Origin: Candidatus Oxydemutatoraceae bacterium
GTDB taxonomy: Bacteria; Pseudomonadota; Gammaproteobacteria; Poriferisulfidales; Oxydemutatoraceae
Direction: 5' to 3'
Length of the DNA: 64,000 nt
Assembly (NCBI GenBank): GCA_965218975.1
Contig: OZ244717.1
Coordinates: forward strand, 1,152,001 to 1,216,000
Below the pieces are notes generated by a model. That model worked only from the letters and a program-made list of their open reading frames with translations. It did not search any database and was not told the DNA's origin. The position numbers were made by a program, and so were the translations under genes. This document shows, in pieces, positions 1-64,000 of the stretch (the stretch's first letter is position 1; every line of letters starts with the position of its first letter).

Positions 1-2
1 CG

Positions 3-701
3 CTGTCACTTGAGTGGTATGGTTATTTGTTGGCAGCAATAGCATTGGTTTGGTGTTTAAATTTCTTTAATTTTATGGACGGTATTGATGGGATTGCATC
101 GGTACAAGCGATTACAATGGCGCTGTCGGCCGCTTTGATTTTGATATTCGCCGCTCCAAACAGTGTTTTTACGCTATATCTGCTGGTTTTTATTGCCGCT
201 GTGGGGGGCTTTTTAGTGTGGAATTGGTCGCCCGCAAAAATTTTTATGGGGGATACCGGTAGCGGATTTCTTGGATTCACTTTGGGTTTATTCGCAATTG
301 CGACCTCAGTCGAAGAGAGCATGAATATTTGGAGTTGGCTGATTTTATTTGGAGTATTCGGAATCGATGCAACCGTCGTACTGCTCTTACGTTTTTTGCG
401 TAAAGAAACATTCTATCACGCGCATTGTCAACATGCGTATCAACGTTTGGCGATCAATTTGCAGAGGACCGAGTCAATTATGCGGTCGCCGAAGTATGCA
501 CGTGCTGCTGCACATCAAGCAGTAACTCTAATCACCGCGGGGATCAATCTGCTTTGGTTATTGCCTTGGGCATTTGTTGCCGCTTTGGATGCGTCAAACG
601 GGATAATTTACTTGATTATTGCCTTACTTCCTTTAGCGGTTGCGGTTATTAAAGCTCAACATATCGAAGGCACAAAAATGGATTTTCATGGTAGCGCTTG
701 A
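3..701 (+). CDS. Glycosyltransferase family 4 (WbpL/WecA/MraY-like polyprenyl-phosphate sugar-1-P transferase), 5' end outside window
   Basis: Motifs NFFNFMDGIDG, PAKIFMGDTGS and AHCQHAYQ; multi-TM. The frame is open to the window edge. Confidence 0.9.
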   Translation: MSLEWYGYLLAAIALVWCLNFFNFMDGIDGIASVQAITMALSAALILIFAAPNSVFTLYLLVFIAAVGGFLVWNWSPAKIFMGDTGSGFLGFTLGLFAIATSVEESMNIWSWLILFGVFGIDATVVLLLRFLRKETFYHAHCQHAYQRLAINLQRTESIMRSPKYARAAAHQAVTLITAGINLLWLLPWAFVAALDASNGIIYLIIALLPLAVAVIKAQHIEGTKMDFHGSA

Positions 702-2535
702 TAAACTGGCGCAATGCGCGCAATGGCAAAAGCGTTTGATTGCAGCAGTCTATGATTTTTTTGTGGTTCTCTTTGCGCTATGGTTTGCCTTATCAGTACG
801 TTTCGGGGAACCGGTTTCGTTCGATCAAATACAGTGGATGATACTGATTTTGCTTGGCGCTGTAATTGCCGTTCCATGTTTTTTCCTTGCCAGACTTTAT
901 CACTTGGTAGTGCGTTATGCAGGGTATCAGCTGTTGTGGATAGTTGTGAAAGGCGTGACGTTTGCGGTGTTGATTTGGGGAACTGCCGTGTTAATGATGC
1001 GACTTCCTGGATTTCCCCGGTCGGTGATTTTCATTTACTGGTTTGTCGCATTCGTTTTAGTGTTCAGCGGTCGCTTGGTGGCGCAAAATTTGCTCAGAAA
1101 GTCTTTGGGAATACCGATTGCGATTTATGGTGCCGGTTCGGAGGGAGTGCAACTGGCGATGGCATTACAGCATGATGCGAATTATCGTCCGGTATTGTTT
1201 CTCGACGATAACTCCGAGCTATGGGGCAGCCATATGATGAATTTACGTGTTTATCCCGTTGATCAATTTGATGGTTTGTGCCGACAAAGAGGCGTGAAAG
1301 AAATCTTTGTTACTATTCATTTCCCAACACGTTCTGATAGAAACCGATTATTGAAGCGATTGCAGAATTATCCGGTGCGTGTAAGAGTACTGCCTCTATT
1401 TTCACAGTTAGCGCGTGGGAAAATCAATATACATGACTTTGAACGAATTGATGCCGATGATTTACTCGGTCGTGAAGTTGTATCTCCGAACGCAACTTTG
1501 CTAAGGAAAAATATTACGGGGAAATCGGTCATGATTACCGGTGCGGGCGGATCGATCGGTTCGGAGCTATGCCGACAAATATCAAATTTAGCGCCGTCGC
1601 GTATTATCCTGCTGGAGCATTCCGAACACGTTCTATATGAGATTGAACGTAGTCTGAAAAACAAGCTCCCGACCGACCGACAACCACAGATTGTTCCGGT
1701 TCTCGGACAGGTTCAAGACCGCAAGCTGGTGGAAGAAGTGCTTCGTGAGCAGGAGGTTGCGACAATCTATCATGCTGCCGCATATAAGCACGTTGCATTG
1801 GTTGAAGAGAATACAATACAAGGCCTGCGGAATAACGCATTCGGTACTTTAGCGCTTGCCCAGTCAGCCATAGAGTGTGATGTTGAGATTTTCGTATTGA
1901 TTTCTACCGATAAAGCGGTGCGTCCGAGTGGTGTGATGGGTGTTAGTAAGAGACTTGCCGAGATGATTTTGCAAGCTTTGGCCGCAGAGAGGCAAACACC
2001 GTGCTTTAGTATGGTACGGTTTGGCAATGTATTGGATTCCTCGGGTTCGGTTATACCGTTATTTCGCCAACAAATTGCAGAAGGCGGTCCGGTCACGGTG
2101 ACGCATCAGGATATGACACGTTACTTTATGACCTTAAAAGAAGCAGTGGGGTTGACGATACAAGCAGGTTCAATGTCACAGGGTGGTGAAGTGTTCGTTT
2201 TAGATATGGGTGATCCGATTAAAATTGATGAGCTGGCAAGAATGATGGTGTCTTTCAGCGGTCTGCGTGTGAAAGATGATAAAAATCCGGATGGTGATAT
2301 TGCGATTGAGTATATTGGGGCGCGCCGCGGCGAAAAAATCACTGAGGAACTTTTAACCGGTGACAATGCTTTTGCGACGGAGCATCCGAAGATCCTTTGC
2401 GCCAAAGAGAATTTTTTACCCTGGGAAAAACTTTTGCGGTTACTACAAGAGATTGAATCTGCGATAAAAGTCCGCGACACTGAGACGACTCTGGAATTGC
2501 TCAATCAGGTATTGGCGGCACAAAAGCCGAATTAG
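688..2535 (+). CDS. WbpM/PglF/CapD-family nucleoside-diphosphate sugar 4,6-dehydratase
   Basis: N-terminal TM region, [33 protein letters not shown]. Start taken at ATG 688; ORF track starts at 640. Confidence 0.92.
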
Positions 2536-2597
2536 ATATCCGATGTGTCATAAGTTATAATTCCCACTGTGCGTCCCAAGCTGGAAAACGTAGAAGC

Positions 2598-3914
2598 ATG
2601 AAAAAAGTATATGTTCAAACACAAGGCTGTCAGATGAATGAGTATGATACGGAGAAAATACTGGATGTGTTAGCGCAATCGCATCATCTAATACCGACAG
2701 CAGTTGCCGAAGAAGCCGATATTTTATTATTAAATACTTGTTCTGTTCGCGAGAAGGCGCAAGAAAAAGTTTTTTCAGAGCTTGGTCGTTGGCATAAATT
2801 AAAGCAACAAAAGCCGGATTTGGTTATCGGGGTCGGTGGTTGTGTGGCAAGCCAAGAAGGTGAGAATCTGCGACGGCGGGCACCGTATGTCTCGTTGATT
2901 TTCGGACCTCAAACTTTGCACCGCTTGCCCGCGATGCTGAATGAGCACCTGCAACAAGGCGAGCCGGTGGTGGATATTTCTTTTCCTGCGATTGAAAAAT
3001 TCGATTGCTTACCTAAGCATTTGACAACCGCATGCACCGCTTTTGTATCAATTATGGAAGGTTGCAGCAAGTATTGTTCTTTTTGCGTAGTGCCTTATAC
3101 CCGCGGCAAGGAGGTCAGTCGTCCGCTGCATAGTATTCTTGAAGAAATTGAACACCTTGTCGCACAAGGTGTGAAAGAAATCACTTTACTCGGGCAGAAT
3201 GTTAATGCTTATCGCCACGCAACTTGTGACGGTACGATTGATTTTGCTTTGTTGTTATACCATATCGCCGGGGTCCGTGGGATTCGTAGAATCCGCTACA
3301 CTTCTTCGCATCCGGTTGAATTCGGAGATAGTTTAATTAAAGCGTACGCGGATATCCCCCAATTGGTCGACCATCTACATTTGCCGGTGCAAAGTGGGTC
3401 GGATCGTATTCTAAGTTTGATGAAGCGCGGGTACACTGTATTGGAATATAAATCTATGATGAGAAAGCTACGCCGTGTCAGACCTGATATCTCAATTTCT
3501 TCCGATTTCATCGTTGGGTTTCCGGGTGAAACTGAGGAGGATTTTCAAATGACGATCAACTTGGTGCATACTATCGGCTTTGATCAATCATTCAGTTTTA
3601 TTTATAGTCCCAGACCCGGGACACCTGCGGCAAACCTTGCGGATGATATTCCTCCGCAGGAGAAAAAGCATCGCTTACATCGCTTGAATCAGTGTCTTGA
3701 TCATTATGCGGCTGAAATCTCGGAGCGAATGGTCGGAACATTCCAATCGGTACTGGTTGAAAGTGTTTCAAAGAAAAACCATAATGAATTGTGCGGACGT
3801 AGCGGAAATAATCGTGTGGTTAATTTTTCTTCCGACCGAGACCTCATTGGAGAATTTGTGACACTTAAGATTGACCAAGCTTATGCGCACTCATTACATG
3901 GCACTCTAGCATAG
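2598..3914 (+). CDS. miaB: tRNA-2-methylthio-N6-dimethylallyladenosine synthase
   Basis: [17 protein letters not shown], radical-SAM CSKYCSFC, C-terminal TRAM; canonical position before phoH-ybeY-corC-lnt. Confidence 0.97.
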
Positions 3915-3928
3915 CGTATTCATTTCTT

Positions 3929-4927
3929 TTGGCTGCTCATTCCGAGAATTTTGATTTTGTATTAGAGCCGGCGGATATATCTAGGCTTGTAAAGCTATGC
4001 GGTCCTCTGAATGAGCATCTTCATCAGTTAGAGGAGACTCTAGGCGTACGGATTCGTAATCGCGGTAATCATTTTTCCATTTTTGGGGAAGGAGAAATGA
4101 AGCGGGATGCGGCGCGTATTATTCGGGAATTGTACGATTTGACAAATGACAAAGAAGAGCTGACATCCAGTAGCGTGCATTTGCATGTGATCGCCGCTCT
4201 GGACAAGGCATCATCAGACGCTTCGGCAAACCAGTTGGATGTAACTATTCGCGCATGTTGCGGTAATGTTCATGCCAACGGTCGGCACCAAGTGGAATAT
4301 TTGAAAAATATATCCCGTTACGATTTAACTTTTGGCGTGGGACCCGCCGGTACCGGAAAAACTTACCTTGCGGTGGCAGCGGCAGTTGCAGCATTGCTTG
4401 AAACGAAAGTGAATCGGTTGATATTAGTCAGACCGGCGGTCGAGGCGGGTGAGCGATTGGGATTTTTGCCGGGAGATATGTCGCAGAAAATTGATCCTTA
4501 TCTACGTCCTATGTATGATGCTTTGTATACAATTCTTAGTGTTGACCGAGTGAATAAGTTGATTGATCGCGGCGAAATTGAAATTGCCCCGCTGGCTTAT
4601 ATGCGAGGCCGTTCGCTCAACGATGCTTTTATTATTCTTGACGAATCGCAAAACACCACTGTTGAGCAGATGAAAATGTTTCTTACTCGAATCGGGTTCG
4701 GCTCGAAGGCGGTAGTGACAGGCGACGTGACACAAGTGGATTTATCGCACGATAAACAATCCGGTTTAGAACACGCATTAAATATTTTACGCGATATTCG
4801 TGGTATCGGGTTTAGTTTTTTTGATGCCGGCGATGTCATGCGGCATCGCTTGGTCAAGGAAATTATCCGGGCTTATCAACATCACAATGATAAAGATAAA
4901 CATTGTTCTTCAAATAGCAACCGATAA
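3929..4927 (+). CDS. ybeZ: PhoH-like ATPase
   Basis: GPAGTGKT, RPAVEAGERLGFLPG, AYMRGR, ILDESQN; TTG start. Confidence 0.95.
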   Translation: MAAHSENFDFVLEPADISRLVKLCGPLNEHLHQLEETLGVRIRNRGNHFSIFGEGEMKRDAARIIRELYDLTNDKEELTSSSVHLHVIAALDKASSDASANQLDVTIRACCGNVHANGRHQVEYLKNISRYDLTFGVGPAGTGKTYLAVAAAVAALLETKVNRLILVRPAVEAGERLGFLPGDMSQKIDPYLRPMYDALYTILSVDRVNKLIDRGEIEIAPLAYMRGRSLNDAFIILDESQNTTVEQMKMFLTRIGFGSKAVVTGDVTQVDLSHDKQSGLEHALNILRDIRGIGFSFFDAGDVMRHRLVKEIIRAYQHHNDKDKHCSSNSNR

Positions 4928-5375
4928 GAGTTCAATAGCGACGGTGCCGTCGTTGTCCGATTTTCGGTATTGGGCGACTGCCGTACAACGAGAGTTGGGA
5001 ATTGATTTTGCAGAAGTCGGTGTACGCATTGTTGATAATGCCGAGTCGGAAGAACTCAACCGGCGTTATCGGCGACAGGCTCGTCCGACCAATGTATTGT
5101 CATTTCCGGCAGAATTCCCGATTTTGGTGACGCCCGCATACCTTGGCGACATCGTAATGGCCGAACGGCTTGTAGTCGACGAAGCCCAAGCGCAGGAGAA
5201 GCCGCTGTTCGATCACTGGGCACATTTATTTGTTCATGGTATGTTACATTTACAAGGTTATTGTCATCATGACGAACGCGAAGCGCAAAAGATGGAGTCA
5301 TGTGAGATTAAAATACTTTCAGCGTTGGAAATTGCCAATCCTTATCAGACGAAAACAGCATCATCTTTAGCATGA
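4887..5375 (+). CDS. ybeY: rRNA maturation endoribonuclease
   Basis: PTNVLSFP, LGDIV, HGMLHLQGYCH metal motif. Start taken at ATG 4887. Confidence 0.93.
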   Translation: MIKINIVLQIATDKSSIATVPSLSDFRYWATAVQRELGIDFAEVGVRIVDNAESEELNRRYRRQARPTNVLSFPAEFPILVTPAYLGDIVMAERLVVDEAQAQEKPLFDHWAHLFVHGMLHLQGYCHHDEREAQKMESCEIKILSALEIANPYQTKTASSLA

Positions 5376-6211
5376 GTAGCAACTCAAAAGGAGACCCTTT
5401 CGGTAAGATACGCCTGAGTTCACTAAAGAATCTTCTGCTTGGATACCCTAAAAACCATCAAGAATTGCTCAAGATGCTAAGCCAGTGTTGTCGCGATGGC
5501 GTGCTGAGTGAGGATTCTTTGGCGATGATTGAAGGTGTCTTCCATGTCGGTGAAATGCGTGCTCGCGATATCATGATTCCACGGTCACAAATGACAGTTA
5601 TCTTGAAAGATGCTTCGCTGGAGGAGATATATAAAACTGTAGTGGAAAGTGGGCACTCTAGATTTCCCGTGCTGGATGAAAAACAAGATAGCGCCGAAGG
5701 TTTTTTGTTGGCAAAGGATTTACTGCGCTATTGTGTGGATTACCGTGAGGAAGATTTTCAGATCAAAGACCACTTGCGTCAGCCTGCGTTTATTCCTGAA
5801 AGTAAGCGACTTAATGTGCTGTTGAATGAGTTTCGTCGCACGCGCAATCATATGGCAATTGTCGTTGATGAATATGGTGGAATTGCCGGTCTGATGACGA
5901 TTGAGGATGTACTTGAGCAAATTGTCGGCGATATCACCGATGAACATGATATTGCTGAGGATCAGTACATTTTCGACTATGGAAATGGAAAATACTTGGT
6001 CAAAGCGTTAACGCCGGTTGAAGAGTTTAATAATTATTTTTCAAGTAATCTATCCGATAGTTCCTCCGATACGGTCGGCGGCTTTATTATTAAATCGTTT
6101 GGTTATCTCCCTCGCCGCGGAGAGAAAAAACAGGTTGGAGATTTTCTGTTTGAAGTTAATCGGGCTGATGTCCGTAGAGTGCATTTTCTGTTAATTAGTA
6201 GAAAAAGCTGA
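5372..6211 (+). CDS. corC: CBS-domain Mg/Co transport-associated protein
   Basis: DIMIPRS, SGHSRFPV, HMAIVVDEYGG, TIEDVLEQIVG; synteny. Confidence 0.95.
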   Translation: MSSNSKGDPFGKIRLSSLKNLLLGYPKNHQELLKMLSQCCRDGVLSEDSLAMIEGVFHVGEMRARDIMIPRSQMTVILKDASLEEIYKTVVESGHSRFPVLDEKQDSAEGFLLAKDLLRYCVDYREEDFQIKDHLRQPAFIPESKRLNVLLNEFRRTRNHMAIVVDEYGGIAGLMTIEDVLEQIVGDITDEHDIAEDQYIFDYGNGKYLVKALTPVEEFNNYFSSNLSDSSSDTVGGFIIKSFGYLPRRGEKKQVGDFLFEVNRADVRRVHFLLISRKS

Positions 6212-6234
6212 CAACCCGGACATTCCGTTTACTT

Positions 6235-7734
6235 ATGGGTTTTGCGATTAACGTACTTGCCGGTTTGACGCTCACCGTCGCGTATGCGCCTTTCGGATAT
6301 TTTTTTGGGGCGATTGCGGTTGTGCTTGTAACCGCATGGTCTTGGCGTCGGTATCCTTTGTTGCATGCGTTTGGGTACGGGTACCTGTTTGGCTTGGTGC
6401 ATTTCGGTAGTTCTATCTATTGGGTTTATCACAGCTTACATGATTTTGGTAATGCCGACCCGTTGTTTGCTGCGATGGCGACTTTTCTGCTTGTTGCGGT
6501 TTTTGCGCTGTACTTCGCATTACTTGCATGGATAGCCGCGTGGTGCGCGTCCGGAGTTTCCACGCAGGTGTTTTATTGGTTTATATTTCCATCTTTATGG
6601 ATGATGTGCGAATATTTGCGTTCCACTTTGTTTGGCGGTTTCCCATGGAATTTAATCGGACAGTCGTTAATCGATTCGCCTTTTTGGGGCGTCTTTGCTT
6701 GGGTTGGCACTTTTGGTGCATCGTGGCTCGTCGCTTTTCTTGGGGGATGCGTTGCGACTGTGTTAGTGCATAAAAAAATCAAGTTGCGAACTTACAGTGG
6801 TTGCATGTTTTTACTAGCATTGTTAATCGGATGGTCAACCGGGCTGATACAATGGACTGAGGCAGTGGGTGAAAAAGTGAGTGTCGGTATTGTGCAATCG
6901 GGTGTAGCTCAGGGCATAAAGTTTGATCGCGATGCTTTTACAAAAATCCTTAAAATACATCAAGATTTAACTTCGGAGTTATTTGATCGCGATTTGGTTG
7001 TTTGGTCGGAAACCGCAATTCCGGCATACTATCATCAAGTTGACGAACAAGTATTATTGCCGTTACACGATCAAATTGCTGCGGTTAACGGTGGAGATTT
7101 GTTGACAGGTATATTTTTTCGCGATGAAGTCGCACAAAAGCAATATAATAGTTTGGTAAAAGTCGGTATACCACCGGAAACGTACCATAAACGTCATTTG
7201 GTTCCTTTTGGTGAATATATTCCTTTGCGTTTTCTATTTGAATTCTTTAGGAGTTATGTCACGATGCCGATGTCTGACTTGGATGCCGGCAATCAATATA
7301 ATTTGCTCACAATCGGTGAGCATCAAGTAGGTATGTCAATTTGTTATGAGGCGATATTCGGACGCGAGGTAATTGAATCTTTACCCGCGGCGGCTTATTT
7401 GGTCAATGTCAGTAACGATTCTTGGTTTGGCGATTCAATTGCGGTAGATCAACATCTGCAAATGGCGCGTTTGCGTGCCGCTGAGACCGGCAGGCCGATG
7501 ATTCGTGCGACAAGTACGGGTGTTTCAGCAATGATCAATCATCAAGGACGGGTTATTCGGCATAGTGAACGGTTTTCGGCGCAAATATTAACCGGTGATA
7601 TCCAACCGCGCCAAGGGACGACGCTCTATGCACGTTATGGAGATAGATTAATTTTCGCATTCATAATAGCGTTATTGTTATTCGTTTTTTCTTACCGCTA
7701 TTTAAGCCGGAAGAGAAACCCGATCAATGAATAA
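6235..7734 (+). CDS. lnt: Apolipoprotein N-acyltransferase
   Basis: GFPWN, WSETA, KRHLVPFGEY, ICYE, SNDSWFG (nitrilase-fold E-K-C triad). Confidence 0.96.
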   Translation: MGFAINVLAGLTLTVAYAPFGYFFGAIAVVLVTAWSWRRYPLLHAFGYGYLFGLVHFGSSIYWVYHSLHDFGNADPLFAAMATFLLVAVFALYFALLAWIAAWCASGVSTQVFYWFIFPSLWMMCEYLRSTLFGGFPWNLIGQSLIDSPFWGVFAWVGTFGASWLVAFLGGCVATVLVHKKIKLRTYSGCMFLLALLIGWSTGLIQWTEAVGEKVSVGIVQSGVAQGIKFDRDAFTKILKIHQDLTSELFDRDLVVWSETAIPAYYHQVDEQVLLPLHDQIAAVNGGDLLTGIFFRDEVAQKQYNSLVKVGIPPETYHKRHLVPFGEYIPLRFLFEFFRSYVTMPMSDLDAGNQYNLLTIGEHQVGMSICYEAIFGREVIESLPAAAYLVNVSNDSWFGDSIAVDQHLQMARLRAAETGRPMIRATSTGVSAMINHQGRVIRHSERFSAQILTGDIQPRQGTTLYARYGDRLIFAFIIALLLFVFSYRYLSRKRNPINE

Positions 7735-9169
7735 AGATCAATCAAAATTAGTACCGGTGATTCTCTGCGGCGGGATGGGTACACGTCTTTGGCCGCTATC
7801 GCGTAAGCATGTTCCCAAACAATTTATTCCTATTCAAGATAAAAGTTTATTCGGTCTTACTTTGGAGAGACTATCCGGGTTAGAGATATGCGATATAGTT
7901 GTCGTTAGCGCGGCGGCGCATCGTTTTTTCGTTGCCGAAGAAATGACCCGTAGCAAGCTTTCATGCCGTAGTTCAATTTTATTGGAACCGATTGCACGGG
8001 ACACTGCTCCGGCGGTGGCGTTGGCCGCATTGCATGTAATTCGAACAATGGATGATCGTCCTCTGTTAGTATTGCCGTCAGACCACATGATCAATAATGT
8101 ATCGGCGTTTGAGCAAGCGGTTTCGCTTGCGATGTCGCAAGTATCCGATGGCATAATTGTTACGTTTGGAATCTTCCCCGATTCAGGCAAAACCGGTTAT
8201 GGCTATGTACAAAAAGGAGCATCTATCGGTGATGGGTTTTTTAAAGTTGCTCAATTTCGCGAGAAACCTGATGCCGCTACCGCGAATGCGTGGGTCGCTA
8301 GCGGTAATTATTATTGGAATAGCGGGATATTTTTGTTCCATGCGCAAACTTATTTGAATCTGTTGACTGAGTTGGCGCCGGATATCCTTGCAGCGTGTAG
8401 TGTCGCTTATGAAAATCATTCGATAGATTTGGACTTTCTCGAGATGCAGGAAGAATATTTTGCGCAAAGTCCGAAAATATCAATAGATTACGCAGTAATA
8501 GAGAAAGCAAATAATGTTATTTTCTTGCCCACCGATATCGGTTGGAATGATGTCGGATCATGGCAGTCTCTGGGAAATTTATTACCATCAGATAGTAACG
8601 GTAACGCGGTGTACGGCGATGTATTTTTGCGGGATGCCGGCGATAATATTGTCTATGCGAACCGACGGTTGGTCGGTGTTTTGGGTATCGAGGGTTGTAT
8701 CGTCGCCGAAACAAACGATGTAGTGTTGGTGGCAAAGCACGACCAGTCTGAGAATATCAAGCAATTGGTTGCTGATCTCCAAACGCAGGAGCGCGAAGAA
8801 ATTGATTTTAATACCAAGATGCTTCGTCCTTGGGGGTCGTATGAAAAAATTGATTGCGGAATTGGATTTCAAGTCAAAAAAATCATTGTCAATCCGAAGC
8901 AAGCTTTGTCATTGCAAATGCACCGACACCGCTCCGAACATTGGGTGGTGGTAAAAGGCAAGGCGCGTGTTACGTGCGGCGATGATGTTTTTGATCTTGA
9001 AGAAAATCAATCGACATATATTCCGAAATTGTTAAAGCATCGACTAGAAAATTGTAGTGATGAACCATTGTTTCTAATCGAGGTGCAGTGCGGTGATTAT
9101 CTCGGTGAGGATGATATTGTGCGCTTTGAAGATATTTATGGTAGAGCAAAAAACTCAACTTCCGGATAA
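7727..9169 (+). CDS. manC: Mannose-1-phosphate guanylyltransferase/mannose-6-phosphate isomerase
   Basis: GGMGTRLWPLSR..PKQF, FREKPD, WNDVGSW, cupin RPWG..LSLQMHRHRSEHW. Confidence 0.95.
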   Translation: MNKDQSKLVPVILCGGMGTRLWPLSRKHVPKQFIPIQDKSLFGLTLERLSGLEICDIVVVSAAAHRFFVAEEMTRSKLSCRSSILLEPIARDTAPAVALAALHVIRTMDDRPLLVLPSDHMINNVSAFEQAVSLAMSQVSDGIIVTFGIFPDSGKTGYGYVQKGASIGDGFFKVAQFREKPDAATANAWVASGNYYWNSGIFLFHAQTYLNLLTELAPDILAACSVAYENHSIDLDFLEMQEEYFAQSPKISIDYAVIEKANNVIFLPTDIGWNDVGSWQSLGNLLPSDSNGNAVYGDVFLRDAGDNIVYANRRLVGVLGIEGCIVAETNDVVLVAKHDQSENIKQLVADLQTQEREEIDFNTKMLRPWGSYEKIDCGIGFQVKKIIVNPKQALSLQMHRHRSEHWVVVKGKARVTCGDDVFDLEENQSTYIPKLLKHRLENCSDEPLFLIEVQCGDYLGEDDIVRFEDIYGRAKNSTSG

Positions 9170-9184
9170 TGAGAGATTATTTTC

Positions 9185-11665
9185 ATGGATGAGCATGATA
9201 TTGAACAGTATCAACCGCATGTAATAGAGCCGCAAGTCCAAAAGTTTTGGGAAACGCATAACTGTTTTAGCATCAAACCGGACCTGTCGCGCGAAAAATT
9301 CTATTGCCTATCAATGTTTCCCTACCCCAGCGGCAAGTTGCATATGGGGCATGTCCGCAACTATACAATCGGCGATGCGATCAGTCGTTACCAACGTATG
9401 CTAGGGAAACAAGTGTTGCAACCAATGGGATGGGATGCTTTCGGTTTGCCGGCAGAGAATGCGGCAATCAAGAGCGGTATTGCTCCGGCACAGTGGACTA
9501 AAGAAAACATTGTGGTAATGCGTACGCAACTCAAGCGCTTAGGTTTTGCTTATGATTGGGGCAGAGAAATACAAACTTGTGATCCTGATTATTATCGTTG
9601 GGAACAATGGTTTTTTAATCGTTTATATGAAAAAGGTTTGGCTTACCGCAAATCCGCATGGGTCAATTGGGACCCGGTTGATCAAACCGTACTTGCCAAC
9701 GAACAGGTTATTGACGGGAAAGGTTGGCGTTCAGGCGCGGCGGTTGAGCGTAAACGCGTGCAACAGTGGTTTTTACGCATCACTGATTATGCCGAAGAGC
9801 TTTTGCAGGGATTGGAGAAGCTTGACGGCTGGCCGGAACAAGTGCGCAGGATGCAAAAGAATTGGATCGGGCGGTCGTACGGATTGGAAATTAATTTTCC
9901 GGTGGTAGGGTGTGATAAGGTTTTGACGGTTTTTACTACCCGGCCGGATACTCTGATGGGGGTCAGTTTTCTGGCGCTCGCACCGGAGCATCCTTTAATT
10001 ACCAATCTCGCAAGCGATTCGCCCGCGTTGCAATCCTTTGTTGAGGCATATTCGCGTGGCTTGGCTTCTGAAGCGGCAATGGCAACGTTAAATAAAGAAG
10101 GATTGGATACCGGGCTTGAATGTGTGCATCCGCTAACCGGCGATACATTACCGGTTTGGTGTACCAACTTTGTGTTGATGGGATACGGTTCGGGTGCAGT
10201 GATGTCAGTACCCGCACACGACGCGCGGGACTGGGAGTTTGCGCGCGAGAAGAACTTGCCGATTAAACAAGTCATTCGTCCTTCGGACCCGGATCAAACG
10301 GTTGATTTGTCTGCCGCAGCTTTTGTTGATAAAGGAATTGTTTGTCACTCAAATAAGTACAATGGTATGAATTTTGCTGAGGCGTATTCAGCCATTGCCG
10401 ATGATCTTGAAAAGATGGCTTGTGGCAAACGGGTTATTAATTACCGTTTACGCGATTGGGGAGTTTCACGCCAGCGTTATTGGGGATGCCCGATTCCGAT
10501 GCAATGGTCGGACGGCATCCCGCAACCGGTCGAAGATGAGTCTTTACCGGTTATTCTTCCGGAAATCAATAGCTATAAAGAGAAAATTCCGACATTAGAT
10601 TCGATTCGGGAATTTGTTCGAGTAGAAGGCTCCGACAGAAAGTCTGAAATACGCCGTGATACGGACACTTTTGATACATTTGTCGAGTCGAGTTGGTATT
10701 ACGCACGTTTTGCCGGATCAAATAGCGGCAATGCGATGTTCAGTGATGAGGCAAAATATTGGCTGCCGGTTGATCAATATGTGGGCGGAATTGAACATGC
10801 GGTGTTACACCTTCTATATGCGCGGTTTTTTTATAAACTGATGCGTGATATGGGTTTGGTTGAAGGCGACGAACCGTTTACACGTTTATTGACGCAAGGA
10901 ATGGTGCTTAAAGACGGAATGAAGATGTCTAAATCGCGTGGTAATACTGTGGATCCGGAAACATTGGTAAAGAAGTACGGCGCCGATACGGTTCGTTTAT
11001 TTATTTTATTTGCCGCACCGACGGAACATTCGCTTGAATGGTCGGATGCAGGAGTTGCCGGAGCATCTCGGTTCTTAAAAAGATTATGGAAGCAGGTGAT
11101 GGCACATATTGCAATCAATGTCAAATTCTTACCCGAGACTATGTCCGATTCTGGCATAGAATCATGCCGGACTATGCGTCGTGTTATTCACGAGACTATT
11201 GTTAAAGTAACCGGCGATATTCATACTCGCTATCAGTTTAACACTGCGATTGCCACCAATATGAAATTGCTCAATGAACTATCGCGTTTTGAATCCGAGA
11301 CAGGTAACCATAAGTTTGCTTACCAGTTGATACGCGAGGGTTTATCCGCAATGCTGAAAATGCTTGCTCCGATAATTCCGCATATCACGCATTACTTGTG
11401 GCAGCGGCTCGGGCATGATGAAGCCTTGATCAATTGTGCGTGGCCAGTCACCGATCCGGAGGCGCTGGCGAAAAGCACTTGTACTATCATTGTTCAGGTG
11501 AATGGTAAATTACGCGGAAGTCTTACGTTGGCGGTCGGCAGCTCGCGCGAGTCGGTGGAGGAAATGGCGCGGCAAAACATGCAAGTGCGAAGGTTTTTGG
11601 AAAATCGGATGATCCGCAAAGTTATTTGGGTGCCTGACAAACTGATTAATTTCGTCGTGAGTTAG
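9185..11665 (+). CDS. leuS: Leucine--tRNA ligase
   Basis: MFPYPSGKLHMGH (HIGH), KMSKS, editing-domain TTRPDT. Confidence 0.98.
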   Translation: MDEHDIEQYQPHVIEPQVQKFWETHNCFSIKPDLSREKFYCLSMFPYPSGKLHMGHVRNYTIGDAISRYQRMLGKQVLQPMGWDAFGLPAENAAIKSGIAPAQWTKENIVVMRTQLKRLGFAYDWGREIQTCDPDYYRWEQWFFNRLYEKGLAYRKSAWVNWDPVDQTVLANEQVIDGKGWRSGAAVERKRVQQWFLRITDYAEELLQGLEKLDGWPEQVRRMQKNWIGRSYGLEINFPVVGCDKVLTVFTTRPDTLMGVSFLALAPEHPLITNLASDSPALQSFVEAYSRGLASEAAMATLNKEGLDTGLECVHPLTGDTLPVWCTNFVLMGYGSGAVMSVPAHDARDWEFAREKNLPIKQVIRPSDPDQTVDLSAAAFVDKGIVCHSNKYNGMNFAEAYSAIADDLEKMACGKRVINYRLRDWGVSRQRYWGCPIPMQWSDGIPQPVEDESLPVILPEINSYKEKIPTLDSIREFVRVEGSDRKSEIRRDTDTFDTFVESSWYYARFAGSNSGNAMFSDEAKYWLPVDQYVGGIEHAVLHLLYARFFYKLMRDMGLVEGDEPFTRLLTQGMVLKDGMKMSKSRGNTVDPETLVKKYGADTVRLFILFAAPTEHSLEWSDAGVAGASRFLKRLWKQVMAHIAINVKFLPETMSDSGIESCRTMRRVIHETIVKVTGDIHTRYQFNTAIATNMKLLNELSRFESETGNHKFAYQLIREGLSAMLKMLAPIIPHITHYLWQRLGHDEALINCAWPVTDPEALAKSTCTIIVQVNGKLRGSLTLAVGSSRESVEEMARQNMQVRRFLENRMIRKVIWVPDKLINFVVS

Positions 11666-11673
11666 ATGTGTAG

Positions 11674-12183
11674 ATGATACGTACTGTGTCAACGATTTTA
11701 TTATGCGGGGCTTTAATCGCTTGCGGCTATCATTTAAGCGGTGCGCAAGACAGCGAGAAAAGAATATTTGATGCGATACTAAAGCAGATTTCCGTTGAAG
11801 GTTTGGGGCGTTACGACCCTCTGTACCAACATTTGATTTCGACATTGCGTTCGTATGGATTCCAAATTACCGGACACGATAGCGCTTTGACGCGACTGAC
11901 TATTGAAGATAAACAAATTCAAAAGCACGCTGCGGTTATCGGGGATGAAGCAAAAGCACGCGAGTACTTGTTAACAATGATAATACGTTTTAACGTGCGA
12001 AAAGCGGCCAAACCGGATGATATTTTGTTATACGATCAAACAGTGCGAGCCGAAACGCTTTATCGACATAATCCAATCGAGCTATTAACCACTGAAAATT
12101 TGCGCCGCGACGCTGAGGTTAGACTGGAAGAGGAAATTGTTCGCAATATTATTGCCCGCCTAGCAGCGATTCGTTCTCCTTGA
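11674..12183 (+). CDS. lptE: LPS assembly lipoprotein
   Basis: Lipobox LIACGYHL, AREY motif, directly after leuS. Confidence 0.88.
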   Translation: MIRTVSTILLCGALIACGYHLSGAQDSEKRIFDAILKQISVEGLGRYDPLYQHLISTLRSYGFQITGHDSALTRLTIEDKQIQKHAAVIGDEAKAREYLLTMIIRFNVRKAAKPDDILLYDQTVRAETLYRHNPIELLTTENLRRDAEVRLEEEIVRNIIARLAAIRSP

Positions 12184-12433
12184 GTATATGATGATCAATT
12201 GTCTTTTCGCAGTATCATCTATAGCAACTCAGGCGATGCTGCGTAATCCCGATGGCGTTTTGTTCGGTTCTTATGCTATTCCTTAAAAACAGAGAACATA
12301 GAAGTTTTTTTCACTTCTTTCGAGTCGGTGTACGATGCCACCCTAAATGGGATTTTTGAAGATCTTCTGGGGAAGCGTTCGGCAGTAACATTCGGATCGG
12401 TGCTTTCTGTCCGTTGCCGGCATGAGGGCGGTG

Positions 12434-12692
12434 TAGGGTGAGACGCGCTCGGAAAACCGATCGGTTTTCAGCGGCGAACGACCCGACAAGGACGTCGAGG
12501 CTGGCGCTTATTGACAGAACCAAGTCTCGTCATGGACGAGCAGGGTGAGACGCGCTCGGAAAACCGATCGGTTTTCAGCGGCGAACGACCCGACAAGGAC
12601 GTCGGGGCTGGCGCTTATTGACAGAACCAAGTCTCGTCATGGACGACAGGCACTTTGCCGACAATCCGGCAGCAAACACAAAATGGTTTCAT
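12434..12692 (-). repeat. Two tandem 107-bp repeat units plus tail
   Basis: Units start at 12434 and 12541 (YAGGGTGAGACGCG...CTCGTCATGGACGA), period 107. Confidence 0.97.
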
Positions 12693-13030
12693 CAGCTCAA
12701 AGACTTTACTGCTGCCGAAATTCTGCCAGGCGCAGGAATGCGGCTGCGTTGCGGCTGTTACAGCGGTTGGTTGCCACTGCTATTGCCATTCGGGTATAGA
12801 CATCGATGGCCGTTAAGACGTAGCGGCGCACTCCGTGCTGATCACGCACAATCGTATCCAGGGCGATGCAATGCCCCGGATACTGTGCTTTGAAGTGTTT
12901 CGGCTTGCGTGCCCTGTAACGGCGCTTAAACGGTCGTTTTGTTTGTCCTTTGGCATTCAGCCGCTGCGGAATACAGCGTATTTTATCCGGCGCATCTGCG
13001 ATCAGGCGCGCAATCGTGCGGACACTCGGG

Positions 13031-13289
13031 CAGGGTGAGACGCGCCCGGAAAACCGACTGGTTTTCAGCGGTGAACGACCCGACAAGGACGTCGGGGCTG
13101 GCGCTTATTGACAGAACCAAGTCTCGTCATGGACGAGCAGGGTGAGACGCGCCCGGAAAACCGATCGGTTTTCAGCGGCGAACGACCCGACAAGGACGTC
13201 GGGGCTGGCGCTTATTGACAGAACCAAGTCTCGTCATGGACGACAGGCACTTTGCCGACAATCCGGCAACAAACACAAAACGGTTTCAT
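13031..13289 (-). repeat. Two tandem 107-bp repeat units plus tail
   Basis: Units start at 13031 and 13138; they lie between the transposase codons for KPFC and PCPSV. Confidence 0.97.
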
Positions 13290-13334
13290 CAGCTCAAAGA
13301 TTTTACTGCTGCCGAGATTCGGATAAGCCTGGCG

Positions 13335-13483
13335 CAGGGTGAGACGCGCCCGGAAAACCAATTGGTTTTCAGCGGTGAACGACCCGACAAGGACGTCGGG
13401 GCTGGAGCTTGTTGACAGAACCCAGTCGCGTCATGGACGACAGGCACTTTGCCGACAATCCGGCACAAGCGCAAAACGGTTTC
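13335..13483 (-). repeat. Single repeat unit, variant B
   Basis: Same unit with GAAAACC-AATT-GGTTTTC and GGAGCTTGTTGAC substitutions. Confidence 0.95.
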
Positions 13484-14171
13484 GTGCTGAATCGGTTGCG
13501 GCCAGACCCGCTGGCGCCTCTTACGCGGCGCTTTGCTGCGATCATGTAAGGCGCTGAGGCCAGTGCAGCGATAACGCCGGCGCCAGCGGTACAAAGTACT
13601 GCGACCGATCTTGAATGCGTTCGGGAGTTACAACCCTCCCAAAATAATAGGGCATCATATTTCTGTTGAGCCGTTGTGTTCATGAGCCTCTATTTTTGAA
13701 GCAAAATTGGCTATTTTATAGAAACCTTTGATGCGGTGGCCGATGTGCTGATATTGCATATCGGTTACCTTTTTGAGTCGTGCCGTGAATCCCACATGTA
13801 TCTGGCACTGTACAGTGTCCAATACATCCCGGACAAATGAGGGAGTGTCGGGTAATGACTTGAACGACACAGTGTCCGACATGCTTGGCATCGGCTTTGC
13901 GATTGAGACGCGGGGAGTATTTTCTTTTAATGACACCGAATTAGTGTAGCAGTTACCTAATCACTTCATTAAATGTGTTAGTATTAAAAAGGGAGGATAA
14001 GCGATTAGAAAATCTCCTATCCTTCAAGCCAACAGATTTCGAACAAGCGATTGACTGCTAGCTTCCACTAGTAAAATTCCTCTGAGCGTGTACTTTAAAT
14101 ATTCAACCGGAACGGAAAAATTCTTTTTGGACGGCGATATCGCAGTTTTAGGTTTCGTAGTTTCCGTTGCA

Positions 14172-15080
14172 CTAAACTTTGCTCCCATTATGTGGTCGTT
14201 CCGTACGGCAATGCGCACGGACGACTTTTGCGATTGCGGCAGAGTCCGATTCACCGTGACCGTTCTCGATTAATTCGACAAGGTATTTATAAGCCAACGC
14301 CGTTCCGGTAAGTTCAATATTCATGCTATCGGCAGTGGCAGCAGTATTTTTTAAATCTTTCAAGTGGAGGCGTGCCTTGAATCCTGGCGTATAATTTTGC
14401 GTCAACATTTTTTCTCCGTGCGTTTCGAGAATACGGCTGTAAGCAAAACCACCGAGTAAAGCTTGCCGCACTTGTGCGGGATCAACATCTGCGGCGGCGG
14501 CAAATTCGAATGCTTCGGCAACGGCGATCATGGTTTGTGCAACGATTAGTTGATTACAAGCTTTTGCTATTTGCCCGGCGCCGTGGTTGCCGATGCGAAC
14601 AATATTTCCCCCAAGTATCTTGAGTAAAGGCAACGCGCTTTGAAATGTTTCTTGAAGACCTCCGACCATAATTGAGAGAGTTCCGTCAATTGCTCCTTGT
14701 TCACCGCCTGAAACCGGTGCGTCAAGAAAGTCAATTCCGCGCGCACCCAATCGAGCGGCAATCTGTCGCGTTGCGACGGGCGAGATAGTGCTCATATCAA
14801 TGATAATGCTTCCCTTCGAAGCACCGTGTATAATGCTGTCGGAATGTTTAATGGTCACTTCTTCCACGTCTGCGGTGTCAGATACCATCACGATACAAAA
14901 ACGGGCCTGTTCTACCGCATCTTTCGGTGTTGGGCAGGGTATTGCCCCCATTTCAATTGATAATTCTTCGTTTTTCCGATTTCGCGCATAGGTAAAAATT
15001 TTGTGTCCCGCTTTAAGAAGATTGTGCGCCATGGGCTTTCCCATAATGCCGAGACCAATAAAAGCTATTTTTTCGGGCAT
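14172..15080 (-). CDS. NAD(P)-dependent beta-hydroxyacid dehydrogenase (2-hydroxy-3-oxopropionate reductase, GarR/GlxR family)
   Basis: IAFIGLGIMGKPMA, DMSTISP, FLDAPVSGG, GAGQIAKACNQ, PGFKARLHLKDL. Confidence 0.9.
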   Translation of the reverse strand: MPEKIAFIGLGIMGKPMAHNLLKAGHKIFTYARNRKNEELSIEMGAIPCPTPKDAVEQARFCIVMVSDTADVEEVTIKHSDSIIHGASKGSIIIDMSTISPVATRQIAARLGARGIDFLDAPVSGGEQGAIDGTLSIMVGGLQETFQSALPLLKILGGNIVRIGNHGAGQIAKACNQLIVAQTMIAVAEAFEFAAAADVDPAQVRQALLGGFAYSRILETHGEKMLTQNYTPGFKARLHLKDLKNTAATADSMNIELTGTALAYKYLVELIENGHGESDSAAIAKVVRAHCRTERPHNGSKV

Positions 15081-15100
15081 TTAGACCTCCGGTTTTTTAT

Positions 15101-16129
15101 ATGAAGGTGTATTTTAGTCAGTTGCAGTCAAAACTGGATAAGGAATTAGCGCCGGTTTATTTAATTGCCGGTAATGAACCGCTGCAACGCATGGAGGCCT
15201 CCGATATGGTTCGAACTGCCGCGCGTACACGGGGTTTTACTGAGCGGAGTTTGTTTTTTGGTGACCAAATTTCTGATTGGGTTAAATTCAAAGCAGAAGT
15301 TTCAAATGTCTCGATATTTGCCGATAAGCGTTTGTTTGAAGTGATATTGGGAGAAAACAAGCCTAAAACTGTAGCAAGTGAGTTCTTTAAAACTTATGTT
15401 GAAGATCTGCCGTCGCATACTATCTTATTGATACGTGCCGATAAGGTTGACAGGCGTCTTACGTGGGTGAAGCAAATTGAAAAACTAGGTGTTACGGTTC
15501 AAGTTTACCCTAAGACATTGAATGAGATGCGGGCATGGTTGCGCGAACGTATGTTACGTGCCAATTTAAAAATGGAAGAGCATGTTGTTGAATTAATTTC
15601 AGAACGAACGGAAGGGAATATGCTTGCCGCAGCGCAGGAAGTCACCAAGTTAGAATTGTTATGCGAGGGAGGCATAGTGCGTCGCCAAGATGTTGAAAAA
15701 TTTGTCGGAATCAGTTCAAAATTCACCGTTTATGAGTTGGCAGATGCCGCCTGTGCCGGCGATGTGGAAAGATCTTTGCAAATTATGTATAGTTTGCAAA
15801 TTGACAACAGTCCCTTACCTTTAGTTTTATGGGCGATTGTGGCAGAAATCCGTAAAATGATAACGCTGGAGCAACGTTTGGAAAACGGCGAGAAAATGGA
15901 GCTTGTTCTGCGCGGCGAATGGCTTAATCGGCGGGCACAAGTGCGTAATGTGCTAAATAGGAAACTAGGTAAAAAATGGCAGAATACATTGTACTGGTGC
16001 GCAGAAATGGATAAAGCGATTAAAGGGCTAGGCGATGACGATGCTTGGAATGAGCTGTTACAGCTCATACTGAAAATTTGCGGCGTAAGAAGTTTATCAA
16101 AGCGTACGCTTGTGGCGTCGCGAATTTAA
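15101..16129 (+). CDS. holA: DNA polymerase III delta subunit
   Basis: [33 protein letters not shown]; precedes proA-nadD. Confidence 0.93.
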
Positions 16130-17403
16130 TGATAGTTAAGCAAGCAGTGCAATCACCGGAATCAGTTGAAAGTTTAATTCGAAAAGTCAGCGATGCCACT
16201 CAAGTATTGGCAGTCGCTGATACTGCGCAGAAGAATATCGCTTTAGAAGCCATCGCCTCACGGATTGAATCGTCTCGCGAACGATTGTTGGCGGCAAATG
16301 AGAAGGACTTGACGGCGGCGCGTGGTCGGAAAATTGATGCGGCAATGACGGATCGTTTGGTGTTAAATGATCAGCGGATTCAAGCTATGGTGGAAGGATT
16401 GCGGCAAATAGCTGTTTTGCCCGACCCGGTCGGCGAAATTGGCAAGACTCGGCAACGCCCGTCAGGAATTCGTTTGGCAACTATGCGTGTTCCATTGGGT
16501 GTCATCGGGATTATTTATGAATCGCGCCCCAATGTAACTGCCGATGCGGCAGGTTTATGTTTGAAGTCCGGTAATGCAGTGGTATTACGCGGTGGGTCGG
16601 AAGCAATTCATTCGAATTGCGCCATTGCCGATTGCATCGGCGAAGGTCTTACCGAAGCGAATTTGCCGGTTGATTGTGTCGGCTTAATCCGGACGACTGA
16701 TCGCGCTGCGGTCGCTAGCTTACTGCAATGCGATACGATGGTTGATGTGATTATTCCGCGCGGAGGGAAGTCCTTGATTGAAAGGGTTATGCGCGAGTCA
16801 AAAATTCCGGTGATTAAACATTTGGACGGCATTTGTCACACTTACATTGATTGTGATGCGGATTTTGACAAAGCGCTTGCGATTTCGATCAATGCTAAGA
16901 CGCATCGTTACGGTGTCTGCAATGCAATGGAAACTTTGCTGATTGATCAGACAATCGCCGACCGATTTCTTCCGCAGGTAGCGGATGCGTTGCGAGCGAA
17001 AGGGGTAGAGTTGCGCGGCTGCTCGCGCAGCCGCGAAATTGATGGCTCTTTGATATCGGCGACAGAGGAGGATTGGCGCACTGAATATTTATCGCCAATC
17101 CTATCGATAAGAATTGTGTCAGGTGTGGAGCAAGCAATTGAACACATCCAAACATACGGATCGCATCATACCGATGCGATCGTCACTGAAAATTCCGATC
17201 ATGCGAAGAATTTTTTACGAAAAGTTGATTCCAGTTCCGTAATGGTAAATGCTTCGACACGATTTGCCGATGGCTTTGAATATGGGTTGGGGGCTGAGAT
17301 TGGGATCAGTACTGATAAGTTGCATGTGCGCGGACCGGTGGGACTTGTCGGTTTAACGACGAGAAAGTACGTCGTTTTCGGCGATGGACATATTCGCGAG
17401 TGA
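16129..17403 (+). CDS. proA: Gamma-glutamyl phosphate reductase
   Basis: [41 protein letters not shown]; TAATG overlap with holA. Confidence 0.97.
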
Positions 17404-18038
17404 AGCAACAGCTGACGGTCGTTTTCGGAGGAGCATTTGACCCTGTACACTTCGGTCACATTAAGCCGCTTCTTGAGCTGTCAAAATGTTTACCGGCTTC
17501 ACGAATTCTATTTCTACCGTGCTATCGGCAGGCAGATAAATTACCGCTGGCAAGTTCGATACATCGTCTTGCAATGCTGCGGTTGGTTATCCGCCCTCCG
17601 CAATTGCTTGTCGATACACGTGAACTGGATAAGCAAAGTATTTGTTATACCGTCGATGCTTTAACCGAGTTTCGCGAGGAGCTTGGCGCACGTCATCCTA
17701 TCTGCTTTATGCTTGGTCAGGATGCATTCGCCCAGATTCAGGCATGGGAGCGCTACGAGCGGATTATCGATCTTGCTCACTTGATTGTGACGGTGCGTCC
17801 GGAATCCGATGTTGTGAAAAGCCATCCTTTATTAGAGTGCCGTGGCGGATGGTCACCGCTGGCGGCGTTGTATGATGCGCCTGCCGGTAAGCTATGTCGG
17901 TTTCGAAATCAACCGATTGCTGTGTCTTCAGGTCAAGTGCGTGAATGCTTGATGTATGGCGAGCAGCCGAAATATCTTTTGCCCGGTGCGGTCTGGAATT
18001 ATATTCGTCGGCACAAACTGTATTCAACGACGCATTAA
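17400..18038 (+). CDS. nadD: Nicotinate-nucleotide adenylyltransferase
   Basis: [32 protein letters not shown]; synteny. Confidence 0.92.
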
Positions 18039-18388
18039 TGTTAGGCAAGATATTAAAAGACTGCGTCGTTGCTTCATTAAAAGACATGAAAGCACGCGAT
18101 ATTACAGTCATTGATGTGCGTGGAAAGACTTCTATTACCGATTTTATTATCATTGCAACCGGTTCTTCCGATCGCCATGCAAAAGCGGTCGCGCAAAAGT
18201 TGATTAGAGATATAAAAAAACTAGGAACGAAACCGCTGGGCATCGAGGGCATCGATACGCCATCGTGGATATTGATTGATCTCGGTGACATTGTTGTACA
18301 TGTAATGCAGTTGGCGGCACGCACATTTTATGACATTGAACAATTGTGGCAAATGAACTTTATGGAAAGCCATGAGCACACGGGATGA
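18038..18388 (+). CDS. rsfS: Ribosome silencing factor
   Basis: DMKARDI, IATGSSDRH, WILIDLGDIVVHVM...RTFYDIEQLW. Start at ATG 18038. Confidence 0.94.
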   Translation: MLGKILKDCVVASLKDMKARDITVIDVRGKTSITDFIIIATGSSDRHAKAVAQKLIRDIKKLGTKPLGIEGIDTPSWILIDLGDIVVHVMQLAARTFYDIEQLWQMNFMESHEHTG

Positions 18389-18432
18389 TTATTTTTTCCA
18401 TATCGTGAGTTTAAAAGAATCTGTTTTTTCGC

Positions 18433-21400
18433 ATGTTTAGCAGGGAAAATTTGATGAACCGTTTTATTTGGTTTATCCCTTTTATACTCGCAGTATTTGC
18501 ATTAATCAGTCTGTCCGTAAGAATGCTATTTCCGCACATTGATTTTTACAAAGATGAACTAGCAGGCGAATTATCGAAAGTTATCGCCTTACCGGTAACC
18601 GTCGGCGCGATTGAATCTTACATTCGCGGTTATACTCCGTTGGTGGCGGTATCGGATGTCACAATCGGGGATTCTGCCAATGATGAATTTCTGCATTTTG
18701 CCCGCTTGGAATTTGAATTGGATATTTGGCGTTCTCTATTGGCGCGACAAGTAGTGGTCCAATCTTTGATCGCTGAAAGCAGCCAATTGGATTTTGTGCG
18801 CAGCCAAGATGGTGCGATGCATCTAAGCGGTATTTTGGCGGCATTCACATTTGATGGGGACCGCATACCGATCCGCCTTCCTGAAATTCTATTTCTCAAT
18901 ACTCGCTTGCGATGGCATAATCAAACCACCGGGAAGCGATATTTATTGCTCGCTGACCGGTTACAATTTATTTCAAACGAACAACGGCATTACGTGGAAG
19001 CTTCGGTTCATTTGCCTGAAGAACTAGGTAAACGATTAAACTTCACTGCCGATTTTAACGGTATTTTGAATCAACCGGACACATGGACGGGGCGTTTCTA
19101 TCTGCAATCGAAGGCAATGATCATCGACGAATGGTTATCGGCTGTATCTTTGCCGCTAGGTTATGCGGGTAATGTTGAAGTATCGATATGGGGCAACATT
19201 GATTCGCAAGAGCAAGCTTGGGTAGCCGGCAGTATTCACTGTAGTCAATGTGTGTCGCCATATTGGGAGAAGGCGGATTTTTCCGGCTCATTCTACGGAG
19301 AACGAGACCACGTAAATTGGCGAGTTGCTTTGTCCGATGTTGCATTGAATATTTCTACTTTTCGATTGCAAGAGGCAAGCTTTGTATTTAGAAAAAAACA
19401 TGAGTCACCGCTGTTTGATTATGCAATAGAGTTACCACACTTCACTGATTACCATATCGACAGCCTATATCCGCTCCTAGAATTAGAAAAGCACGATAAG
19501 CAGGTTTCTTTGCAATCGGAATCCGGCACATTATCAATTGTCGCACGTGCCGTCAGCCCGAGAATATCTGCGTTTAATGAAAAGGATTTTATGTTTGAAC
19601 TGGCTCGTGCGGTGCAATCAATACAATACCTACACGGCAAACTACGGATGCAAAAAGCGCAGTTTTCTTTACCGCAGTGGAGGCAAGAATTTGATGAAAT
19701 CTCTGCTACGGTGCGTTTCGCACAATCGGGTGATGATAGGGTTTTGTTACTTGACCGGATTGCATTGACGCAGGACGGTGCACAACTGGGCGGCAGCGCC
19801 GGTTGGATAGCCGGAGAAAATGATTCCGGTCACTTGAAAGCGGGGGTAGACATTAACAATTTTCCGCTTTCACGCACTTCACAATGGGTGCCACACAACA
19901 AAATACATCCGAAGCTTTCCGAATGGCTTAAACGTGCCTTTGTGCGCGGTAATTTGTCGAGAGGACGAATTGAAATTGACGGCAAGCTTGCGGAGTTTCC
20001 ATTCGTTGACAGTAATGGTCGTCTATCCTTCACCGCAGATTTGCGCGGTATGGAAATTAATTATCGCAAACAAAGGAAACCTTTTAAAAACGTCAATGCT
20101 CGCTTGATGATCAATGGCACTTCGCTTTTAGTGACTGTATCCGACCTGGATTATTACAGTATGCATTCGAGTTACGCGACGGCACGGATTAATAATGTTC
20201 TCCGACCGTATCTTGAAGTTGAAGCCTCAGCAGACGGACCTTTGGAGGATATTATTGCGTACGCATTGCAGGCAAAATTAATTGACCAAGACAGTTTGCT
20301 GATGCAAAGTATGGATTTTTTCGGGAATGTCGGTTTGAAATTATCAGTCGGCGCACCATTAAGGAAAACTGTCGATAGACCGGCAACAATTGACGGAGTC
20401 ATATACTTTGATCACGCATCAATTGCTATTCCGGACCTGGGATTGGAGTTTGCCGAAATTAAAGGTAATTTGAATTTTGACGCTACGGGAGGACAGTCGG
20501 ATCGCTTAACCGCTGTTGTGGATAGTTTGTCTCTAACTGCCAGTGCACAACCGACGGGAGATGGAACAATTTTGAGCATGCGCGGCGGTTTGCCTTCCAG
20601 ATTCTTTACCGATAGATTTCCGCAGAAATGGCAAAGCTATTTCGATGGAACTTCTTTGTGGGAAGCGCAGGTGACTATTCCCAATCCGCGACATGCCAAA
20701 AGGGAAGGAGAAGAGCTTGCGCTGCAAATGCAATCGGATCTTATGGGTACTGCGGTGAGTTTGCCATCGCCTTTTTTAAAATCCGCTGATGAGAAACGCT
20801 TATTTAAATTAGAGTTTCAGGCGAATAATCAAGGCGGCAAATATCGGATCCGATACGGTGATTTTAGTGGCAATTTTGAATATAGGAATGGGGAACTAAC
20901 ATTAGCTCATGTCCGTTTTGGCAACGGTGAGCCTTTGTCGACCAACACTGCGTACTCGGTCGGAGGGAAGATTAGGCAAACTGTATTAATTGATCAGTGG
21001 TTACGCTTAAAAGAACAAACTGAAGGGATGTTGTCTCCTTTATATATTGATCTGGATTTTAATCGACTGGTTTGGGGCGGTAATGATTTTGGCAGAAGTC
21101 GTATTAATGTCAATTTACCCACCCAACGGCACTGGCAAGCGGAAGTCAGTTCCACGGCGGTACAAGGAAAAATTTCATCTTTACCACTGCCGGATCAGGA
21201 GTATCTGAAAGCAGATATGGATTATGTGTTATTACCGGATAGCGATATTTTTGATGGTTTGAGCGGCAAAATGAAACTTGATTCTGTTCCGATTATAGAA
21301 GTATCCGCGCAAAAGTTTCAATACGGTGATATTGAGGGAGAAGATCTGCGTTTAATCACTAGCAAACGCAAACGGGCTTTATTTGTTGATGATTTGAGCT

Positions 21401-22176
21401 TCAATGCCTCCAGCGTGCTCGTTAGCTTACAGGGGAAATGGCAGGATACGATTGCAGGCGAAATGTGTGATTTCATTTTTAGCATTCGAGGTAGAAGGTA
21501 TGACCGATTGCTCAAGTTATGGGATATCAGTGAAAGCTTACAAGACGGAGAAGGCAGTTTATCGGGTCGTTTGAAGTGGCCGGGATCGCCTAAAGATTTT
21601 TCTGTTGAAACAATGACCGGCAATATTCGGATTAATCTTGAGGACGGTGTTATTAGAAAAGTAAAACCTGGCATTACACGTTTGTTTGGTTTGGTTAACC
21701 TACAAGTGATCACTCGTCGTTTGTCATTGGATTTTGGCGATGTGTTAGAGGAAGGTTTGGCGTTTGATACGATGACCGGAACATTTGTGGCCCGGGGCGG
21801 GAATCTTCATACCAACAATTTTTTGTTGACGGGGCCGGCGCTGGAACTAACACTGGATGGTCGTGTCGGCATAATTGCTCGCGATTATGATCAATATATG
21901 GAAGTAATACCGAATCTTAGTTCCGGACTGCCGGTAGTGAGCGCCTTGCTCGGCGGACCGATTGCGGCGGCGGTAGTTATTATTGTTGAGAGAATCATCG
22001 GTTTGGGAGACGAGGTTGATAAAGCGGCCGCTCTACAATATAAAATTCACGGCAGTTGGGATGATCCTAAAGTAGAGTTTTTAGGCAACACAATGGTTGA
22101 TAAATTCAAACCTAAAGAAATCACTAATTGGGTCAAGGAAAAACTTCGGGTAAATTCTGATCGGAAGGAAAAATAA
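18433..22176 (+). CDS. yhdP: YhdP/AsmA-like (TIGR02099-type) intermembrane phospholipid transport protein
   Basis: About 1250 aa, single N-terminal TM, beta-rich body, C-terminal RRLSLDFGDV..GLAFD and YKIHGSWDDPKV. Confidence 0.85.
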   Translation: MFSRENLMNRFIWFIPFILAVFALISLSVRMLFPHIDFYKDELAGELSKVIALPVTVGAIESYIRGYTPLVAVSDVTIGDSANDEFLHFARLEFELDIWRSLLARQVVVQSLIAESSQLDFVRSQDGAMHLSGILAAFTFDGDRIPIRLPEILFLNTRLRWHNQTTGKRYLLLADRLQFISNEQRHYVEASVHLPEELGKRLNFTADFNGILNQPDTWTGRFYLQSKAMIIDEWLSAVSLPLGYAGNVEVSIWGNIDSQEQAWVAGSIHCSQCVSPYWEKADFSGSFYGERDHVNWRVALSDVALNISTFRLQEASFVFRKKHESPLFDYAIELPHFTDYHIDSLYPLLELEKHDKQVSLQSESGTLSIVARAVSPRISAFNEKDFMFELARAVQSIQYLHGKLRMQKAQFSLPQWRQEFDEISATVRFAQSGDDRVLLLDRIALTQDGAQLGGSAGWIAGENDSGHLKAGVDINNFPLSRTSQWVPHNKIHPKLSEWLKRAFVRGNLSRGRIEIDGKLAEFPFVDSNGRLSFTADLRGMEINYRKQRKPFKNVNARLMINGTSLLVTVSDLDYYSMHSSYATARINNVLRPYLEVEASADGPLEDIIAYALQAKLIDQDSLLMQSMDFFGNVGLKLSVGAPLRKTVDRPATIDGVIYFDHASIAIPDLGLEFAEIKGNLNFDATGGQSDRLTAVVDSLSLTASAQPTGDGTILSMRGGLPSRFFTDRFPQKWQSYFDGTSLWEAQVTIPNPRHAKREGEELALQMQSDLMGTAVSLPSPFLKSADEKRLFKLEFQANNQGGKYRIRYGDFSGNFEYRNGELTLAHVRFGNGEPLSTNTAYSVGGKIRQTVLIDQWLRLKEQTEGMLSPLYIDLDFNRLVWGGNDFGRSRINVNLPTQRHWQAEVSSTAVQGKISSLPLPDQEYLKADMDYVLLPDSDIFDGLSGKMKLDSVPIIEVSAQKFQYGDIEGEDLRLITSKRKRALFVDDLSFNASSVLVSLQGKWQDTIAGEMCDFIFSIRGRRYDRLLKLWDISESLQDGEGSLSGRLKWPGSPKDFSVETMTGNIRINLEDGVIRKVKPGITRLFGLVNLQVITRRLSLDFGDVLEEGLAFDTMTGTFVARGGNLHTNNFLLTGPALELTLDGRVGIIARDYDQYMEVIPNLSSGLPVVSALLGGPIAAAVVIIVERIIGLGDEVDKAAALQYKIHGSWDDPKVEFLGNTMVDKFKPKEITNWVKEKLRVNSDRKEK

Positions 22177-23206
22177 TGACATGCTCGACATCAACGACAA
22201 TACCTATCGCTTCTCCGATTTTGTGATTATGGTGGCTGGGCGCAAAGCAATAAATCAATTCTTCATTTGCCAGTTTTAACCGATATAAAAACTCTGCCCC
22301 TCTGAATTGTTTCTCAATGATGACAGCCTGAAGTTCACTTTTGTCATTATGAATAATGTCGTCAGGGCGAATGAGCACTTTAACATTCTGCCCCGGAGCA
22401 TGTTGATTCGAGTTAGTACTGACGCGAAAGTTACCTAAGGCAGTAGCAACATAGCTATTTTCTGTTATTTCCCCCTTAAGCATACTGCCCATACCGACAA
22501 AGGTTGCGACTCTAAGCGATTCAGGCTCATGATAAATCTGATAAGCGCGGTTCCATTGCAACAAACGACCGGAGTCTATTACACCGAGCATGTCTGATAC
22601 CGCAAGCGCCTCATCTTGATTATGGGTAATTAATAAAGCAGTGGTATTTTGCTTTTTTATTAATCTCCGTACGTCGCGTGCCAATTGTAGTCTGAGTTCC
22701 GCATCCAAGTTGGAAAACGGTTCATCAAGCAATAATAACATGGGGTCCGGCGCTAGCGAACGCGCAAGAGCGACTCGTTGTTGCTGACCACCGGATAATT
22801 CGTGAGGATAGCGGTCGCGGCAATTTTCTAAGCCAATCAGCTGCAGCATTTCGTTAATTCGTTTGTGTCGTACCGTGCTCGGCAGCTTACTGATCCCGAA
22901 AGCGATATTCTCAGTGACGGTCAGATGCGGAAATAGAGAATATTCTTGAAACACCATACCAATTTTACGTTGCTCCGGTGCATAATGAATTTTAGGTGCG
23001 CTGACCACAGTACTATCAATACTGATGGTGCCCTCATCCGGTCGATAAAATCCTGCGATGCAACGCAGCAAGCTGGTTTTGCCACTGCCGCTAGGGCCGA
23101 GGAGACAGCCGATCTGTCCCTGTTGTAAAGCAAATGAAACATGGTCAATCACACGTTTCTTCCTTCGTGTGAGGACAACATTATTGATAGTTAGAAGCTC
23201 GTTCAT
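22133..23206 (-). CDS. fbpC: Fe3+ ABC transporter ATP-binding protein
   Basis: GPSGSGKT, LSGGQQQRVALAR, LLDEPFSNLD; in operon with permease and binding protein. Its 3' end overlaps yhdP convergently. Confidence 0.9.
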   Translation of the reverse strand: MNELLTINNVVLTRRKKRVIDHVSFALQQGQIGCLLGPSGSGKTSLLRCIAGFYRPDEGTISIDSTVVSAPKIHYAPEQRKIGMVFQEYSLFPHLTVTENIAFGISKLPSTVRHKRINEMLQLIGLENCRDRYPHELSGGQQQRVALARSLAPDPMLLLLDEPFSNLDAELRLQLARDVRRLIKKQNTTALLITHNQDEALAVSDMLGVIDSGRLLQWNRAYQIYHEPESLRVATFVGMGSMLKGEITENSYVATALGNFRVSTNSNQHAPGQNVKVLIRPDDIIHNDKSELQAVIIEKQFRGAEFLYRLKLANEELIYCFAPSHHNHKIGEAIGIVVDVEHVIIFPSDQNLPEVFP

Positions 23207-24762
23207 TGTTTTTTTAGACGCAGTGCTCTGGTAAGTATTATGAGTGGCAAAAGCCCGATGACCGTGATGCTTAGAGCTGGCAATGCCATATCGGTTATTC
23301 TTTCATCGGCAGCCATTTCATAAGTTTTGACTGCAAACGTATTAAAGTTAAATGGTCGTAATGCTAATGTCGCAGGAAGTTCCTTGATCACATCAACAAA
23401 CACAAGTAATAAAGCAGTCAATATTGCCGGTTTGATAATGGGCAAATGGATCTTGTACAAAATACTACTGCGCGAAGCATTTAAAGTCTGAGCGGAATAA
23501 TCGAGGTTAATAGAAATTTTTTCCAGCGCTGCATTAACAGTATTGCTTCCCAGGGTCAAAAACCGTGCGATGTACGCGACAATTAGCATAAGGAAGCTAC
23601 CGCTCAATAATAAGCCGGTGATATCTTTGATAAAAGCTCCCAGACTCATCACCGCGGCGGCGATCACCACTCCAGGGACTGCATAGCCTGAGGTGGTGAC
23701 CCGTACAACCGAAAGGAATATCGGCGAAGTGTAAAAACGTCTGGCGTAAGCAAGTACTATAGAGCAAAATAGAATTAAGAGTGTCGCGATCAATGCGATA
23801 CTGAGGGTGTTGATTAACAAAACAAGGTATTCGTTCCAATCGGTATTCGCGGTATTAATATAGGTCCAGAATATCAGGTGTGAACTTGGAACTATAAATC
23901 CGAATAATATCGGGATAGCGCAGGCAATATTTGCTGCCAACGACTTCATTCCATGTAAATGATAAATTGGGTCCTTGCTACCTATAGATATTTCGGTATA
24001 TTGAGCGTGATTTCTGGTTTTTTTCTCCAAAGTAATCAATCCGGCGGTAAAGAATAGCAGGATAATTGATAACTGCGCCGCACCACTCAAGCTGTTTAAA
24101 CCAAACCAGGTATTCATAATTCCTAAGCTAAAAGTTTGAATGCCGAAATGTTGGACAGTACCATAATCGGCGAGTGTTTCCATGATTACAATTACGCAGC
24201 CGACCATAATCGCGGGTCGTCCCAGGGGTAAGGCGATTTTGAAAAAATTTTCCCAAGCATTTTTTTGTAGGATGCGTCCGGTTTCCAATAAACGATTGCT
24301 TTTTCCGTACCATGCGGAATATGCCAGCAGGTAAACGTACGGGTACAATGAAAATGTGATTACGGTGATTGCACCTTCAATTGAACGGATCGGTATCGGA
24401 ATACTAGTGCCGAACTGCGCCTTACTCCATACATAGAAGCTGCCGCCATAATCGAAAATTCCAGTATAAGTGTAAGCGATCACATAAGATGGGTAGGCAA
24501 GCGGCAATATTAGCGCCCATCGATAAAATTTTCTACCGACGAAGTCACAACTACTGCATAACCAGGCAGTCGCACTGCCGATAATGAAAGCACCGATAGC
24601 GGTGCCGGAACTTAGGACAAATGAATTAAAGAAATAGTCAGCAAGGACGGTGTCTATCAGATGTTGCCAAACACTTGGAGCGGGTACGAATAACCAAGCG
24701 ACTAGCGCTAATATGGGTAAACTGACTAGAATCGTGATTAAGCCGGTTAACCATAACAACAT
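23203..24762 (-). CDS. fbpB: Fe3+ ABC transporter permease
   Basis: Double TM domain, LYPYVYL, METLADYG, KELPATL.LRPFNFNT. Confidence 0.92.
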   Translation of the reverse strand: MLLWLTGLITILVSLPILALVAWLFVPAPSVWQHLIDTVLADYFFNSFVLSSGTAIGAFIIGSATAWLCSSCDFVGRKFYRWALILPLAYPSYVIAYTYTGIFDYGGSFYVWSKAQFGTSIPIPIRSIEGAITVITFSLYPYVYLLAYSAWYGKSNRLLETGRILQKNAWENFFKIALPLGRPAIMVGCVIVIMETLADYGTVQHFGIQTFSLGIMNTWFGLNSLSGAAQLSIILLFFTAGLITLEKKTRNHAQYTEISIGSKDPIYHLHGMKSLAANIACAIPILFGFIVPSSHLIFWTYINTANTDWNEYLVLLINTLSIALIATLLILFCSIVLAYARRFYTSPIFLSVVRVTTSGYAVPGVVIAAAVMSLGAFIKDITGLLLSGSFLMLIVAYIARFLTLGSNTVNAALEKISINLDYSAQTLNASRSSILYKIHLPIIKPAILTALLLVFVDVIKELPATLALRPFNFNTFAVKTYEMAADERITDMALPALSITVIGLLPLIILTRALRLKKQ

Positions 24763-24786
24763 TGTTTCATCGGTAATTGATTGCCG

Positions 24787-25851
24787 CTAATGCCAACCGG
24801 CTTCATTCATTAACTTGAGCGCCTTAATGTTTAGTGCGCCAAGACGGCGTAAATTAATAGTATCTTTTTTGAAATCACCCCAATGTTTCAGTACGTTAGG
24901 CGAGGCGACATTCGGAATCATGGGATATTCATAATTTACTTTGGCATACCAAGCTTGTGCTTCAGGACTAGTTAAATATTTCAACAGCGTTAGCGCATGA
25001 TCAAAATGGAGGGCATTTTGGCTGATGCCGGCGCCGCTGATATTTATGTGGGCGCCGTGTCCGTTCTGGTCGGGAAAGATAATGTGCATTTTTTCAGCGG
25101 CTTTTCTATGCTCGATCTGATCGCTTTTCAGCATCATCGCTAGGTAATAAGTGTTGACAACGGCAATATCGCATAATCCATTTGCCGCTGCAAGTATTTG
25201 ATCCCGATCACCGCCGCTTGGCGGACGGGCGAAATTGGCAACCAGCCCTTTCAGCCACTGCAGTGTTGCCGTTTCATTGCTAGCGTCAAGAATTGAAGCG
25301 ACTAGGGATTGATTATAAATATTATTCGAAGAGCGAATACAAATTTTATTTTTCCATTGCGGATTCGCTAAATCCGCATAATTGCTTAGTGCATGCTCTG
25401 CGCTGGTACCTTTGACGGTTACGATGACACGTGAGCGAAGTGAAAGACCAAACCAACAACCTTCAGGGTCACGATAACTTTCTGGTATGTAATCAAAGGT
25501 TTGGGTTCCGATACAGCGGAGCAAATTTAAGGATTGTGCACGATATAAGCGTCCTGCATCGGTAGTAATCAGCAAATCAACGGGACTATTTTCTCCCTCC
25601 GCTTGAAGACGAGCAAGCAAGGCATCAGCCTTGCCGGTCACCAAATTGACTCGGATGCCGCTTTCCTTAGTAAATTCCTGCAATAATGGTTTGATTAGGT
25701 CCTCCTTGCGTGCCGAATAAACATTGACTACTGATTCGTCTGTCGCTTGGCTATCAGCAGGAATATCCGGAGAAAGGAACAGAATCCAGCATGATAAAAG
25801 CGCGAAAAATGTTCGTTGGAGTGGTTTTGGGAAGAGGGCTTCTATCTTCAT
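24787..25851 (-). CDS. fbpA: Fe3+ ABC transporter substrate-binding protein (FbpA/FutA type)
   Basis: Signal peptide, VNVYSAR, RSSNNIYNQSL, GGDRDQI, NTYY iron ligands, NYEYP. Confidence 0.92.
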   Translation of the reverse strand: MKIEALFPKPLQRTFFALLSCWILFLSPDIPADSQATDESVVNVYSARKEDLIKPLLQEFTKESGIRVNLVTGKADALLARLQAEGENSPVDLLITTDAGRLYRAQSLNLLRCIGTQTFDYIPESYRDPEGCWFGLSLRSRVIVTVKGTSAEHALSNYADLANPQWKNKICIRSSNNIYNQSLVASILDASNETATLQWLKGLVANFARPPSGGDRDQILAAANGLCDIAVVNTYYLAMMLKSDQIEHRKAAEKMHIIFPDQNGHGAHINISGAGISQNALHFDHALTLLKYLTSPEAQAWYAKVNYEYPMIPNVASPNVLKHWGDFKKDTINLRRLGALNIKALKLMNEAGWH

Positions 25852-25869
25852 GAGAAATTAGTAAGCGTT

Positions 25870-25888
25870 AATAAGAATAATTCTTATT
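25870..25888. promoter_or_regulatory. Putative Fur box
   Basis: Perfect 9-1-9 inverted repeat AATAAGAAT-A-ATTCTTATT about 20 bp upstream of fbpA; 13/19 match to GATAATGATAATCATTATC. Confidence 0.8.
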
Positions 25889-26028
25889 TTATGTTAGTCA
25901 CAATCGTAATGTCAAATATCATATCGGAGCGGCGGCTAAAAGGCAGTTAAAGATAGCTGTTTGGTCGGATACGCCGCATCGCATAGAATAGTGCGTTTTA
26001 TTGCTCAAGCAACAGAAGGAAGTGAATC

Positions 26029-26946
26029 GTGTCTATGGCGCAATACGATGGCTGGATTTGGATAGATGGTAAATGGACCGCTTGGCGGGATGCTCAAGTG
26101 CATATCCTAACACATACGCTTCATTATGGAATGGGTGTATTCGAAGGTGTGCGCGCTTATCAGGGGGATTCCGGCACTGCGATTTTTCGCTTGAAAGATC
26201 ATACCCGTAGGTTATTTGATTCGGCGCATGCGTTACGGATGAAGATACCGTACTCGTTTGAGCAAGTGAATGGAATCCAAAAGGAAGTGCTGCGCAAAAA
26301 CGGTTTATCTTCCGCTTATATTCGTCCGATTGTATTTTATGGCGCTGAAAGTATGGGGCTACATGCAAAGGATTTGCAGGTGCATTTTTCCGTTATTGCA
26401 TGGGATTGGGGTTCTTATCTGGGCGAAGAGAATATTGAGAAAGGTATTCGTGTTAAGACTTCGTCATTTGCTCGGCATCACGTAAACTCAATGATGTCAA
26501 AAGTGAAGGCGAATGGGAATTATATGAATTCGATGCTGGCTCTGCAGGAAGCGCTTGATGCAGGTTGTGACGAAGCGTTGATGCTTGACGTTGATGGATA
26601 TGTGAGCGAAGGCAGCGGTGAAAATATTTTTATCGTGCGTGACAAAGTATTGATTACACCACAGATATTGTCGGTGCTCAATGGCGTAACACGTCGCACT
26701 ATCATCACTTTAGCGCGCGAGGGCGGTTATGAAGTGCGTGAACTGCAATTCACGCGCGATATGATTTATACTGCCGATGAGGCATTTTTCACCGGTACTG
26801 CGGCAGAGGTGATGCCGATTCGCGAATTGGATAAACGAATCATCGGCAACGGCGGCCGCGGTCCTATAACTCGCAAGCTCCAGCAATTATATTTTGATGT
26901 CGTGCGTGGCAAGCATGGTCACGAGGAATGGTTAGCACATATTTAA
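26029..26946 (+). CDS. ilvE: Branched-chain amino acid aminotransferase
   Basis: HTLHYGMGVFEGVRAY, KANGNYMNS, EGSGENIF, FFTGTAAEV. Confidence 0.96.
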   Translation: MSMAQYDGWIWIDGKWTAWRDAQVHILTHTLHYGMGVFEGVRAYQGDSGTAIFRLKDHTRRLFDSAHALRMKIPYSFEQVNGIQKEVLRKNGLSSAYIRPIVFYGAESMGLHAKDLQVHFSVIAWDWGSYLGEENIEKGIRVKTSSFARHHVNSMMSKVKANGNYMNSMLALQEALDAGCDEALMLDVDGYVSEGSGENIFIVRDKVLITPQILSVLNGVTRRTIITLAREGGYEVRELQFTRDMIYTADEAFFTGTAAEVMPIRELDKRIIGNGGRGPITRKLQQLYFDVVRGKHGHEEWLAHI

Positions 26947-26984
26947 TCTTATGTTACTGTCGCACCTTTTGAGGTGTTTTAATA

Positions 26985-28418
26985 ATGCGTCACGTATTGC
27001 CTTTGCCTGATTTTTCCGCTATCAAGATGCTAGTGGTCGGAGATGTAATGCTTGACTACTACCGTTATGGCAACGCCGACCGCATTTCTCCGGAAGCGCC
27101 GGTTCAAGTAGTGCGAATCGATAAAGAGGTTGATTGTTTGGGAGGAGCGGCGAATGTCGCTGCTAATGTTGCAAGTTTGGGTGCGCAAGTTACTCTGATA
27201 GGATTGAGTGGGGATGATCCTCAAGCAAAAGTGCTGGAATCATTACTTGGCCGGCAAGGCATTACCCATCAATTAGTGCATGTTCCCGGTAGCCGAACGA
27301 TCGTAAAATCCCGTATTGTAAGCGATAATCAGCAATTACTACGTTTGGATTATGAAAATGAGTTTCCCGCAATTTCACTTGCCGAAGTCAAACGATTTTT
27401 CAATTCGGCTATTACGCAAGTTGATGCAGTTATTTTTTCGGATTATGCAAAAGGTTGTTTGCGCAATATAAGGGATTTGATTAGCCAAGCGAATACTGTC
27501 GGCAAAGCTGTTTTTGTTGATCCGAAAAGTGTTGACTTGTCGATTTACGCATCGGCAACCATGTTAACTCCAAACTTTGTTGAGTTTTGCGTTGCTGCCG
27601 GCATTTATCCCGGCATTGATGTGGATGAACAGGTAATTGTTTCCGCCGCCGAAAAAATTCGCGCTCGTTTACAGCTCGAAGCTTTGTTAATCACTCGTGG
27701 CGAGCAGGGGATGACTTTGGTAGAAAAAAGCAAGCCGGCAGTGCGCTTGATTGCGCAGGCGCACGAAGTGTATGATACAACCGGTGCGGGGGATACGGTC
27801 ATCTCAGTATTAGCTTCGGCATATACTTGCGGGCAAACTTTTCTGCAATCGATGCGTTTGGCTAACGCCGCTGCCGGCTTGGCAGTGATGAAAGCGGGCA
27901 CGACAATCGTCAATGTTGATGAACTTGCGCATGCAGCGGGAGGCGGCGACGTGTCAGGAGTTTATTCCGTAACCGAAATTGTCGGTTTGGTTGAACAATT
28001 GCGCGTCAAAGGGCAAACAATTGTTGTAACCAACGGTTGTTTTGATCTTTTACATTTAGGGCATATTGAATATTTAAAGGAAGCGGCATTGCTGGGTGAT
28101 AAATTAATTGTTTTGGTCAACGATGATGATTCGGTACGACGTTTGAAAGGGGCGGGACGTCCGATAAATCGATTGAATGAACGTATGCAATTATTGGTGG
28201 CATTGGAGCCGGTTGATTGCGTCGTGCCATTTTCCGATGACACACCGGAAAGTTTGATTGAGCTGATTCGTCCGGATGTATTGGTGAAGGGAGGCGATTA
28301 TAAACCTGAAGATATTGCCGGCTATGACACTGTTGCTAAATATGGCGGCAATACGATCGTACTTGATTACCTCAACGGTTATTCAACTAGCGAATTGATT
28401 AAACAAATTCGCAAATAA
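26985..28418 (+). CDS. hldE: Bifunctional heptose 7-phosphate kinase/heptose 1-phosphate adenylyltransferase
   Basis: RISPEAPV, GGAANVA, DTTGAGDTV, TNGCFDLLHLGH, LVKGGDY. Confidence 0.97.
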   Translation: MRHVLPLPDFSAIKMLVVGDVMLDYYRYGNADRISPEAPVQVVRIDKEVDCLGGAANVAANVASLGAQVTLIGLSGDDPQAKVLESLLGRQGITHQLVHVPGSRTIVKSRIVSDNQQLLRLDYENEFPAISLAEVKRFFNSAITQVDAVIFSDYAKGCLRNIRDLISQANTVGKAVFVDPKSVDLSIYASATMLTPNFVEFCVAAGIYPGIDVDEQVIVSAAEKIRARLQLEALLITRGEQGMTLVEKSKPAVRLIAQAHEVYDTTGAGDTVISVLASAYTCGQTFLQSMRLANAAAGLAVMKAGTTIVNVDELAHAAGGGDVSGVYSVTEIVGLVEQLRVKGQTIVVTNGCFDLLHLGHIEYLKEAALLGDKLIVLVNDDDSVRRLKGAGRPINRLNERMQLLVALEPVDCVVPFSDDTPESLIELIRPDVLVKGGDYKPEDIAGYDTVAKYGGNTIVLDYLNGYSTSELIKQIRK

Positions 28419-29482
28419 TGCCGGAGGTCGCAGCAAAAATTCAAGAGAGGAATCAAGTGTCGGAGCGTATTTTGGTGGTCGGACCTGCGTGGGTGGGCGA
28501 CATGTTATTGTCGCAATCCTTGTATAAGAGTCTATGGTCGCGATTTCCTCAGGTACCGATTGATGTTATTGCTCCTGCTTGGTCTAAAGCTTTATTGCAT
28601 CGTATGCCGGAAGTGAACGATGCGATTGAATTACCGATAAGTCATGGCGAATTAAAAATAAACGTACGTTACCGTTACGGCAGAGACCTGCGCCGACGTC
28701 AATATTCGCACGCAATTGTGTTGCCGCGTTCATTCAAATCCGCATTATTGCCGTGGTTTGCCAATATTCCGCAACGGACAGGGTACCGTGGAGAGATACG
28801 CTATGGTTTGATTAACGATATGCGGCCACTGGATAAGCGTGTTTTACCTCGAACAATCGATCGGCAAGTGTTTCTCGGGCATCCACCCGGAACAAAACCG
28901 GGAACTTATAAAATTGATATGCCGTGTCTGCAAGTTGATCATGGTAATGCACTACGTTGTTTAGAACGATTACAATTAAATATGCAGCGCCAAGTTCTTG
29001 CACTACTACCTGGTGCGGCATACGGTCGGTCTAAACGTTGGCCGCCGAAATATTTTTCCGAAGTCGCCGACTATTATGCGCAAAAGGGTTTTCAAATATG
29101 GATTTTTGGCTCTCCGAATGAAGCGGTGTTGGCAGAAGAGATCATGTCGGCAGCAAAGTGTTTGATTGCAGATCTTTGTGGAAAACTATCGCTTGAGGAG
29201 GTGATTGACGTATTGTCTCTTGTGTCTTTGGCAATTAGTAACGATTCCGGTTTGATGCATGTTGCTGCGGCAGTCGGATGCCCTCTTGTTGTGGTGTACG
29301 GATCGTCATCGCCTGAGTACACGCCGCCGATGACTTCACGTGCGCAGATTTTGAGGCAAAAAAATTTATCTTGCAGCCCCTGCTATAAGCCGACCTGCCG
29401 TTATGGTCATTATAATTGCTTAACTCGCATTACTCCAACTGAAGCTTGTCGCGCGGGCGAACGTGTTTTCTCACAAGATTAA
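28418..29482 (+). CDS. waaF: LPS heptosyltransferase II
   Basis: GPAWVGD, RMPEV, PGAAYG.SKRWP, SNDSGLMHVAAA. True start may be a slightly later GTG. Confidence 0.95.
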   Translation: MPEVAAKIQERNQVSERILVVGPAWVGDMLLSQSLYKSLWSRFPQVPIDVIAPAWSKALLHRMPEVNDAIELPISHGELKINVRYRYGRDLRRRQYSHAIVLPRSFKSALLPWFANIPQRTGYRGEIRYGLINDMRPLDKRVLPRTIDRQVFLGHPPGTKPGTYKIDMPCLQVDHGNALRCLERLQLNMQRQVLALLPGAAYGRSKRWPPKYFSEVADYYAQKGFQIWIFGSPNEAVLAEEIMSAAKCLIADLCGKLSLEEVIDVLSLVSLAISNDSGLMHVAAAVGCPLVVVYGSSSPEYTPPMTSRAQILRQKNLSCSPCYKPTCRYGHYNCLTRITPTEACRAGERVFSQD

Positions 29483-29915
29483 TTAATCTGCCAATAGTCA
29501 ATAGTTGCGACAGTTTATCGTAATCGTATATTTACTGCCGTTCGTCGGTTTTTGCCTTAATTTATAAAGATAAATCTGCATCATTAGTTCGCATGTAAAT
29601 GCGGGACGACTATTATTATTGATTTACAGGTGAGTATGTACGGTGGAAAACTGTTATCACCTGCGGTCTTTAAGCAGATTTACTGCAAGATTTGGTTAAG
29701 AAACTCGCTGTCAAACCGGAGCAAAACATCAAAGCCATATCAATTACCGAATATGATTATCCCCAATCAAAGCTGCTACGGTTGCAGTTATTATTGATGA
29801 TGTTGCAATGATACGGCATAACGATATAACGATCATGTCGCCCAGCTTACGAGAGATAAACAAAGTTTTGTTTTTCCTCGGAGAAGGACGCCGTAAGGCG
29901 TTATAGGGGTGCTAA

Positions 29916-30476
29916 TTGACGAATAAGTTGTTTCCGGGCGCTGTGACGATTAGAGGTCGCTGTTGTGTTTTGATTGAGGATATTGTCGGAAGCTATTTTC
30001 CTGAGTGTGATGATATTGTGCCATTTTCTGATTTCAAAGGTATTGCAAATTTTTGTTCGCGACATAAACTGACACAGCTCCGCAAGCAATATCCGCAAGT
30101 TCCGGTATATGGGATTTGGCAAATCGTTTTTGCTTCTTATCAAGACTGGAATGAAGAACTATACGCAATTTATTTTGATGATAACCATTACGAAGGATTA
30201 TTTCTATTGCATAAAAATAGTGAATTCAACAGCGGTCGAATTGCCCAAGGCAAGGCATTAAATCCGTTTGCCGTCAGTTTAGCGAATGCGCAACAGATTA
30301 TGCTAAAGGAGGACGAAATAACTTTTCCCAACCACCCGATTCTGACCGCGGTCGAATGTGAGGCGCAGATGCGGATTAGGATATACCGAATTGCGGTGAT
30401 TTTGATAGCGGGATTTATGGCCGCTACTCTATTGTTTTTTATCATGCAATGGGTGACAGGTTACTTTTACTTGTAA
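29916..30476 (+). CDS. Hypothetical protein with C-terminal TM helix, possibly the remnant of a longer gene
   Basis: 186-aa ORF with no recognised motif. The same frame is also open from 29757 to 29903, upstream of two nearby stops. Confidence 0.45.
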   Translation: MTNKLFPGAVTIRGRCCVLIEDIVGSYFPECDDIVPFSDFKGIANFCSRHKLTQLRKQYPQVPVYGIWQIVFASYQDWNEELYAIYFDDNHYEGLFLLHKNSEFNSGRIAQGKALNPFAVSLANAQQIMLKEDEITFPNHPILTAVECEAQMRIRIYRIAVILIAGFMAATLLFFIMQWVTGYFYL

Positions 30477-30538
30477 CGTCTTAACAATACCAATAATCCG
30501 AGCGTACGTTAAAGTGTCTTGAGCCTCACAACTGCCTT

Positions 30539-31132
30539 GTGAGTCCTGATTATGTTCTTGAGGATGAGTTTCGTTATTCAGGAGTTGATCAAGCGCTGAT
30601 TCCTATGGAGCTACGATACCGTAGAAAGGGTAAAATCCCTGCTTTTGAGATCGATATAGAGAAGATAGCAAGCAAAAAGGACTTAGACTCATGCTTTAAA
30701 AACCCCTTAGTTCAAGTAAGCGTAACTTCAGTTTTAACAAACCCTCATTTAGAAAAGATGAAAAAAGATAAACCTAAAGTTCTAAAGGATTACATACAAA
30801 GCCATACTTGTAATCAACTTAGTTGGATCAAAATACGCAAAGATGAAGGAGTGCTCAAAAGAAGGCTAGGCCACAGATGTCCTGCTTTACATGGCATGTC
30901 AGGGTCTTTTATGAATCTTGAGTGTAATAACAAAAGAGATCTTTTTGTTTATAGGGGACAGAGACTCACAGGTACTAGTGATGAGATTTACAAAAAAGCA
31001 GAATCAGGTGAGATCATTTACCCTTCTGAATATGAAGAAAGAGAATCTTTTAAAAACACAGCCACTTATATTGAGCCTGAGCTTCTTGAATTTCACTTTA
31101 ACAACTACTGCGGGCCCTATTACAGCTTATAA
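30539..31132 (+). CDS. Hypothetical protein, compositionally foreign, probably 5'-truncated
   Basis: 197-aa Lys/Glu-rich ORF, AT-rich and visibly CG-poor, no clear RBS, abuts an IS remnant. Confidence 0.55.
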   Translation: MSPDYVLEDEFRYSGVDQALIPMELRYRRKGKIPAFEIDIEKIASKKDLDSCFKNPLVQVSVTSVLTNPHLEKMKKDKPKVLKDYIQSHTCNQLSWIKIRKDEGVLKRRLGHRCPALHGMSGSFMNLECNNKRDLFVYRGQRLTGTSDEIYKKAESGEIIYPSEYEERESFKNTATYIEPELLEFHFNNYCGPYYSL

Positions 31133-31156
31133 AGAAACACAAAGTTTTAAGGCATT

Positions 31157-32635
31157 CGTCTGAATGCCAAAGGACAAACAAAACGACCGTTTAAGCACTG
31201 CCGCACGCGCAAGCTGCAACACTTCAAAGCACAGTTATCCGGGGCAATCCGGGGCATTGCATCGCAAATAGATACGATTGCGCGTGATCGGCACGGAGTG
31301 CGCCGCACTATATTAACGGTGTACGTGTCCGGAGACATAGATGTCTATACCCGTATGGCAACGGCAACCGGCCGCTGTAACAACTGCCGCATGCTGCATT
31401 CCCGCGCTTGACCTCGGCGGTGCTGCCGCAACCGGTAAAATACATCCTGACCGACAACGGCAGCGCGTTTCAAAGGCAGTTTGCCCGGCTCATCCGGGAA
31501 TCACCTGCGATCGAGCAACGGCCGATCGACCCTAAGTGTCTAAAGATGAACGCGCACGTCGAACGGTTTAACTGTACCGTTCGGCGCACCGTCTTGGAAG
31601 ATCGGATTGATTATGCAAAAGACCTGCTATTCACCGACACGCAAGTATTCAATAACCGGTTGTGAAACCGTTTTGTGTTTGTTGGCGGGTTATCAGCACA
31701 GTACTTGTCATCCATGACGGGACTTGGTTCTGTTAATCAGCGCCAGCCCCGACGTCCTTGTCGGGTCGTTCGCCGCTGAAAACCGATCGGTTTTCCGGGC
31801 GCGTCTCACCCTGACCGACAACGGCAGCGCGTTTCAAAGGCAGTTTGCCCGGCTCATCCGGGAATCACCCGTGATTGTGCAGTGGCTGACCTATCTCAAG
31901 TGTCCAAAAATGAACGCGCATATCGAGCGCTTCAACCGCACCGTCCAAAAAGATTGTACCGATCATGCAGAAGACCTGCTATTCGCCGATACGGAAGCAT
32001 TCAATGACCGGTTATGAACCCGTTTTGTAGTTTGTTGGCAGGTTATTAGCACAGTACTTGTCATCCATGACGGGACTTGGTTCTGTTAATCAGCGCCAGC
32101 CCCGACGTCCTTGTCGGGTCGTTCGCCGCTGAAAACCGATCGGTTTTCCGGGCGCGTCTCACCCTGCTCGACAACGGCAGCGCGTTTCAAAGGCAGTTTG
32201 CCCGGCTCATCCGGGAATCACCTGCGATCGAGCAACGGCCGATCGACCCTAAGTGTCTAAAGATGAACGCGCACGTCGAACGGTTTAACTGTACCGTTCG
32301 GCGCACCGTCTTGGAAGATCGGATTGATTATGCAAAAGACCTGCTATTCACCGACACGCAAGTATTCAATGACCGGTTGTGAAACCGTTTTGTGTTTGTT
32401 GGCGGGTTATCAGCACAGTACTTGTCATCCATGACGGGACTTGGTTCTGTTAATCAGCGCCAGCCCCGACGTCCTTGTCGGGTCGTTCGCCGCTGAAAAC
32501 CGATCGGTTTTCCGGGCGCGTCTCACCCTGCACCGTCCTCATGCCGGCAACGGACAGAAAGCACCGATCCGAATGTTACTGCCGAACGCTTCCCCCGAAG
32601 CCCTTCAAAAATCCCATTTAGGGTGGCATCGTACA
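31157..32635 (+). mobile_element. Locus B: 5'-truncated family-1 IS481 remnant with triplicated catalytic-core segment
   Basis: RLNAKGQTKRPFK fragment; LTDNGSAF...KMNAH.ERFN.T three times, each followed by a repeat; ends at right TIR ...GGGTGGCATCGTACA (32635). Confidence 0.88.
31664..32530 (+). repeat. Three repeat cassettes (31664-31813, 32016-32170, 32381-32530) separated by about 200-bp transposase segments
   Basis: GAAACCGTTTTGTG...GCGCGTCTCACCCTG three times, with locus-specific SNPs (CACAGTACTTGTCATCC, CTGTTAATC). Confidence 0.96.
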
Positions 32636-32716
32636 CATCATTCACTGGGGTTGCAATCCCCGATACAATCGCTCCTGACTCACCACCCGAAGTGCCAAAT
32701 GTTATGGACCTATACA
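32636..32716 (+). mobile_element. Right end of a family-2 IS481 element
   Basis: Encodes HHSLGLQSPIQ...CQMLWTYT; closely matches about 53734-53814; ends ...TATACA. Confidence 0.85.
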
Positions 32717-32824
32717 TTGGGGTGACACAGAGCGAAATTTATGAAATTATTGCATGTCGCATTGTTAGTGGCTGCTGTGGTTAATTGAATAATTGTCGTA
32801 AGGACCGCGTGTGAGTCTGTAATT

Positions 32825-33532
32825 CTAAAACCACAATTTCAAAATGGCAGCATAGCCTATTGGCGCACCGCCAAATTCGACGAATACATCTTTGAAACAA
32901 GACCACAAATAATCAGTCGAAGCGTTATCAAATATAAGATTAAATGCAGGCGTATCCTTGATATCATTTCGAATAATAATCGCATTCATGCGAGCGACCG
33001 ATGTTTGTGCGATGGCACCATTAATAAATTTATTTAGGCGTAAATCCACTCCGCACATTTTTGCGAACATTTCACTTGCATATTTTCCGGTAATAAGAAA
33101 CCAAGCCGATAAATTAAAGCGTGGTACCGAATAACAATTCCTCGGATTACTACGCTGGTATTTTTCATCGAAGCTTGCGCACTGATTTTTTTTGCTGCTA
33201 AGAGCGTTCAGCGCCAGTATTTCCGTATCAGCTAATCTAGCAATTAGCATGCTATTATTTTGTAAATAAGCTCGATTGTTTTGCCGGCCAATCTCTAATC
33301 CCTGCGATTGCCCCCATTGAATAGATTCACGGCCTTTAAAACCCGTTCGAGGTAGAACGGATAGATCAGCTATGCTAAGTTGCTTGGCTTGAGTAACTTC
33401 CTGTCCGACAGTTCGGCCATAATTCTCAACGAGTGCGGCGCCGTTTTGTTCTAGGAAAAGCGCTCCTTCGGCTTGCAATGTTCGATAGTGAGAGCAACGT
33501 GTGATGAAATTTGTTGGTTGTACTCGGAGCAT
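32825..33532 (-). CDS. mgdD: N-methylglutamate dehydrogenase/sarcosine oxidase gamma-type subunit
   Basis: ADLSVLPRTGFKG, MFAKMCGVDLR, AQTSVAR; last gene of a beta-delta-alpha-gamma operon. Confidence 0.78.
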   Translation of the reverse strand: MLRVQPTNFITRCSHYRTLQAEGALFLEQNGAALVENYGRTVGQEVTQAKQLSIADLSVLPRTGFKGRESIQWGQSQGLEIGRQNNRAYLQNNSMLIARLADTEILALNALSSKKNQCASFDEKYQRSNPRNCYSVPRFNLSAWFLITGKYASEMFAKMCGVDLRLNKFINGAIAQTSVARMNAIIIRNDIKDTPAFNLIFDNASTDYLWSCFKDVFVEFGGAPIGYAAILKLWF

Positions 33533-33534
33533 AA

Positions 33535-36459
33535 TTATATTTCCTGACGTTTGTTTTTCGGATCATAAAATGGTATCTCAACGACATAGGCAGTGGTAAT
33601 AGTTCCGCAGCTAAGTTTAATATCTATACTCATACCGAGCTCTGTATTTGCCTCGGCATACGCTAGACCGATTATTTTGTTCAGAGTGGGTGAATACGCA
33701 ACCGATGTGATATGTCCGACTATCTTTTCACCATTTAAGATAAGATTAGATTCCTTAGGGATCTTGTTGCGTATTTGTTCAATTGTGAAGCCTACCAGTT
33801 TGCGATCGTATGGATGCTTATCAATGAGCTGCAATGAACGTCCGCCTACAAAGAAAGGTTTCTTTTTAGCGATAGCCCAAGTCATCTGCACTTCTTGCGG
33901 AGTAGTCATGGCATCGGTATCTTGACTGACAATAATGTGACCTTTTTCTAAGCGCAACGATCGTTGCGCTTCGATACCGACCGGTTGAATGTCATGTTTT
34001 TTTCCGGCTTCTAGCAAGATATCCCACAGCGCTTCACCCTGTGAATATGGCACATGGATTTCATAGCCCAATTCTCCGACAAAACCAACGCGTAGTAAGC
34101 GCGCGGGAATATTCGCAACCGTACCGCTTCGAAGCGCTAAATAAGGAAAGCCTTCCGTTGATAAATCAATGTCGTTGCAAACTCTTTTTAGTACTTCGCG
34201 AGCCTTGGGGCCGGCGATATTTACGCCTGCATACGCCGCTGTTACGTTAGTAACGTCTACGTCTAAGCACCATTGAGCGTTCCACCACAGCATAGTACGG
34301 TGCACGTTATCCACGCCGCCTGTCGTTGCAGTGACATAAAAATGTTCATCGCCGAATCGGCAAGCAACGCCATCGTCAATGATAGTTCCCGCTGTATTGG
34401 TCATTAACAAATAACGGACGGTATTAATTTTTTGCTTTGCGTAAGCGAAGGTGTATATACGGTTTAGAAATTCCGCTGCGTCCGGCCCGCGAATTTCAAG
34501 TCCGCCTAAAGTAGAAACGTCAATTAAACCTACGTTGTTGCGGATGGCTAAGTTTTCATCACGTACGCACTGTTCACGGTTTTGTTTTGCGCCATAATAA
34601 GCGGGGCGCCACCAAAGCCCCGCAGGTATCATTTTGGCGCCGGCTTCCAGATGCCGATGATGCATTGCGGTGAAGCGTTCCGGTTCAAAACGGCGACCTG
34701 CAATTACACCTAGTTTTTCCGCACGAAAGGGCGGACGTGCCGTGGTCACACCTATTTCCGCAACAGTGCGCCGCGACTCGTTAGCGACTAAACGTGCCGT
34801 AGCTAATGCAGAGTGACGACCTTGAGAAGGTCCCATACCCACTGTTGAGTAACGTTTTACCAGTTCGAGTTCCGAGTATCCGTCTTTATAAGCGTTGATA
34901 ATATCGGCAAATTGCACATCTTCGTCTAGGTCGACAAATTCCTTACCTTGCGGATGAGCAAAGATAGGCCACGGATGGTTAATATTTGTATATGAAGTGA
35001 TGGAATCAGTTTGTATAGGGATGGTATTTTTTACAGCAAGCCTTAAATGATTGCACACAGTTTGTGCCGCTCGCTTACCGGACTCAAACAATGCGCTTAG
35101 TTCATTGGCACTATCGGCAGCTCCGGCTAGGTGTAGGCATTTTGGCAGCTGCGTAATGGAGAACATGGCAGTTTCATCATCATACGAAATTTTACCGCCG
35201 GCCTGTAGAGCCAGTTGATAAGTAGGGGTAAAACCTACCGAGACGGACAAAAGATCGCAATTATAACGCTTGGATTCATTTGCGCATTGCCCTTGGGCGA
35301 TTATTTTGCGCAGCTCCACTTCATTAATATGATTTTTATCCGCTCGAGGTTTTGCGGCATAGACTGTGTATCCGTGATAAACCGTTATGTTTAAATCACG
35401 TATTTTTTCATATAATAGCAAGTGGGCCGGAGATTCGCGTAAGTCTGCGATGGCTGCGACTTCTACCCCATGTTCTATTAAATCTAATGCGACAGCGTAA
35501 CCATAATCGCCCGCGGTTAGCACTACGGCACGTTTGCCGGGCCGAACGCCGTATAAGCGAATTAAACGCTGTGTGGCAGAACCAAGTAATACACCTGGAA
35601 GATCATTATTATGAAAGATTGCAGGCTGTTCCATGTTTCCGGAAGCAAGAATCATTTGCTTAGCGCGTAACTTGTACATGCGGTTCCCGTTGATTATTGG
35701 CAGCCAATTATCGGCAAACCACCCGTTACATACCGAATTAGTCATTACCTCAATGTTGGGGTGTTTAATAATGGCTTCAATAAAGTCATTGCGCAAAGCG
35801 GGGGCGATTGTCGCTTCGGCATCAAAACGCGCGTAATTTAACGAACCGCCTAAAATTGGTTCTTGTTCTATGAGTACGACTTCCGCGCCTGCTTCGGCTG
35901 TAGTTAGAGCGGATTTCAATCCGGCCGGACCACCGCCTATCACTGCCACATCACAAAACTTGTAGCTTTTATCGTAATATTCATGTGCTGTATTTTGGTT
36001 TACACATCCAAGTCCGGCGCGTTTTCGCACGATCGGTTCCCAGAAGTTTTGCCATATCCCTCTAGGACGAAAGAACGCTTTATAATAAAACCCTACCGGT
36101 AAAAATTTCCCGATAAAATTTATTTTTGTTTCTTTATCGTTTTCTAAACTGCCTGTATAGTTTTGCCCGCTAACTTTTAAGTTCGGAGAAATTTTGCGGC
36201 GGTCTGCCGCCACGTTCGGCTCATTCTCAAGCTGAACCAGTGTATTGGCTTCAAGTCCGGCCATCGACATCACTCCGCGGGGGCGATGGTATTTAAATGA
36301 GCGCGATATTAACCAAACATCATTTGCCGCCAGCGCGCTGGCGATGGTATCTCCTAATAGGCCTGTGTAAGTTTGGCCCTCAAAACTAAAGACAATTGGC
36401 TTATCGTGATCGATAAGTAAACCAGCCGGTTTTTGTAAACGATTGGATATGGTTTCCAT
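33535..36459 (-). CDS. mgdC: N-methylglutamate dehydrogenase/sarcosine oxidase alpha-type subunit
   Basis: GDTIASAL, RSFKYHRPRG, VIGGGPAG, KRYSTVGMGPSQG, C-terminal GcvT-like domain (DVSTLG, GELGYE, LRLEKG). Confidence 0.88.
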   Translation of the reverse strand: METISNRLQKPAGLLIDHDKPIVFSFEGQTYTGLLGDTIASALAANDVWLISRSFKYHRPRGVMSMAGLEANTLVQLENEPNVAADRRKISPNLKVSGQNYTGSLENDKETKINFIGKFLPVGFYYKAFFRPRGIWQNFWEPIVRKRAGLGCVNQNTAHEYYDKSYKFCDVAVIGGGPAGLKSALTTAEAGAEVVLIEQEPILGGSLNYARFDAEATIAPALRNDFIEAIIKHPNIEVMTNSVCNGWFADNWLPIINGNRMYKLRAKQMILASGNMEQPAIFHNNDLPGVLLGSATQRLIRLYGVRPGKRAVVLTAGDYGYAVALDLIEHGVEVAAIADLRESPAHLLLYEKIRDLNITVYHGYTVYAAKPRADKNHINEVELRKIIAQGQCANESKRYNCDLLSVSVGFTPTYQLALQAGGKISYDDETAMFSITQLPKCLHLAGAADSANELSALFESGKRAAQTVCNHLRLAVKNTIPIQTDSITSYTNINHPWPIFAHPQGKEFVDLDEDVQFADIINAYKDGYSELELVKRYSTVGMGPSQGRHSALATARLVANESRRTVAEIGVTTARPPFRAEKLGVIAGRRFEPERFTAMHHRHLEAGAKMIPAGLWWRPAYYGAKQNREQCVRDENLAIRNNVGLIDVSTLGGLEIRGPDAAEFLNRIYTFAYAKQKINTVRYLLMTNTAGTIIDDGVACRFGDEHFYVTATTGGVDNVHRTMLWWNAQWCLDVDVTNVTAAYAGVNIAGPKAREVLKRVCNDIDLSTEGFPYLALRSGTVANIPARLLRVGFVGELGYEIHVPYSQGEALWDILLEAGKKHDIQPVGIEAQRSLRLEKGHIIVSQDTDAMTTPQEVQMTWAIAKKKPFFVGGRSLQLIDKHPYDRKLVGFTIEQIRNKIPKESNLILNGEKIVGHITSVAYSPTLNKIIGLAYAEANTELGMSIDIKLSCGTITTAYVVEIPFYDPKNKRQEI

Positions 36460-36482
36460 GTAAATGTATTTTGAATATTCCG

Positions 36483-36758
36483 CTAGAAATCAATGCGTTT
36501 GGAAAAAATTCTATCGGCAGGATAAGTCTTTAAAATTTCATCGGTCAAGGTATTGCGTTCCGCAATAAACCAATAAGAAGTGGCGACATGACACCACCAT
36601 TCGCGAACAACGCCTGCTGTATTGTTAGACATCCACATAAAATCCGCCCACTGTTCGTCGTTCATGCTTTTCGGATTATGTGTGTCCGCTACTTCGCCGA
36701 AACAGACAAACTCTGAGATATTGCGCGGACCATTTAAAGGGCAATCCATTATTTTCAC
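36483..36758 (-). CDS. mgdB: N-methylglutamate dehydrogenase/sarcosine oxidase delta-type subunit
   Basis: KIMDCPLNGPRNISEF, EWWCH, ERNTLTDEI. GTG start at 36758 with AGAGGA RBS. Confidence 0.85.
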   Translation of the reverse strand: MKIMDCPLNGPRNISEFVCFGEVADTHNPKSMNDEQWADFMWMSNNTAGVVREWWCHVATSYWFIAERNTLTDEILKTYPADRIFSKRIDF

Positions 36759-36768
36759 GTCATATCCT

Positions 36769-38010
36769 CTAATGACTAGCGGCCGTCGCACCGGCTTCGT
36801 TCGATAGTTTGAAAGTTTTAAAGCGATTCAATTTAAACGGTTCGATCATTTCTACAGATTTTTCTTGTGCAATGGTTTCTGCCATACATTTTCCGGCAAT
36901 GGGAGTTGCTTTGAACCCCCAAGTTCCCCAACCGGCATCAAGCCAATAATTTTTTATCGGACTTTCACCCATGATGGGGCTGTAATCTGGGGTCATGTCG
37001 GTAATGCCCGTCCATTGGCGTAATAATTTAAGTTGTGCAAAGAAAGGAAATAATTCCAATGTGTGCGCAATAAGGCTTTCTTTAAGATCAAGGGTGGATC
37101 GTGTCGAGTACAATTCATAAGGGTCGGAGCCACCTCCTATCAGAATTTCTCCTCGTGCCGTTTGTGAAATGTAAACATGCAGCCCGGCCGAGCTTACCAA
37201 CGGATCAAGAAACGGTTTAATCGGTTGTGTCACCATAGCTTGCAATGGGTAACTGCGAATAGGTAGTAAAATTCCGGCCATTTTTGCCACGACTGAACTC
37301 ATGCCGGCAACGGCCTGTACCGTATGCCCGCATTGAATAGTGCCTCGATTCGTTTCTACAGCTGTTACTTTGCCGGCATCAATCCGGAAGCCTGTTACTT
37401 CTGTGCGCTGATGAATTTCAACACCTAGTTGCGCAGCACGCAGCGCATAGCCCCACGCAACCGCATCATGTCTTGCGATTCCTCCATCGCGGTGCCATAA
37501 CCCTGCTAAGATGGGGAAACGTGCATTCTTATCCATATTTAAGCATGGTACGAGTTCACGGATTTGTTTTCGATCAATCATTTCCGAACGTACACCCAAG
37601 TGTTTGTTTACTTCTGCACGCAAAGTAAAAGTACGCACGCTGGCGTCATTGTGGGCTAAAGTCAGTTGACCGCGTTGCGAGTACATTTGGTTATAGCCTA
37701 ATTCGTTGGACAAGTTTTTAAATAGGTCTACTGACGCTTTGTAAAATGCAACGGACTCCGGAGAAATGTAATTGGAGCGAATCACTGTGGTATTGCGCGC
37801 AGTATTTCCACCACCGACATAACCTTTATCCAGTACGACAATATTGGCAATGCCGTGATAACGAGCTAAGTGATAAGCGATAGACAGGCCGTGGCCGCCG
37901 GCGCCTATAATAGCTATATCGTATGATTTTTTTAAATCACGAGATGCGGGGATATCGCGGCGCGCGGGATATTTAGAAGCAAAACCGTATTTTAATAAAC
38001 CCCATGGCAT
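36769..38010 (-). CDS. mgdA: N-methylglutamate dehydrogenase/sarcosine oxidase beta-type FAD subunit
   Basis: IIGAGGHG, GGGNTARNT, ARHDAVAWGY, GWGTWGFKATP, C-terminal AASH. Features fit the Mgd clade as I recall it. Confidence 0.85.
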   Translation of the reverse strand: MPWGLLKYGFASKYPARRDIPASRDLKKSYDIAIIGAGGHGLSIAYHLARYHGIANIVVLDKGYVGGGNTARNTTVIRSNYISPESVAFYKASVDLFKNLSNELGYNQMYSQRGQLTLAHNDASVRTFTLRAEVNKHLGVRSEMIDRKQIRELVPCLNMDKNARFPILAGLWHRDGGIARHDAVAWGYALRAAQLGVEIHQRTEVTGFRIDAGKVTAVETNRGTIQCGHTVQAVAGMSSVVAKMAGILLPIRSYPLQAMVTQPIKPFLDPLVSSAGLHVYISQTARGEILIGGGSDPYELYSTRSTLDLKESLIAHTLELFPFFAQLKLLRQWTGITDMTPDYSPIMGESPIKNYWLDAGWGTWGFKATPIAGKCMAETIAQEKSVEMIEPFKLNRFKTFKLSNEAGATAASH

Positions 38011-38036
38011 GGATATCTCCTAAATTTCCGCTTTTT

Positions 38037-39710
38037 TTAAAACAACCCTATTATTTCATTATTGGCATCAATATCAATGTTATTAGCTGCAGGCTTTTTG
38101 GGTAAACCAGGCATCGTCATAATGTGCCCGCATAGCACCACTAAGAATTCAGCGCCGGTGGATAAATATACATCTTTAATCGGCACCACATGTCCTGAAG
38201 GAGCACCTAACAGATCGGGGTCCGTTGAAAATGAATATTGTGTTTTGGCTATGCAAACGGGGTAGTGCCCATAACCTTCCTCTTGGTAACGCTTAATCTT
38301 ATTGCGAACTTTTATTTCAGCGATGACATTGCTCGCGCCATAAATTTTGTTTGCCACTTTTGTAATTTTTGTCCATAACGTATCGTTCTCTTCGTAGACA
38401 AAATGCAAATCGGGCGGCACTTGAGCAATTTCATCAATCACGGTTTTAGCCAGATCTTCTGCGCCCGTCCCTCCGTAAGCCCAGTGATTGCATTCGATCG
38501 TTTTTACATTATGGTGCGCCATTTTTTCTTGCAATAGTGAAATTTCAGCATTGGTGTCCGAGGTGAATCTGTTAATCGCTACGACACAAGGTAGGCCAAA
38601 ATGATTACGAATATTATTTATGTGGCGTTCTAAATTTGGAATACCTTTTTCCAACGCGGCAAGATTTTCACGCTCAACGTCTTTTAATTTCACATGGCCA
38701 TGGAACTTTAAAGCGCGAATGGTTGCCACAATCACGACTAAAGATGGTTGCAAGCCTGCTTTCCTGCATTTGATGTCGAGAAATTTTTCCGCTCCGAGGT
38801 CCGCGCCAAAGCCAGCTTCGGTCACCACATAATCAGCGAGTTTTAAAGCAGTTTTGGTGGCAATTACAGAGTTGCAACCATGTGCGATATTGCCAAAGGG
38901 CCCGCCGTGTATAAACGCTAGGTTATTTTCTAGAGTTTGGACTAAATTTGGCTTAATCGCATCTTTTAATAAAGCAGTCATCGCCCCCTGTGCGTTAATA
39001 TCACGTGCATGGATTACATCGCCATTACAGTTATATCCGCAAATGATATTGCCTAGCCGGTTTCGCAAGTCTCGGATAGAAGTTGTAAAACACAAGATCG
39101 CCATAATTTCTGATGCGGTGACTATGTCGTAACCGGTTTCGCGTGGATGACCATTTGCGACGCCGCCGATGCCTACGATGATTTTACGTAAGGCACGGTC
39201 ATTTAAATCTATAACACGTTTCCATGAGATGCGTCGGTCGTCAAAACCTAGCGGATTGCCCTGCTGTAGATGATTGTCGATGAGAGCTGCGAGTAAATTA
39301 TGCGCTAAGCTGATGGCATGAAAATCCCCTGTGAAATGTAAATTGATATCTTCCATGGGAACAACTTGTGCGTAACCCCCTCCCGCAGCTCCGCCTTTCA
39401 TGCCAAAACAAGGCCCTAAAGATGGTTCGCGTATACAAATTAGCGTGTGTTTGCCGATACGGTTGAGTGCATCACCTAACCCGATCGTTGTGGTTGTTTT
39501 GCCTTCACCCGGAGGGGTAGGGCTGATCGCGGTGATTAAAATAAGTTTTCCGTAGTTTCGTTCCTCCAGAGAATGAATGAAATCTAGTGAAAGCTTGGCC
39601 TTATAGTGGCCGTACGGTTCTAAGTGTCGATCTTCTATATTAAGTTTTTTGCCCGCAAGACGAACAATATTTTGCATCTCCGCGTGTTTTGCAATGTCGA
39701 AGTCAGTCAT
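38037..39710 (-). CDS. fhs: Formate--tetrahydrofolate ligase
   Basis: [50 protein letters not shown]. Confidence 0.97.
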
Positions 39711-39969
39711 TTTTATGCTTCTGTTCAAAATTATTTTACTTGTTGAATTTCAGAGCATGTGTTATTACACTTAGCCAGAGTTCAATTCATAGCTTAAAAG
39801 ATAGATTGATCAAATGCAGGGCATCATTCTTTGTACTACCATTATGGTCAATTGCTCGAAGGAAATACTCCTTAATGAGTAACAAAGGAATCGAATAAAT
39901 TCACTATATTATGTACATTATGTACGCGACGTTCTCTTATCTTAATTGTAGGACTAAAATTGAACAAAT

Positions 39970-40854
39970 ATGACAGCGACATTAATTGACGGCAAAAAAA
40001 TTTCTACTCTGATTAAGGCAGAAGTTTCTGAGGAAATAAGCGCCCTAAAATCAAGAGGTATATATCCTTGCCTTGCGGTAATTTTGGTTGGCGATGATCC
40101 TGCTTCATGTACTTATGTGAAGGCAAAACAAAAAGCTTGCGAGCAGGTGGGGATACGTTCAATTCAGCATAGCCTTGCGGACGATATTGATGCAAGTGTA
40201 TTGCTAGATTTAATAGGTAAGTTAAATCAAGATTCGGCGGTGCACGGCATATTGGTGCAGTTGCCTTTGCCTTCGCATATCGATGAAAATAAGGTAATTG
40301 AAGCGGTTGCGGTAACAAAAGACGTAGATGGTTTTCATCCTTTTAACGTTGGTCGGCTATCTATAGGCCTTGACGCATTAATTTCGTGCACTCCCTATGG
40401 TGTGTCTGAATTAATTGCCAGAAGCGGCATTGAAACTAATGGTAAACATGCGGTTATTGTCGGGCGTAGCAATATCGTAGGCAAGCCGCTAATGAATCTA
40501 CTCGTTCGGAAAGCGGAAAATGCGAATGCGACGGTGACGGTGTGTCATTCTAGGACTCGGGATATTAAAAGCTATACTCTTCAAGCGGATATTTTAGTGG
40601 CAGCGATCGGTCAAGCGAATTTTATTACTGCCGATATGGTAAAGCCCGGTGCAGTGGTCATTGATGTTGGTATTAATAGTGTTGAAAAACAAGCGAAGCG
40701 TCATTTAGTGGGTGATGTTGAATTTGACAGTGTAAAAGAAGTCGCTTCTAAAATTACGCCTGTGCCCGGCGGTGTGGGTCCGATGACGGTGGCCATGTTG
40801 ATGCAAAATGTCGCAAAAGCCGCTGCAACGCATACCTGCGGCAAAGTCTTGTAA
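39970..40854 (+). CDS. folD: Methylene-THF dehydrogenase/cyclohydrolase
   Basis: HGILVQLPLP, KDVDGFHP, GRSNIVGKP, TPVPGGVGPMT. Confidence 0.97.
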   Translation: MTATLIDGKKISTLIKAEVSEEISALKSRGIYPCLAVILVGDDPASCTYVKAKQKACEQVGIRSIQHSLADDIDASVLLDLIGKLNQDSAVHGILVQLPLPSHIDENKVIEAVAVTKDVDGFHPFNVGRLSIGLDALISCTPYGVSELIARSGIETNGKHAVIVGRSNIVGKPLMNLLVRKAENANATVTVCHSRTRDIKSYTLQADILVAAIGQANFITADMVKPGAVVIDVGINSVEKQAKRHLVGDVEFDSVKEVASKITPVPGGVGPMTVAMLMQNVAKAAATHTCGKVL

Positions 40855-40866
40855 TGAATTTTTAGA

Positions 40867-41622
40867 TTATTTGCATATCCATCCTATTGCTTGTCGGATA
40901 TCTTGTGCAATACGAACGTCGTTATTACGCAAGCGCGAATCATCGTTACTTCGATATTTTCCGGTTTTAACCAGAATGGCTTGCAGTCCGGCCGCAGTTG
41001 CGCCATTTATATCTGATTCCACATCGTCGCCGATCATTACCACTTGTTCAGGAGTGCAGGCAAATCCCTTGATTGCTTCGAGGAAGAATTCCTTCGACGG
41101 TTTGCCAAGGATGGTGGCTTTTACGCCACTCGCTGTTTCTAACGCTCGTACAAAGGGGCCGGCATCCAAACTGAAGCCGTCTTCTTCTTTGAAATAACGG
41201 TTTGCTCCCATAGCAAACAATGGTGCCCCGGAAAATAAAAGTCGAAAAGCGATATTTAGCTTTTCATAATTGAATTCTTTTCCTGCGTCCCCCAATAAAA
41301 CCGCATTAAATTTAGTATCGGGAAAATCTGAAAATTCCGGCATGAGATTTGAATGAACTAGTAAGTAGGGGGTTAAGCCTTTTTCTTTAATGTATTGTTT
41401 TGCGGCAAGCGGTGCCGTGAATAGCAGGTCCTTGCTGATGTTAAATCGCATAGTCGAGAGTTTTTTTAGTATGTCGGCAGACGTGCTACGCGTTGTATTC
41501 GTGATAAAACGAGCGGGAAGATTATGAGTGTGCAATTGGTCTATGGCTTCTTGCGCGCCGGCGATGGGTTTGCTTCCAATATAAATAACTCCGCTTAGGT
41601 CCAGTAATACACCTTTAATCAT
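40867..41622 (-). CDS. HAD-superfamily subfamily IIA hydrolase (LHPP/HDHD2-like, TIGR01458 type)
   Basis: LLDLSGV, TNTT, GKPS..FF, MIGDDVESD, VKTGKYR. Confidence 0.88.
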   Translation of the reverse strand: MIKGVLLDLSGVIYIGSKPIAGAQEAIDQLHTHNLPARFITNTTRSTSADILKKLSTMRFNISKDLLFTAPLAAKQYIKEKGLTPYLLVHSNLMPEFSDFPDTKFNAVLLGDAGKEFNYEKLNIAFRLLFSGAPLFAMGANRYFKEEDGFSLDAGPFVRALETASGVKATILGKPSKEFFLEAIKGFACTPEQVVMIGDDVESDINGATAAGLQAILVKTGKYRSNDDSRLRNNDVRIAQDIRQAIGWICK

Positions 41623-41768
41623 GGCTTGCCCCGATTATGAGGGTAAGGGGGAAGTTAATTTCGGCATAATAGAGCGTTTTATTCTTTTTTGATGCCACAC
41701 TCGCTCGGCTATGTTTCTATTTGCGCCCTTTGCCGCATTTTTTTACGATAGCCCTGTTCCCTATAAGT

Positions 41769-41805
41769 AAAAACCCGCGTTCATCAAATTAATCATAAAC
41801 GCGGG
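41769..41805 (-). terminator. Putative Rho-independent terminator downstream of the porin gene
   Basis: Minus strand: CCCGCGTT...AACGCGGG stem followed by TTTTT. Confidence 0.65.
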
Positions 41806-41901
41806 AGGCAATAGCGCATGTAGGAAATTGTGAGATAGCGATATGGAGTTTGGAGTCGGACGTGCGTTGCAATTCTATCGCTTTATATAGCATTATTGAT
41901 T

Positions 41902-42651
41902 TTAAAAGGTGCGTGAAATAGTGAACACGATTCTATCGTCAATCTTAGCGGTGCCTTCGAAGAAATCCACATGATCATCATCCTCTTCAGTATCATGATA
42001 ACGTAAATCAAAATTGAAATCGTGGATGGTTTTAGTCAGTCCGATCTCCCAATGCGCGTATGAGTAGCCATCTGTTGCATCATCACCGTCGACATCCTGA
42101 TAGGCGAGTGCGACATCAAAGCCCCAATCATTACCTAATGAAAGCGCCAGCGTGCCTTTCAAATAAAAAGCGTCACCGTCTTCAAGAGTGAAGTCCGGAG
42201 AATAAGCGCCCATCAAACTGACATACGGTGAGAGCGCAGTGTCAAAGCCATGCCCCAATGTCAACCATAGTTCCACAAAGTCATACTCTGGTTCTCCGGA
42301 ATCTTCCGCACTTGGGAAATTGTAATATATCACCATGACGTCGTAGTCTAGGCCGCCTGCAGAGCTTGCGTAGCCAGCGTAATAGTCTAGCTCAAGTGAA
42401 CTATTAGGTAATTCAATATTAGACCCCCACACACCGGCATACCAATTGTTATAACTCCAGTCAAAGCTGCCTTGTATGGCCGGGTCTTCGCTAGTAAAGG
42501 ATTGGCCTCTGTAAATATAGTCTGTCGTCAAATAAATCGTATTGGAAAAATTTTCTTTTGCAAATGCACCTTCTGCGTACGCAGCGCCACTGCCGCCGCA
42601 TGTAAATAGTACCAACAGAGTCAATGTAGTGCGTGTAAAGTGAGATCGCAT
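41902..42651 (-). CDS. TorF/Gcw_chp-family outer-membrane beta-barrel protein
   Basis: Signal peptide, TDYIYRGQS..PAIQGSFD, ELDYYAGY, DLRYHDT, C-terminal Phe. Start at ATG 42651 with GGAGGG RBS. Confidence 0.82.
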   Translation of the reverse strand: MRSHFTRTTLTLLVLFTCGGSGAAYAEGAFAKENFSNTIYLTTDYIYRGQSFTSEDPAIQGSFDWSYNNWYAGVWGSNIELPNSSLELDYYAGYASSAGGLDYDVMVIYYNFPSAEDSGEPEYDFVELWLTLGHGFDTALSPYVSLMGAYSPDFTLEDGDAFYLKGTLALSLGNDWGFDVALAYQDVDGDDATDGYSYAHWEIGLTKTIHDFNFDLRYHDTEEDDDHVDFFEGTAKIDDRIVFTISRTF

Positions 42652-42835
42652 GATTTCCCTCCCTTCAAGGATGGTTATAAATACTTTGTAGAATCCGGTT
42701 AAAGAATCATCCGAAAGTCGGGGCAATCAATCAATGCCTTATACGTATTAATACAAACTAGGTAGCATTGATTATTAGGAACTATGTCAGTCCAAATATT
42801 ATTGCGCATATACTTCTATAAAAATTAAAAGATCA

Positions 42836-44968
42836 TTAAGCACATTTATCTTTCTCCAAAAGATCAATACATTCTTGCTCATCTATCATTTTAGAGACGT
42901 TATCTCCTTGGACGTAATCAATATCGGTATTGTTTAGAATACTAAGTTGTTCTTTGCTGTTTACACCTTTTGCAGTTACGCAAATTCCTAGATTGTGTGC
43001 TAACGCTGTAATCGCTCTAATAAATTTTCCTTGATCGTTAACGCAGTCATTTATCAGTGTTTGATCTAAGCGTAGTATATTGACCGGAGTCTTGCGTAAA
43101 ATGCTAAATGAATTTCTTCCGACTCCGAAATTATCCAATAATAGTTGTATATTTTTTTTGGCGATCGGTTTCAGCATACTTGCAACTGCACGTGGAGTGT
43201 TGTTTAAAACATTTTCGGATACGCCAACCACAAGGCTAAATGATGCAGGCTTAACGGATAATAATTGATCATGTAATCTTAAAATAGAATCTGCATCTAA
43301 CAACGTAGCGCCGGATATCTGAATGTTTAAAGTATCGTTTTCTATACCTTTTATCTCGGACCAGGTTTTAATTTGTTGGCTTGCTTGATTCAGCATCCAT
43401 TCCCATAGCGGTGTGATGAGCTGTGTATCTTCCGCATTCGGTATAAAATTTTCGGCATATAACATGCCGTGCCGAGGATGAGGCCAGCATAATCTGGCTT
43501 CGAGCCCGGTCAACTTGTTTTCTTTGAGCGAAATGATAGGCTGCCAATGCACTAACAGCTCATTACTGTCTAGCGCTCGTTCCAGGTCGGCTTCCGTTTG
43601 CGATTGTAAAGCGGCCTTCCCATGCTTTATTATGTCGGAAATTTCGTAACGGGCGCCACCCAACGCTCTGGCACGATTAACCGCGTTTTGGGCATCTGCA
43701 AGCACGTTGCTGATTTCTTTGTACTCCGCATCGCCAAAAACTATACCGATACTTGCCGTAGTAAATATTTCGTTGTCACCCACTGAAACAGGCGCTTGCA
43801 CTAGTTCTTGGATTTTATGGGTCATCGAAGTGACATTTTTGATATTGTAGCCGGATGACTCAACCAAGATACCGAGTTGGTTGTTCTGTAATTGACAGAT
43901 AGAATTTGATGGAGAAATTAGCTCATCAATTCGGTCACTAATTTCTTTTGTGACGTTATTCGCTGTCTGCAGGCCAAGATTTTTTTGTATTTCGTTATAT
44001 TGGTCAATATTGACTAATAATAACGTAAAAGCGTAATTTTCGCGTGCGATGGCCTTTTGTGTCGCATGTTGTAAGCGATCCAGAAATAAAGTTAAGTTCA
44101 ATAGATTTGAATTTTGTGGAGCTCTGATGTCATTGCGTAACACCTCTTGTTCAAATGTACTTTTTTCAAATGCCAGCATTACACCTTCAAACGCCAATAG
44201 CTCTCCTCCGGTAGTGAAGTTGCCTTTACCGCGATTTATTACCCATTGATAATCTCCGTCCGCTTTAACAATCCTATGTACAACCTCATACTTGCGTTTT
44301 TCTTGTAGCATATAGCGGACTGTCTCCCAAATATGGTTTTTATCATCCTGATGAATAAGATCGGTATAAGAGATACTGCGATTTTCCAGAAATTGTTCAG
44401 AATCGTAACCGGTTAATTCCTGACATCCCGAGCTAATAAATTCCATAGTTCTGTTTTGGTCGTTGCGGTAGCGATATAGCACTGCCGGAATACCATTTAC
44501 AAAATTACGCAAGCTTCGATACCTTGCTTCCAATTGTTCTTGCATGTGTGTTTGTTCGGTTACATCGGTTAAAGTGCCGACTATGTGTGGTGTTGAAATT
44601 CCGTTGTTGTCGAATGGCACTGCATTGGCGCGTACTACCAACCAACGAGGCTGACGATTTTTGTTAAGAAATCGAACCGCTACAGAATCTGAAGAAATAT
44701 TATTATTGCGAAACAAAGCTTGTATATACTCTTGTGTAATCGATTGATCCTTTGGGTGAATAAAATCAAGAAAGTGCTTGCCTATGGCTTCTTTTTGTGA
44801 AAAATCTGTCAGTCTTGTCCAACTCGAATTCAGGTATACCCACATACCTGAAGCGTCTAAGGAAAATACTACTTGCTGTAAAGTATTTAATAAATCTACT
44901 TTCTCAATATGAACTTTTCTTCCTATATTAGATTGTTCATGATTGAATTTGGTTTGAGGCTGTGTCAT
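42836..44968 (-). CDS. PAS-PAS-GGDEF-EAL protein with degenerate catalytic motifs
   Basis: Two PAS/PAC domains (IHPKDQ, IHQDD..WV); GGDEF position reads QNNQL; EAL domain has EAR, DNFGVG and AKGV. Confidence 0.85.
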   Translation of the reverse strand: MTQPQTKFNHEQSNIGRKVHIEKVDLLNTLQQVVFSLDASGMWVYLNSSWTRLTDFSQKEAIGKHFLDFIHPKDQSITQEYIQALFRNNNISSDSVAVRFLNKNRQPRWLVVRANAVPFDNNGISTPHIVGTLTDVTEQTHMQEQLEARYRSLRNFVNGIPAVLYRYRNDQNRTMEFISSGCQELTGYDSEQFLENRSISYTDLIHQDDKNHIWETVRYMLQEKRKYEVVHRIVKADGDYQWVINRGKGNFTTGGELLAFEGVMLAFEKSTFEQEVLRNDIRAPQNSNLLNLTLFLDRLQHATQKAIARENYAFTLLLVNIDQYNEIQKNLGLQTANNVTKEISDRIDELISPSNSICQLQNNQLGILVESSGYNIKNVTSMTHKIQELVQAPVSVGDNEIFTTASIGIVFGDAEYKEISNVLADAQNAVNRARALGGARYEISDIIKHGKAALQSQTEADLERALDSNELLVHWQPIISLKENKLTGLEARLCWPHPRHGMLYAENFIPNAEDTQLITPLWEWMLNQASQQIKTWSEIKGIENDTLNIQISGATLLDADSILRLHDQLLSVKPASFSLVVGVSENVLNNTPRAVASMLKPIAKKNIQLLLDNFGVGRNSFSILRKTPVNILRLDQTLINDCVNDQGKFIRAITALAHNLGICVTAKGVNSKEQLSILNNTDIDYVQGDNVSKMIDEQECIDLLEKDKCA

Positions 44969-44982
44969 TAATACGTAAAATG

Positions 44983-45666
44983 TTAATCGTTTACGAGGGA
45001 TGTATCACGTTTAATATTGTGATTTAATGCCCAAATAGCTGCTTCCAAACGAGAATGCACATTTATTTTGCGCAACAAGTTTTTCATATGGACTTTAACG
45101 GTCCCATTGCTGATATCAAGCTCCCTTGCAATCAATTTATTGGACATTCCTTCTGCAAGTAACGTAAGAATCTCAAATTCTCTTTTGGTGAGAGATGAGT
45201 TTTCAATACTTGGAGCAGGAGTGATTTGGTCATGCTTTAAGGAATTTGCCAATTTGTCTGCTAGATTTTGATCTAATATAACTTGCCCGTGTATTGTGCT
45301 TTTAATTTTTGAAAGTAGCACTTCGGGTTCCATGTCTTTTAGTAAATATCCGTTTGCACCGTGGCGCAGGGCTGCAACAAGGTCTTCTTCGGCATTGGAA
45401 ACGGTTAGTACGACAATGTGAGCATCTACTTCTGCTTTTCTTAGTTCTATTAAAGTTTCTATTCCCCCCATACCTTTCATATTTAGGTCTAGTAAAACAA
45501 GATCGGGCTCACGTTCTAAACAGAGCTTGATACCTTCTGAGCCGGATTGTGCTTCGCCTGCAAGTACAAGATCTGTTCCCATTTCCTCAATGAGTTGCGC
45601 GACGCCTTTTCTGAATAAAGGGTGGTCGTCTATAATGAGTACTGAAGTTTTTCGCGTGTTAGTCAT
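44983..45666 (-). CDS. NarL-family response regulator
   Basis: IDDHPLFRKG, LLDLNM, LTVS, GYLLKD, LuxR-type HTH (LTKRE..SNKLIA..TVKVH). Confidence 0.92.
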   Translation of the reverse strand: MTNTRKTSVLIIDDHPLFRKGVAQLIEEMGTDLVLAGEAQSGSEGIKLCLEREPDLVLLDLNMKGMGGIETLIELRKAEVDAHIVVLTVSNAEEDLVAALRHGANGYLLKDMEPEVLLSKIKSTIHGQVILDQNLADKLANSLKHDQITPAPSIENSSLTKREFEILTLLAEGMSNKLIARELDISNGTVKVHMKNLLRKINVHSRLEAAIWALNHNIKRDTSLVND

Positions 45667-45670
45667 TTAA

Positions 45671-46849
45671 TTAGACTTTATTTTTAGTCGCAAACATCAC
45701 GCTCGTACGCATTCCGCCGAGCGGGCTTGAATGAACACGAAAACTGCCGTCAAGACTATGTGCTCGTTGTTGCATAATAATCATCCCATGATGTTTATTT
45801 CGAGCAGGTGTTTTTTTTAAACCGATACCATCATCATCAATGTTTAGAATTATTTTATCGGGCGGCAAGGAATAGAGGGTAATTTCTGCACGATTTGCAT
45901 GCGCATGTTTCACGACATTGGTTAATGCCTCACGTACAATCTGCAGTACATGGATTTCTTCATCGGTAGTTAAATCTTCAACGGATAGTCTATTATCTAA
46001 GTGAAATGCTATGCTGCTACGGTTTTTAAATTCTTCGATAGAATCTTCAAGTGCGCCGGCTAAAGAGCCATAATTTATTGTTAACCTGAATGTAGTGATT
46101 AATTCCCGAAGCTCTTTGTAAGTAAGATTAATATTATTTCGCAACTCTTCGACGATTCCATCAATTGCATGGTTGTCTATATTTTGTGTTGCGACATTTT
46201 TTTTTAGTAAGTTTTGTAAGCGTGTGGCTTGAATTTTTATGTAGGATAGCGATTGAGCTAGCGAATCATGAAGTTCTCTGGCAATCAATGCACGTTCTTC
46301 ATGCAAAGCCATTCTCTTTTTTGTATAAGCTTGTTGTGTACTATTAAAAATATTGCCTAATATTTTAGAAAAGTATTCTAATTGCTGAGATGAGAAACTA
46401 CTGACATTAAAACCTTGATTTTTAAATTTTAAGAAAAGCAGTCCTTTGTTGCCTTGTTTTTCATCTAGTAACCTGATTAATATAATTTTATATCCATCTT
46501 TGTAATTGGTTATGCGCGCGATAGTATCAATGGGAATATTGTTTAAAAAATGTGAGAATATATAGGTATCGGATTCATTCGTAGTAGCGTGTAATGAAAA
46601 ACATCCGTTTTCTCTAATTTTGTATATGGCGCTGCCGACGGCGCCACTCGCCATTTCAAATTTTTCCAACAATATTTCAAATGGTCGTGAGGAACCCGGA
46701 TTATCAATAAGTTCTTTCAAAAAATCATTGATTAGCTCGAATTGGGAAAAATAGTTAAGATGCGAAACTTTGTTGTCGGGTGCATGGTTTTTATGTGCAT
46801 CGTTAAAACGCGAATTTAACTCTGAATGTTGAAAAAAGTTTGTCGTCAT
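45671..46849 (-). CDS. NarX/NarQ-like HisKA_3 histidine kinase without membrane anchor
   Basis: ERALIARELHDSLAQSLSY, EALTNVVKHA, DDGIG, HHGMIIMQQRA; no hydrophobic TM stretch. Confidence 0.88.
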   Translation of the reverse strand: MTTNFFQHSELNSRFNDAHKNHAPDNKVSHLNYFSQFELINDFLKELIDNPGSSRPFEILLEKFEMASGAVGSAIYKIRENGCFSLHATTNESDTYIFSHFLNNIPIDTIARITNYKDGYKIILIRLLDEKQGNKGLLFLKFKNQGFNVSSFSSQQLEYFSKILGNIFNSTQQAYTKKRMALHEERALIARELHDSLAQSLSYIKIQATRLQNLLKKNVATQNIDNHAIDGIVEELRNNINLTYKELRELITTFRLTINYGSLAGALEDSIEEFKNRSSIAFHLDNRLSVEDLTTDEEIHVLQIVREALTNVVKHAHANRAEITLYSLPPDKIILNIDDDGIGLKKTPARNKHHGMIIMQQRAHSLDGSFRVHSSPLGGMRTSVMFATKNKV

Positions 46850-47181
46850 TTAATAGTAAGTTATCAAAGGTGGATTGCTGTTAAATCAGTTTCATTGATC
46901 TGTACGAATTCTACCAGTTACGAGCAGTATCGTCATAAATTATTCGTTGGAAAATTCCGCGCGTATTTTTTGTCGGTAACGTCTGAAGGAAACGGGTAAA
47001 TAGGAATACTTATTTCTACTTATAACTTATTTGGTATTTCCGTTAAAGGTAGTCATGCGATAAATTGTAGGCGTACAAATGTTAAATTATTTATTTGTTT
47101 CCACTTGTTCTTTCAACGTACAAGATATTTAATTGATATTAACTTTAATGTAAATCCGATAAAGCAGGTCAGGAAGAAACT

Positions 47182-48288
47182 ATGGCAGTTGTACGACATT
47201 CGGCATTAGAATCTCGTCATCAAGCGTTGGGGTCGCCGCTTGGTGATTGGAATGGAATGGATGTTCCGTGGGAATATGATCAGGATGTGACGGTGGAGCA
47301 TCTTGCGGTTAGAAATGCCGCCGGGTTGTTTGATGTTTCCGGTCTTAAGAAAGTGCACATTGTCGGTCCGGAAGCATTAGCAGTTGCCGATTACGTATGT
47401 ACGCGAGATTTATCTTTGCTTTATCCGGGCAAATCCGTTTATGCCGTTATTTTGAATGAAGAAGGGTACATCACGGATGATTGCATTATGTTTCATATGT
47501 CACCCAATCATGTAATGATGGTGCACGGCGGAGGTACCGCCATGGAGCAATTACAAAAATCCGCCCCAGGGCGCGATGTCAATATTATTTTTGATGATGA
47601 TTTGCATGATATTTCTTTGCAAGGGCCCATTAGTGTGGATTTTTTAAATTTGCATACGTCTGTCGATTTAACCAAGCTGAAATATTTCCATCACCTTCCG
47701 GCTACTTTATTTGATCACCACTGTATGATTTCTCGCACCGGATACTCCGGGGAACGTGGTTATGAAATTTTTGCCAAAGCGAGCAATGTGGTTTCTATAT
47801 GGGATGCTATTTTAGAACATGGAAAATCAAGAGGAATTATTCCATGCTCTTTTAATTGTATAGATGCGATCCGCGTAGAAGCTGCATTGTTATTTTATCC
47901 GTACGATATGAATGAGAAAAATACGCCTTGGGAGGTTAATCTGGGATTTGCAGTGAGTAAAAATAAAAAAGCGGATTATCGAGGCAAGCATGCAGTGATG
48001 CAATCAATCGGCAAAGAAATAATCAAAACGTTTGGAGTTATCGCCGATTGTGAGTCGGCGGTTGATGCGGATGCTGAAGTATTTCATAACGGTAAAAAAG
48101 TTGGTGTTGTCACTGCGCCGGTTTTCTCACCGATAATGCATAAATCTCTTGCCATGGTACAGCTTCAGCCCGAGCTTGCAAAACAGGGTATTCATCTAGA
48201 GATCAAAGGCGGCAATACTTCCTGTTCTGCGATCACTTCTGAAATTCCTTTTTTGGATCCGAGCAAACAGAAGAGATCAGCACTCTAA
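47182..48288 (+). CDS. GcvT-family THF-binding aminomethyltransferase-like protein (DmmD-like)
   Basis: SALESRHQALG...WNGM, GLFDVSGL, SRTGYSGERGYE, RVEA. The N-terminus resembles the DmmD clade as I recall it. Confidence 0.8.
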   Translation: MAVVRHSALESRHQALGSPLGDWNGMDVPWEYDQDVTVEHLAVRNAAGLFDVSGLKKVHIVGPEALAVADYVCTRDLSLLYPGKSVYAVILNEEGYITDDCIMFHMSPNHVMMVHGGGTAMEQLQKSAPGRDVNIIFDDDLHDISLQGPISVDFLNLHTSVDLTKLKYFHHLPATLFDHHCMISRTGYSGERGYEIFAKASNVVSIWDAILEHGKSRGIIPCSFNCIDAIRVEAALLFYPYDMNEKNTPWEVNLGFAVSKNKKADYRGKHAVMQSIGKEIIKTFGVIADCESAVDADAEVFHNGKKVGVVTAPVFSPIMHKSLAMVQLQPELAKQGIHLEIKGGNTSCSAITSEIPFLDPSKQKRSAL

Positions 48289-48301
48289 AGCAACTTTAGA
48301 A

Positions 48302-49015
48302 TTGAAACCGATATATATATTTAGACACAATGAATATGTAAATGCCGGTTACTTTGCAGAAAAGCTAGAACGGAAAAATTTTGCTTACAAGCTGATCGCT
48401 ATTGATCAGGGCCATACGCTGCCAAACGACGTGGATAGCGCAAGCGGTTTGGCTTTTCTCGGCGGGACAATGAGTGTCAATGATTCATTGCCTTGGGTTA
48501 ATGATGAATTAAAGCTTGTTCAAAAAGCGGCACGGGATAAATTTCCTATTTTTGGGCATTGTTTTGGCGCCCAGTTAATTAGTAAAGCTTTAGGTGGCGA
48601 CGTAATTGCTATGCCTGCGAAAGAGGTCGGTTGGCATACGATTGGCTTTATCGATAATCATATTTCTCAACGCTGGTTTTCTCAATTACCTCGCGACATG
48701 GAAGCCTTATTGTGGCATGAAGACAGCATGACGATTCCCCCGAGTGCGGTGCCGCTTTATTCGACAGCGTTCTCTATACATCAGGCTTTTACCGTTGATA
48801 ACATCATCGCCACAATTCCGCATGTGGAAGTGACGACTTCTATGTTATTACAGTGGTTAAAATTATATTCTGAAGACTTAGTTCCGGTTTCTGAAAGTGT
48901 ACAGAGCGTACAAATGATCACTCAAAACCTTCGTCAGCGCATCAGTCGTATGCGATTGCTGACTGATGCGCTTTATGACAATTGGATCAGTATGGTTATC
49001 CGTTACAATAAATAA
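48302..49015 (+). CDS. Class I glutamine amidotransferase-like protein
   Basis: LGGTMSVND, nucleophile elbow GHCFGAQL, KEVGW, WH.D, H-x-E (PHVE). Confidence 0.88.
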   Translation: MKPIYIFRHNEYVNAGYFAEKLERKNFAYKLIAIDQGHTLPNDVDSASGLAFLGGTMSVNDSLPWVNDELKLVQKAARDKFPIFGHCFGAQLISKALGGDVIAMPAKEVGWHTIGFIDNHISQRWFSQLPRDMEALLWHEDSMTIPPSAVPLYSTAFSIHQAFTVDNIIATIPHVEVTTSMLLQWLKLYSEDLVPVSESVQSVQMITQNLRQRISRMRLLTDALYDNWISMVIRYNK

Positions 49016-49028
49016 ATATTTATTTACT

Positions 49029-50498
49029 TTACTCTACGGGCATAACCGGGTTTTGAATAGCGGGGTATCTTAGCTTTACTTCTCCGGTCAAATTCATAGC
49101 ATCCGGATTTTTCTCGCCGCGTTTTACATTATACGGATCAGAAAAAACACCATATTCCCCCGGTTCTACTTTATATACAATTTCCCGTTCACCGTACCCA
49201 ACATTGGCCAAGTACTTATGCGGATCATTCCATGATTTTCCGTCTAAGTTGGCAAAGAATTTTATGTCAATCAACACTGCATCGCACAAAGGTGTGACTT
49301 CTTCATAATTTGTAGGCCAACCGGCTGCACCTGTGGTTTTCGGATAGTTACTCCAATCTCCGCCTTTAAGCGGGCAAGCGCCGCCGCCGCCAAATGCGGC
49401 GCGGTTCGGATGGTGCACACCGTATAAAGGCAGGCCTTTTGCTATGGCCGTTCTTCCATTTTGTAAATGAAACCTCGGGTAATAAGTTACTTTTGTTTTT
49501 ACATGCTTGGCTTGGTTTCCTAAAGATTCAAAATATTCCCCATCGGGTCGTACATATTGAAAGTCTTGATTATCCGCATTATCGAATACAGCAGTGATGA
49601 ATAGATAAAGTTCATTAAAGAATGGCCGCTCAACCAAATAAAACTCGGCATTAGTTTTGTTTACATCAATCGCTTGCCAATTAACGTTTTCAGGCTCTTT
49701 ACCACCCGAATTTACCCAGGCGCTTGCATCAGGGAATAGGTCAATACGTAGCACTCTCGTATACAGCTCTTTGACATCAAGACCGGCACGTTCGCCTAAC
49801 GGGCCTACTTGATTTGCAGCAGGTTGCTTGAACGTGTAGTTTATTGCTTTTTGTGCATAAGGGTACCGATTGGCAGACATCGTGCAGTAAAAGTGCGGCA
49901 AGTCAATAGGAACGTGATTAGCATATTTTCCTTTGTACTTAGGATGATTTAAAGGCAAGTCGATAAAATTTAGTCTACCGTTTTCCGAGATGCGTTGATG
50001 AGGATGCTTATATCCGCCCCAACTTTCCTCGGGAATAAAATGGCTATATTGGTATTGATCTGCGATGGTTGCTAAATTTTTCTTAGCAAATAAGTCTACC
50101 CCGTCGGGCAAACCTTCAGCATCTTTTCTACGGTATTCACGTACGGTACCGTTATCTTGCACACGCCAAAGACCATGTTTACCTTCCCCAATCATAGTGA
50201 AGGTCTGTTCTATCACGTTTACGAACCGATAGGTGTAATTGGTATTCATATAGCCTGAATACACGGGAAGATGCGGGACTTTAGAGTGTGTAGTTTTCAC
50301 ACGCCCGGTACCGACTACCTCCTTTTGCTGATTTTCATCATCGATAATTTGGTCGCGCGTATAATAATACGGGTCCCCTCCCATCAAGTCAGTCAGTTTG
50401 CCTTCGATAGGCAGTAAATTTTGATCGTCCGCAGATATAGTAAACGTGCACAGCAGTAATGCTATGCATACTATGCATAGAAAATATAATTTTTGCAT
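49029..50498 (-). CDS. Hypothetical secreted protein (about 489 aa)
   Basis: Long ORF, GGAGAG RBS before ATG 50498, Sec-type signal peptide; no recognised domain. Confidence 0.75.
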   Translation of the reverse strand: MQKLYFLCIVCIALLLCTFTISADDQNLLPIEGKLTDLMGGDPYYYTRDQIIDDENQQKEVVGTGRVKTTHSKVPHLPVYSGYMNTNYTYRFVNVIEQTFTMIGEGKHGLWRVQDNGTVREYRRKDAEGLPDGVDLFAKKNLATIADQYQYSHFIPEESWGGYKHPHQRISENGRLNFIDLPLNHPKYKGKYANHVPIDLPHFYCTMSANRYPYAQKAINYTFKQPAANQVGPLGERAGLDVKELYTRVLRIDLFPDASAWVNSGGKEPENVNWQAIDVNKTNAEFYLVERPFFNELYLFITAVFDNADNQDFQYVRPDGEYFESLGNQAKHVKTKVTYYPRFHLQNGRTAIAKGLPLYGVHHPNRAAFGGGGACPLKGGDWSNYPKTTGAAGWPTNYEEVTPLCDAVLIDIKFFANLDGKSWNDPHKYLANVGYGEREIVYKVEPGEYGVFSDPYNVKRGEKNPDAMNLTGEVKLRYPAIQNPVMPVE

Positions 50499-50823
50499 GT
50501 TGTTCTCTCCAAATATTTTATGGTTGTTATTTTTAAATTTTATCGCCATTTTATAATTTGTCCGTAATAAAAATTTAGCCCAGACGAATTGTTTGTGAAG
50601 ACACTTTTATGCCCTTAAAGCACCTAAGTGCAACATTATTACCTCTTACTTGTCTTAATAATATAATATCCATGTAACTTAAACTATAAGTAGTACATAA
50701 TGTATGCGATAATCATCAACGGGTCGCTCAATAGTGTCAATTACTCTAAATTAATACCCTATTAGTAGTAATCAGCAGTTGTTATCTTTGCGCAACGGGG
50801 TAGGTATCAGTACGGCTATAAAC

Positions 50824-50937
50824 TTTGCCGTAGCCATAGTATTCCAACGATGCCCGGTTTCGGCGGACCCGGTAAAGCCCCCGGATTCGATAGCCTATGT
50901 GTTGGATTTGCAAGGCTGCTTCTCCTGTCGGGAGGAG
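50824..50937 (-). mobile_element. Truncated left end of a family-2 IS481 element
   Basis: Reverse complement of about 52377-52490 (encodes QIQHIGYRIRG); cut where the family-1 TIR begins. Confidence 0.85.
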
Positions 50938-51236
50938 TGTACAGTGCCAGATACATGTGGGATTCACGGCACGACTCAAAAAAGTGACCGATATGCAATA
51001 TCAGCACATTGACCACCGCATCAAAGGTTTCTATAACGAGCCAAATTTGCTTCAAAAATAGAAGCTCATGAGTACAACTGCTCAACAGAAACACGATGCT
51101 CTCATTTTGGGAGGGGTGTAACTCCGAACGCATTCAAGGTCGGTCGCAGTACTTTGTACCGCTGGCGCCAGCGTTATCGCCGCACTGGCTTCAGCGCCTT
51201 ACATGATCGCGGCAAAGCGCCACGTAAGAGGCCCAG

Positions 51237-51562
51237 CGGATTGTCAGCAAAGTGCTTGTCGTCCATGACGAGACTTGGTTCTGTCAATGAGCGCCAGCCC
51301 CGACGTCCTTGTTGGGTCGTTCGCCGCTGAAAACCGATCGGTTTTCCGGGCGCGTCTCACCCTGCGCTAGGCTTATCCGAATCTCGGCAGCAGTAAAATC
51401 TTTGAGCTGATGAAACCGTTTTGTGTTTGTTGCCGTGTTGTCGGCAAAGTGCCTGTCGTCCATGACGAGACTTGGTTCTGTCAATAAGCGCCAGCCCCGA
51501 CGTCCTTGTCGGGTCGTTCGCCGCTGAAAACCGATCGGTTTTCAGCGGCGCGTCTCACCCTG
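51237..51562 (+). repeat. Two single repeat units (ending 51364 and 51562) separated by a short transposase segment
   Basis: The segment between them encodes AYPNLGSSKIFELMKPFC. Confidence 0.95.
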
Positions 51563-51985
51563 CCCGAGTGTCCGCACGATTGTGTGCCTGATCGCGGATG
51601 CGCCGGATAAGATCTGTTATAAGATGGCGCTGTATTCCGCAGCGTCTGAATGCCAAAGGACAAACAAAACGACTGTTCAAGCGCCGTTGCAGGGCACGCA
51701 AGCCGAAACACTTCAAAGCACAGTATCCGGGGCATTGCATTGCCCTCCTGGATACGATTGTGCGTTATCAGCACGGAGTGCGCCGCTACGTCTTAACGGC
51801 CATTGATGTCTATACCCGTATGGCAACACGGGAATCACCCGTGATTGAGCAGTGGCTGACCTATCCCAAGTGTCCAAAAATGAACGCACACATCGAGCGT
51901 TTCAACCGCACTGTCCAAGAAGATTGTATCGATCATGCAGAAGACCTGCTATTCGCCGATACGGAAGCATTCAATGATTGATTAT

Positions 51986-52242
51986 GAAACCGTTTTGTGT
52001 TTGTTGGCGGATGCTCAGCAAAGTGCCTGTCGTCCATGACGAGACTTGGTTCTGTCAATAAGCGCCAGCCCCGACATCCTTGTCGGGTCGTTCGCCGCTG
52101 AAAATCGATCGGTTTTCCGGGCGCGTCTCACCCTGCTCGTCCATGACGAGACTTGGTTCTGTCAATAAGCGCCAGCCTCGACGTCCTTGTCGGGTCGTTC
52201 GCCGCTGAAAACCGATCGGTTTTCCGGGCGCGTCTCACCCTG
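51986..52242 (+). repeat. Tail plus two tandem 107-bp units
   Basis: Unit ends at 52135 and 52242. Confidence 0.97.
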
Positions 52243-52352
52243 CGCCGCCCTCATGCCGGCAACGGACAGAAAGCACCGATCCGAATGTTACTGCCGAACG
52301 CTTCCCCCGAAGCCCTTCAAGAATCCCATTTAGGGTGGCATCGTACAAAATT

Positions 52353-53814
52353 TGCATAAGCTCAGAAACATTTGGCACTCCTGCCGACAGGAGAAGCAGC
52401 CTTGCAAATCCAACACATAGGCTATCGAATCCGGGGGTTTTACCGGGTCGCTAAAATCGGGCATAGTTGGGATACTATGACTTACGATGCAAAACAACGA
52501 CTCAAAATTCTCACCTTCCAGGAAAACCATGGCATGGCCGCTGCCTGCGATGCATTCAAGGTCAGTCGCCGTACCTTGTATCGGTGGCGGCAGACCTTGA
52601 GGGAAGCCGGACACAACGTAGCGGTACTGGTGCCGCGTTCGACCGCACCGCATCGCCGACGGCAGGCGCGGTGCCCATCCGGTTTGGTGCAAGCAATCCG
52701 CCGTCTGCGCGAGCGGTATCCGAACTTAGGTAAACAGCCGGTGCATAAGTTGCTTGAGCCGTGGTGCGAGCGCCACGGCCTGACCACCCCCAGCGTCTCG
52801 ACTATCGGGCGCATCATCGCCGCAGCGCCTTGATGCCCGCGGTCGGCGCCGACCGTACCGCCGGATCAACAGGTAAAGTCTTTGAGCTGATGAAACCGTT
52901 TTGTGTTTGTTGGTGAATGCTCAGCAAAGTGCCTGTCGTCCATGACGAGACTTGGTTCTGTCAATGAGCGCCAGCCCCGACGTCCTTGTCGGGTCGTTCG
53001 CCGCTGAAAACCGATCGGTTTTCCGGGCGCGTCTCACCCTGCTCGTCCATGACGAGACTTGGTTCTGTCAATGAGCGCCAGCCCCGACGTCCTTGTCGGG
53101 TCGTTCGCCGCTGAAAACCGATCGGTTTTCCGGGCGCGTCTCACCCTGCTCGTCCATGACGAGACTTGGTTCTGTCAATGAGCGCCAGCCCCGACGTCCT
53201 TGTCGGGTCGTTCGCCGCTGAAAACCGATCGGTTTTCCGGGCGCGTCTCACCCTGCTCGTTCATGACGAGACTTGGTTCTGTCAATGAACGCCAGCTCCG
53301 ACGTCCTTGTCGGGTCGTTTGCCACTGAAAACCGATCGGTTTTCCGGGCGCGTCTCACCCGCCGCTACGTGTTCACCTTCATTGCCCCGCGCTCGCGCGT
53401 TGCGTTTGCGTGGGCTTCCACTACCCGCAGCAGCCGGCGCAGCGCACACGCCCTGCAGCTGTTGTGTGAACTGGTGCCGAAACCGATCAACTATATTTTG
53501 TCCGACAACGGCTCGGAGTTTATGAAGGACTTCGAGACCGAGTTGAAACAGCGCCGGACCACCCACTGGTGGACTTATCCGAAGTCGCCGAAGATGAACA
53601 GTTGCTGCGAGCGTTTCAATCGCACCTTGCAGGAGTCATTCGCGGACTACCACGAGGATCTTCTGTTCGCCGACGTGGCCTACTTTAACCGGGAATTGGC
53701 CCAATGGCTGGTGTTTTACAACACCCAGCGCCCCATCATTCACTGGGGTTACAATCCCCGATACAATCGCTCTTAACTCACCATCCGGAGTGCCAAATGT
53801 TATGGACTTATACA
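52353..53814 (+). mobile_element. Locus C2: disrupted family-2 IS481 element
   Basis: TIRs TGCATAAGCTCAGAAACATTTGGCACTCC and (reverse) TGTATAAGTCCATAACATTTGGCACTCC. HTH half (VSRRTLYRW, YPNLGK, PSVSTIGR) and rve half (SDNGSEF, ERFNRTLQE) are separated by a repeat array. Confidence 0.92.
52873..53360 (+). repeat. Family-1-derived leader plus four tandem 107-bp units
   Basis: Unit ends at 53041, 53148, 53255 and 53360; near-identical copies. Confidence 0.98.
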
Positions 53815-53886
53815 CGCGCTTTACCTTACTTATCTTTGCTTATAAAATACGCTTCCGCAAGTAGATAGTAGCAAACTAATTTATTG

Positions 53887-54519
53887 ATGAAATATAGAAA
53901 TTTTGTTTTAACCGCAGTGTTAATAGTGTTAATGCTGACGGTATCTGTGCATGCGGTTGCAGAAAAGAACGGAGAAATATTGGCAAACACCTGTTTGGGT
54001 TGCCACGGCGTGCCAAGCTATACCAATGTATATCCTAGTTATAAAGTACCCAAACTGGCGGGTCAGCATAAAGAATACATAATTTCCGCATTGCAAGCTT
54101 ACCGTAGCGGAAATCGTTCACACCCGACAATGAAAGTGCAATCGATGCGTTTATCCTACAGTGATATAACTGCTATTGCCGCTTATTTTGGTCAAATGAA
54201 ATCAGAGAAAGGGGACCCGAATGCGATGATTCCCGAAAACTTAAAAACGCAGGTTTTGACGTGCGCCGCTTGTCATAGCAATGATGGTAACAGTTTAGTG
54301 CCGACTTTTCCTCGGATTGCCGGGCAGCATGAAAGTTATATTTATCAGAGTCTGACGGATTACAAGAGTGGCAAGCGCAATAATCCGATTATGCTTGGAA
54401 TCGTTTCTACTTTGAGCGACAACGATATGAAAGTTTTAGCAAAGTACTTTGCCTCGCGCAAAGGTTTGGGGACAATCTCACTTTCCGAGACGAGTGAGCA
54501 AACTATTCGCTTCGATTGA
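53887..54519 (+). CDS. Dihaem cytochrome c4/c553-like protein
   Basis: Signal peptide, two CxxCH motifs (CLGCH, CAACH), each followed by P.[LI]AGQH and an axial Met. Confidence 0.92.
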   Translation: MKYRNFVLTAVLIVLMLTVSVHAVAEKNGEILANTCLGCHGVPSYTNVYPSYKVPKLAGQHKEYIISALQAYRSGNRSHPTMKVQSMRLSYSDITAIAAYFGQMKSEKGDPNAMIPENLKTQVLTCAACHSNDGNSLVPTFPRIAGQHESYIYQSLTDYKSGKRNNPIMLGIVSTLSDNDMKVLAKYFASRKGLGTISLSETSEQTIRFD

Positions 54520-54532
54520 TTGGCAGGCTTGT

Positions 54533-54775
54533 TTACTCGGCTTGTCGATTGAATTCGGCGATGGTATAAGCATTTATGGATAAAGCATGGAGCGTGCCAT
54601 CTGCAATATATGAATTAACGGCTGCATAAACTGCTTGGTGGCGTTTGATTGGTGTTAGGTCAGAAAAAGTATCGCTGATTACTGTTACTTCAAACTTCCC
54701 GGCTCCTCCTGTAGCCGTCACAGTCGCTCCGTTAATGTGCTGTGCGATTATTTCCTGTAATTGCATGGTGTCCAT
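54533..54775 (-). CDS. BolA/IbaG-family protein
   Basis: 80 aa, VISDTF...IKRHQAVY, LHALSINAYT. Confidence 0.88.
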   Translation of the reverse strand: MDTMQLQEIIAQHINGATVTATGGAGKFEVTVISDTFSDLTPIKRHQAVYAAVNSYIADGTLHALSINAYTIAEFNRQAE

Positions 54776-54836
54776 TTAAGTTTTAAGTGTTTTCCAGCTT
54801 AATTATAATACGGCAATAAATCGGTTGCATAGTGCC

Positions 54837-54971
54837 TGTACGATGCCACCCTAAATGGGATTTTTGAAGAGCTTCGAAGGAAACGTTACTGCTTGAAGAC
54901 AATCGGTGCGTTTAACCGGCAGATGATCGATACAGCTCCTTCATTTGTCCGGAATGTATTGGCATCGTACA
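54837..54971. mobile_element. 135-bp IS481-derived MITE-like element
   Basis: Perfect 12-bp TIR TGTACGATGCCA...TGGCATCGTACA. One end is the family-1 right end; the other resembles 13809-13846. Confidence 0.82.
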
Positions 54972-55041
54972 TAACGCTTGACTTTACTAATGAATTTTCG
55001 TTATGCTGCAGATCTCATCGCAGCTTTTTAGGAGACAAACT

Positions 55042-55644
55042 ATGTCAGATAACTGGAAATTAGAGGGCCACTATTTTGAATCTTGCACGTGTGATCTCGT
55101 CTGTCCGTGCATTTTTCTTGCGCCTCCGAGCAAAGGTTTCTGTGAAGCATTCCTCGGGTGGCACATTGAAAAAGGATATATGGACGATACCGATTTATCA
55201 AGACTGAATGTTGCCGCTTGGTTACATGCGCCCGGTTTATTGACAGACGGCGGCTGGAAGTTTGCGCTATATATTGATGACAAAGCTAGCGAAGACCAGA
55301 AGAATGCTTTACAGAAAATCTACGGTGGAGAGGCCGGCGGACATCCCGCGGTAATCGCCAGTCTAGTCGGTGAAGTGATGGGAGTGCATTCAGCGGCAAT
55401 CACAATTAGCGGCGATGCAAAAAGCAAAACTTTGAAAGTTGATGGTACGGGGGAATTAACTGTCAATGCATTAGAAGGCGAGGATGGGGGACCGGTGGTT
55501 GTACATAACCATCCGTTGGCCGTCGCGCCAGGCAATGACATCATTGTCCACAAATCGGTAAAGGGTGAATACAGCGGCCATGGTAAGCAGTGGCAAATAT
55601 CCGATACTGTATCGCTGGCAGCATCATTCCAGTATCAACCTTAG
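55042..55644 (+). CDS. DUF1326-family protein
   Basis: W.LEGHYFESCTCDLVCPC, WHIEKG, LYIDDKAS..Q..AL..IYGG. AGGAGA RBS before ATG 55042. Confidence 0.85.
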   Translation: MSDNWKLEGHYFESCTCDLVCPCIFLAPPSKGFCEAFLGWHIEKGYMDDTDLSRLNVAAWLHAPGLLTDGGWKFALYIDDKASEDQKNALQKIYGGEAGGHPAVIASLVGEVMGVHSAAITISGDAKSKTLKVDGTGELTVNALEGEDGGPVVVHNHPLAVAPGNDIIVHKSVKGEYSGHGKQWQISDTVSLAASFQYQP

Positions 55645-55706
55645 CCGGAAGCATGTTGGCAAATATAGCTCTCACGTCTCACGCGATGGTTTGCCTTGTA
55701 AACTTT

Positions 55707-56105
55707 TCAACCGGACAACTGACGCATCAATTCGTCAACTGAAAACAGACCGTGCACTGATTGAATTTTATTGCCGTTTACGCAAATAAAGTCGCAACCG
55801 GGCAATGCGATTTTACGATGCGTCGCCGCCTGCTCGCCTAGCGGACCGCTGTTAACCCCATGGAAAATCCATGGGGCGGCAATATTACCGGTAGTCGTAA
55901 CTTGATTACAAATTAGTTCCAGCCGCAGGTCGGGAAAAGCATTAAATAACGACTTTGCATAATCAGCAATCGCTTGTCCGCTCAAATCCCCATTGGTCGT
56001 CGGGTCCGAATAAGTCCCTTGCGCTTCAAACAAGTCTAATATCGCTGCGGGATTATGAGCATCCCAAGCATCAAAGTAAATTTGAACAATATCGGTTGCC
56101 TGCAT
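55707..56105 (-). CDS. SnoaL/NTF2-like (ester cyclase family) protein
   Basis: YFDAWDAH, GTYSDP, LFNAFPDL, HGVNSGP, ALPGCDF. Confidence 0.8.
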   Translation of the reverse strand: MQATDIVQIYFDAWDAHNPAAILDLFEAQGTYSDPTTNGDLSGQAIADYAKSLFNAFPDLRLELICNQVTTTGNIAAPWIFHGVNSGPLGEQAATHRKIALPGCDFICVNGNKIQSVHGLFSVDELMRQLSG

Positions 56106-56175
56106 AGAACCCCTCAATTTTTAGTGGCATAGTACGCCCAACAGCTATTGTATCTCTTTTCGGATTGAATAAGAA

Positions 56176-57230
56176 TGTACGATGCCACCCTAGATGGGAT
56201 TTTTGAAGGGCTTCGGGGGAAGCGTTCGGCAGTAACATTCGGATCGGTGCTTTCTGTCCGTTGCCGGTATGAGGACGATGCAGGGTGAGACGCGCCGCTG
56301 AAAACCGACCGGTTTTCAGCGGCGAACGACCCGACAAGGACGTCGGGGCTGGGGCTCATTGACAGAACCAAGTCTCGTCATGGACGACAAGCACTTTGCC
56401 AGGTTGCGGCAGTACCGACACTATACACGCCAGGGTCAGGCGCAGGAATGCGGCTATTACAGCGGTTGGTTGCCACTGCTATTGCCATTCGGGTATAGAC
56501 ATCAATGGCCGTTAAGACGTAGCGGCGCACTCCGTGCTGATAACGCACAATCGTATCCAGGGCGATGCAATGCCCCGGGTACTGTGCTTTGAAGTGTTTC
56601 GGCTTGCGTGCCCTGCAACGGCGCTTAAACGGTCGTTTTGTTTGTCCTTTGGCATTCAGCCGCTGCGGAATATAGCGCATTTTATCCGGCGCATTTGCGA
56701 TCAGGCGCGCAATCGTGCGGACACTCGGGCAGGGTGAGATGCGCCCGGAAAACCGATCGGTTTTCAGCGGCGAACGACCCGACAAGGATGTCGGGGCTGG
56801 GGTTCATTCGCAGAACCAAGTTTCATCATGGGTGAGATGCGCCCGGAAAACCAATTGGTTTTCAGCGGTGAACGACCCGACAAGGACGTCGGGGCTGGAG
56901 CTTGTTGACAGAACCCAGTCGCGTCATGGACGACAGGCACTTTGCCGACAATCCGGCACAATCCGCCGACAACACGGCAACAAACACAAAACGGTTTCAT
57001 CAGCTCAAAGATTTTACTGCTGCCGAGATTCGCCAAAGCTGCCGAAATTCTGCCTGGCGCAGGGTGAGACGCGCCCGGAAAACCGATCGGTTTTCAGCGG
57101 CGAACGACTCGACAAGGACGTCGGGGCTGGCGCTCATTGACAGAACCAAGTCTCGTCATGGACGACAAGCACTTTGCTGACAATCCGCCGGCGCCTCTTA
57201 CGCGGCGCTTTGCCGCGATCATGTAAGGCG
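56176..57230 (-). mobile_element. Locus E: decayed family-1 IS481 element with four internal repeat units, left end lost
   Basis: Right TIR at 56176; fragments KAPRKR, NLGSSKIFELMKPFC, PCPSVRTI...HCIALDT...ATNRCNSR. Repeats start at 56281, 56730, 56830 and 57060. Confidence 0.88.
56730..57000 (-). repeat. Repeat dimer with 98-bp junction (second unit variant B) plus duplicated tail
   Basis: GGGTGAG at 56732 and 56830. Confidence 0.93.
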
Positions 57231-57311
57231 TGTACGATGCCACCCTAAATGGGATTCTTGAAGGGCTTCTCCTCCTGTGGCAGGAGTGCCAAATGTTTCT
57301 GAGCTTATGCA
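57231..57311. mobile_element. 81-bp chimeric mini-element: family-1 right end fused to family-2 left end
   Basis: TGTACGATGCCACCCTAAATGGGATTCTTGAAGGGCTTC joined to CAGGAGTGCCAAATGTTTCTGAGCTTATGCA. Confidence 0.82.
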
Positions 57312-57358
57312 TCCAAGAATTTGGTACGTTTCCGGACATATAAATATAATGTAAGTAT

Positions 57359-58165
57359 ATGGCGCCATTTAAATTCTCGATATTGACAACTATGCCTTTG
57401 GTCGCGTTGGATTTTCGCAGCCGTTGGATCGTGTTCTCTTTATTGTTTGCCCTCGCTGGTATCGGCTGGTTTTATTTGGTTTACATGGCTTGGGCAATGC
57501 AGAATATGGAGTTAGTCGAGATGTGGATGCCGCCGGTTGCCGGAACGCGTGTTTGGCAAGCGACCGATTTTCTGATGTTATTTTTGATGTGGGCGCTGAT
57601 GATGGCGGCGATGATGCTACCCTCAACGTTGCCGATGGTAACACTTTTTGCAGTAGTACAGAGGAAGATGAAACAAACGATAGCGATTCCGGTCGCGATT
57701 TTTATCTCGGCATATTTAGTTGCGTGGACTATGTATAGCATTATTGTCACCGTTCTGCAGTGGCAATTGCATGAAAGAGGTTTGCTTGATCCGATGATGG
57801 ATAGCCGCAGTTATTTATGGAGCGGGATTGTTCTATCAGTTGCAGGTTTATATCAGTGGACACCGTTCAAAGAAGCGTGTTTGAATCAGTGTCGCAGCCC
57901 GTTAAGTTTTTTGATAGCGAGTTGGCGCGATGGGTATTGGGGAACATTTTACATGGGGGTACGGCATGGCTTTTATTGTGTCGGTTGTTGCTGGGCACTG
58001 ATGGGAGTTTTATTTGCTGTCGGCGTGATGAATATGCTGTGGATTATCATTTTGTCGATATTTACTTTGCTTGAAAAAATTTTATTGCCACCACTGGTGG
58101 GACGGATAACGGTTGGATTGATCTTACTCGTCTGGGGTATTTGGTGGCTTACATTACACTTTTGA
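57359..58165 (+). CDS. DUF2182-family predicted metal-binding integral membrane protein
   Basis: MWALMMAAMMLPS, GLYQWTPFKEACLNQCRSP, YCVGCCWALM, GVMNMLW, LEK. Confidence 0.9.
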   Translation: MAPFKFSILTTMPLVALDFRSRWIVFSLLFALAGIGWFYLVYMAWAMQNMELVEMWMPPVAGTRVWQATDFLMLFLMWALMMAAMMLPSTLPMVTLFAVVQRKMKQTIAIPVAIFISAYLVAWTMYSIIVTVLQWQLHERGLLDPMMDSRSYLWSGIVLSVAGLYQWTPFKEACLNQCRSPLSFLIASWRDGYWGTFYMGVRHGFYCVGCCWALMGVLFAVGVMNMLWIIILSIFTLLEKILLPPLVGRITVGLILLVWGIWWLTLHF

Positions 58166-58181
58166 TAACGACCCATTTGTA

Positions 58182-58856
58182 CTATGCCATTGTGCCTTTC
58201 GTATATACAACTAGCACAAATAAACTTTTATACCATGGTTGATCCAGTTTGTCTTCGCACAGTCTAAGCTGGTTGCGATAACTTATAAAGTTTTTTTGTA
58301 CTTTACGCGCCACTTTTGTCAACCATTTTTTGTTCGCATATGATTTATCGCGGTATCCCTCCCAACCTTCATGGTAGGCGAGATAGAGGTTATATGCGTC
58401 GTCGCGTTTCAGCTTGATGACATTTGCGCTTTTATTATTATACCAGCCGATAAAGTCAGTCGCGTCGGAAAACCGGTTGCGAAAGACGAATTTTCTGCCG
58501 GTTTCCTTTTTGTAGTCTTCCCATGCGGATTTGGTTGCCTGAGCGTAGCCGTATGCCGAGGGTTTCCGCAGCCATGGGATGAAGCCTAAAAAGTTTTTAC
58601 GCGGCGGACGGGCATTGCTTTTGAAACCGGATTCTTGATGTATGAACGCTAAAATGAGCGCCGTCGACACCTGCCACTTTTGTTCTGACGCTTTTGCCGC
58701 ACGATACCAATTCGTGCGCTGTTCAAAAATCCCGCAGGCGTTGTCTGTTTTGCTCAGAGGAGAAGACAACCATGCGCATCCTCCAATCAACCAAACGCTT
58801 ACGGCCATTGCAAATAACAATGTTCCGTTGCGGAATCGGACGAATGGGCTAAACAT
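58182..58856 (-). CDS. SLT-domain (lytic transglycosylase-like) lipoprotein
   Basis: Lipobox-like IGGCA, FIHQESGF..NARPPR, SAYGYAQA, DFIGWY, YLAYHEG. Confidence 0.85.
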   Translation of the reverse strand: MFSPFVRFRNGTLLFAMAVSVWLIGGCAWLSSPLSKTDNACGIFEQRTNWYRAAKASEQKWQVSTALILAFIHQESGFKSNARPPRKNFLGFIPWLRKPSAYGYAQATKSAWEDYKKETGRKFVFRNRFSDATDFIGWYNNKSANVIKLKRDDAYNLYLAYHEGWEGYRDKSYANKKWLTKVARKVQKNFISYRNQLRLCEDKLDQPWYKSLFVLVVYTKGTMA

Positions 58857-58862
58857 CGGGAC

Positions 58863-59717
58863 TCATCTTCCTACTTTCACCAATAGATAATCCAGCATTT
58901 TATCGCTGAATATTTTTTTCAAAGTCCAAAACAAATGCGCCGGGAAAGTGATGCGGTAGCGTGTTTTAGGATGAGATGTTTCCAATGCTTTAATCAGTTT
59001 TGCCACCACCGCCTCGGCGGAAAGTGTGAAAGGAAGCGGTGCTTCTTCACTGCCGAGCCGTTCATGCATTTTTGCATAGTAATTAGCGTATACAGTGCTT
59101 TGTGCACTTATCAATGGTTGAATAGTGCGTTCAAAAACTCGCCGACTGTTTTCGCGGAATCGGGTCGCAATCGGACCGGGTTCCAATAAAATGACTTGTA
59201 TATTGCTTTCGGCAAGTTCTATACGCAATGTGTCCGCCCATCCTTCCAGAGCATATTTGCTTGCAATATATGCCCCTCGAAACGGCAATGCAACGTAACC
59301 AAGAAGAGAACTATTCAGGATAATACGTCCATGTCCTTGTCGACGCATCAACGGAAGTATTTGTTGAGTCAAATCATGCCAACCAAAAAAGTTTGCTTCA
59401 AATTGATTGATTAAATTGCGCCGCGATAAATCTTCTAAGGCGCCGCCTTGTCCGTAAGCGCCATTGTTGAACAAAGCATCTAATTTGCCATTGCACTGCC
59501 GCTTGATTTCTGTAACGCAGCTGGTAACGCTTTCATGATCACTGAGCTCGAGGCGGATGGCATGGATTTTTTCGTGTTGAAGCGTCTGCAAATCTTCGTC
59601 GCGCCGAGCAGTGGCAAAAACACGATAGCCGCGGCCACGCAATATTAATGCGGCGGATTTCCCGATGCCGCTGGAGCATCCTGTGATTAAAATTGATCGA
59701 GGATGAATTTTCGGCAT
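58863..59717 (-). CDS. SDR-family oxidoreductase (YbbO-like)
   Basis: ITGCSSGIG, LFNNGAYG, YIASK, EPGPI. Confidence 0.92.
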   Translation of the reverse strand: MPKIHPRSILITGCSSGIGKSAALILRGRGYRVFATARRDEDLQTLQHEKIHAIRLELSDHESVTSCVTEIKRQCNGKLDALFNNGAYGQGGALEDLSRRNLINQFEANFFGWHDLTQQILPLMRRQGHGRIILNSSLLGYVALPFRGAYIASKYALEGWADTLRIELAESNIQVILLEPGPIATRFRENSRRVFERTIQPLISAQSTVYANYYAKMHERLGSEEAPLPFTLSAEAVVAKLIKALETSHPKTRYRITFPAHLFWTLKKIFSDKMLDYLLVKVGR

Positions 59718-59722
59718 ACTTT

Positions 59723-60085
59723 TTACGAGTGCTTGCAGATATAAAATTTGAATATTTGCATGTTTTCTTTGGGTTTACCTAAGGGCACAATGTGGTCGGC
59801 GCCAATCTTGCCGGCAAGATTACGTGCTTCGATCAATAGCATTTCAGTCCGCTTTTCAGGTGTCCGGCGAAAGAAAACTTGCGCTTTGCTTAAAGTAATT
59901 TGACTGTTGGCCAGATGTTTGCATTGCACCGCTTCAATTCCAGGAACGACTTGTACCAAGTTGCCGTCGTAGGACAGCTTGGGGGCACATCCGGTACTAA
60001 GCAAAGTCATCGTAAGTAAAGCAATGTGTCGGAAATAGGTCACGATACTTGCGATTGAATTTGCCGAATTAAATATTCGGCGCAT
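59723..60085 (-). CDS. Small putative lipoprotein (DUF4156-like)
   Basis: LLSTGC lipobox-like motif, EARNLA...GADHIV, paired Cys; start uncertain. Confidence 0.6.
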   Translation of the reverse strand: MRRIFNSANSIASIVTYFRHIALLTMTLLSTGCAPKLSYDGNLVQVVPGIEAVQCKHLANSQITLSKAQVFFRRTPEKRTEMLLIEARNLAGKIGADHIVPLGKPKENMQIFKFYICKHS

Positions 60086-61761
60086 TGCTCACAGGCAAGC
60101 ATTGTCGCTTTACTTTCATTACGCCGTTTTACTTCAATATGGTTTCCCCTTAAACCATGCTTGCTGATGACGACACGATAGGGAATTCCGATTAAATCAG
60201 CATCGGCGAACATTGTGCCGGTGTGCAGATTGCGGTCATCCAACAGCACTTCTATCTGTGCCTGCTCTAATTGTTGATGCAATTCATCGGTTACACGGTG
60301 CACGTTTCCATAGGATTCATATCGTATTGGTGTGATGAGAACCGAGAAAGGTGCCAGCGGCAAAGGCCAGATAATGCCGTCGTCATCATAATTTTGTTCA
60401 ATTGCCGCGGCGACGATGCGTGAGATACCGATGCCGTAACAGCCCATTGTCATAGTTTGCAATTTACCATCTTGGTTCAGCACTTGCGCTTTCATCAATT
60501 CGCTGTATTTGGTGCCTAGTTTGAAAATATGCCCAACTTCAATGCCGCGTTTGATGGTGATCGGGCTTTGGTCGGTTAAAGTGAGTTCGCCCTCTTCCAC
60601 GTTGCGCAAATCGGCAGTATCCGGCTGCGTCGCATCCGTTCCCCAATTCACACCGGTATAGTGCATATCATCCCGGTTCGCTCCGCAAACGAAATCAACC
60701 ATCGCCGCTGCCGCATGGTCAATAATCATCGGCAAATTCAACCGCACCGGCCCTAACGAACCGGGACGGCAACCGGCCAGTGAGACAATTTGCTCTTCGT
60801 TTGCAAACTCTAGCGGTGATGCGACGTCAGGATGTTTCTGTGCTTTGACAGTATTGAGCGTATGATCGCCGCGTATAAATAAAGCAATAATGCCACCGTT
60901 ATTACTCTTAACAAATAACGCTTTTAGACATTGTTGCGAGGTAAAGTTAAACTGTTTGCATAATTCAGCGATCGTTTTAACATTAGGCGTTTTTAATTCT
61001 GCCAGTGTTTGTTGCGCAGCATGTTGTTGCTTAAGCGGTGCACAAGGAACTAGTTCGACATTAGCAGCATACGAACCACTTTTGGAAAAAGCAATGGTAT
61101 CCTCGCCCGAATCCGCCAATACGTGAAACTCATGCGACTCGTTACCGCCGATAGAACCGGTATCGGCAAGTACCGCACGGAAATCAAGCTGTAAGCGTTG
61201 TAGAATCCTGCTATAAGCGTCATACATTTTTTGATAGGTTTCATTCAACGAATTTTGATCTATATGAAAGGAATAGGCATCTTTCATGATAAATTCGCGT
61301 GCTCGCATTACACCGAAACGCGGGCGAATTTCATCGCGAAATTTGGTTTGAATTTGATAGTAGTTAACAGGAAGTTGACGATAACTGGTTAGTTCGGAAC
61401 GTGCGATATCGGTAATAACTTCTTCGTGAGTCGGGCCATACACGAAATCACGCTGGTGTCGGTCGACAATGCGTAATAACTCAGGACCATAATCATTCCA
61501 TCGTTTTGATTCCTGCCACAACACTGCCGGTTGTATCGTCGGCATTAATAATTCAATCGCCCCCGCCGCATTCATTTCTTCGCGTACGATCGTTTCCACT
61601 TTACGTAAACTACGCAGTCCTAGCGGTAACCAGCTGTACAAGCCACCGGAAATTTTACGAATCATGCCGCTACGCAACATCAGGCGATGGCTAGTGATTT
61701 CGGCGTCAGAAGGGACTTCTTTCGTTGTTGAAAGTGGAAGGTCGGAAACACGCATTACCAC
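60040..61761 (-). CDS. proS: Proline--tRNA ligase
   Basis: GPTHEE, KFRDEIRPRFGVMRAREF, INS editing domain, RGIEVGHIF, MGCYGIG. Confidence 0.98.
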   Translation of the reverse strand: MVMRVSDLPLSTTKEVPSDAEITSHRLMLRSGMIRKISGGLYSWLPLGLRSLRKVETIVREEMNAAGAIELLMPTIQPAVLWQESKRWNDYGPELLRIVDRHQRDFVYGPTHEEVITDIARSELTSYRQLPVNYYQIQTKFRDEIRPRFGVMRAREFIMKDAYSFHIDQNSLNETYQKMYDAYSRILQRLQLDFRAVLADTGSIGGNESHEFHVLADSGEDTIAFSKSGSYAANVELVPCAPLKQQHAAQQTLAELKTPNVKTIAELCKQFNFTSQQCLKALFVKSNNGGIIALFIRGDHTLNTVKAQKHPDVASPLEFANEEQIVSLAGCRPGSLGPVRLNLPMIIDHAAAAMVDFVCGANRDDMHYTGVNWGTDATQPDTADLRNVEEGELTLTDQSPITIKRGIEVGHIFKLGTKYSELMKAQVLNQDGKLQTMTMGCYGIGISRIVAAAIEQNYDDDGIIWPLPLAPFSVLITPIRYESYGNVHRVTDELHQQLEQAQIEVLLDDRNLHTGTMFADADLIGIPYRVVISKHGLRGNHIEVKRRNESKATMLACEQCAEYLIRQIQSQVS

Positions 61762-61875
61762 AAAGAAATTTAAATGGATTTATTTTAGCAGATTTATCGG
61801 TTTCCTTTTAGAATAAGCAAATATGACAGCGCACGGCATTGTGGCGCGTTTTAACGATATATGATAGTAATAATA

Positions 61876-62945
61876 TGATGTCTTTGTTTGATCGTTGGCG
61901 ACAACAATATCTTGAAAACCCACAAGTTGTATTTCTGGTTTTTTTTCTCGTTTCAGTTTTCAGTTTGATTATTTTTGCCGGGGACATTCTTGCACCGATT
62001 CTTGCAAGTTTAGTTATCGCGTATGTGCTGGACGGCGGAATCACTTTTCTAAAAAGGTATCAAGTACCACGCATAATGGCCTTATTATTGATTTACCTGA
62101 CGTTTATTGCTGCGGGATTTGTTATCGCGATGTTCATTATTCCGTTACTATCGGAGCAGATTGCTCATTTTTTAAGGGATCTGCCGGAGATTATCGCACG
62201 CGGGCGCAATGTGTTGATGCGTTTGCCGAATCACTATCCGGAATTTATCAGTGCCGAATATCTCAACCAGATTATCGCTGGGTTTCGCAATGAGATTACT
62301 GGTCTTGGACAACAAATGCTGAGTATTTCACTGTCGTCGGTTGCAGGCTTTATCAGTTTTTTGATTTATGTGGTTTTGGTGCCGCTGCTAATCTTCTTTT
62401 TTCTAAAAGATAAAGAACAGATCCTTGGTTGGGCAAATACATTATTACCTAAGAAAGAAAGTCAAGCGCTGACACATACGGTTTGGTCGGAAGCGAATGC
62501 GGGGATTGCCAGTTATATTCGCGGTAAGCTGATTGAAATTGTAATTATTTGGGCGGTGAGTTGGATTCTTTTCGCTATACTAGGTTTGAAATACGCGCCG
62601 CTATTATCGTTTCTTGTCGGAATTTCAGTAATTGTTCCGTTTTTAGGCGCGGCAGTTGTCGCCATTCCGGTCGTGATGGTCGCTTACGCGCAATGGGGAA
62701 TGGAGGCACATTTTTTCTATGTGGTCATCGCGTACACTGTTCTGCAGTTTTTGGATGGCAATGTACTGGTACCACTATTGTTTTCCGAAATAGTTAATTT
62801 GCATCCGATTGCAATCATTAGCGCGGTGTTAGTATTCGGCGGTATTTGGGGAATATGGGGTGTCTTTTTTGCTATTCCGTTGGCAACGTTAGTGAACGCC
62901 GTATTGAAAGCTTGGCCGCGCGGACGGCATGCCGTAGTATCATAA
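61876..62945 (+). CDS. perM: AI-2E family transporter (PerM-like)
   Basis: Multi-TM, YIRGK..EI, QFLDGNVLVPLLFSE..NLHP, GVFFAIPLATLV. Start taken at ATG 61876. Confidence 0.88.
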
Positions 62946-62999
62946 AAGCAGTCTATTTTAAGAGAATTAAAAGTAGCTGCCCGCTTTCATTTGCAAGTC

Positions 63000-63467
63000 T
63001 TACTTTACTACTTCCTTTAGCGCTTGCAGCACTTCTTCCACGTGACCTAAAACTTTCACTTTACGCCATTCCCTGCGTAAAACGCTTTTAGCGTCAAACA
63101 GGAAAGTGCTACGTTCAATGCCGAAATATTTCCGACCGAACATACTTTTCTTTTTTAAGACACCAAATAATTTACACAATTGCTCATCGGTATCTGAGAT
63201 TAGCTCAAATGGAAAATTTTGTTTGGTTTTAAATTTCTCATGCGCAGCAATGCCGTCGCGTGAGACCCCGAATATGTGCGCTTTACTGCGTGAGAAGATG
63301 CTGATTTTATCGCGGAAATCCTGTCCTTCTTTTGTACATCCGGGCGTGTTGTCTTTAGGGTAGAAGTAGAGGATAAGCGGATGGCCTTTATGTGCGGCGG
63401 ATTTAAAGTCTGTTCTTCCTGTTGCAGGAAGAGTGATAGCGGGAAGTTTTTCACCGACTTTAATCAT
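63000..63467 (-). CDS. bcp: Peroxiredoxin Bcp/PrxQ family
   Basis: YFYPKDNTPGCT, GVSRD, GIERSTF. Start at ATG 63467. Confidence 0.93.
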   Translation of the reverse strand: MIKVGEKLPAITLPATGRTDFKSAAHKGHPLILYFYPKDNTPGCTKEGQDFRDKISIFSRSKAHIFGVSRDGIAAHEKFKTKQNFPFELISDTDEQLCKLFGVLKKKSMFGRKYFGIERSTFLFDAKSVLRREWRKVKVLGHVEEVLQALKEVVK

Positions 63468-63508
63468 GCCATGGATTCTATTGATGGACCCGCGGAATGT
63501 AAAGAGCT

Positions 63509-64000
63509 TGTACGATACCACCCTAAATGAGATTTTTGAAGGGCTTCGGGGGAAGCGTTCGGCAGTAACATTCGGATCGGTGCTTTCTGTCCGTTGCCGG
63601 CATGAGGACGGTGCAGGGTGAGACGCGCCCGGAAAACCGATCGGTTTTCAGCGGCGAACGACCCGACAAGGACGTCGGGGCTGGCGCTCATTGACAGAAC
63701 CCAGTCTCGTCATGGGTGAGACGCGCCCGGAAAACCAATTGGTTTTCAGCGGTGAACGACCCGACAAGGACGTCGGGGCTGGGGCTTGTTGACAGAACCC
63801 AGTCGCGTCATGATGGACGACAGGCACTTTGCCGACAATCCGGCACAATCCGCTGACAACACGGCAACAAACACAAAACGGTTTCATAATCAATCATTGA
63901 ATGCTTCCGTATCGGCGAATAGCAGGTCTTCTGCATGATCGATACAATCTTCTTGGACCGTACGGTTGAAGTGCTCGTTATAAGCATTCATTTTGGGGTA
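63509..64000 (-). mobile_element. Locus F: family-1 IS481 remnant running off the window
   Basis: Right TIR TGTACGATACCACCCTAAATGAGATT at 63509; HRPHAG C-terminus; FNRTVQEDCIDHAEDLLFAD fragment near the edge. Confidence 0.88.
63614..63887 (-). repeat. Repeat dimer with 98-bp junction (second unit variant B) plus duplicated tail
   Basis: GGGTGAG at 63616 and 63714; same architecture as 56730-57000. Confidence 0.93.

Follow-up and report, generated by a model that had tools for sequence, protein, structure and literature searches.

Sequence comparison places the 107-bp unit that recurs in the window (the whole 64,000-nucleotide stretch of DNA analysed here), together with a leader of ~37 nt, in a family of non-coding, multi-hairpin dispersed repeats of ~110–160 nt, which is present in many genomes of the class Gammaproteobacteria. 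In this genome, every detected copy lies within decayed IS481-family elements or miniature derivatives thereof. The account towards which we lean, taken as a whole, is that this family repeat rides IS481 and was spread by 3'-anchored template switching and slippage.

Organization of the repeat in the window and the genome

The reference unit (window positions 53042–53148, (+)) was used as the BLASTN query. This gives exactly 22 copies in the window, in the five loci where the first-pass annotation had placed them: five copies at 12435–13440 (-), three at 31708–32530 (+), eight at 51259–53360 (+), four at 56281–57165 (-) and two at 63614–63812 (-). Two sub-patterns of the unit match the window 15 and 18 times when ≤3 mismatches are allowed, with 0 expected from 100 shuffles. 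In addition, Tandem Repeats Finder reports 107-bp arrays, a variant with a 98-bp period, and a 364-bp unit, present three times, which consists of a transposase piece and the repeat.

The genome is a single contig of 2.081 Mb and is 99.4% complete. It contains 335 unit HSPs by BLASTN, which are divided into 306 full, 14 5'-truncated, 5 3'-truncated and 10 palindrome-only matches. The copy count of ~317 takes in HSPs of ≥60 nt, and these 317 fall into 192 arrays. The repeat occupies ~1.6% of the genome (32,785 of 2,081,000 bases). Recognisable IS481 sequence lies ≤300 bp from 172 of the 192 arrays, and the remaining 20 are within longer mosaics or adjoin short IS-end remnants. An nhmmer profile of copies from other genomes finds 317 matches here, each overlapping a unit found by BLAST. 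All copies had been thought to be co-oriented with the transposase. This holds for the window's 22, but not genome-wide, where 174 of 177 scorable arrays are co-oriented and three are opposite, the closest of these ~600 bp beyond the window end; the other 15 of the 192 arrays have no IS feature within 400 bp.

Contigs from public runs (four studies) carry the repeat and IS pieces, none being long enough to span a locus. Repeat/IS joints, one empty site among them, are seen again in the contigs of other studies' runs. The units do not group by site or locus, 228 of 300 having their nearest neighbour in a different locus; the history of the units is therefore reticulate and unreadable as a simple tree.

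The IS481 elements that carry the repeat

The pieces of sequence between the repeats in the window match HTH_32/LZ_Tnp_IS481 and rve/rve_3, with HTH_28 matched as well. In line with the claim that they mostly keep gene order, they align in that order to P0001, a full-length, 354-aa IS481-type transposase with rve, rve_3, HTH_32 and LZ_Tnp_IS481 domains. Both an rve-type DDE core and an N-terminal HTH/leucine-zipper region are present, and 22 of 26 paired copies of the IS481 subfamily IS-B begin TGTA and finish GTACA. The identification as IS481 from its domains and TGT...ACA ends is therefore sound. Several repeat-bearing IS-B copies, at separate loci, are flanked by 5-bp direct repeats (target duplications).

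The window holds IS-B copies and remnants and one copy of a second IS481-family subfamily, IS-A. An IS-B copy with both ends, delimited by BLASTN, tblastn to P0001 and end probes, spans 12330–13814 (-). It retains transposase pieces for P0001 residues 1–102 and 127–230 and has five units (12435–12646, two; 13031–13243, two; 13335–13440). A rearranged IS-B remnant at 31157–32714 (+) contains the 364-bp unit in three copies, each a piece of P0001 residues ~225–307 plus the leader and one repeat, with the repeats at 31708–31813, 32061–32166 and 32425–32530. These are followed by an IS-B right end (32575–32634) and then an IS-A right end (32654–32714). The IS-B copy at 50935–52346 (+) has TGT...ACA ends and four units (51259–51364, 51456–51562 and two at 52030–52242) among gene-ordered transposase pieces. 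The IS-A copy spans 52351–53812 (+) and reads, in order, N-terminal HTH part (52402–52926), a stretch copied from IS-B plus the leader (about 52876–52935), four tandem units (52936–53360) and C-terminal rve part (53360–53749). One or more IS-B remnants with partial IS ends, at 56177–57311 (-), carry four units (56281–56387; two with the 98-bp period at 56730–56933; 57060–57165) and a piece for P0001 residues 127–283. Lastly, 63510–64000 (-) holds an IS-B right end (63510–63569), two units of 98-bp period (63614–63812) and a transposase piece that extends past the window end.

No intact IS481 transposase is left in the genome, and no ORF of ≥200 aa has both transposase halves; the longest open frames over rve_3/rve matches are 231–277 aa (one with a stop) and 246 aa. 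Thus, the statement that every long IS copy is inactivated extends from the window to the whole genome. An intact, repeat-free IS481 was looked for as well, and no intact transposase was found, though individual empty sites exist. Among 24 matches, the closest full-length transposases are uninterrupted single ORFs of 312–392 aa. IS481-derived miniatures that carry the repeat also exist, e.g., at 152960–153930 of this genome (G000).

Anatomy of the unit

The reference unit forms three hairpins, the last of which is an 18-bp perfect palindrome, and has stop codons in all three sense frames. The 107-bp core is indeed what is repeated, as first described, but the true unit is longer, with a conserved leader of ~37 nt ahead of nearly every array. 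This leader, which forms the conserved 5' portion of the element, lies at 52899–52935 (+) for the reference array, and in other copies it contains short, 10–11-nt sub-repeats. Folding of single units is only modestly above that of shuffles (z of -1.8 to -2.3), and about half of this genome's copies have a disrupted hairpin 1 and outer stem. The element itself lacks terminal inverted repeats, the ends of the leader-plus-unit not being inverted copies of each other. Target duplications of fixed length, as in a MITE, are absent as well; the change in the target spans a 45-nt loss to a 26-nt duplication.

The wider repeat family

A hairpin-2 pattern matched four loci in Pseudohongiella/Pseudomonadales MAGs, which have at least 88, 45 and 40 copies; these numbers are lower bounds, as ≤40 candidates were scored per MAG. 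With MAFFT, the window units align to the foreign copies from the last 7 leader bases through the 3' end. A covariance model, R1, was built from 41 foreign copies, which are intergenic repeats of ~125 nt in Pseudohongiella-like genomes, with the sequences of the present genome excluded. All 22 window units are recovered by R1 across model positions 1–123 (30–62 bits, E of 5e-12 to 4e-5), and the final 7 bases of the leader fall within the match. Hairpin 4 of the foreign copies is absent from the units of this genome.

In the R1 alignment, 96.8% of cells are paired, compared with 29–46% when the partners are slid. Changes on both sides of a pair occur in 73 cells versus 22.2 ± 3.4 in shuffles, and 0 of 500 shuffles reach 73. 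In this foreign-copy model, the loop sequences are conserved while the stems covary, and both hairpin loops contain an invariant three-base motif, the complement of which is GGA. Counts of wobbles versus mismatches favour neither strand.

The family is present in 20 of 150 sampled genomes at E≤1e-4, or 19 of 149 without the unpublished genome G195, and each positive genome is from a different family of the class. Among relatives from the same family, 2 of 18 have matches. The foreign copies are mostly intergenic and often adjoin tRNA genes; IS481 is not their setting. The claim that copies occur only in IS481 is thus correct for this genome but does not hold for the homologues elsewhere. Judged from these homologues, the repeat is not IS481-specific by nature, and their location outside IS481 in other genomes marks it as an element that once existed independently and came into the IS from outside. 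The idea of a hyperparasite homing into IS481 is retained in its nesting and loses its intrinsic homing.

A search of Rfam 15 with the window gave no match at the gathering score; one array gave no match at E≤1, and four foreign loci matched tRNA alone at E≤0.1. The view that no IS481 internal repeat of this kind has been described agrees with a limited literature search.

Joints and traces of spread

Empty versions of all four sites are present in this genome (1, 2, 5 and 3 copies) and are uninterrupted coding sequence that matches P0001. By comparison, the filled sites lack 18–45 nt of native coding sequence in four places, which confirms that the repeat replaces coding sequence. The joints have microhomology of 2–8 nt; those of 2–4 nt are individually weak evidence. 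Leaders at secondary sites carry 18 to ~100 nt of coding sequence that is native to one source site, and this coding flank is carried inside IS-A as well. The 3' end of the element is constant (14 HSPs are truncated at the 5' end versus 5 at the 3' end), and in the foreign copies the start point also varies and the final base is constant. Most copies within the IS lack a defined-end insertion.

Host DNA has been captured too: a 303-bp block, which comprises a host gene start and a partial unit, is present three times and is joined at 5 nt common to the unit's end. In the tRNA cases, 12–26 nt of the tRNA end are repeated directly past the last base of the element, with the same 2–3 bases standing before the native joint. 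At three loci, there is a nearly clean antisense insertion of the whole leader-plus-unit in an IS-A-like gene, and this class has more the appearance of true transposition. In one IS-B copy the presumed first site is empty although two later sites are occupied, so the proposed sequence of events, or the site taken as primary, may be mistaken. The other genomes yielded no exactly matching pair of empty and filled sites.

Proposed history and mechanism

Three origins had been offered in the first-pass annotation, and the best fit is a recombinogenic hairpin cassette that spread through copying akin to conversion, as joints fall at microhomologies, secondary copies have the flank of one source and host DNA was caught between copies. 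The process, the order of events and the first site, as given here, are reconstructed from sequence. One family copy would have entered an IS-B transposase gene at a point between the second HTH and the catalytic core, where it took the place of 19 nt and inactivated the gene. The dead, repeat-bearing IS would then have multiplied, either in trans via a now-lost transposase or through conversion among copies, making the IS the vehicle of the repeat. Subsequently, recopying within the IS family may have carried the cassette to three or more other positions in that gene, into the second IS481 subfamily and, on one occasion, into host DNA.

Each copied patch would stop exactly at the 3' end of the element, begin at a variable upstream point and be joined at a 2–8 nt microhomology, displacing 18–45 nt of the target. 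This could occur by template switching during replication or repair, where the folded element frees the nascent 3' end, which re-anneals at another place through its final few bases. The tandem arrays and the repeat-fragment-repeat blocks would then arise by slippage and by unequal exchange between units.

A broader and more speculative reading is that this class-wide family, with no enzyme of its own, consists of folded, self-priming cassettes that start templated insertion from their last few bases wherever replication or repair leaves an intermediate. Such a DNA-level analogue of retroposition would keep the 3' end constant, let the 5' end vary and duplicate or delete a little of the target. 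Here, it would act as a hyperparasite that survives solely by riding and destroying IS481, and its conserved loops, which are GGA on the reverse strand and match the CsrA consensus core in some copies, might turn the copies into portable protein-binding modules.

Alternative explanations

It is possible, although we consider it doubtful, that the repeat is a non-autonomous mobile parasite moved by some enzyme via a one-ended, 3'-anchored replicative route. IS481 genes would then be tolerated or favoured targets and the repeat a hyperparasite of the IS. Variants of a one-ended route are rolling-circle-like copying and target-primed copying from an intermediate of RNA or ssDNA. A fixed 3' end with variable duplications resembles retroposition or one-ended transposition. 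The end pattern seen here and in other genomes suits such a parasite, as do the variable 12–26 nt duplications at tRNA genes and the small target deletions in the IS. The co-carried upstream flank of the source, which is like 5' transduction, the clean antisense insertion at three loci, the conserved loops and covarying stems, as for a recognised structure, and the high copy numbers in several unrelated genomes also argue in its favour.

The enzyme searches argue against it. The screen for trans factors found no match in this closed genome to RVT_1 (PF00078), Y1_Tnp (PF01797), IS110, TnpB (PF07282) or Cas6 (PF01881). RVT_1, within the scope of the Pfam model, and Y1_Tnp are also unmatched in G041 and G042, high-copy genomes with dozens of repeat copies; the PF01797 control was positive in 6 of 14 genomes. 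An enzyme family outside those searched could be responsible. Moreover, the co-orientation of 174 of 177 arrays with the transposase is explained if homologous IS copies were aligned during copying but is left unexplained by free insertion, and the secondary copies derive from one source site.

Several named element types were also considered. A REP/REPIN system with a RAYT was rejected, as PF01797 is unmatched in G000, G041 and G042. The same was done for an IS200/IS605-derived element or TnpB guide-RNA scaffold (PF01797 and PF07282 unmatched in G000; upstream joint variable). For a bacterial SINE-like retroposon, PF00078 has no match in the same three genomes, and a defined-end transposon does not fit the joint anatomy. 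A CRISPR-like array was rejected because the 107-nt units are often spacerless, the "spacers" are in-order pieces of the surrounding gene and PF01881 is unmatched. The two genuine CRISPR arrays of the genome are located away from the repeat arrays, and none of their 77 spacers match the repeat or the IS.

Far less probable is that the units are functional RNA modules, in which a sense transcript is cut at the hairpins into IS481-silencing RNAs or antisense GGA loops bind a CsrA-type protein. The strong covariation of the family, the invariant loop motif with its GGA complement and the inactivity of all long IS copies are compatible with this. In addition, 85 of 300 units here and 6 of 41 foreign copies have a hairpin 2 whose reverse complement is identical to the ten-base core of the SELEX consensus for CsrA (PMC7652899). 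On the other hand, the wobble and mismatch counts pick no strand, two helices are disrupted in about half of the copies here and no Rfam family matches. The silencing array that had been proposed has no support, as the arrays lie within individual IS copies, the fragments between units are accounted for by duplication and deletion with no curated set, and both Cas6 and spacer matches are absent.

Finally, every copy here is in IS481-derived DNA and such repeats are difficult to assemble, but it is very improbable that an IS481-family element carries the unit natively, in a regulatory or passenger role, or that misassembly produced the mosaics, given that empty sites here are normal coding sequence, the closest full-length transposases (312–392 aa, among 24 matches) are uninterrupted, the unit has stops in every sense frame, foreign homologues lie outside any IS, the genome is a single contig, and repeat/IS joints and an empty site recur in run contigs from other studies.

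Relation to known repeat systems

ERIC/IRU and REP/BIME of enterobacteria are short, non-coding, dispersed hairpin repeats, which are mostly intergenic, vary in copy number with lineage and can be mosaic or tandem; REP sequences are also join points of tandem duplications. The present family is likewise made up of short, non-coding, dispersed repeats with conserved hairpins, mostly between genes, with lineage-dependent copy number and mosaic or tandem arrangements. It differs in matching no Rfam family, in having all of this genome's copies inside IS481 debris, and in that the unit has 4–5 helices over ~125 nt instead of a single palindrome and a RAYT-type Y1 gene was not found here or in two high-copy genomes. 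IS1397 and ISPpu9/10 are IS elements that insert into REP sequences. Here, too, structured repeats and an IS family are in close physical association, but the polarity is reversed, as the repeat is inside the IS gene and rides the IS.

BOX elements of Streptococcus pneumoniae are non-coding and modular, A-B(n)-C, with a tandemly iterated middle module. The present repeat is also non-coding and modular with an iterated middle; its sequence is unrelated, its host group is different, and BOX elements are not known to be nested in IS genes. Eukaryotic SINE/LINE retroposition and microhomology-mediated templated insertion leave a constant 3' end and a 5' end that varies, joint microhomology, target duplications or deletions of variable length and source flank. 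The repeat shares all of these features, whereas the host is a bacterium, no reverse transcriptase (RVT_1) was detected and the process is reconstructed. The BrickBuilt MITE of Porphyromonas gingivalis has a leader, a spacerless tandem core of a 23-nt unit and a tail within a miniature transposon, is always intergenic and has a narrow host range (PMC4596501). The repeat resembles it in this build and in its carriage by miniature transposons, but its unit is structured and of 107 nt, it resides in transposase genes and IS481 miniatures, and it has relatives outside transposons.

Significance

The family is a structured repeat with strong covariation, present in 20 of 150 genomes and new to Rfam and to the literature searched. 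This genome provides a natural case of a small repeat that lives only inside an insertion sequence, every long copy of which is inactivated, and it offers a clean setting in which to study parasite-on-parasite dynamics and the decay of IS elements. Together, the features of the joints (3' end, microhomology, flank, host capture and tRNA ends) point to a mode of spread for which no dedicated transposase is needed. If confirmed, such spread would bear on how ERIC- and REP-like repeats that lack a known mobilising enzyme multiply.

The repeat unit and its arrays

The first-pass annotation had placed 22 copies of a 107-bp folded repeat at five loci in the window, and all 22 were recovered there by BLASTN with a reference unit (window 53042-53148). 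The two halves of the unit gave 15 and 18 window matches at three mismatches or fewer, with 0 expected from 100 shuffles. Tandem Repeats Finder reported the 107-bp arrays, a variant with a 98-bp period and a 364-bp block, present three times, that comprises a transposase piece and one unit. The sequence between units matches HTH_32, LZ_Tnp_IS481, rve and rve_3, and the transposase pieces, as had been proposed, remain in gene order when aligned to P0001, a full-length IS481-type transposase of 354 residues taken from a protein collection. Two IS481 subfamilies are present: the abundant IS-B, with TGT...ACA ends (for example, window 50935-52346), and the rarer IS-A (window 52351-53812). In the tests applied, the host element has the features of IS481, save for an intact copy.

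A conserved sequence of approximately 37 nt (window 52899-52935), the leader, stands in front of almost all arrays and contains sub-repeats of 10-11 nt in varying number. The period of some arrays, about 152 nt, equals leader plus unit. The repeated element is longer than 107 bp, as the leader belongs with the unit; leader and unit or units together are called the cassette. None of the three sense frames of the unit is free of stops, and the unit is therefore neither a coding segment nor an intein-like insert. Translational bypass was also rejected, as a jump from the base preceding the unit to the unit's last bases would leave the downstream motif out of frame. ARAGORN found no tRNA in the window, and the unit matches no Rfam family.

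Among the host genes between the IS loci (window 33535-39728) are those for a sarcosine-oxidase-alpha-family protein and a formate-tetrahydrofolate ligase, a pair that points to metabolism of one-carbon compounds or methylated amines. Genes for leucyl- and prolyl-tRNA ligases and for a YhdP-family protein are also present in the window.

Distribution in the genome

The genome (G000), of which the window forms part, is a single 2.081-Mb contig rated 99.4% complete. BLASTN of the unit against it produced 335 HSPs: 306 full length, 14 truncated on the 5' side, 5 truncated on the 3' side and 10 that cover the palindrome only, on the other strand. Those of 60 nt or more, 317 in number, group into 192 arrays covering 32,785 bases: 109 arrays consist of one unit, 57 of two, and the rest have as many as seven. 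Array order is as assembled in the one contig; public-run contigs with the repeat are too short to span any locus.

The proposed confinement to IS481 stands for this genome but not beyond it, where copies are mostly intergenic. Here, recognisable IS481 protein homology or an IS end is found no more than 300 bp from 172 of the 192 arrays, and the remaining 20 lie within long mosaics or beside short IS-end remnants. A profile of the foreign relatives gave 317 matches in the genome, every one overlapping the BLAST units, so that no free copy was found. Co-orientation with the transposase, which had been claimed for the 22 window copies, holds in the whole genome for 174 arrays relative to the nearest IS feature, but three are opposite; 15 have no IS feature within 400 bp. 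The inactivation of the long IS481 copies is borne out, as no intact transposase is left in the genome. No ORF of at least 200 aa contains both transposase halves, and the longest open frames across rve or rve_3 matches in the genome are 231-277 aa. There are also miniature derivatives, in which arrays of leader and unit are flanked by IS-A ends only (G000:152960-153930).

The cumulative GC skew of the genome has its minimum near 270 kb and its maximum near 1.5 Mb; by this criterion, the sense strand of unit and IS is the leading strand in 56 of the 87 repeat-bearing loci. This moderate bias of the units could equally be the IS's own. The G+C content is 59-62% in the units, 52-56% in IS-rich stretches and 45% in the background, values that would be compatible with, and are not proof of, the import of units and IS together from a G+C-richer genome.

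Two CRISPR arrays lie outside the window, each beside Cas1: one of 73 repeats of 36 nt (G000:C1:349095-354309) and one of 7 repeats of 36 nt (G000:C1:1639893-1640291). The genome has two Cas1 genes, and one Cas1 match falls within a 581-aa open frame. None of the 77 spacers of the two arrays matches the 107-bp unit or IS481. In the large array, blocks of spacers are duplicated internally (for example, spacers 24-27 again as 50-51 and 34-35; 34-40 again as 44-49), so segmental duplication between repeats has occurred there too.

Joints between the cassette and IS481

In IS-B the cassette has four usual positions, after about residues 96, 120, 230 and 307 of P0001, and the genome retains empty, uninterrupted sites at these positions in 3, 1, 2 and 5 copies, respectively. 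Their translations agree with P0001 in length and motifs. Comparison of filled with empty sites shows that, at each of the four, the cassette stands in place of 18-45 coding nucleotides. The right-hand joint is invariably formed by the unit's last bases, and the native sequence has the same 2-5 bases there, while the left-hand joint is variable.

Copies at three of the sites and inside IS-A carry 18 to approximately 100 nt of coding sequence native to the fourth, that at about residue 120. As this upstream flank was carried along, the copies were pasted from one source site, and such carry-over would not be the behaviour of a transposon with defined ends. Host DNA has also been taken along. 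At G000:1034790-1035740, a 303-bp block is present three times; it combines a partial unit with the first part of a host gene and the DNA upstream of that gene, and its joint lies at five bases in common with the unit's end. The triplicated gene start adjoins an IS-B right end, and expression of the gene may be altered.

Inversion joints are present among the copies in the genome. Target duplications of 5 bp flank several IS-B copies that carry the repeat at separate loci. This means that transposition acted in trans on defective copies or, alternatively, that conversion supplied the units after insertion. The nearest neighbours of units are well mixed across sites and loci, so the history is reticulate and yields no order of events.

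Relatives outside IS481

Close copies of the unit were absent from 40 relatives searched by BLASTN, a 25-mer of the unit from collections of genome and metagenome contigs, and a second degenerate pattern from the metagenome contig collection; distant blastn of the leader-plus-unit stretch against plasmids returned nothing. Relatives were found by one pattern alone, of 22 bases over hairpin 2, which had matches at four loci, in MAGs labelled Pseudohongiella and Pseudomonadales. These MAGs contain an intergenic repeat of approximately 125 nt, with at least 88, at least 45 and at least 40 matches when 40 candidates were scored per genome; some copies are in tandem. The window units can be aligned to the foreign copies from the last seven leader bases through the 3' end. 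Common to both are hairpin 1, hairpin 2 with its flanks, hairpin 3 (a palindrome), an enclosing stem and the terminal bases; the window units differ in lacking hairpin 4 only. The upstream part of the foreign copies is leader-like too.

In an alignment of 41 foreign copies, RNAalifold predicted 32 pairs, 14 of them with compensatory changes. For the 28 pairs of five clear helices, 96.8% of the cells are paired versus 29-46% when the partners are slid, and both sides have changed in 73 cells versus 22.2 +/- 3.4 after shuffling, a value reached by 0 of 500 shuffles. A covariance model built from this alignment alone recovers 22 of 22 window units at full length (30-62 bits, E 5e-12 to 4e-5), with the best scores for the first unit of each array, which takes in the leader's end. 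Since a model made from foreign copies only finds every window unit, the 107-bp unit is, as judged by sequence and predicted fold, a member of this intergenic family.

Among 60 relatives, the model matched only two genomes, both from a single genus; they are 2 of the 18 relatives that belong to the same family. When 150 genomes were sampled, no two from the same family of the class, matches at E<=1e-4 were present in 20 (19 of 149 without one that is unpublished). With 23 candidates scored per genome, some of these reach at least 21 copies, with units in tandem; all copy numbers outside G000 are lower bounds.

At the loci read in other genomes the element is intergenic and often abuts a tRNA gene. 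It follows the gene for tRNA-Thr in L066 (genome G004, 1485-1660) and for tRNA-Ser in L072 (G167). In three further loci it is located 5' of the tRNA gene: tRNA-Lys in L067 (G008, 1380-1790), tRNA-Arg in L073 (G138, 1320-1650) and tRNA-Ser in L077 (G114, 1490-1620). In all five of these loci, which are from unrelated genomes, 12-26 nt of the tRNA end is duplicated straight after the element's last base, and G008 and G138 have tandem copies of the whole block of tRNA piece and element. The foreign copies start at different points and end at a constant base. Because this end pattern is the same as in IS481, the fixed 3' end, variable 5' end and return joint at a few shared bases are a trait of the family and not of IS481.

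The tRNA-Thr element of G004 is absent at the corresponding locus in G008, G012 and G016, where the downstream flank is not conserved. A single-copy locus in G042 is also filled in G043, and in G041 its place is taken by approximately 830 bp of different sequence that contains small ORFs (L084, G041:C1:615440-616360); this site seems to be an insertion hot spot. Neither locus, the former in this comparison and the latter against G043 and G041, supplied an exact empty/filled pair outside G000.

Mechanism of spread

Template switching during replication or repair is the best-supported reading of how the element spreads, as the joints would suggest. After synthesis of the last helix, the nascent strand could fold and its short unpaired 3' tail could re-anneal nearby. 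Re-annealing upstream would give a tandem duplication that includes flanking DNA, re-annealing downstream would give a deletion, and re-annealing on another IS copy would paste in a patch. If the target is essential, as with a tRNA gene, only the duplication outcomes would survive, and in a dispensable transposase gene deletions would survive too.

Template switching would require no enzyme of the element's own. Because of this, the model fits the lack of matches to RVT_1, Y1_Tnp, IS110-type, TnpB-type and Cas6 in G000; RVT_1 and Y1_Tnp were also without match in two high-copy genomes (G041 and G042), and in a search for Y2 transposases the control was silent. The same lack of RVT_1, Y1_Tnp, IS110-type and TnpB-type matches weighs against movement by a one-ended enzymatic route, a less probable alternative that three clean antisense insertions favour.

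That the unit might be a functional RNA or a CsrA-type binding module is a lead only. GGA is the complement of the three-base motif in both conserved loops (columns 11-13 and 57-59 of the foreign alignment; window 53084-53101, for example), and in 85 of 300 units of G000 and 6 of 41 foreign copies hairpin 2, read as its reverse complement, is identical to the ten bases at the core of the CsrA SELEX consensus (PMC7652899). However, no strand preference is seen, and counts of wobbles versus mismatches conflict between helices.

Classification and origin of the association

On the membership tests applied, the repeat is not a MITE, REP/RAYT element, CRISPR, IS200/IS605 derivative or retroposon. 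The unit behaves as a structured dispersed repeat of the class of ERIC, REP and BOX, and its nearest analogue in architecture among the literature compared is the BrickBuilt MITE (PMC4596501). The first-pass annotation knew of no internal repeat of this kind in IS481, and the literature searched likewise describes none; neither that literature nor Rfam holds a description of this repeat family. Three things are new: the family itself, a repeat that is confined to, and has destroyed, one IS family in one genome, and 3'-anchored joints that are consistent over unrelated genomes.

Free copies in G000 would have been lost or never present. The simplest account of the confinement to IS481 in this genome is historical: one insertion into an IS-B copy would have hitched the element to a multiplying vehicle.
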